From Polynucleobacter necessarius (GTDB taxonomy: Bacteria; Pseudomonadota; Gammaproteobacteria; Burkholderiales; Burkholderiaceae), in assembly GCF_900095195.1 (NCBI RefSeq), contig NZ_LT606950.1, positions 456,164 through 488,163 of the forward strand: a DNA stretch of 32,000 bases, given 5' to 3'. Numbering within the stretch: the first letter of the stretch is position 1; each line of letters starts with the position of its first letter. The notes below the pieces were generated by a model. The model worked only from the letters and a program-made list of their open reading frames with translations, searched no databases and was not told the origin of the DNA. Shown here piece after piece: positions 1-32,000 of this stretch. The position numbers and the translations under genes were made by a program.

Positions 1-371
1 CCGGCGGCGAGCGACAACGTATTTCAATTGCGCGCGCTCTGTGTATTTGATGACACACGTATGCCTTACAAAGAGAAGGTGACCGATACCCAATCTTGGT
101 ATGACATCCCAACTTGTAAAGAGCTGGCGTTCCAACCGATTACGTGATGTTGCGCGGTATCTTTATGGCGCCTGGTGTCACGCAAGAGCAAGTCGACTTT
201 TATGTTGAGTTATTCAAAAAAGCTCGCGCTACTCCAGAGTGGAAGGAATTCATGGCTGATGGTGCTTTCAACCAAACTTTCATGACTGGTAAAGAGTTCC
301 GGAATTGGCTCACACTTAACGAGGCTTTGCACAAGCAGTTAATGTCCGAAGCTGGTTTCTTGGCCAAATAA
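1..371 (+). pseudogene. tctC: TctC/Bug-family tripartite tricarboxylate transporter substrate-binding protein, 3' part, frameshifted
   Basis: Frame 1 from nt 1 reads PAASDNVFQLRALCVFDDTRMPYKEKVTDTQSWYDIPTCKELAFQPIT and stops at TGA 145-147. The family-typical C-terminus continues in frame 3 (ORF 144..371: VMLRGIFMAPGVTQEQVDFYVELFKKARATPEWKEF...). This implies a 1-nt frameshift near 142-147. The 5' end lies outside the window. Confidence 0.75.
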
Positions 372-386
372 TATGCAGTAAATACG

Positions 387-416
387 ATAGGACCTCCATT
401 CGGGGTCCTATTTTTT
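387..416 (+). terminator. Rho-independent terminator after tctC
   Basis: A 10-bp stem (ATAGGACCTC / GGGGTCCTAT, one G-U pair) with a 5-nt loop is followed by T6 at 411-416. Confidence 0.75.
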
Positions 417-430
417 AAGTAGGCGTCTTT

Positions 431-856
431 ATGACTGGCAGTATTAAGTTGGGCGCTAGCTGGGGTAGTGATGGTCCCGAAGCTGGCTATTTCCCATTTT
501 ATGTAAGCTTAATCATCATTATTTCGAGTGCTATTATGCTTTATCAAGCGGCAATTGTGAATAAGAAAAAGAAAATGGAATCCTTTGTCGACAAGGAGTC
601 TTTTGGTCAGGTCTTGGCGGTATTGCTCCCCGCATTTGTGTTTGTGCTGGGTGTTCAGCTTATTGGTATTTATGTTTCCTTGTTTGTCTACATTGCCATT
701 TTTATGGTTTGGTTGGGCAAATATCCAATTTGGAAAGCAGTGGCAGTCGCGCTTGGCGTGAGTGCAGCTCTCTACTTCATGTTTGAATATTGGTTCCAGG
801 TTCCAATGCCACACGGCTCATGGATCAACCCACTCGAATTCTTGGGTGTGAATTAA
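431..856 (+). CDS. tctB: TctB-family small membrane subunit of the tripartite tricarboxylate transporter
   Basis: The 141-aa ORF has about four hydrophobic helices and sits between tctC and tctA. It carries the GPxxGYFPF motif region typical of TctB. The frame looks intact. Confidence 0.7.
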   Translation: MTGSIKLGASWGSDGPEAGYFPFYVSLIIIISSAIMLYQAAIVNKKKKMESFVDKESFGQVLAVLLPAFVFVLGVQLIGIYVSLFVYIAIFMVWLGKYPIWKAVAVALGVSAALYFMFEYWFQVPMPHGSWINPLEFLGVN

Positions 857-896
857 ACAATAACTATTAAAAAAGATTAGAAAAAAAGAGTCCAAG

Positions 897-1683
897 TTAG
901 AAGAAATTAGCGCTCTATTCAGCGGCTTTGCCGTTGCAATGACACCCTTTAATTTATTGCTCATGCTCGCTGGTGTAACACTGGGTGTGATCATCGGCGT
1001 TTTGCCTGGTCTTGGTGGTGCGAATGGCATTGCGATTCTGTTGCCGTTGACATTTACGATTCATCATGCTCTCCTGTATCTATTGGGGTGCGTTGTTTGG
1101 TGGTGCAATTACTTCGGTACTGTTCAATATTCCGGGCGAACCCTGGTCGGTAGCGACTACCTTTGATGGTTACCCCATGGCACGTAATGGCAAAGCAGGT
1201 GAAGCATTAACGGCCGCATTTACCTCTTCATTTGTTGGTGCGTTCATTGCGAACGTGATGACCACGTTCTTGGCGCCATTGGTTGCGAAGTTTGCTCTGC
1301 AGTTTGGCCCGCCTGAATTCTTCTCGGTGTACTTGCTGACCTTCTGTAGCTTTGTGGGTATGAACAAGGGCTCACCATTCAAGACCATTTCTGCCATGAT
1401 GCTCGGTTTTGCATTAGCAGCGGTAGGTATGGATACCGTTACCGGTCAATTGCGTTTGACATTCGGTCATGCAGAATTGATGCGCGGTTTTGATTTCTTG
1501 ATCGCGGTGATTGGTTTGTTTGGTATTGGTGAGATTCTTCTCTCAATGGAAGAGGGTCTAGCATTCCAAGGCGCAGCTGCGAAGATTCGTGGCAAGGTCG
1601 TTCTGGAAACATGGAAGCAGTTGCCGAAATACTGGGCGGCTTCATTGCGCAGTTGCTTAATTGGTTGCTGGATGGGTATTTGG
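897..1683 (+). pseudogene. tctA: TctA large permease subunit with probable start loss, small out-of-frame deletion and 3' truncation
   Basis: TctA-like sequence starts at (L)EEISALFSGFAVAMTPFNLLLMLAGVTLGVIIGVLPGLGGANGIAILLPLTFT in frame 0, with TTA 897 where a start would be expected. Near 1058 the homology jumps to frame 1 (FIMLSCIYWGALFGGAITSVLFNIPGEPW...) and about 6 conserved residues are missing. TctA similarity ends at ...CLIGCWMGI (about 1683), roughly half of a normal ~500-aa TctA. Unrelated sequence follows in the same open frame. Confidence 0.85.
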
Positions 1684-1713
1684 ATTAATCAATCTGCAAG
1701 AAGGGCATTTTTA

Positions 1714-2091
1714 GTGAAGCTACCCAAGGATTTGCCTTCAGACGACGCATTGATTCAGGGCTTTGAGGATCAATATCTAGGCTACATTCCCAAAAAGATT
1801 GGTCGCGAACCATTGAAGGAATTGGCAATCTTGCATCGAAAAATAAATGATCTAGAAAAATACAAGCGTCAGCTAGGAACGGGTGTATTTGCATTGATGG
1901 GAAGTGCTGGAATGAGTGTTTTCTCAAAAAGAGAGCTAATAAGCTTGCTCTCTGAGCAGGCTAAATCCTTGAGGCCTGTTTATGCAATGATCGATGAACG
2001 CCTAGAGCACTTAAAGAGTGAGTTGGCTCAAACAAACCAGATCTTTAAGCGTGGCAATGATGCTTGCTATGAAAGAAGGTTAGTGGCATGA
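1714..2091 (+). CDS. Hypothetical soluble protein, unknown family; start uncertain
   Basis: The non-TctA part of ORF 1066..2091 reads VKLPKDLPSDDALIQGFEDQYLGYIPKKIGREPLKELAILHRKINDLEKYKRQ...ACYERRLVA. A possible GTG start at 1714 follows AAGAAGGG. The stop overlaps the next ATG (GCATGAAT, an ATGA overlap). I recognise no family. Confidence 0.3.
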   Translation: MKLPKDLPSDDALIQGFEDQYLGYIPKKIGREPLKELAILHRKINDLEKYKRQLGTGVFALMGSAGMSVFSKRELISLLSEQAKSLRPVYAMIDERLEHLKSELAQTNQIFKRGNDACYERRLVA

Positions 2092-2400
2092 ATAGATTTC
2101 TGCAAAAAATTCCTGGATATCAGGAATATAAGCCTGGGTTAGAGGCCAAAGTATTGAATGAGTTTCCATTATTTACTTTATTGGGTCTACTAGCGATCGC
2201 CTTACCAAGCTATTTGGCCAGATTGGTTCTCTCAAATAGAGGGCAAAGGATCGTGGATATTCTTGTAATAGGAACCGAAATATTTTTTAGGGATGGTCTT
2301 GACCTTAGCGATTGCTGCATTCATTATTAAGCTATCAAAGGGACCAGCCTATATTGCTGATGCATACCCTTTGTATGATTTCGATAAGCCCAAAGATTAG
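2088..2400 (+). pseudogene. Hypothetical two-TM membrane protein, frameshifted at a T6 run
   Basis: ORF 2088..2330 reads MNRFLQKIPGYQEYKPGLEAKVLNEFPLFTLLGLLAIALPSYLARLVL...ILVIGTEIFF. After T-run 2283-2288 a coherent continuation lies in the next frame: GMVLTLAIAAFIIKLSKGPAYIADAYPLYDFDKPKD, ending at TAG 2398-2400. Confidence 0.5.
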
Positions 2401-2433
2401 GTCTTATGGGTTTTTTGGCTGTAGAGTAAAGGC

Positions 2434-2865
2434 ATGCGAAGCTGGTTAATGAAAAGAAATTGTTCGTTTTCGCCAAAACAGGTGGGATTGTTTTATTTAT
2501 CGATTGTGAGTTTTTCACTCTTGGTGGCTTTTTCCTTCCTATTCATTGGGGTGTGGATGATTATCATCTTTATTTCGATTGAGATCATGGCTTTAACCAT
2601 GGCCCTATATGTTTACAGTCGTCATGCACTCGATTATGAAAAGATCACCATTATTGGTAAGCAATTGTTATTTGAGCGCAGTTGGGGAGGCAAAGTACAG
2701 GTAGAGGAATTTAATACTGTCTGGACGAAGTTGGTGCATAAATAGGAAGGTCGTCGGGATTTAGTGCTGGCAACCTCTACAAAAGAAGTTCCGATTGGCT
2801 ACTTTGTCGTTGCCAATCAACAAGAGCAGTTTGAACGAGATCTTGGAAGTTATCTTGGACTTTAA
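2434..2865 (+). pseudogene. DUF2244-family membrane protein with an in-frame TAG
   Basis: MRSWLMKRNCSFSPKQVGLFYLSIVSFSLLVAFSFLFIGVWMIIIFISIEIMALTMALYVYSRHALDYEKITI...NTVWTKLVHK is followed by TAG at 2743-2745. The same frame then reads EGRRDLVLATSTKEVPIGYFVVANQQEQFERDLGSYLGL up to TAA 2863-2865, matching the usual DUF2244 C-terminal layout. Confidence 0.65.
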
Positions 2866-2883
2866 TTTAAATAAGGAGTGGTC

Positions 2884-3342
2884 ATGAAATCCAATGTATT
2901 GGTAATAATGTGTGCAGCTATCGGTATTGCAGTCAGCGGCCTAGCAGTAGCGCAGAATGCTTCAGTAGGCTCGATCAAAATTGAGAATGCCTATACCCGT
3001 GCTACGGCTCCTGGCCAGCAAGTTGCCGGCGGCTTTCTGAAGATTGAAAATAAGGGTGCTGCCGACCAATTGGTTTCTGCAAGCTCCCCAGTAGCAGGTG
3101 AAGTGCAGTTGCATGAAATGGCGATGGAAGGCAATGTCATGAAGATGCGACAAGTTAAGGACATCCCGGTGCCGGCAAACGGATCGGTAGAGCTTAAGCC
3201 AGGCGGTTTGCACATCATGTTTATGAATATCAAGGCGCCATTAGCTGCCGGAGAAACTGTGCCGGTCAAGTTAAAGTTTGCTAAAGCAGGCGATGTTGAA
3301 GTCAAAATGCCCGTGAATGCAACTGCACCCATGAAGCATTAA
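2884..3342 (+). CDS. Periplasmic copper chaperone PCu(A)C (DUF461 family)
   Basis: AGGAG lies 6 nt upstream of ATG 2884. The protein has a signal peptide and an HxM...HxM copper-binding pattern (LHEMAMEGNVMKM...GGLHIMFMN). Confidence 0.85.
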   Translation: MKSNVLVIMCAAIGIAVSGLAVAQNASVGSIKIENAYTRATAPGQQVAGGFLKIENKGAADQLVSASSPVAGEVQLHEMAMEGNVMKMRQVKDIPVPANGSVELKPGGLHIMFMNIKAPLAAGETVPVKLKFAKAGDVEVKMPVNATAPMKH

Positions 3343-3364
3343 CAAGTTCTTAGTTTTGTAAATC

Positions 3365-3393
3365 AAAAGGCCTCTGAAGTTCAGAGGCCTTTA
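3365..3393. terminator. Bidirectional hairpin terminator between the convergent PCu(A)C gene and ilvD
   Basis: A perfect 10-bp stem (AGGCCTCTGA agt TCAGAGGCCT) is flanked by AAA on the 5' side and TTT on the 3' side. Confidence 0.7.
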
Positions 3394-3420
3394 TCATTGG
3401 TGCCGAAGAAATAGTTTGAA

Positions 3421-5115
3421 TCAGCTTAGATTTAAATCCAAATCGGTTACCGCACCTTTGCTAGCACTGCTGGCTAGGCTTGCATACTTCGCTAACAGTC
3501 CGCGGGTATAGCGTGGCTTGGGTTGCTTCCACGCAGCGCGACGCTTGGCAATTTCTTCATCGCTGACATTGAGCTGAATCAGGAGCTTATGAGCATCAAT
3601 GGTTACGGAGTCACCTTCATTAATGAGCGCAATCGTGCCGCCAACATAGGCCTCGGGAGCCACGTGACCAACGACCATCCCCCAGGTGCCACCAGAGAAG
3701 CGACCATCCGTAATAAGACCTACGGATTCACCGAGGCCTTGGCCAACAAGGGCAGATGTCGGAGAGAGCATCTCCCGCATGCCAGGACCGCCTTTAGGGC
3801 CTTCATAGCGAATCACCACGATGTCGCCATCCTTGATCTTTTGAGCCATGATGGCTGCCATCACATCGTCTTCTGAATCAAAGACACGAGCAGGACCAGT
3901 AATAGAGGGGTTCTTCAGTCCGGTAATTTTGGCAACACAGCCTTCGGGAGAGATGTTGCCCTTCAAGATAGCCAAGTGACCTTGTTTGTATAAAGGGTTA
4001 TCTAATGTGCGAATCACTTTTTGATCGGCGCGTGGCACAGAAGGAACGTCTTTTAGAACTTCAGCAATGGTTTTGCCGGTAATGGTCATGCAATCACCAT
4101 GTAATAGGCCGCCATCTAATAAAATCTTCATCACTTGTGGGATGCCGCCTGCTTGATGTAAATCCGTAGCGAGGTAAGTGCCAGAGGGTTTCATATCCAC
4201 GATTGCTGGAACACGTTTACGAATGCGCTCAAAATCATCAATCGTCCAATCGATTTCAGCGGCGCTAGTAATGGCCAAGAAATGCAATACCGCATTGGTT
4301 GATCCACCAACTGCCATGATCACGCTTACGGCGTTCTCAATCGATTTCTTGGTAATGATGTCGCGTGGGCGCAAATTATTCTTAATGGCTTCCACCAAAA
4401 CACGTGCAGACTCAGCAGCGCTAGCGACTTTTTCAGCATCTTCATTCGCCATGGCAGAAGAGTAGGGGAGACTCATGCCGAGGGCCTCAAAGGAAGAGCT
4501 CATCGTGTTAGCGGTATACATACCACCACAGGATCCACTGCCTGGGCAAGCATGTTGCTCAACACCCTTTAGATCCTCTTCACTCATGCGGCCTGAAGTA
4601 AATTCACCAACGGCCTCAAATGCGGAAACAATGTTCAGATCTTTGCCTTTGTAATGACCGGGCTTGATCGTGCCACCATAAACATAAATAGCCGGCACAT
4701 TCGTGCGCGCAATGGCCATCATGCCGCCAGGCATATTTTTATCGCAACCACCAATCGCTATTACACCGTCTTGCCATAAACCATTTACGCAAGTCTCAAT
4801 GCTGTCCGCAATCACCTCGCGTGATACGAGAGAATATTTCATGCCCTCGGTACCCATACCGATGCCATCGGATACGGTAGGTGTACCAAACATCTGCGCT
4901 TTTGCACCCGCTTCTTCTAGCGCAGTGACAACCGCATCACTTAATTTTTGTAAACCGCTATTACAGGGAGTGATTGTGGAGTGGCCATTTGCAACGCCAA
5001 CCATCGGTTTAGAAAAATCCTTTTCTTGATATCCCATGGCGTAATACATCGAGCGGTTAGGCGCGCGAGCGACTCCATCGGTGACCATGCGTGAGCGTTC
5101 ATTAAGGCGTTTCAT
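3421..5115 (-). CDS. ilvD: Dihydroxy-acid dehydratase
   Basis: The 564-aa ORF shows full-length IlvD hallmarks: [57 protein letters not shown]-like [17 protein letters not shown] precedes the ATG. Confidence 0.97.
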
Positions 5116-5303
5116 GCTTATTACTCCAGAAAAGGTTTATTGCAAAAGGCTCTATTGTGCCGTGAGATGCGTAGTTGTTGCACTGCACAATAATGGGTTT
5201 AACTACACCCAAACCTAAAATAGTAGAAAAGTACTCACCTTCTTTGCATTTTATAGGTAGTATCTTGTACATAACGATTGTTAGCTCGAAGAGACAATAG
5301 AGA

Positions 5304-6299
5304 TTGGTCTATACCCAAAATAAGTTCCCAGCCATTCGTCAAGAGGCTTTTAAAAATGCACGAGAGGCGTTAGGTCTGAGCGTTCAGGATCTCTCGCAAA
5401 TGTCGTGCTACTCGGTACGTCAGATCGAGCAGATCGAGAACGGCGAGTCCAGTTCTTTTTATGGCGCTCAAGTCAAATTTACTGCTGCAAAAAAAGTCGC
5501 TGGCTTATTAAAACTCTCTGAAGAAAATGCCCTCGACTTTAGCGAGGTAAACGCTCTTAAGAAAACTGGGGCATCGACGACTGAGTCATCTGATGTAAAG
5601 GTGCAGGAGAGTGCCGTGCCTCCCGCGCCGCAAAGCGTTTCCGAAAAAGATTCTGTGCCAACAACACCTGCACCAAAACAGAAATCGTTAAAGTTAGAAG
5701 TATTAAGCTCTGCATCTGTAAAGAGTGCTCATCCACAGAAAAAGATTTTCTTGCTTGTGGCAATTGCAGCAGCCTTTGTATTTTCAATTGTGAACTTGCG
5801 CCCATTATTTTTTCCGGAGCCCGTTAAAGAAGAAATTGTGGTGGTGGAAGAAGTGGTGCCGGCGAATCCGCCCACGGATGCTGATGCAAAGAGCGCTCCA
5901 GCAAACTCTGAGCCAGCGGCAGTGGTCGCTTCCGCACCAGCTCCTGTGGCTGCCCCCGTTTCTACTGAATGCCCGCCTGCCGATACCAATGTGGCGACTT
6001 ACAAACCCGATGCTCCGAAAAAAGCAGGGGATATGGTTTATTTACAATCGAAAACGGCACAAACGGTTTGTGTAACCGATGCGAGTGGTAAAACGCAAAA
6101 TAAAACATTAGAGCCTGGCGTTGGTGCCAGTGTTTACGGCAAGCCGCCATTCAAGGTGTTGACGACTGGACAGGCGGCGGTAGATTTGTTTTATCAGGGC
6201 GCTAAGGTGCGCTTATCTAATACGGTTAATAAAACGATCTTATTGGAGTCAGATGAAATCATTCAGCCGATTAGTTCGACAGATTCTCAGTTACGCTAA
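5304..6299 (+). CDS. RodZ-like HTH membrane protein (N-terminal XRE-type HTH, single TM, C-terminal DUF4115-like domain)
   Basis: The N-terminus AREALGLSVQDLSQMSCYSVRQIEQIENGE is an HTH. A low-complexity Pro/Ala linker and the TM helix IFLLVAIAAAFVFSIVNL follow. The C-terminal beta domain reads VYLQSKTAQTVCVTDASGKT...FKVLTTGQAAVDLFYQGAKV. The start (TTG 5304) is uncertain. Confidence 0.6.
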   Translation: MVYTQNKFPAIRQEAFKNAREALGLSVQDLSQMSCYSVRQIEQIENGESSSFYGAQVKFTAAKKVAGLLKLSEENALDFSEVNALKKTGASTTESSDVKVQESAVPPAPQSVSEKDSVPTTPAPKQKSLKLEVLSSASVKSAHPQKKIFLLVAIAAAFVFSIVNLRPLFFPEPVKEEIVVVEEVVPANPPTDADAKSAPANSEPAAVVASAPAPVAAPVSTECPPADTNVATYKPDAPKKAGDMVYLQSKTAQTVCVTDASGKTQNKTLEPGVGASVYGKPPFKVLTTGQAAVDLFYQGAKVRLSNTVNKTILLESDEIIQPISSTDSQLR

Positions 6300-6334
6300 G
6301 GTTGTATTGGCGTCCTGAGAACCTATTCGCAGAT

Positions 6335-8376
<2,042 letters not shown>

Positions 8377-8420
8377 TCCGAATCACAAAGCCTTTGCTAG
8401 ATAGAAAATAAAAAACGAAA

Positions 8421-8957
8421 TTACGCGTGTTCTTTGTTGTAACGCTCAATACCTTCCAGAATTTCTTTATGAGCCTCAGCAACACCACCCCAGCCTTTTA
8501 CTTTGACCCATTTACCTTTTTCGAGATCTTTGTAGTGCTCGAAGAAGTGTTGGATCTGATCCAAGCGCAATGGGTTCATATCTTCTGGCTTTTGCCAGTG
8601 GGTGTAGATAGGCAAAATCTTATCTTCTGGAACAGCTAAAAGTTTGGCGTCTTGGCCTGCTTCATCTTCCATTAACAAAATACCAATCGCACGGCAGCTA
8701 ACAACCACACCTGGAATTAATGGGAAAGGCGTAATCACGAGGACGTCAACTGGGTCGCCATCACCAGCAATCGTTTTATTGATGTAACCATAGTTACATG
8801 GGTAATGCATTGAAGTACCCATAAATCGGTCTACGAATATGGCGCCACTTTCTTTATCCACTTCATACTTGATTGGATCCGCGTTCATAGGGATTTCAAT
8901 AATGACGTTGAAGCTCTCAGGGATCTTTTTGCCTGTCTTGACGTTGTCGAGACTCAT
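8421..8957 (-). CDS. ppa: Soluble inorganic pyrophosphatase
   Basis: The 178-aa ORF carries family I PPase motifs ([29 protein letters not shown]) and is intact. Confidence 0.95.
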
Positions 8958-9127
8958 AAATACTCCGATATAGATTAGTAAATACCCTGATCCTGGATAG
9001 GGGGCGCAGGGGTGATTCTGCTACATACTGATACAGCTTAAAGACATAGTTTAAAGCTTTCAGAAACCAGGTCTACCTAAGCGCTAGTAATACAAAACAA
9101 TAAAGGTCAACTTTAGGGAGTTCAAGC

Positions 9128-11119
<1,992 letters not shown>

Positions 11120-11144
11120 GCATTGTGTAATTGCTGCAGCAGTA

Positions 11145-11179
11145 ACAATCAAAAACGCCTAGCAATGCTAGGCGTTTTT
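11145..11179. terminator. Hairpin terminator, copy 1 of a ~35-bp direct repeat
   Basis: The sequence is acaatcaaAAACGCCTAGCAaTGCTAGGCGTTTTT. An 8-bp stem is flanked by an A-run and a T-run, so it looks bidirectional. It is nearly identical to 11727-11761. Confidence 0.75.
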
Positions 11180-11231
11180 GTTGATGTGAAGCGCTTGACA
11201 ATGGGTAGTTCATTGAACTACTATTGAGTCA

Positions 11232-11407
11232 ATGAATTTTGAATGGGATTTGGCTAAAAGTAACGCATGCCAAATTTCCCGAAATTTCGATTTTGCATTG
11301 TAGTTGTTTTTACCAAAAGACAAAATGCCATTCGAATTATTTCGGCCAGAAGAGCTAACAGTAGGGAGGTCAAGCGTTATGAAAAAAATTGTGCGGGTAA
11401 AAGTTGA
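11232..11407 (+). pseudogene. BrnT (DUF497) type II toxin remnant: middle deleted, frameshifted
   Basis: The N-terminal fragment MNFEWDLAKSNACQISRNFDFAL ends at TAG 11301-11303 (FEWDxxK is the DUF497 start motif). The C-terminal fragment in another frame, VVVFTKRQNAIRIISARRANSREVKRYEK, matches the DUF497 IRIISARxA motif. About 30-40 central residues are absent. Confidence 0.7.
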
Positions 11408-11720
11408 TCTAAATAACCCTAAAAGCTTCCCCAAAGGCTTTGTGAATAAAAAGTTGCTTGATGAAACTACTGAACGCCTTATTCGCCAGCATCAAAAAGA
11501 GGATGATGCCGAGGCAATGCAGGATGCGGCAAAGTATGCAAAACGTGTGCGTGAGCGCATTGGATTATCCCAACAGGAATTCTCAAATCGAATTGAGGTA
11601 TCCCTCGAAACCATTCGCAATTGGGAGCAAGGTAAACGTTGTCCAACTGGCGCTGCTAAGGCTTTATTAAAGATTCTAGATCGCGCCCCTGAGGTTGCTC
11701 TCCTAGCTTTGGGTATTTAA
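11379..11720 (+). CDS. XRE/COG2944-type HTH antitoxin-like protein downstream of the BrnT remnant
   Basis: GGGAGG lies 8 nt before ATG 11379. The 113-aa protein has the C-terminus IGLSQQEFSNRIEVSLETIRNWEQGKRCPTGAAKALLKILDRAPE, typical of the HTH antitoxin class. The frame is intact. Confidence 0.7.
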   Translation: MKKIVRVKVDLNNPKSFPKGFVNKKLLDETTERLIRQHQKEDDAEAMQDAAKYAKRVRERIGLSQQEFSNRIEVSLETIRNWEQGKRCPTGAAKALLKILDRAPEVALLALGI

Positions 11721-11726
11721 GTAGGC

Positions 11727-11761
11727 ACAAACAGAAACGCCTAGCATTGCTAGGCGTTTTT
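11727..11761. terminator. Hairpin terminator, copy 2 of the ~35-bp direct repeat
   Basis: The sequence is acaaacagAAACGCCTAGCAtTGCTAGGCGTTTTT. It differs from copy 1 at 3 positions, one of them in the loop. It lies 23 nt from the trxB stop. Confidence 0.75.
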
Positions 11762-11783
11762 TTATTAACTACTCTTAACTAAC

Positions 11784-15092
<3,309 letters not shown>

Positions 15093-15095
15093 GGT

Positions 15096-17146
<2,051 letters not shown>

Positions 17147-17169
17147 TTTTGATTGGTAGACTTTCTGAA

Positions 17170-17552
17170 ATGAATCGACTCTTCAGCAATCTCATTTGGG
17201 TTAGCGCCATCATGATTGCTCAAGACGTTTTTGCTATCGAGAAAACCTATCGATGCGAGGTTCTGAGTGACGCTTATATTAAAACTAACGGAGAGCTAGC
17301 CGTTATTTAGGATAGCCCTAGAGTCGGTCAAGAATTTGCGGTGTTCAAAAGAACTGGCGAGGTGATTGGAGATGTGATTGACTCTCTAAAAACCCGAAGA
17401 TAATTGCCTCTGGCAGTAGCAGTAACGCATACAAAGTTATTTGGGTGCAAAAGTCTGCTGGTAAAAATGGTGCATTTGTTGATTATCTAAGTATCGAAGA
17501 GTTTGTATCCAGCAGTAAAAAGCCCTTTGGGTTTTTTCTGGTGGACTGTTAA
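17170..17552 (+). pseudogene. Small secreted hypothetical protein with an in-frame TAG and one frameshift
   Basis: ATG 17170 opens MNRLFSNLIWVSAIMIAQDVFAIEKTYRCEVLSDAYIKTNGELAVI, then TAG at 17308-17310. The same frame continues DSPRVGQEFAVFKRTGEVIGDVIDSLK. After a shift near 17388 the text reads NPKIIASGSSSNAYKVIWVQKSAGKNGAFVDYLSIEEFVSSSKKPFGFFLVDC, ending at TAA 17550-17552. Every piece is too short to appear in the ORF track. Confidence 0.5.
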
Positions 17553-17626
17553 TGACTGGCGTTTGCCAGCAATAGCAGGCATTATTATTTCCAGCAGGTT
17601 TAAAGTTGTATAAGCCTGTAGGCATC

Positions 17627-17716
17627 GGAGAGGTGGCAGAGTGGTTGAATGTACCGCACTCGAAATGCGGCGTAGGATAAAACCTATCGAGGGTTCGAAT
17701 CCCTCCCTCTCCGCCA
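17627..17716 (+). tRNA. tRNA-Ser (anticodon CGA)
   Basis: The sequence is GGAGAGGTGGCAGAGTGGTTGAATGTACCGCACTCGAAATGCGGCGTAGGATAAAACCTATCGAGGGTTCGAATCCCTCCCTCTCCGCCA. The acceptor stem is GGAGAGG/CCTCTCC and the anticodon stem is CCGCA/TGCGG with loop CTCGAAA. It has a long variable arm, a GTTCGAAT T-loop and an encoded CCA. Confidence 0.95.
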
Positions 17717-17741
17717 AATGCTATTTAATTCAGATAAATTC

Positions 17742-18008
17742 ATGATGAAGATCGATCGTTTATTGTGCTCTAGCGCCATCATTTTGACTGCTGCCGCATG
17801 TTCAACGCCGCCCAGTCAGTTTGGGATGTATCAGCAATCGGATGGAACCGTTGGCGTACATGCGCCAAAGGATGCCAAGGAAAGCGAAGCTCAGGAAGTG
17901 GCAACCGCTGAGTGCAAGAAGCTTGGAAAAAGAACGGCAACGATTATGGATAGTCGAAAAACAGTCAATGACCGCTTTCCGATGACTTACAACTATTTGT
18001 GCCGCTAA
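17742..18008 (+). CDS. Small lipoprotein, hypothetical
   Basis: The N-terminus is MMKIDRLLCSSAIILTAAAC with lipobox LTAAAC. ATG 17742 is preferred over ATG 17718, which abuts the tRNA 3' end. Confidence 0.55.
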   Translation: MMKIDRLLCSSAIILTAAACSTPPSQFGMYQQSDGTVGVHAPKDAKESEAQEVATAECKKLGKRTATIMDSRKTVNDRFPMTYNYLCR

Positions 18009-18009
18009 T

Positions 18010-18426
18010 TTAACTCAGCAACCATTTCTTGATGGACTTGTTCACGCACATAGCATCTAGGGCAAGACCAAAAAATTCAGAACCGTTCGTGACCATGCTT
18101 TCAATGGCCTCGACTTTTCCAGATTTGATGCCTCTTAAATAGGTGGCGACGCGATAGCGCAAGAAGTGCTCTGTTTCACCATCTTCATTTTCAGTGGTGC
18201 AAAGTTCTAGACTGCCGTAGCGGGTTTCAGGATTGATATTCAGAGTCGATAGACTCAATGTGCCTACGAGTTTCTCTGGGACAGGAATGGGCACATAGGA
18301 GTAGAGGGAGATCAACATTTCTTCTTCATCGACCTCAATGATGTGATCGATATCTAATACATCTTGCTCGGTGAGTTCGGTTTCTCCAGAATCACCACCT
18401 CCAAAGGTGGATTCAAACTGCAACAT
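18010..18426 (-). CDS. Hypothetical acidic cytoplasmic protein (possibly YbjN-like)
   Basis: The 138-aa ORF shows no lesions and has a strongly acidic N-terminus. The family assignment rests on vague pattern resemblance only. Confidence 0.45.
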   Translation of the reverse strand: MLQFESTFGGGDSGETELTEQDVLDIDHIIEVDEEEMLISLYSYVPIPVPEKLVGTLSLSTLNINPETRYGSLELCTTENEDGETEHFLRYRVATYLRGIKSGKVEAIESMVTNGSEFFGLALDAMCVNKSIKKWLLS

Positions 18427-18630
18427 TGCAGTATTGCTACCTTAGGAAATTTCAATCATGTTTGGATAGCCTAATAAACCTTTCCACCAATACATTAGTG
18501 AAAATGTGCAGGGGTTGACCTCAACCAAGCCTTTGCTAGTGGATTTTGCGAAGTAGAGACCATAAACTCATCATCCTTTTCCAAGCCGTATTGATCGACT
18601 TTAGGCGACTTTGTTGCCCCCTTTTTTTAG

Positions 18631-18840
18631 TTACTTTTTAGCGGCTGGTTTCTTCGTGATTACCTTTTTGGTAACGACTTTCTTGGCAGCAGGTTTTTTG
18701 GCCGCCACCTTCTTGGTAGCAGGTTTAGATGCCTTTTTAGCTAATGACTTTCCAGATGGTTTTTTGGCAGACACTTTTTTGACCGCTTTTACTGCTTTAG
18801 TAGCTATTTTCTTTTTTACTGCTGACTTTTTGGTAGCCAT
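18631..18840 (-). CDS. Histone H1-like Lys/Ala-rich DNA-binding protein
   Basis: The 69-aa protein MATKKSAVKKKIATKAVKAVKKVSAKKPSGKSLAKKASKPATKKVAAKKPAAKKVVTKKVITKKPAAKK consists of repeated AKKxxxKK units, as in bacterial H1-like nucleoid proteins. AAAGGA lies upstream of the ATG. Confidence 0.75.
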   Translation of the reverse strand: MATKKSAVKKKIATKAVKAVKKVSAKKPSGKSLAKKASKPATKKVAAKKPAAKKVVTKKVITKKPAAKK

Positions 18841-19073
18841 AGTTCAATCCTTTATGAGGTGATTCTTGATGGTGATGCTCAGTACTTACCGTATTACTGC
18901 AAATTGTTTGCAAAATGATTAAATCAGCCTGAGGTCAACCATGCTAATTACCAGAGTAAAAATAGGGTTGAATGGAAATATAAATTTTTTTGAATGTATT
19001 GTTCTTGGTAATTCAGGTTGCTACACTGTAACTGGGCAGTATTGATTAACTTAATTCCATAAAGAGAGATTTC

Positions 19074-19292
19074 ATGTTTCCCGAATATCGCGACTTAATT
19101 ACCAAATTAAAAACAACGGATCGTCATTTTTCACATTTGTTTGATAAGCACAATAATTTGGATGCCAAGATCTTGCGCATGGAGGGTCACCAGGAGCCGA
19201 GCACTCCAGAGGAAATCGAAACCCTCAAGAAAGAAAAACTATTGCTTAAAGACCAGATTTATGCAGTACTTAAGAAAGCAAGCGCAACCTAG
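19074..19292 (+). CDS. DUF465 (YdcH-like) protein
   Basis: The 72-aa ORF MFPEYRDLITKLKTTDRHFSHLFDKHNNLDAKILRME...LKKEKLLLKDQIY follows the classic DUF465 pattern. Confidence 0.8.
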   Translation: MFPEYRDLITKLKTTDRHFSHLFDKHNNLDAKILRMEGHQEPSTPEEIETLKKEKLLLKDQIYAVLKKASAT

Positions 19293-19300
19293 ATAAGTTA

Positions 19301-19650
19301 CTAAGCTTTCTTCAAGAAGCAGGCTTTGAGCAGCATATTGCCTGCTTCTGTTTTGTAGTCGACCTCATGATCGCCTGACACAAGGCGAATTCCTTTGATT
19401 TTGGTGCCGACTTTAAGGGTAGTTGATGAGCCTTTTACCTTTAGGTCTTTTATAAGGGAAACAGTATCACCATCACTCAAAAGATTGCCGTTGGCATCTT
19501 TAACAATTAACCCTATCTCTTCCTCAGAGATAGCCTGCATCGGCCATTCATGGCCACATTGGGCGCAAACATAATTGTCCCCATCGGGATAAGTCATATC
19601 TTCCTGGCAGGAAGGGCATTTTGGGAAATTTTCGGTGCTCGTTGCCCCAT
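19301..19650 (-). pseudogene. phnA: PhnA zinc-ribbon protein with a frameshift just after the start codon
   Basis: ORF 19301..19597 encodes the PhnA C-terminal domain (IVKDANGNLLSDGDTVSLIKDLKVKGSS...). PhnA homology continues upstream in the same frame (GATSTENFPKCPSCQEDMTYPDGDNYVCAQCGHEW) back to a TAA. The only upstream ATG (19648-19650) is out of frame across a G4 run (atggggca). The first CxxC of the zinc ribbon is therefore not reachable from an ATG. Confidence 0.6.
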
Positions 19651-19679
19651 TTTAATCTAGCCATTTAGAATCAAGGTAA

Positions 19680-21501
19680 ATGAAAAGAGTAATTAAAGTT
19701 TGCCTATATGCATTGCTGCCTTTGGTGCTGGTCGCTCTACTTGCAGTCTGGTATATATCTACATCGATTAAGCCAGATCAATTAACCCAATTGATTGGCT
19801 CTACTGTTAAATCCGCCACAGGCCGTGACCTGAAAATTGCTGGCCCTGTGAGCCTGCGGCTCTTTCCTTCGATTGGTATTACTGCACAGCAGGTTTCTCT
19901 GAGTAATGCTCCTTGGTCAGCCAATTCAGAAATGCTTAACGTAAAGCGAATGGAGTTCGATATTGAGCTGCTGCCTTTGTTAAGAGGGGTGGTAGCGTTC
20001 AATACTATCAACTTTACCGGAGTGGATGCTTTGCTTCAAACCAACAAGGCAGGAGAGGGTAATTGGAATTTTGATTCTTCGCAAACGTCGAATCTAGGTC
20101 CAGCCATTGCTTCACAATCTGTTGACAGCGCAACTTCTGCTCAAACGGATTCATTGCGTATTCAGAACATCAATGTGGCGGATGCAAGAATTCAATACCA
20201 TGCCTATGGATCTTCTCCCAAGCTGTTTCAAGCCTCTAGCTGTCCTTATCTGGCGGAAGTAATAAAAACAGTATTTCGGGGCAAGTCCAGTATGAAAACT
20301 ATCAGTTAGGTATTAAAGCGAAAACGGGCAATCTACAAGAGATTTTGAATCAATGGGATGTGCGTCCTGTCAAAATGCCTGTCCAACTCAATCTCTCTGT
20401 GAATGGAAAGGTTTTGCAGGTTGATGGAGAGACTGATAAAAGGCCAAACATTGAGCCAAGCTTTAGCCTGCAGATACAGTCAAAATCGTTTGAATTTGCA
20501 CCCTTGGCAGGGTCGGCTGTGATTGCGGCATCAAGCCCCTCTAATAAGTCCAGCTCAGTAGCAATACCATCATCAGTAAATTTTTCTTTAGCGATGACGT
20601 GCTGCCGTTTGAAGTAATGCCTCAAGCAAAGGGTACGCTATCTGTTGATATAGATGAGCTGGGTATCTCAGGGCAATTACCAGTTACGGGCTTAAAAGGC
20701 AAATTTGTATTTAATGGCTCAAATATTGGTGTGAGCGCCCTCAGGTTTGGGGTTGGCAATAAAGGTGCTGTCGAGATTCAAGAAAATCTCTCAGAATTGC
20801 AAAGTGCCAATTCGACAGTATCGCTAAAAGGCATTGCCCAGGGATTTACTCTGGAACAGCTGATGGACATCCTGGGTTCGTCGGCAAAAGTCAAAGGAGG
20901 GGCCACTGAAATTGCATTGAACTTGCGTAGCTCTGGCATCTCATTGCATCAATTGCCAGGAAAAGCAAATGGAGCAGTGCGAATTGCGATTGCCGAAGGC
21001 GTATTGGATGCAAGCATTGTGAATGCAGGTGGCGATTTATTGAGTACGGTTGTGAATGCCGTTAATCCGATGCGAAAACGAGCTGACCAAACGACTTTGG
21101 AGTGTGCGGTAGCCTATTTACCGTTGAATAACGGCGAAATTATTTTGAATAATTCATTTGGCGTAGTTCACTGATCGTCTGAATATGACGATGTCAGGCT
21201 CGGTTGACTTAAAAACAGAATTTCTCAATATTAAGATCGACCTAAGAGTCGGTCGGGTTTAACAACGGGCGTCAATCTTGGTGGTTTAGTGCAGTTGTAG
21301 GGAACCTTAATGAACCCACAGGTAGGACTTAACAAAGAGGGTGTCGTCAATAGTGCCGTATCGATTGGATTGGGAATATTGACGGGCGGTGCAACTGTTT
21401 TAGCTGAAAACGCGAAGTCGTTGGCGACCAAGAATACGGTTCAGCCTTGTAAAACCGCACTGCACTCTTGGTCGGATATCTATCCTGGTGTAAAGAATTA
21501 G
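19680..21501 (+). pseudogene. asmA: AsmA-family outer-membrane biogenesis protein, multiply frameshifted
   Basis: An N-terminal anchor and AsmA domain occupy frame 0 (MKRVIKVCLYALLPLVLVALLAVWYIS...LKIAGPVSLRLFPSIGITAQQVSLSN). Homology then hops frames near 20230, near 20580 (an aaatttttc run), near 21170 and near 21255. An in-frame TAG sits at 21298-21300 (LVQL*GTLMNPQV). The AsmA C-terminal region is recognisable (CAVAYLPLNNGEIILNN...). Confidence 0.85.
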
Positions 21502-21845
21502 AAAACTAAGCCGCTGACAAACAGGCTGAATAGTGAAATAAAAATGCTGGCAAAAAAAGCGGTCCAAAAGCTGGATACCGTGAAGCCTGATACTAGTGCG
21601 CCAACAAGCATCAACACCAACGCATTTACCACTAACAGAAAAAGCCCCATGGTGACTACTGTTAGGGGTAGCGTGAACAGGATCAGCAGGGGTTTGACTA
21701 CAGCATTCGCAAAGCCCAGAACCAAGGCCGCAATCAATAAGGAGCCACCATCTGCAAATTTAATGCCGCTGAAGATATAACTGGCCACCCAGAGCGAAAG
21801 GGATGTTAAGCTCCACTGGACCAGAAATAGCGTTAAGTTGTTCAT
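21498..21845 (-). CDS. DUF360 / phage holin family IV-type membrane protein
   Basis: The 115-aa ORF has four hydrophobic helices and the motif region GFANAVVKPLLILFTLPLTVVTMGLF. It is intact. Confidence 0.75.
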   Translation of the reverse strand: MNNLTLFLVQWSLTSLSLWVASYIFSGIKFADGGSLLIAALVLGFANAVVKPLLILFTLPLTVVTMGLFLLVVNALVLMLVGALVSGFTVSSFWTAFFASIFISLFSLFVSGLVF

Positions 21846-21927
21846 GATGGGATCATCAAAATGATTAATAGCAAAGATGATTAACGGCGCATTCAGAATA
21901 CGATAGCGCTTCTATGGTAACAGCCGA

Positions 21928-22128
21928 TTAATAGTGCGGTGGGATTTCATCTTTGAGGCTGGTGGCGCCATGCCCGCCAGAGCTGGCCTGTTCTTTCGTT
22001 GCCTTTAACTCACGATACAGAAATTCAATTTGTTATTTCTGTTTGTAAACTGTCTCATTAAGTTTTCCAATAAGGTCTTCAGCAAAGCTGAGCTTGATTT
22101 CGAGATTGGTGATTCTGTCCTCAGTCAT
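21928..22128 (-). pseudogene. slyX: SlyX-family coiled-coil protein with an in-frame TAA
   Basis: MTEDRITNLEIKLSFAEDLIGKLNETVYKQK is followed by TAA at 22033-22035. The same frame continues QIEFLYRELKATKEQASSGGHGATSLKDEIPPHY to TAA 21928-21930. This matches the SlyX pattern (RIxxLExKxAFQExxIxxLNxxVxxQQxxI). Confidence 0.8.
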
Positions 22129-22140
22129 TTTTGATTTCTT

Positions 22141-22362
22141 CTAGTGGTTAGCGAGCTCGAAGCGGCCATCTTCCATCTCTGATTGTGGCCTGATCCAAAA
22201 ATCATGAGATTGCATGGACTCATAGACATAGGCTGGTTCAAGAGTGGTTTCAATATTTGCCAAGAAAATGACCCTATAAAAACCACCGGTCTTGATATGT
22301 CTGAGTTTTGTCCCTGGTTTATATAGGCCATCATCGGGGTTGGCCATTTTGGGTTTACTCAT
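22141..22362 (-). CDS. DUF1653 protein
   Basis: GLYKPGTKLRHIKTGGFYRVIFLANIETTLEPAYVYESMQSHDFWIRPQSEMEDGRFE fits the DUF1653 pattern. The start may be ATG 22347. Confidence 0.7.
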   Translation of the reverse strand: MSKPKMANPDDGLYKPGTKLRHIKTGGFYRVIFLANIETTLEPAYVYESMQSHDFWIRPQSEMEDGRFELANH

Positions 22363-22539
22363 TTCTAATCCTTAAAAAGGATATCAGTAGATTCTAGACT
22401 GTGGCACGATAGTCGGCGCTAATCATGACCCCGTCTTTCAGGGCTCTACTTGCAAGTGCCAGGATTGCATTATTAATATGCTGGGCTTAGAGGAGTAAGC
22501 CAGATCCAAAAACCTGATCATCTGGGTCTTGGCATTGCC

Positions 22540-23188
22540 ATGGTGCTGCTGGTACGGTGCTTTACTGGCGCGGCATATATTGGGACTAGTAGCTACGTCA
22601 TGATGACAAATTCTGAGTTTCCCGCAAAGTCTGTTGGGGAATTTATAGCGTTAGCTAAAGCGAATCCAGATGCCTATAACTATGCAAGCGCTGGAAATGG
22701 TAGTGCCTCGCATCTAGCGATGGCCTATTTCGATAGCATGGCTGGAATTCAGCTAGTGCACATAACCCACCAAAGGGGCTGGCGATGCAATTGCCGAGCT
22801 CTTAGCTGGTCGCGCTCAAGCTGTGATTGCGGCCAATGTTGCGGCACTGCCTTTTGCCAATGACCCAAGAGTTCGCTTTTTAGGAGTTTCCTCCGAGAAG
22901 CCTTCACCTTTTGTTCCTGGCGTTCCACCAATTGGTAATACCGTGAAGGGGTATGTTTTTGATAGTTGGTTCGGTCTTTTGGCCCCTGCTGGCACGCCTA
23001 TTTCTGTGATCGGCAAAATGTAGTCCGAAATGGGTAAATTGCTTAAACAACCTGAAATCATTGAGCGTATGCGTCGCCAAGGGATCGAGATAGGAAATTT
23101 AACTTCTGCTGAATTCAATCAACTTTTAGTTCGGGACTATGTTCGGATGGCGAAGGTGGTGAAAGTCTCCGGTGCTAAGACGGATTAG
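22540..23188 (+). pseudogene. Bug/TctC-family solute receptor: 5'-truncated, frameshifted, with an in-frame TAG
   Basis: Homology starts mid-protein (IGTSSYVMMTNSEFPAKSVGEFIALAKANPDAYNYASAGNGSASHLAMAYFDSMAGIQLVHI) with no signal peptide or N-terminal half. A frameshift near 22770 leads to KGAGDAIAELLAGRAQAVIAANVAALPF...LLAPAGTPISVIGKM. TAG at 23021-23023 is followed in frame by SEMGKLLKQPEIIERMRRQGIEIGNLTSAEFNQLLVRDYVRMAKVVKVSGAKTD. Confidence 0.85.
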
Positions 23189-23203
23189 TTGTCAGTTAAT
23201 TCT

Positions 23204-23325
23204 ATGACCCGAATTACTGAATTACGTTTGCCTCTTGATCACGGTATAGATGATCTTGAGCTTGCTCTTCTAAAGAGATTAAGTATTCCATAGAAAGATC
23301 TAATCTCATTCAAGATCTTCAAGCG
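23204..23325 (+). pseudogene. N-terminal ~40-codon remnant of a COG2509-type FAD-dependent oxidoreductase
   Basis: MTRITELRLPLDHGIDDLELALLKRLSIP, then TAG at 23291-23293, then KDLISFKIFKRSY. This matches the conserved N-terminus of the family (ITELKLPLDH...FxIFKRSYDARKK). The remainder is deleted. Confidence 0.55.
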
Positions 23326-23829
23326 TAGCTATTCTGCGTTGAGCATACTGATTCCAATGCACGAGTTTCCAGTCATCTCTAGGATCCCATCGTTTTTGCA
23401 TACGTGCTTTTGCTTCACTTTCCTCAAGGACAATCCAAGCAATGGAGATCTTGGTTTGCGGTGGAATTCCTAATGCATCAGGATTCAACATTCTGCCACT
23501 CTGAATTTCCCGGGAAAATGGTCCAACCAGAATCACGTTAACTCCTAGAAGTAGGTTTTCTCGGGCAATATCAAGCAAACCTTGGTATTCCCAATCGCGG
23601 AGATTTTCAAGATAGTAGGGGCTATCTCGATCATTGGGTTTGGGTGATCAACTCCATGACATGAGCGCTATACGAGCCATACGCTGTGTCTTTATCCAGA
23701 AAGAAAAAGTCTTCGCTTGTCCTTTCAATGATTAGAGGGAGGGCTTTTTGACCAAGGTCGACTTACCAGTTCCTGCGTGACCAGCAAAAAGAATGAGGCG
23801 TGGGGCGGTTGGGGTAAGTTTGCAGACCA
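23306..23829 (-). pseudogene. P-loop kinase-like ATP-binding protein (AAA_33-like), frameshifted
   Basis: MVCKLTPTAPRLILFAGHAGTGKSTLVKK contains a Walker A motif. At least two frame changes follow (ALPLIIERTSEDFFFLDKDTAYGSYSAHVMELITQT / PNDRDSPYYLENLRDWEYQGLLDIARENLLLGVNVILVGPFS...). Only the last 90 codons form a track ORF. Confidence 0.6.
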
Positions 23830-23897
23830 TGTAACGCTAGTCTCGCAGAATTTCTTGGAAATTTCTTCCATTTTTTGGAAGAGACGATAATGTCGCC

Positions 23898-25811
23898 ATG
23901 GCTTTAATCGTACTTACTGATGCAAAACTGGCTTTTGGCCACGTTGATCTTCTTGCAAATACTGCATTCTCACTGGAATCTGGTGAACGTGTTGGCTTAA
24001 TCGGTCAAAATGGCACCGGTAAATCCTCTCTATTAAAAATTTTGGCTGGTATTGAAAAGATGGATGATGGTCTTTTGCAATATCAGCAGGGTCTACGTAT
24101 CTCATACGTTCCTCAGGAGCCGATTTTTGAGGCCAAAGAAACCATCTTTGAGGCAGTCTCAAAGGGTGTTGCGGAAGCAAAAGCACTCAGAGAAGAGTAT
24201 GGGGCTCTGAGCGTAGGCGATTGGGATGATGATGCTCATCACCGTTTAGATGAAGTGCAATCCAAACTTGAGGCATTGAGCGGTTGGAACTGGGAGCAAC
24301 GCGTGCATGAAACGCTGGATCGCCTCCATTTGGATGCAGACCAAAAAATTAGCAACTTATCGGGGGGTACCAAGATGCGAGTGGCATTGGCTCGTGCACT
24401 CGTCGAAATGCCTGATGTCCTGCTATTAGATGAACCAACGAACCATTTGGATTTGGATTCGATTGCGTGGCTGGAGGAGTTGTTAAAAGAATACCAAGGT
24501 TCCGTAATATTAATTACCTACGATCGTGCATTCTTGGATAACGTATGCACGCAAATCGTAGAGTTGGATCGCGGTATTTTGCGAAGTTATCCTGGAAACT
24601 TTACGCAATATGAAGTTCTCAAGGAACAAGAGCTCAATGCCGAGTCCTTGGCTAATGCGCGTGCAGATAAATTATTGGCGCAAGAAGAGGTGTGGATTCG
24701 GAAAGGCGTTGAAGCTCGTCGCACTCGCAGTGTTGCCCGTATAGCTCGCTTAGAAAAGCTGCGTGCAAGCCGAGCTGAGCGCAGAGATGCGATGGGGCAG
24801 GTGAAGATGGCGGTTTCTGCTGGAGAGCGTAGCGGCAAGATTGTTGCGGAGCTGGAGAACGTCTGCAAGTCATACGATAGACCCATTGTGAAGGATTTCA
24901 CAGCGACGATATTGCTCGGCGACAAGGTCGGGTTGTTGGGTCCGAACGGTGCTGGTAAAACCACCTTACTCAAATTAATTCTCGGAACAGTTAAGCCTGA
25001 TTCAGGTACCGCCACGATGGGAACACGTATTGAAGTGGCTTATTTTGATCAAATGCGTGAAGGCTTAAATCTCAATGCCTCGCTAGAGGATTACATTAGC
25101 CCTGGTAGCGAGTGGATTGAGATTAATGGCAATAAAAAACATGTCAAAAGTTATCTAAGTGATTTCTTATTCGCACCTGAGCGTACAAATTCTCCAATAA
25201 GCACTCTGTCTGGTGGCGAGCGCAATCGCCTGCTGCTAGCCCGCTTGTTTGCCCGACCAGCCAATGTCTTAGTGCTCGATGAGCCCACTAATGACTTAGA
25301 TATTGATACCTTAGATTTGCTGGAGCAATTATTGCAAGACTATAAAGGGACTGTTTTCTTAGTCAGTCATGACCGTTATTTCTTGGACAATGTTGTTACC
25401 AGCATCATTGCGCATGAGGGTGATGGATATTGGCGTGAGTATGAAGGTGGTTATGAGGATTGGAAGATTCAAAAAGCCCGCTCAGAGCAGATTCGTGCGA
25501 ATAAAAATACGGCTAAGCCATCAACGAAATCAGAGACAAAAGCCCCCCGCACCCGAATCGAAAGCGGCCCCTAAAGGTAATGTGCAAAAGCTTAATGGCA
25601 AAGAGCGGCAAGAATTGGAATCGTTGCCTCAGCAAATAGAGGAATTGAAGTCTGAGCAGGCTGATATTGGAATTGAAATGAGTAATCCCGATCTATACAA
25701 GAATGATCGGGAATTAGCAGCGAGTATGCAGGCGCGCTTAGCGAAGTTACTGTTCAGTTAGAGCAAAAACTGCAACGCTGGGAGCAGCTTTTAAGCCGCT
25801 CCGAATCCTAA
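23898..25811 (+). pseudogene. uup: ABC-F ATPase Uup with two frameshifts in the C-terminal coiled-coil region
   Basis: Two ABC cassettes are present (GQNGTGKSSLLK / LSGGTKMRVALARAL / LLLDEPTNHLD; GPNGAGKTTLLK / LSGGERNRLLLARL / LVLDEPTNDLD). Frame 0 holds up to the C6 run 25543-25548. Frame 1 then reads KPPAPESKAAPKGNVQKLNGKERQELESLPQQIEELKSEQADI...MQARLA. After about 25741-25745, frame 0 resumes with EVTVQLEQKLQRWEQLLSRSES, ending at TAA 25809-25811. Confidence 0.85.
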
Positions 25812-25818
25812 GGGTTGC

Positions 25819-26138
25819 TTATTCCCCGCGCTTGAGGCGGGCACGTAACCCTGCTATCTCATCGAGTAGATCCAGCGCTAAAGCGACTCCGGGAACATTC
25901 AACTCGAGATCATGGGTTAAGTGAGCGGCCGTCTTGGCGCGTCTTAATGAATCGCCGCCAAAGCGCCATTTTCTGGAGAAGAGCCAGAGGGGCTAAGGAC
26001 TCCCTCGGTTACCCAAGACATAATTAATTCTTCCGGTGTACGGGATGCATGAGAAAGCTCCACAATGCTCATATGCACTTCATTCTCAACGACGCTTCCC
26101 TCAATCCAAGTAATGTTGGTGGTATTGATATTTGTCAT
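25819..26138 (-). pseudogene. cbpM: Chaperone-modulator CbpM (MerR-like), frameshifted
   Basis: The frame MTNINTTNITWIEGSVVENEVHMSIVELSHASRTPEELIMSWVTEGVLSPSGSSPEN breaks at about 25965. The conserved tail WRFGGDSLRRAKTAAHLTHDLELNVPGVALALDLLDEIAGLRARLKRGE lies in the adjacent frame and ends at TAA 25819-25821. Confidence 0.8.
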
Positions 26139-26142
26139 GGCA

Positions 26143-26615
26143 TCATCCCTTCAAATGCGTTCTTGGGTTGAAATCAAATGCTTTCTCAAATTGCTGGTAT
26201 GCCTCTTTAAGTGCATCGGTATCCGCTGGAGGTAGGGTGATAGTCGGAACTACAAAGAGGTCACCAGATTCTGCGCTAGGAATCCCCTTGCCCTTTAAGC
26301 GCATCTTGCGTCCCGCAACAGTCCCCGCCGGAATCTTGAGTCCAAGGTAGAGCCTGAGGAGTGGGGACATTTACTGTGGTGCCCAACGCGGCTTCCCATG
26401 GCGCCAATGGAATATCGATAAAGATATCTTTACCATCCACGCGGTAAATGGGGCTTGGGTGAAATTCAATTTCTAAATACAAATCCCCGGCGGGGCCTTC
26501 GCCGATACCAGGGCCACCTTGTCCCGATAAGCGCAGATTTTGTCCAGCCTTTATTCCTTTTGGAATGCTAACGGCTAACTTGCGCTCTTGAGTGCTGACA
26601 TGACCCTGAGAATTA
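26143..26615 (-). pseudogene. cbpA: Curved-DNA-binding DnaJ homologue CbpA: J domain and N-terminal half deleted, frameshifted
   Basis: Only the C-terminal substrate-binding region is present: GNSQGHVSTQERKLAVSIPKGIKAGQNLRLSGQGGPGIGEGPAGDLYLEIEFHPSPIYRVDGKDIFIDIPLAPWEAALGTTVNVPTP. After a frameshift near 26350 it continues LKIPAGTVAGRKMRLKGKGIPSAESGDLFVVPTITLPP...FDFNPRTHLKG. Homology begins abruptly at about 26615. Confidence 0.85.
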
Positions 26616-27803
26616 CCGGTTTGGCATACTTATAGACTTCCATTAAAGGACCGGTGCCTCCTTTCATTGAGGAGCCTAGTGATTTTTCAAAAATATTTGC
26701 AAGGCCGCCAATTTGGTTTCCAGGGCTAACTTGGCCGTTAATTTGCACATCTCGACCAACCGAATATTCATCTTTCCACCAACGAATACGTTTGATGAGC
26801 TTTTCACCAATCTCCTTGCTTGCTGCGCGACGGGTGAGGGGTGTTCTACACCATAAATTTCTGGGGTTTCAGACAAGATGCCAGTGCCACCATGACGAGA
26901 CAAGATATCAATCGCAGCGCCTAATGCTGGGTTTGCAGTGATAGAAGAGAAGCCATCGGAACCACCACATTGCAAGCCGACAGTGAGATGGCTTGCTGAT
27001 ACCGTTTGGCGTTTAGCCTTATTTGCTTCTGGCAGTAGCGCTTTCACCGCTTCAATTCTAGCCTCAATGGTCTTGCGGGTACCGCCTGATTCTTGCATGA
27101 TGAAGGTGTGCAAGGTAGAGCCTTCCTTTAGATCTTCCTGCTCCATTAACCCTTTCAACTGATTGCGCTCACATCCAAGTCCTACGATTAATGCTGCGGC
27201 AAGGTTAGGATGGCGGGCATATCCTGATATCGTGCGTCGTAGTAATTCCATGGGCTCATCGCTCATTTCCATGCCACAACCAATACTATGGCTGAAAGCG
27301 ACAACGCCATCCACATTCGGAAAATCTTTTAAGCGTTCCGCAGTGAAATATTCTGCAATTTTGTTTACTACAGTGGCAGAGCAGTTGACGGTCGATAAAA
27401 TTCCAATAAAGTTTCTTGTGCCAACCTTGCCATTTGGTCGAACATATACCTAGCGAAAACTTTACGAGCCGCAGCCAAGTGCCTGCTGGCTACAAAATTG
27501 CCGCCAAAAAGATACTCAAAGGTGAGCCAATTCTCAAATACAACGTCACTGTTGGATTTGCCAATACCGACATTGGGTCCGGCACAATGGTGCACAGCCA
27601 CAATACAGAATTTCGGGAATTTGATCGCGATTATGCGCATGCCAGCGAATACAAACCCACTCAAATGCTTCCTGAGTCTGAACGAGCCACCTTCCAAGGA
27701 TATCAGTGCCGATGCCCACATCAACACGAGCGACAACAATATTGTCATTTGGATGTAGACGAATGATCGGCCCAATAAGGCGCTTTTCAGAAATTTCAAT
27801 CAT
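26616..27803 (-). pseudogene. UxaA-family (altronate/galactarate-type) sugar-acid dehydratase: internal inversion, frameshift, 3' truncation
   Basis: The N-terminus MIEISEKRLIGPIIRLHPNDNIVVARVDVGIGTD is on the minus strand at 27803-27704. Residues IPSENFTSRSQVPAGYKIAAKKILKGEPILKYNVTVGFANTDIGSGTMVHSHNTEF...ATFQGY are encoded on the PLUS strand at 27444-27703. The minus strand resumes with VRPNGKVGTRNFIGILSTVNCSATVVNKIAEYF...VDGVVAFSHSIGCGMEM...LQCGGSDGFSSITANP. A frameshift lies at G-run 26838-26841. Homology ends at ...GGTGPLMEVYKYAKPV (about 26616). Confidence 0.85.
27444..27703. other. Inverted 260-bp segment inside the uxaA-like pseudogene, bounded by ATAT at both ends
   Basis: Reverse-complementing 27444-27703 in place yields one continuous frame: ...GIGTD-IPSENF...ATFQGY-VRPNGKVGTRN... 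The segment starts and ends with the palindromic tetranucleotide ATAT (27444-27447 and 27700-27703; GATATC at 27699-27704). Confidence 0.8.
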
Positions 27804-27828
27804 GGAACACTTTCGATATAGTAAGTTT

Positions 27829-28225
27829 TTATTCTGGTGTAGCGCCTGATTCTTAACGATGGGGCCCCACTTTGCGACTTCGGATTTGATGTATTCGCTG
27901 AGTTGGTTTGGCGTGCTTGTAATGACTTCAAAACCTTTGCTGCTGACTTGTCCTTTAATTTCTGGATTATTGAGTACGCTAATTAATTGAGAATTCAACT
28001 TATCAATAATTGCTTTTGGAGTATTGGCGGGTGCAACAATTGCATAAACTAACTCCACTTCATATTTCGGCACATATTCAGAAATTGCCGGGATTTCAGG
28101 TGCATTGGGTGATCTTTTGAGGCTAGTGATTCCGAGTGGAATTAATTTTCCGTTGGGACATATGGAAGTGCCGCTGGCGCACCAACGAGAGCGGTCTCAA
28201 TTTGTCCGCCCAGTACATCGGTTGT
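27829..28225 (-). pseudogene. Bug/TctC-family solute receptor remnant: N-terminal half deleted, two frameshifts
   Basis: Homology starts at TDVLGGQIETALVGAPAALPYVP directly downstream of an AAGGAG-like RBS. A 1-nt deletion near 28150 leads to NGKLIPLGITSLKRSPNAPEIPAISEYVPKYEVELVYAIVAPANTPKAIIDKLN...AKWGPIVK. The natural end, ESGATPE with TAA at 27829-27831, is out of frame. The open frame therefore runs on into the uxaA start. Confidence 0.8.
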
Positions 28226-28281
28226 TCTCCTTATTTAGTGTTTATTTTTAATGTTATTTCGATTTTGGCGCTAGGCAATTC

Positions 28282-28800
28282 ATGAAAATTACTCAAGCAA
28301 CTTTTTTCCTGTATCGATACCGTTGATCGAGCCCATCAAAATGGCTAATGATGTAGTGATTGATATAAAACAGTATTGCTGAGCTTGCGCGATGAGCAGG
28401 GGCGTATTGGGCGGGTGGCGTCAATTGCCCCAATGATGACTGGTGAGACCCTCGATAGTTTGTGCGCAAGTTTAGGGTACCTCTTGGATAAGGTGCGCAA
28501 ATTCGAGTGGAATGATCCGCGCCATTTCTCAATCCAATTTAATACCGTTCTGTATGGTAACCATTCAGCAAAATCTTGTCTTGAAATGGCATTACTAGAT
28601 CTATACACACAACGTGAATCCGTGCCATTGTGGAAGTATCTTCGCACCCTTAATCCGAATGTCAATAACCTAGAGTTAAAAGCCATCCCCATTCTTCGAA
28701 TGTTGGGAGGCAGTCTTGAAAAGGAGTTGGAGGATGCAAAAATATTTCGGGAGTCAGGGTTTAAGCATTGGAAAATAAAGATCGGGTCCATTATCCCATC
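28282..28800 (+). pseudogene. Mandelate racemase/muconate lactonizing enzyme (enolase superfamily): frameshifted, 3'-truncated
   Basis: ATG 28282 opens MKITQATFFLYR, and the frame breaks within about 20 codons. ORF 28376..28813 then carries the MR_MLE N-domain (DEQGRIGRVASIAPMMTGETLDS...NHSAKSCLEMALLDLYTQRESVPLWKYL) and the first barrel strand (GFKHWKIKIG). Homology stops there, so about 60 percent of the protein is missing. Confidence 0.75.
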
Positions 28801-28840
28801 ATTAGTGATATAAAAACTGCAGATTACTGGGGGAGACTAT

Positions 28841-29744
28841 ATGTTTAAAACTATATCTAAAAATAGAGTGTTGAGATCGGTATTCAGCACGGTGATTGGG
28901 GTGGCATTCTCCACCTCCGTCTTTGCGGCCTATCCTGACAAACCAATCAAAATGCTGATTGGTTATGCCCCAGGCAGTTCAACAGATATTGTGGGTCGCA
29001 TGATTGCAAATGATCTCAGTATGGTTTTGAAGCAGCCAATTGTTGTCGAAAATCGTGGTGGTGCGGCGGGTAGCTTGGCTGCTGATGCGGTCGCTAAAAG
29101 TGCGCCAGATGGTTACACCATTCTTTTTGCTCAAAATGGACTTGCAATCAATGTGGCCGCTAATCCGAAGTTACCTTTTAACGGTCAAAAGGATCTCGTG
29201 CCTGTTGTTGGTGTTGCAGCGACTCCGCATATATTGATTGTGAATAACAATTCACCTGCAAAGACTGTGGCTGTTATTCCAGAGTCGCCTCGGCATCAAG
29301 CTCACCAACATTCCGTACAAAGGCACTGGTCCAGCGTTAACCGACCTGTTGGGCGGGCAAGTCGACCTCCTTTGCGACCAAACTACACAAACTATCCATT
29401 ACATCAAGGATGGCCGCGTAAAAACCTATGGGACAACCACTCTCAAACGTTTACCAGCCATTCCGAACTTACCAACTCTGAACGAGCAGGGCCTCAAAGG
29501 CTTTGAGATAAAAGTTTGGCATGGTGTTTACACACCAAAAGGTGTTCCAAAACCTATCTTGGATAAAATTAATGCAGCTTTGAAGAAGGCATTGAATTCT
29601 CCTGAAGTAAAGAAACGTTTAGATGATTCGAATATTGATATTGTTCCAGCAAGCAAAATGACGCCCAAGGGACTTCAAGATCATCTTGACTCTGAAATCA
29701 ACGTCTGGGGTCCAGTCATTCGTAAAGCCAATATTCCAGACTAA
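28841..29744 (+). pseudogene. Bug/TctC-family solute receptor with an internal out-of-frame deletion
   Basis: GGGGGAG RBS, a signal peptide and the N-domain are intact (AYPDKPIKMLIGYAPGSSTDIVGRMIAN...PHILIVNNNSPAKTV). Near 29275-29290 about 30 conserved codons are missing (the AKANPGxxNYxSxGxGSxxHL block). The rest, IKLTNIPYKGTGPALTDLLGGQVDLLCDQTTQTIHYIKDGRVK...WGPVIRKANIPD, is in another frame (ORF 29349..29744). Confidence 0.9.
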
Positions 29745-29768
29745 GTTTGTCAACGGATGTCTGAAAAT

Positions 29769-29795
29769 AAAAAACCAGCTTCGGCTGGTTTTTTT
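29769..29795. terminator. Bidirectional hairpin terminator
   Basis: AAAAAACCAGCttcgGCTGGTTTTTTT lies between convergent genes, with an A-run and a T-run flanking a GC stem and a tetraloop. Confidence 0.8.
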
Positions 29796-29830
29796 ATTGG
29801 TGATTACTCATCAGACATCCATCAAAACGC

Positions 29831-30463
29831 TTAACCTGGTCTAAACAAATATCCTGAACGTGCTTTTTGTTTGCGCTTCTGCAAGAAAGCCTCCAGCAAA
29901 CTGACTATTGCCCAAATTGCCAATACAGGATCTAGCAGGTAATCCCACAAGTTCGTGGACTCATGCCAATGCACTGACCAAGCAATGATCGCCAAACCTA
30001 TCAACCAAACACCCTTGACCCAGTTGGCAAGTCCACAGATAACCGCAAAGACCAGAACGGCAACTAGAAAAGTAGTAGAACCATATCCCCAAGCATAGGG
30101 ATCAACCATACCAACCCCGAGCGCGAAAGGATAAAAGCCTAAAGCAATCAGACTAATACTGAAAGAAAAGGCCATGGGGGTTTTTGAAGGTTTTGGAAGT
30201 AACGTGCTCCAGAGTAATAGCATCGTTACGACACTCAAATCACCGATCACTCCTCTCACATACGCAGCCAAAGGAAGCTCTAGTGATAAACCCAAAGGCC
30301 AGAAAAAGAGGTTTACCAAAACGAGCAACAAAAATACTTTAGCAAGAGAAGGAAAGGCTTTCTGAGAAATTTTCTGCAAAAGCCAGATGATGACTACCCC
30401 ACAACTAATTGCCACTTCGCCCAAGGCAATAGCTTGCGAAATCGAGTGCATTTGGATATTCAT
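29831..30463 (-). CDS. Polytopic membrane protein, unknown family
   Basis: The 210-aa ORF has about 6-7 hydrophobic helices and a basic C-terminal tail (QKRKQKARSGYLFRPG). Its ATG 30463 overlaps the stop of the upstream gene (ATGA). Confidence 0.65.
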   Translation of the reverse strand: MNIQMHSISQAIALGEVAISCGVVIIWLLQKISQKAFPSLAKVFLLLVLVNLFFWPLGLSLELPLAAYVRGVIGDLSVVTMLLLWSTLLPKPSKTPMAFSFSISLIALGFYPFALGVGMVDPYAWGYGSTTFLVAVLVFAVICGLANWVKGVWLIGLAIIAWSVHWHESTNLWDYLLDPVLAIWAIVSLLEAFLQKRKQKARSGYLFRPG

Positions 30464-31740
30464 TTTGAAGACTCCTTTGCGCTTTCATCTGGAGCATTTT
30501 GATCTTGCGGCAATTGACCAAAGGTACGCTTTAGCCAAGCACTGGGAAAATAGATATGGCGGATTTTTTTACGATCCCAGGTATATACCAAATGCGCATC
30601 ATGACCATTGCTTGAAATGAGGTATGGGTACGAAAATTCTTTGCGCTCTTGATCCGGTAATGCCTCATCGTTTTCAAGCGTCTCCACCACATGCCATTGG
30701 TTGGATTGCGGATGATTCATTAAGAGCACTAAGCGGTGTCGCCCTGCTTCAATATTATTGAGCACCAAAATACGAGCACTATTCTGCAGCTTTAATGTGG
30801 CAATTGCCGAATTGGGATTGGCTATTTCCAAATCCGCGGCAGGCTGCCATGCTTGACCAGCATTTTGTGTCTCACCCATCGGAATCTGCTTGGGCATGCC
30901 AGCACTACGTGTTTGGCGAAAATAAGCTGTTGCATCCTGAGGCCCATTGACAAAAACAGCTGGTTGAATGGCTCCTCGACCAGAACTCATACGGCGCTTA
31001 TCCATCACCTGCGCACCTTCGATCCACAGAAACTCTCCAAAACGGCCAATCCATTCATGATAGGCCGGCAATCCTAAGCGGCCATCCACAAATGTCAGTG
31101 CGGGTGACTTCACTAGCGTACTGAGATTGATCAGGGGTGACGTTATTAACCGCTTCGGCCTGCCCCACGTTAAACCATCGTCATCTGAAATGATGGTCGA
31201 AATTGAGCTACCCGCCCAACCACCAATCGATACCGTCACAAAGAATAATTGCAAACGACCATCAGCCATCCGCGCTGGCACAGGATTGCCCAATTTAGCG
31301 ATGTAACGTGACAAACCATTTTCTGCTGATACACGATCAATCACCACCGTTGGCGCTGCCCAAGCATTCGACTTTGTGTCATAAACGGCTGTATTAATCA
31401 CGACATCTGCAGCGCCCTCCCTGCTTCCAGCAAACCAAAATGCCCGCACATTACCATCACTGAGTGCAATGATTGAGGCGGCATGAACAGATGCCGCTCC
31501 AGTATCCGGCAACCAATCTGCCCGCAGGCCTGGAACGGATGGATTTACAGCCGTTTTTGATTTTGCTAAAGAGGGATTGGCTTGCTTTACTTCTGGGGTG
31601 ATATCTTTATCCGCATCCGTATTTGCATTTACAGAAACTTCGCTGGTTTGAAATGGGGCCCAAGCAGGTCGGCCATCAATATGAATAAAACCAAGCACTG
31701 CGGCAAGCAATAAAAAACAAAGTGCTATTACACGACTCAT
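30460..31740 (-). CDS. Exported BNR/Asp-box (sialidase-like beta-propeller) protein
   Basis: The N-terminal signal/anchor is MSRVIALCFLLLAAVLGF. A canonical Asp-box SDDDGLTWG (SxDxGxTW) is present, and the overall pattern resembles BNR_2 sialidase-like proteins (AFWFAGSREGA..., LQLFFVTVSIGGWAGSS). ATG 31740 overlaps the upstream stop (ATGA). The frame is intact. Confidence 0.75.
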   Translation of the reverse strand: MSRVIALCFLLLAAVLGFIHIDGRPAWAPFQTSEVSVNANTDADKDITPEVKQANPSLAKSKTAVNPSVPGLRADWLPDTGAASVHAASIIALSDGNVRAFWFAGSREGAADVVINTAVYDTKSNAWAAPTVVIDRVSAENGLSRYIAKLGNPVPARMADGRLQLFFVTVSIGGWAGSSISTIISDDDGLTWGRPKRLITSPLINLSTLVKSPALTFVDGRLGLPAYHEWIGRFGEFLWIEGAQVMDKRRMSSGRGAIQPAVFVNGPQDATAYFRQTRSAGMPKQIPMGETQNAGQAWQPAADLEIANPNSAIATLKLQNSARILVLNNIEAGRHRLVLLMNHPQSNQWHVVETLENDEALPDQERKEFSYPYLISSNGHDAHLVYTWDRKKIRHIYFPSAWLKRTFGQLPQDQNAPDESAKESSK

Positions 31741-32000
31741 CGACACGCATCCTTCACATTCAATACATCAGCGTTTGATGCTGGCGTTGCAATTAAGTAT
31801 TCCATCACAAAAAGGTGTTCACCCACTTGCCCCATTAGCATGGCTTTTATTTCGTCATTGGAATGGCGGGCTCTCATCTCCATTCGTTGTCCAACAATCT
31901 GGCAAGATTCACAAATGGCTGGTAATGTCCCAACAGGCGTGTGCACAGCAACGATGGGGTAGGCTTTGGTGAGAACCTCGAGATTGCTCGCATCTTTAGC
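31737..32000 (-). CDS. 3' end of an unidentified gene, first gene of the BNR operon; open to the window edge
   Basis: The frame is open from 32000 down to TGA 31737-31739: AKDASNLEVLTKAYPIVAVHTPVGTLPAICESCQIVGQRMEMRARHSNDEIKAMLMGQVGEHLFVMEYLIATPASNADVLNVKDACR. I recognise no family. Confidence 0.45.
   Translation of the reverse strand, partial: AKDASNLEVLTKAYPIVAVHTPVGTLPAICESCQIVGQRMEMRARHSNDEIKAMLMGQVGEHLFVMEYLIATPASNADVLNVKDACR

Follow-up and report, generated by a model that had tools for sequence, protein, structure and literature searches.

Polynucleobacter necessarius is described, in the emended species description, as having a genome of ~1.6 Mb, a G+C content of 44-46% and 'a large number of pseudogenes' (PMC5018217), and the same picture emerges from published accounts of the symbiont (PMC4285135, PMC5018217, PMC9539572). 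Here we analyze a 32-kb stretch of DNA (the window) in which six intact proteins correspond to RefSeq entries labelled P. necessarius (taxid 576610). The seven intact proteins that were checked all lie on a single NCBI contig of 1,550,368 bp which, together with the G+C content of the window (~46%), is in line with the emended description (PMC5018217). We conclude, with a probability of roughly 93%, that the window is chromosomal DNA of symbiotic P. necessarius decaying in its host under relaxed selection, the host association being taken from the species name of the source and from the literature.

Lesions were called with our own frameshift-aware protein-to-DNA dynamic programming and with tblastn, using as queries proteins from free-living Polynucleobacter loci (L006, L002, L126, L096, L098, L105, L171 and L176). 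Nucleotide identity between the window and free-living Polynucleobacter is ~80%, and gene order is conserved. As a negative control, pairs of free-living genomes yielded no real lesions in 13 genes, the single spurious call stemming from a lolA reference ORF whose start was set too far upstream. The preliminary description had proposed such an alignment, which confirmed the lesions, and had asked whether free-living relatives share the same split or truncated genes; each orthologue compared is one uninterrupted ORF, except for brnT, which is frameshifted in L102.

Frameshift-aware alignment of the window identifies 24 loci as disrupted; 18 protein genes and a tRNA-Ser are intact. The initial estimate of about 20 broken and 23 intact genes was right about heavy decay and slightly understated the damage; tctB, hyp195 and hyp104 were absent from the earlier list of broken genes. 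By length, pseudogene remnant accounts for 15.6 kb of the window (~49%), intact coding sequence for 14.6 kb (~46%) and other sequence for 1.7 kb; the coding share of free-living locus L171 is 94.7%. Three disruption calls, those for tctB, phnA and the remnant at 17170-17560, are less certain than the others.

The lesions range from frameshifts of 1-2 nt and nonsense codons through out-of-frame deletions (17, 70 and 109 nt) to one 258-bp inversion and multi-kb deletions that join remnants into fusions. The classes proposed beforehand largely hold: frameshifts in tctC, hppA, asmA, uup and cbpM, with phnA reassigned to loss of its start codon; nonsense codons in DUF2244, slyX, TctC_a, asmA, COG2509, x277 and the 17170-17560 remnant; out-of-frame internal deletions in tctA, hppA, brnT and the Bug fusion at 28841; truncation of tctA, cbpA, uxaA, MR/MLE, COG2509, TctC_a and TctC_b; and a single inversion, within uxaA. 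Broken genes often carry several lesions (hppA 3, asmA 5, x277 3, uxaA 3), as expected once a gene is dead. No IS element, long repeat, repeat family or transposase-sized unassigned ORF was found in the window, the first of these absences agreeing with the earlier reading.

The intact features are:

2884..3342, forward: PCu(A)C/LpqE-like copper chaperone (full-length, 0 lesions)
3421..5115, reverse: ilvD (563/563 aa, 94% identity, 0 lesions; WP_114662066.1)
5304..6299, forward: RodZ-like HTH membrane protein (full-length against L126 and L098; Pfam HTH and RodZ_C)
6335..6673, reverse: glnB, P-II (98% identity with L006)
6757..8376, reverse: nadE (538 aa aligned, 0 lesions; WP_114662069.1)
8421..8957, reverse: ppa (178/178 aa aligned; WP_114662070.1)
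11379..11720, forward: brnA-type HTH antitoxin, an intact orphan (113-aa ORF, collinear with L105 and L102)
11784..12746, reverse: trxB (320/320 aa, 95% identity)
12780..15092, forward: ftsK (767/767 aa, 95% identity)
15096..15797, forward: lolA (full-length against L002)
15824..17146, forward: serS (440/440 aa aligned; WP_114662074.1)
17627..17716, forward: tRNA-Ser (CGA) (ARAGORN; Rfam RF00005)
17718..18008, forward: small lipoprotein (full-length against an 89-aa L002 orthologue)
19074..19292, forward: DUF465 protein (94% identity with L171)
21498..21845, reverse: Phage_holin_4_2-family membrane protein (115/115 aa, 93% identity)
22141..22362, reverse: DUF1653-like protein, 73 aa
29831..30463, reverse: 210-aa membrane protein (WP_231968451.1; equal length in the sister strain, 5 aa differences)
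30460..31746, reverse: BNR_2 sialidase-family protein (Pfam BNR_2, 3.8e-68; WP_114662099.1)
31737..32000, reverse: PMT-family glycosyltransferase gene, 3' end only, its frame running open up to the window edge

The core genes named at the outset as intact (ilvD, nadE, glnB, ppa, trxB, ftsK, lolA, serS and the tRNA) are all confirmed, and the remainder of the set consists of a few small or envelope genes. The antitoxin matches Pfam HTH_3 and MqsA_antitoxin, homologues of the BNR_2 protein measure 415-428 aa, and the PMT fragment aligns in frame with the C-terminal 87 aa of its sister-strain counterpart, a PMT protein of 573 aa. A GlnB protein identical to that of the window is also present on freshwater metagenome contigs. 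The dN/dS ratio of the intact genes is raised, a figure based on only 14 substitutions (9 nonsynonymous and 5 synonymous).

The window opens with a run of six broken genes:

1..371, forward: tctC, TctC/Bug-family substrate-binding protein, pseudogene with its 5' end beyond the window
419..856, forward: tctB, 5'-truncated (compared with L126 and L096)
897..1680, forward: tctA pseudogene (aa 1-267 of 499 left, 96% identity)
1678..2091, forward: hyp195 remnant, from an uncharacterised family of 185-195 aa (aa 59-195 left)
2088..2397, forward: hyp104 pseudogene (2-nt deletion near 2289 relative to a 104-aa L176 orthologue)
2434..2865, forward: DUF2244 membrane protein, nonsense-mutated (TAG at 2743 against Gly115 of the L098 orthologue)

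Residues 225-339 of the 339-aa L126 TctC align at 91% identity across a 1-nt deletion near 124. In tctB, a deletion of ~125 nt removed the ribosome-binding site, the start codon and ~30-34 codons (the first transmembrane helix); the Pfam TctB match begins at profile position 24, and an ORF with a new ATG persists. A 17-nt deletion near 1062 and loss of the last 232 codons at the 3' end disrupt tctA, the remnant of which is fused in frame to 5'-truncated hyp195, generating a chimeric ORF (1066..2091). Exhaustive HMMER search recovered hyp195 homologues (P0363, P0366 and P0367), with genomic context provided by L176-L178. The DUF2244 alignment continues past the TAG to 2862, and the reference protein matches Pfam DUF2244.

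Further broken genes are interspersed among the intact ones:

9128..11116, forward: hppA (H+-pyrophosphatase) pseudogene (95% identity with 686-aa L006 and L002 proteins)
11232..11400, forward: brnT toxin pseudogene (out-of-frame internal 109-nt deletion after 11297 relative to L105)
17170..17560, forward: probable small secreted-protein gene remnant (within 480 nt inserted between serS and tRNA-Ser)
18010..18840, reverse: x277 pseudogene, from a 277-aa gene whose N-terminus resembles histone H1 (81% identity with the L002 orthologue)
19301..19642, reverse: phnA/YjdM, start codon lost (aa 2-113 align in one frame, 88% identity)
19680..21501, forward: asmA pseudogene (603-aa L002 AsmA aligns over three frames)
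21928..22128, reverse: slyX, nonsense-mutated (TAA at 22035 against Gln32 in L171)

Uninterrupted in both free-living references (L006 and L002), hppA here has gained 2 nt at 10535 and lost 1 nt at 10639 and 70 nt at ~11008. Because brnT is also frameshifted in a free-living contig, decay of this toxin is not specific to the symbiont. The remnant at 17170-17560 contains a signal-peptide-like ORF with an in-frame TAG at 17308 and continues in another frame; the serS/tRNA-Ser gap spans just 40-50 nt in L006 and L002, and the call is tentative, since no homologue or reference orthologue was found. Lesions in x277 comprise +1 at 18633, -1 at 18566 and an Arg codon changed to TAA at 18444, and in asmA a TAG at 21298 adds to four frameshifts, leaving the gene in at least four ORFs. 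The body of phnA/YjdM contains no frameshift, and its start has changed from ATG to ACG; translation could begin at Met16, the first in-frame ATG, which lies beyond the first CxxC of the zinc ribbon.

No intact gene occurs anywhere in 22363-29744, which is made up of remnants:

22397..22558, reverse: PIN_3 toxin remnant (aa 80-136 only, frameshifted)
22552..23188, forward: Bug/TctC_a pseudogene (aa 118-328 left)
23204..23338, forward: COG2509-like FAD-protein remnant (aa 1-45 of 542, TAG at 23291)
23330..23830, reverse: AAA_33 kinase pseudogene (aa 1-168 of 198)
23898..25811, forward: uup, ABC-F ATPase gene with frameshifts close to the 3' end (ORF of 558 aa)
25819..26138, reverse: cbpM pseudogene (-1 at 25969, private to the window)
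26143..26614, reverse: cbpA pseudogene (aa 170-326 left)
26614..27803, reverse: uxaA-like (GD_AH) dehydratase pseudogene (aa 1-397 of 515, -1 at 26840)
27829..28222, reverse: Bug/TctC_b pseudogene (aa 190-320 left, two frameshifts)
28282..28786, forward: MR/MLE-family pseudogene (aa 1-170 of 381)
28841..29744, forward: chimeric Bug pseudogene, two different Bug genes fused

Several neighbors have vanished altogether: the luciferase-like and YaeQ genes adjoining PIN_3 in L171 and the four L171 genes that follow MR/MLE. A ~3.9-kb deletion, also present in the sister strain, took out hemN and an OMP gene along with the remainder of the COG2509 gene and the 3' end of AAA_33. One deletion junction, at 26614, truncates both cbpA and uxaA. 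Within uxaA, the segment 27446-27703 (aa 35-120) lies on the opposite strand at 97% identity and, when flipped back, is collinear with L171 and the sister strain. In the chimeric Bug gene, aa 1-140 (83% identity with L171 TctC_c) run out of frame at ~29272 into aa 165-320 of a second Bug gene, which in the sister strain has lost a different internal segment.

Comparison with that sister strain (L172-L175), 98.9-99% identical to the window, bears on the alternative that some of the window-private 1-2 nt indels are assembly errors, as the preliminary description had cautioned. Each such indel rests on one assembly, and 5 of the 28 small indels adjoin runs of at least five identical bases. Private changes include +1 at 22764 in TctC_a, -2 at 23639 in AAA_33, +1 at 25503 and -1 at 25736 in uup (intact at 637 aa in sister protein P0121; homologues span 636-646 aa), 1-nt deletions at 28303 and 28365 in MR/MLE and one of the cbpA frameshifts. 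Both strains have in common the large deletions, the TctC_a stop codon (TAG at 23021) and several frameshifts, including -1 near 23752 in AAA_33 and one in cbpA; these shared lesions recur in independent sister assemblies, three of which (L173-L175) are 99.97% identical among themselves over the uup block. Judging from these alignments, the lesions as a whole are not assembly errors; some of the window-private 1-2 nt indels could be.

The sister strain is without about nine of the small indels of the window and without the uxaA inversion, and bears lesions of its own: deletions of 20, 30, 174 and 367 nt, a 5.6-kb inversion, two other frameshifts in cbpM, retention of aa 85-210 of TctC_b instead, and other frameshifts. 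Relative to this 99%-identical strain, lineage-specific decay continues. Small indels between the strains number 16 in 5,718 nt of pseudogene and intergenic sequence against 0 in 2,170 nt of intact genes, where ~6 would be expected (P ~0.002). The three sister-private deletion junctions examined show 0-2 nt of microhomology. The earlier suggestion of recent relaxation is supported by these private lesions and by the 85-97% amino-acid identity of the remnants to free-living orthologues (hppA 95%, tctA 96%), with uxaA segments at 97-99%.

Returning to decay of a symbiont chromosome under relaxed selection, we infer that relaxed selection and drift are responsible and that the bacterium is host-associated. 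A free-living freshwater Polynucleobacter ancestor would have adopted life inside Euplotes ciliates, where transport, catabolic, stress and envelope-accessory genes would become dispensable, relaxing selection on them, and where small populations would allow damaging mutations to be fixed. A first lesion (point mutation, small indel or deletion) would be followed by others accruing neutrally, and a deletion bias requiring little or no junction homology would shorten and fuse the remnants, with purifying selection keeping core genes intact.

Strain STIR1 is reported to decay in the manner originally proposed for the window, through point mutations and deletions and with no IS expansion. The remnant share found here (49% by length) lies far above the pseudogene share quoted for STIR1 (13-18%), measures that differ and are only roughly comparable, so the window appears unusually decayed and not representative. 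Pseudogene-rich, IS-free erosion has already been published for this symbiont; the finding is correct but known, and a majority of broken genes is the published hallmark of recently host-restricted P. necessarius.

The window carries 24 disrupted loci against 18 intact protein-coding genes and one tRNA gene or, by length, 15.6 kb of remnants, 14.6 kb of intact genes and 1.7 kb of other sequence, whereas the free-living Polynucleobacter locus L171 is 94.7% coding. The preliminary description, which had counted about 20 broken loci against 23 intact ones, was right that many loci are broken and slightly understated the damage. Reference proteins were aligned to the window with tblastn and with a purpose-written protein-to-DNA dynamic programming procedure that allows frameshifts. 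The reference loci were L126, L096, L098 and L105 for the left end of the window, L006 and L002 for 6-22 kb, L171 (Polynucleobacter sp. MWH-UH2A, CP061321.1) for 18-30 kb, and L176-L178 for two uncharacterised genes, hyp195 and hyp104. Free-living Polynucleobacter genomes and metagenome contigs match the window at about 80% nucleotide identity with conserved gene order; a serS-based contig scan had at least five Polynucleobacter loci among the matches listed, and the ftsK homology search returned cluster representatives of at most 89% identity. Applied as a control to pairs of free-living genomes, the same alignment revealed no real lesion in 13 genes. Orthologues with the same split structures were also sought in free-living relatives, and the references proved uninterrupted apart from brnT in the metagenome contig L102. 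The observation of widespread gene breakage holds with minor corrections.

The window has a G+C content of about 46% and contains, among Rfam families, a single tRNA-Ser. Seven of its intact proteins (IlvD, SerS, NadE, Ppa, the BNR protein, a 210-aa protein and a holin-family protein) all lie on one NCBI contig of 1,550,368 bp, and six of the seven have RefSeq accessions labelled Polynucleobacter necessarius (taxid 576610), in agreement with the taxonomic guess made from the bare sequence.

Features of the window, from left to right (positions within the window)
tctC: 1-nt deletion
tctB: deletion of about 125 nt that took the start and the first transmembrane helix
tctA: 17-nt deletion; last 232 codons gone
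tctA-hyp195 fusion: tctA stump joined in frame to codons 59-195 of the uncharacterised 195-aa gene
hyp104: 2-nt deletion
DUF2244 gene: TAG at 2743
PCu(A)C, ilvD, RodZ-like, glnB, nadE, ppa: intact run after the DUF2244 gene
hppA: 95% identical to free-living proteins; 2-nt insertion, 1-nt deletion and 70-nt deletion
brnT: 109-nt out-of-frame deletion; antitoxin gene intact
trxB, ftsK, lolA, serS, tRNA-Ser: intact
17147-17626: 480-nt insert between serS and tRNA-Ser; signal-peptide-like ORF cut by a TAG and a frame change
18010-18840, minus strand: x277, histone-H1-like gene; pseudogene with two frameshifts and a TAA
phnA/YjdM: start codon lost (ATG to ACG)
asmA: four frameshifts and a TAG
slyX: TAA
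22363-29744, left part: PIN remnant, Bug/TctC gene TctC_a, 45-codon COG2509 stump, AAA_33, uup
22363-29744, right part: cbpM, cbpA, uxaA, Bug/TctC gene TctC_b, MR/MLE, chimera of two Bug genes
Right end: intact 210-aa membrane protein gene, BNR-sialidase-family protein gene and the end of a PMT glycosyltransferase gene

The tctA-hyp195 fusion creates a misleading 341-aa ORF (1066..2091), and the ORF at 9128..10801 is the frameshifted hppA. The body of phnA, previously described as frameshifted, has no frameshift, its lesion being the lost start codon. There is no intact gene between 22363 and 29744, and ten whole genes of L171 are absent from this decayed stretch, among them those for luciferase-like, YaeQ, HemN, OMP, 3HCDH, SGL, GntR and Ldh_2 proteins. 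Paired truncations here can each be attributed to one deletion: the COG2509 and AAA_33 stumps abut at 23330-23338 and cbpA and uxaA both end at 26614. Codons 35-120 of uxaA are found at 97% identity on the opposite strand, and re-inverting 27446-27703 makes the gene collinear again. A response regulator missing between the RodZ-like gene and ilvD was considered as a further deletion and rejected, since the free-living locus L126 also lacks it.

Homologues of hyp195 and hyp104 form a conserved uncharacterised pair of about 190 and 104 aa, the stop codon of one gene overlapping the start codon of the other (window 1678-2397; L176 449-1347), for which an exhaustive search returned nine representative proteins at E <= 0.001 (P0363, P0366 and P0367 included). 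In freshwater betaproteobacterial contigs the pair lies beside a DsrE-like or DUF2244 gene and PCu(A)C and DUF2946 genes, neighbours that suggest membership of a copper-related cluster. Pfam gave no match for hyp195, hyp104, the 210-aa protein or the remnant at 17170. The latter lies in the 480-nt insert, where L006 and L002 have a serS to tRNA-Ser spacing of only 40-50 nt; the insert has no homologue in any fetched locus or in Pfam, and we tentatively read it as what is left of a gene that encoded a small secreted protein. Directly downstream of tRNA-Ser, L002 carries about 5 kb (11468-16513), including a Bug/TctC gene, where the window has nothing (17716-17718), so that either L002 has a tRNA-linked island or the symbiont lineage has undergone a deletion. 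The x277 orthologue of free-living Polynucleobacter (L002 16729-17562) is a 277-aa protein with a lysine/alanine-rich, histone-H1-like N-terminus that matches Pfam HC2 weakly and a well-conserved C-terminal domain, about 200 aa long, for which Pfam gave nothing.

The gap between the convergent genes hppA and trxB contains a hairpin terminator, AAAACGCCTAGCAATGCTAGGCGTTTT, present as a single copy in the insert-free loci L002, L004, L098 and L108 and present twice, once on each side of the cassette, in every locus that has one in this gap.

Copies of the hppA-trxB terminator
Window: 11138-11179 and 11720-11761
L006: 4931 and 5912
L105: 3028 and 3725
L102: 2444 and 3136
L126: 2831 and 3812
L095: 2927 and 3175
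L002: 5889 (single)

In the window, L105 and L102 the two copies enclose brnTA, and in L006 a vapBC-like pair (AbrB-type antitoxin and PIN toxin); the insert in L126 is about the size of that in L006, and that in L095 is shorter (about 250 nt). The gap has the appearance of a hotspot where toxin-antitoxin cassettes integrate, with duplication of the terminator. As brnT is also frameshifted in the free-living contig L102 (about 3000-3300), the symbiont is not alone in losing the toxin while keeping the antitoxin.

Homology searches, although not the ftsK search, also surfaced a sister strain whose identity to the window is 98.9-99%, represented by the Logan assemblies SRR32119647 and SRR8208349 and the ENA assembly ERZ27248707, which allows old, shared lesions to be separated from ongoing, private ones from 22.5 kb of the window rightwards. 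Its uup block, recovered three times, is 99.97% identical between copies. Both strains share the truncation of TctC_a and its TAG, a cbpA frameshift, the cbpA-uxaA deletion, the 3.9-kb COG2509-AAA_33 deletion and an AAA_33 frameshift. The sister lacks about nine of the window's small indels (including those at 22764, 23639, 25503, 25736, 25969, 26358, 28303 and 28365), its TAG at 23291 and its uxaA inversion, and has in turn its own deletions of 20, 30, 174 and 367 nt, two private frameshifts in cbpM and one in cbpA, and an internal deletion in the second Bug gene different from that of the window. It also carries a private 5.6-kb inversion from TctC_a to TctC_b (sister contig L173 7090-12127, against window 22597-28223), a block in which the window keeps the gene order of free-living L171, indicating that rearrangement still continues between strains about 1% apart. 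Pirin and NMT1 fragments adjoin this inversion (L173 6715-6966 and 12442-12482).

The uup gene itself has diverged in condition. Two late frameshifts remove the C-terminal domain in the window (23898-25811), whereas the sister retains an intact 637-aa ORF (P0121; L173 8372-10285). The two Uup sequences differ at 11 amino acids, eight of which are sister-derived and fall at sites invariant in 39 Polynucleobacter homologues (for example R135C and G300W). The gene thus appears to fail by different routes in the two lineages, through frameshifts in the window and radical replacements in the sister. Among retained genes, those for the BNR and 210-aa proteins show nine nonsynonymous and five synonymous changes between the strains, too few for a firm estimate yet suggestive of relaxed selection.

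Since 1-2 nt indels make up many of the lesions, the genome could in principle be intact and the breaks mere sequencing or assembly artefacts such as mis-joins and homopolymer indels, an objection already raised in the preliminary description. Such an account can also point to the absence of about nine small indels, both uup frameshifts included, from a 99%-identical sister with an intact uup ORF, and to a mild enrichment of small indels near runs of at least five bases (18% against a background of 4%). When tested, however, it fared poorly. Shared lesions recur in three independent assemblies from different runs, and homopolymer errors do not account for nonsense substitutions, for deletions of 17-109 nt or several kb, for gene fusions or for an inversion. 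Only 5 of the 28 small indels lie next to runs of at least five bases, the other 23 lying away from them, and all 11 runs of at least six bases inside intact genes are unbroken. Between window and sister, 5,718 aligned nt of pseudogene and intergenic DNA contain 67 substitutions and 16 small indels (about 0.24 small indels per substitution), while 2,170 nt of intact genes contain 18 substitutions and no indel where about six would be expected (P ~0.002). Private small indels are, moreover, roughly balanced, with about nine in the window and about five, plus the larger deletions, in the triple-assembled sister. Uniform sequencing error cannot produce this pattern, and we consider a wholesale artefact very improbable, even if a few of the window-private 1-nt indels may be errors.

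That the lesions are real leaves the question of whether they mark the genome or merely a locally decaying accessory island in a bacterium otherwise under normal selection, perhaps free-living. Pseudogene sequence occupies 49% of the window, far above the 13-18% share cited for the P. necessarius strain STIR1; the most decayed block (22.4-29.7 kb) includes accessory transport and catabolism genes; and gene content varies among free-living strains, L171 lacking asmA and the response regulator being found only in L081 and L082. Broken genes are nonetheless interleaved with core genes throughout the window (tctCBA, hppA, x277, asmA), and the sister contigs show more gene fragments outside it (HpcH, PsiE, FMN_dh, Pirin). 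The window's contig of 1.55 Mb compares with free-living genomes of about 1.7-2.5 Mb in our searches and the literature, and the contigs of named free-living relatives fall mostly between 1.8 and 2.2 Mb and go no lower than 1.75 Mb. The source is named P. necessarius, whose species description is that of a pseudogene-rich obligate endosymbiont (PMC5018217); obligate intracellular life in Euplotes is assigned here from that name and that description. We give the island interpretation very little credence and regard genome-wide erosion as the more probable.

The agent of this erosion is a further matter. Insertion sequences or other mobile elements drive decay in Sodalis, Serratia symbiotica and Shigella, and IS recombination can yield both kinds of rearrangement seen here, large deletions and two inversions. 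In the 32-kb window, however, repeat families do not exceed 42 nt and none of the unassigned ORFs is as large as a transposase, the unassigned sequence amounting to only 1.7 kb in pieces of at most about 230 nt, and a review reports no proliferation of mobile elements in P. necessarius (PMC4285135). The three junctions examined, all of sister-private deletions, show 0-2 nt of microhomology, and inspection of the alignment found no obvious inverted repeats at the inversion ends, so that no specific rearrangement mechanism can be named. Decay driven by mobile elements is accordingly the least probable of the alternatives; the preliminary description, citing the lack of IS elements, had likewise ascribed the decay to point mutation and deletion.

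The analysis establishes the lesion map and the lineage-specific decay; their cause, relaxed selection and drift, is inferred and in line with the literature. Although DNA identity to the orthologues is only about 80%, the remnants still match them at 85-97% of amino acids, which implies that purifying selection acted on these genes through most of the period after the lineage parted from its free-living relatives. Most likely, host restriction would then have relaxed selection and increased the role of drift, small indels and substitutions would have built up neutrally, and a deletion bias, operating without IS elements, may have shortened and fused the remnants.

The finding is correct but rediscovers, in a genome already deposited, a phenomenon that has been published before, and its biology re-describes a known model system of early reductive evolution without mobile elements. 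The analysis illustrates that genome erosion and the organism can be recognised from raw sequence by a reader without tools, and its added value is modest: a base-level lesion map of 32 kb, a demonstration that these lesions are genuine, and a very close sister strain. Only the comparison with that strain, which separates ancestral from ongoing decay, is possibly new; no mention of its sample accessions was found in the literature, and a comparison of strains at 99% identity may or may not already figure in Boscaro et al. 2017. We propose tentatively, and with more doubt than confidence, that decay has been private to each strain since their split at about 1%, falling on genes that were dead beforehand, with uup lost in parallel, and that the pair offers a near real-time calibration of decay. 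Were this true and the pair new to analysis, the ratio of small indels to substitutions, deletion bias and the order of gene death in pseudogenes of a protist endosymbiont could be measured from it.

The closest known system is STIR1, the symbiont of Euplotes aediculatus, whose genome we take to be 1.56 Mb (CP001010). The window's genome, at 1,550,368 bp and with a species-level taxid, seems to represent another strain; a second P. necessarius genome, of 1,825,583 bp, belongs to the same accession batch. STIR1 resembles the window's genome in species label, size (about 1.55-1.56 Mb) and G+C content (about 45-46%), and has hundreds of pseudogenes and loss of accessory metabolism and transport with no IS proliferation (PMC4285135, PMC5018217), the window showing small indels, stop codons and deletions. 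The emended species description puts the genome at about 1.6 Mb with 44-46% G+C and speaks of "a large number of pseudogenes" (PMC5018217), and Boscaro et al. 2013, as summarised in a review, reported 1,279 CDS, 231-460 pseudogenes and the loss of more than 40% of coding capacity, 13-18% being still recognisable as pseudogene sequence, "in the absence of MGEs" (PMC4285135). The Euplotes symbionts of Boscaro et al. 2017, as later reviews present them, were acquired independently several times; their genomes, of 1.5-1.9 Mb, are poorer in coding DNA and richer in pseudogenes, and drift has been proposed as the driver (PMC9539572, PMC11253213). To judge by its name and accession numbers, the window's genome may be one of those. 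Mycobacterium leprae, Sodalis and Serratia symbiotica resemble the window in having many genes inactivated, several lesions in each, with core functions kept. In Sodalis and Serratia symbiotica decay is accompanied by massive IS expansion (PMC4285135), none of which is seen in the window, and, unlike the hosts of all three, that of Polynucleobacter necessarius is a protist.

Follow-up and report, generated by a model that had tools for sequence, protein, structure and literature searches.

How did a single UxaA-family gene come to be encoded on alternating DNA strands, and did the change have any consequence for the cell? The locus lies in a window of 32,000 nucleotides, the whole stretch of DNA analysed here, on a contig of 1,550,368 bp. 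The window has a G+C content of ~46%, and its best protein matches are all from Polynucleobacter. Polynucleobacter necessarius, an obligate endosymbiont of Euplotes, has a genome of ~1.56 Mb, a G+C content of 45.6%, and many pseudogenes (PMC5018217), and the genome studied here fits this reduced, pseudogene-rich type. The reading that we regard as probable is that a real, recent, and functionally inert inversion of ~256 bp took place in a UxaA/GarD pseudogene, as a single illegitimate and non-site-specific rearrangement after the death of the gene.

Many genes of the window are truncated or split (spans 1066–2091, 9128–10801, 19680–21174, 27804–28222, 28283–28813, and 28841–29506). TctA covers profile positions 44–250 of 423, and the H+-pyrophosphatase covers positions 1–442 of 645. 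AsmA is split into two ORFs, and there are two TctC fragments and a remnant that matches an MR_MLE-family gene of the relative L082. The ABC-F (Uup-like) ORF at 23898–25574 encodes 558 aa, whereas the intact gene of the sister lineage introduced below encodes 637 aa, and the window copy seems either to have become a pseudogene recently or to be a truncated gene. This pseudogene density is typical of a recently host-restricted symbiont.

The arrangement of the UxaA-family gene was determined by a tblastn search of the window with P0002, a full-length 515-aa Polynucleobacter UxaA-family protein. Residues 1–35 match positions 27803–27699 on the minus strand with 94% identity. Residues 35–120, which include the GTMVHSHN motif, match positions 27446–27703 on the plus strand with 95% identity (E=7e-48). 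Residues 120–321 match positions 27446–26841 on the minus strand with 95% identity, and residues 323–397 match positions 26838–26614 of the same strand in another frame. A sequence-only reading of the window had proposed that parts of the protein alternate between the strands, and the minus/plus/minus order of the matches is the one that it predicted. The gene can be divided into codons 1–34 (27704–27803, minus strand; start ATG at 27803–27801; translation MIEISEKRLIGPIIRLHPNDNIVVARVDVGIGT), an inverted segment with codons ~34–120 (27444–27703, plus strand, opposite to the rest of the gene), codons 121–321 (26841–27443, minus strand; the GD_AH_second domain and the start of GD_AH_C, as identified by tblastn and Pfam), and codons 323–397 in the shifted frame (26614–26838, minus strand).

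The gene sense is restored by joining the reverse complement of 27704–27803, the segment 27444–27703 as it stands, and the reverse complement of the sequence from 27443 downwards. The joined reading, MIEIS...GIGTDIPSENF...ATFQGYVRPNGKVGTRN, is stop-free; it is also spelled MIEISEKRLIGPIIRLHPNDNIVVARVDVGIGTDIPSENF...GTMVHSHNTEF...ATFQGYVRPNGKVGTRNFIG..., with the first stop well downstream. The alignment of the restored DNA to that of the orthologous locus L001 is gapless over both junctions, and therefore no base was gained or lost at either of them. The earlier claim that the flip restores the frame exactly is borne out. The restored reading of 320 aa contains PF04295 (GD_AH_second, E=3e-46) and PF20629 (GD_AH_C, E=7e-20), and matches a Polynucleobacter "altronate dehydratase family protein" over 100% of its length with 95% identity. 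Such proteins of free-living Polynucleobacter are 515 aa long. The gene thereby fits the UxaA/GarD (altronate / D-galactarate dehydratase) family, which is marked by these two domains and an N-terminal SAF-like region in collinear order.

Both ends of the segment carry ATAT (27444–27447 and 27700–27703), the right one within GATATC, as had been noticed from the letters alone. The breakpoints are ambiguous inside these two 4-mers, so that 252–260 bp were moved; under the one-step model described below the moved length is 256 bp (27448–27703). The inversion also created the plus-strand ORF of 116 aa at 27416–27766 that the sequence-only reading had listed as unexplained. The ORF overlaps minus-strand ORFs and consists of the inverted UxaA piece and antisense read-through of the flanks. 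No protein spanning its full length was found in a collection of 5.8 billion proteins; the search returned ordinary UxaA fragments only, and the antisense-derived ends were unmatched. We regard the ORF as spurious.

The gene is not an intact single ORF of ~515 codons. In addition to the inversion, it carries a 1-bp frameshift near 26840 and lacks codons 398–515. The frameshift is a 1-bp deletion at 26838–26841 on the minus strand, located by the change of frame between tblastn matches, where the window and the sister read GAACAC-CCCTC and an outgroup reads GAACATACCCTC. The truncation is a deletion of ~0.95 kb with its junction at 26593–26624, identified by blastn to L001 (window 26593 corresponds to L001 12137, and window 26624 to L001 11181) and by a three-way alignment. 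It removed codons 398–515, the spacer, and the 5′ part of a downstream dnaJ-like (cbpA-type) gene. The deletion fuses codon 397 of uxaA to the middle of the dnaJ-like gene. Both the frameshift and the truncation are common to the non-inverted sister, and therefore both are older than the inversion, and the gene was already a pseudogene in the common ancestor of the window and the sister. The sequence-only reading was right to place the segment inside a dehydratase pseudogene, but it missed this prior death of the gene. The inversion was considered as the inactivating lesion and rejected, since the non-inverted sister has the same frameshift and truncation.

The polarity of the rearrangement was determined from 83 orthologous loci, including 80 from species-representative genomes. 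All 83 are collinear over residues 1–125, and the inverted state is therefore derived. The closest intact orthologues (L001, L082, and L083) share only ~82% nucleotide identity with the window, and we found no relative with an intact gene closer than that. A much closer relative was reached through the 90% cluster of the neighbouring ABC-F protein. This sister is represented by three contigs from independent assemblies (Logan SRR32119647, ENA ERZ27248707, and Logan SRR8208349), which are 99.97% identical among themselves and have 98–99.6% nucleotide identity to the window. Two of the three (L084 and L085) reach the uxaA remnant, and in both the segment is in the ancestral orientation, with 99.6% identity; window positions 27449–27702 match them on the strand opposite to both flanks. 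The inverted state is known from one assembly only. These comparisons show, at the level of sequence, that the inversion is younger than the death of the gene and, among the lineages compared, confined to that of the window. As the near-identical sister is unflipped, the inversion looks like a recent and harmless scar of decay rather than a switch.

The same dead locus is eroding differently in the two lineages. Independent losses in the sister took 367 bp from the uxaA remnant (window 26902–27268) and 175 bp from the upstream TctC remnant (window 27986–28159), and both stretches are absent from L084/L085. Furthermore, the sister contigs carry a block of ~5.6 kb, with the ABC-F gene and the uxaA pseudogene inside it, in reverse orientation to its flanks (window 22597–28223 corresponds to L084 7090–12127, and the flanks are L084 6715–6966 and 12442–12482). 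The window arrangement of the block is ancestral, since it is collinear with L001 and the TctC/Bug frame is unbroken across 22597. The left breakpoint of the block is at a TCA|TGA palindrome, with GTCA shared, and its junctions in the sister hold 124 bp and 315 bp that are unmatched in the window.

The two junctions of the small inversion are described here in gene sense. At the 5′ site, the sister has GGCACTG AGGT -CCTAGCG, which can also be written GGCACTGAGGT-CCTAGCG. The closest outgroups have GAAGTACC or GAAGTGCC, that is, AAGT in place of AGGT; the closest three read ..GAAGTACCTAG.., and outgroups mostly have GAAGTN (Glu-Val). The restored window has GGCACTG ATAT ACCTAGCG, and its 5′ ATAT thus reads GATATACC. 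At the 3′ site, the sister has CCAAGGATA followed by a 28-bp deletion that leaves GGATA in place, the outgroups have GGN TAT GT. with the TAT kept, and the restored window has CCAAGG ATAT GTTCGA. The 4-mer at 27444–27447, which adjoins the 3′ flank, corresponds to the ancestral GGATATGTT site (Gly-Tyr-Val). The 4-mer at 27700–27703, which adjoins the 5′ flank, is derived from an ancestral AGGT, a state inferred from one sister, itself with a 1-bp deletion there, and from outgroups of ~82% identity.

The window differs from the ancestral AGGT in two adjacent bases. Outside the junctions, the window and the sister differ by 3 SNPs and one 1-bp indel in ~685 aligned bases, and the expected probability of two independent substitutions in the 5′ 4-mer is ~1e-4. 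Since the sister has AGGT and the outgroups have AAGT, the 5′ ATAT of the window is derived rather than pre-existing microhomology. The 3′-site ATAT is ancestral and the 5′-site ATAT looks like a product of the event, and the 4-bp terminal repeat is better read as a footprint of the inversion than as its cause. Before the event, the breakpoints would have shared next to no homology. The ancestral 4-mers, AGGT at the 5′ site and ATAT at the 3′ site, agree only in their outer A and T and do not form one short inverted repeat common to both ends. The segment is not flanked by any inverted repeat of more than 4 bp, and the best inverted pairs (10–12 nt) lie away from the breakpoints. No notable hairpins were detected at the junctions (z = 0.9 and -1.25), and no Rfam family was matched there; the single Rfam match in the window is a tRNA at 17627–17713.

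Three flip models were compared over 450 bp, starting from a reconstructed ancestral sequence whose 5′ site has AGGT. The flip of the interior alone gives 2 mismatches to the window, and the flip of the interior together with both 4-mers also gives 2. Model B, in which both junction 4-mers come from the 3′ ATAT and AGGT is lost, gives 0 mismatches in 450 bp. In this model a single event turns the interior into its exact reverse complement and gives the two flanking motifs the same sequence, as expected for a template switch; imperfect inverted-repeat arms of 7–9 bp or more, as in documented switches, are absent, and the arms of the inferred ancestor agree at 2 of 4 positions. An unscarred ancestral allele is expected to have GAGGTACC at the 5′ site if the 4-mer was copied in one step, and an allele in the ancestral orientation is expected to have GATATACC there if the microhomology existed beforehand.

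Two routes could have copied both new junction 4-mers from the 3′-site ATAT, with the loss of AGGT, in one step. The first is a replicative template switch with a return point offset by 4 nt: the nascent strand would leave after GGCACTG, copy the complementary strand from ...GGATAT back to ACCT..., and return 4 nt "early" at ATATGTT. The other is a pair of 4-nt staggered breaks, one at each site, after which the fragment would be flipped and rejoined, and the resulting A·T / T·C / A·C / T·A heteroduplex would segregate at the next replication. Type II topoisomerases cut with a stagger of 4 nt. The two routes would fit equally well, and neither would need more than 1–2 bases of prior homology. 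In both cases, the inversion would be a by-product of relaxed selection on dead DNA, with no effect on the cell.

The non-inverted sister has its own lesions at the same two sites. At the 5′ site, a 1-bp deletion falls within the 8-bp palindrome AGGTACCT of the ancestor, and one edge of the 28-bp deletion lies inside the 3′-site ATAT. The lesions coincide with the two breakpoints of the window (window 27417–27443 and 27448; L084 ~11524 and 11775), and each coincidence has a probability of roughly 0.03 at the event density of this pseudogene. Lesions at both breakpoints are not predicted by a simple neutral accident and count against it, and they give a hint that both sites may be inherently prone to breakage or switching. 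With the 1-bp deletion, an imperfect inverted repeat, AGGTACCTAG / ATAT-CCTTG, loses its only gap, in the manner of quasipalindrome correction; this repeat is weak and no better than expected by chance. We consider it doubtful that AGGTACCT and the GGATATG located 256 bp downstream form a recurrently interacting or break-prone pair that was hit independently in both lineages. If they do, one and the same template-switch or cleavage process would act again and again on specific short motifs in decaying endosymbiont DNA, and the locus would offer a natural, base-resolved view of that process in a symbiont with a presumably reduced repair capacity.

The footprint reading has to be weighed against other origins of the inverted state. 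The sequence-only reading had attributed the inversion to microhomology or a palindrome, and the lineage of the window could already have had ATAT at both sites (GAT ATA and GGA TAT), with the 4-bp palindromic repeat mediating a clean inversion. Both ends carry ATAT today, and among random breakpoint pairs in the window, just 1.7% are expected to have an inverted repeat of at least 4 bp at the junctions. Codons 34–35 at the 5′ site also differ among members of the genus; GATATT (Asp-Ile) occurs in one distant orthologue. However, the AGGT(-) of the sister, at 99.6% identity, and the AAGT of the closest outgroups do not agree with this history, which would need two adjacent substitutions at the future breakpoint just before the event, at ~1e-4 given the 3 SNPs per ~685 bp, and we consider it improbable. 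A related history, in which the common ancestor was inverted and the sister re-inverted imprecisely, would account for the scars of the sister at both breakpoints, as the 28-bp deletion begins inside the 3′ ATAT and the 1-bp deletion is at the 5′ site. Nevertheless, the 5′ site of the sister, GAG GT-, encodes Glu-Val as in most of the closest outgroups (GAA GTN), and an imprecise flip from ATAT would recreate these codons by coincidence only. A re-inversion of the sister from a window-like state was rejected for these conserved codons, and the history as a whole is highly improbable.

The inverted state could also be an artefact of assembly, cloning, or amplification, with the true chromosome in the ancestral orientation. 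The nearest relative is non-inverted, and no second instance of the inversion was found by exact-protein look-ups of four window ORFs at 27416–27766, 26676–27314, 15824–17146, and 23898–25574, for which no encoding contig was returned, by a protein search with the junction-spanning ORF, or by two metagenome scans, which gave no matches to a 25-mer of the left inverted junction or to a clade-specific 26-mer from inside the segment. On the other hand, no junction repeat longer than 4 bp is present to mislead an assembler, the region was assembled cleanly in the sister datasets, and both junctions are reciprocal to the base, with nothing gained or lost, whereas a chimeric read would be expected to make one aberrant junction and not a precise flip in place. 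The altered 4-mer is also the kind of footprint that biological events leave. Misassembly is an unlikely source of the inversion, and we give little credence to an artefact of any of these kinds. Finally, the segment might be an intragenic inverton, a phase-variable switch driven by a programmed invertase. Intragenic invertons of similar size occur in other bacteria (bioRxiv 10.1101/2023.03.11.532203), and both orientations are present among close relatives here. Nonetheless, no pair of recombinase-recognised inverted repeats was found: the only repeat is ATAT/ATAT, which is 4 bp long and partly derived. No recombinase or transposase domain was detected in the 20 window ORFs scanned, which are nearly all of those of at least 150 aa. 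The absence of both a longer repeat and a recombinase in these ORFs argues against a programmed inverton. The orientations are fixed in lineages ~1–2% apart and were not seen within one population, and the frameshift and the loss of the last 118 codons are present in both orientations. Because the gene is non-functional either way, flipping would switch nothing, and an inverton is scarcely credible.

The one-step, illegitimate inversion of an already dead gene remains the preferred reading, and the inversion is without functional consequence for the organism. It belongs to a class of mutations that annotation pipelines miss and whose only visible sign is an unusual antisense ORF within a pseudogene. 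As the ancestral allele survives in the sister, the direction of the event can be established and each base of its junctions can be read. Terminal "microhomology" may be a product of a rearrangement rather than its cause, which calls for caution when a mechanism is inferred from a single genome.

Template-switch mutations between short imperfect inverted repeats homogenise the arms and invert the spacer (PMC8604942), and have been described by a four-point template-switch model (PMC5453318). The inversion is similar to these, and to Ripley-type quasipalindrome correction, in that the interior became its exact reverse complement, the two motifs were made identical (AGGT to ATAT), and a cluster of adjacent "substitutions" lies exactly at a junction. 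However, the documented spacer inversions have arms of at least 9 bp and spacers of a few bp (PMC8604942), whereas the arms of this inversion do not exceed 4 bp and agreed at only 2 of 4 positions in the inferred ancestor, the spacer is ~252 bp, and no longer imperfect repeat lends support.

The inversion also resembles illegitimate recombination that needs no short homology, in which DNA is broken with 4-nt staggered ends and rejoined by subunit exchange of type II topoisomerases or gyrase: it is conservative, without net gain or loss, and the segregation of a heteroduplex in the 4-bp overlap would leave one daughter with ATAT at both junctions, as in model B. The likeness is one of junction geometry, and a role of such an enzyme, or of its cleavage preference, is hypothetical here. 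As in intragenic invertons, a few hundred coding bp occur in either orientation among close relatives. Invertons use inverted repeats that are recognised by a recombinase, for example of 11 bp in the validated thiC case (bioRxiv 10.1101/2023.03.11.532203), whereas the segment studied here has no recognisable repeat arms, lies in a pseudogene, and is not accompanied by an invertase among the window ORFs scanned.

The setting matches the decay of endosymbiont genomes (PMC5018217), with a 1.55-Mb contig, ~46% G+C, frameshifted, truncated, and split genes, and independent deletions in the sister. Usual accounts of such decay describe point mutations, frameshifts, and deletions, whereas reports of a micro-inversion resolved to the base and polarised by a sister allele are rare, and our literature search found no bacterial description of one. 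The micro-inversion is an addition to the forms of pseudogene decay known from Polynucleobacter-type endosymbionts. It is an event of an ordinary kind, illegitimate recombination or template switching in decaying DNA, that is unusually well resolved.
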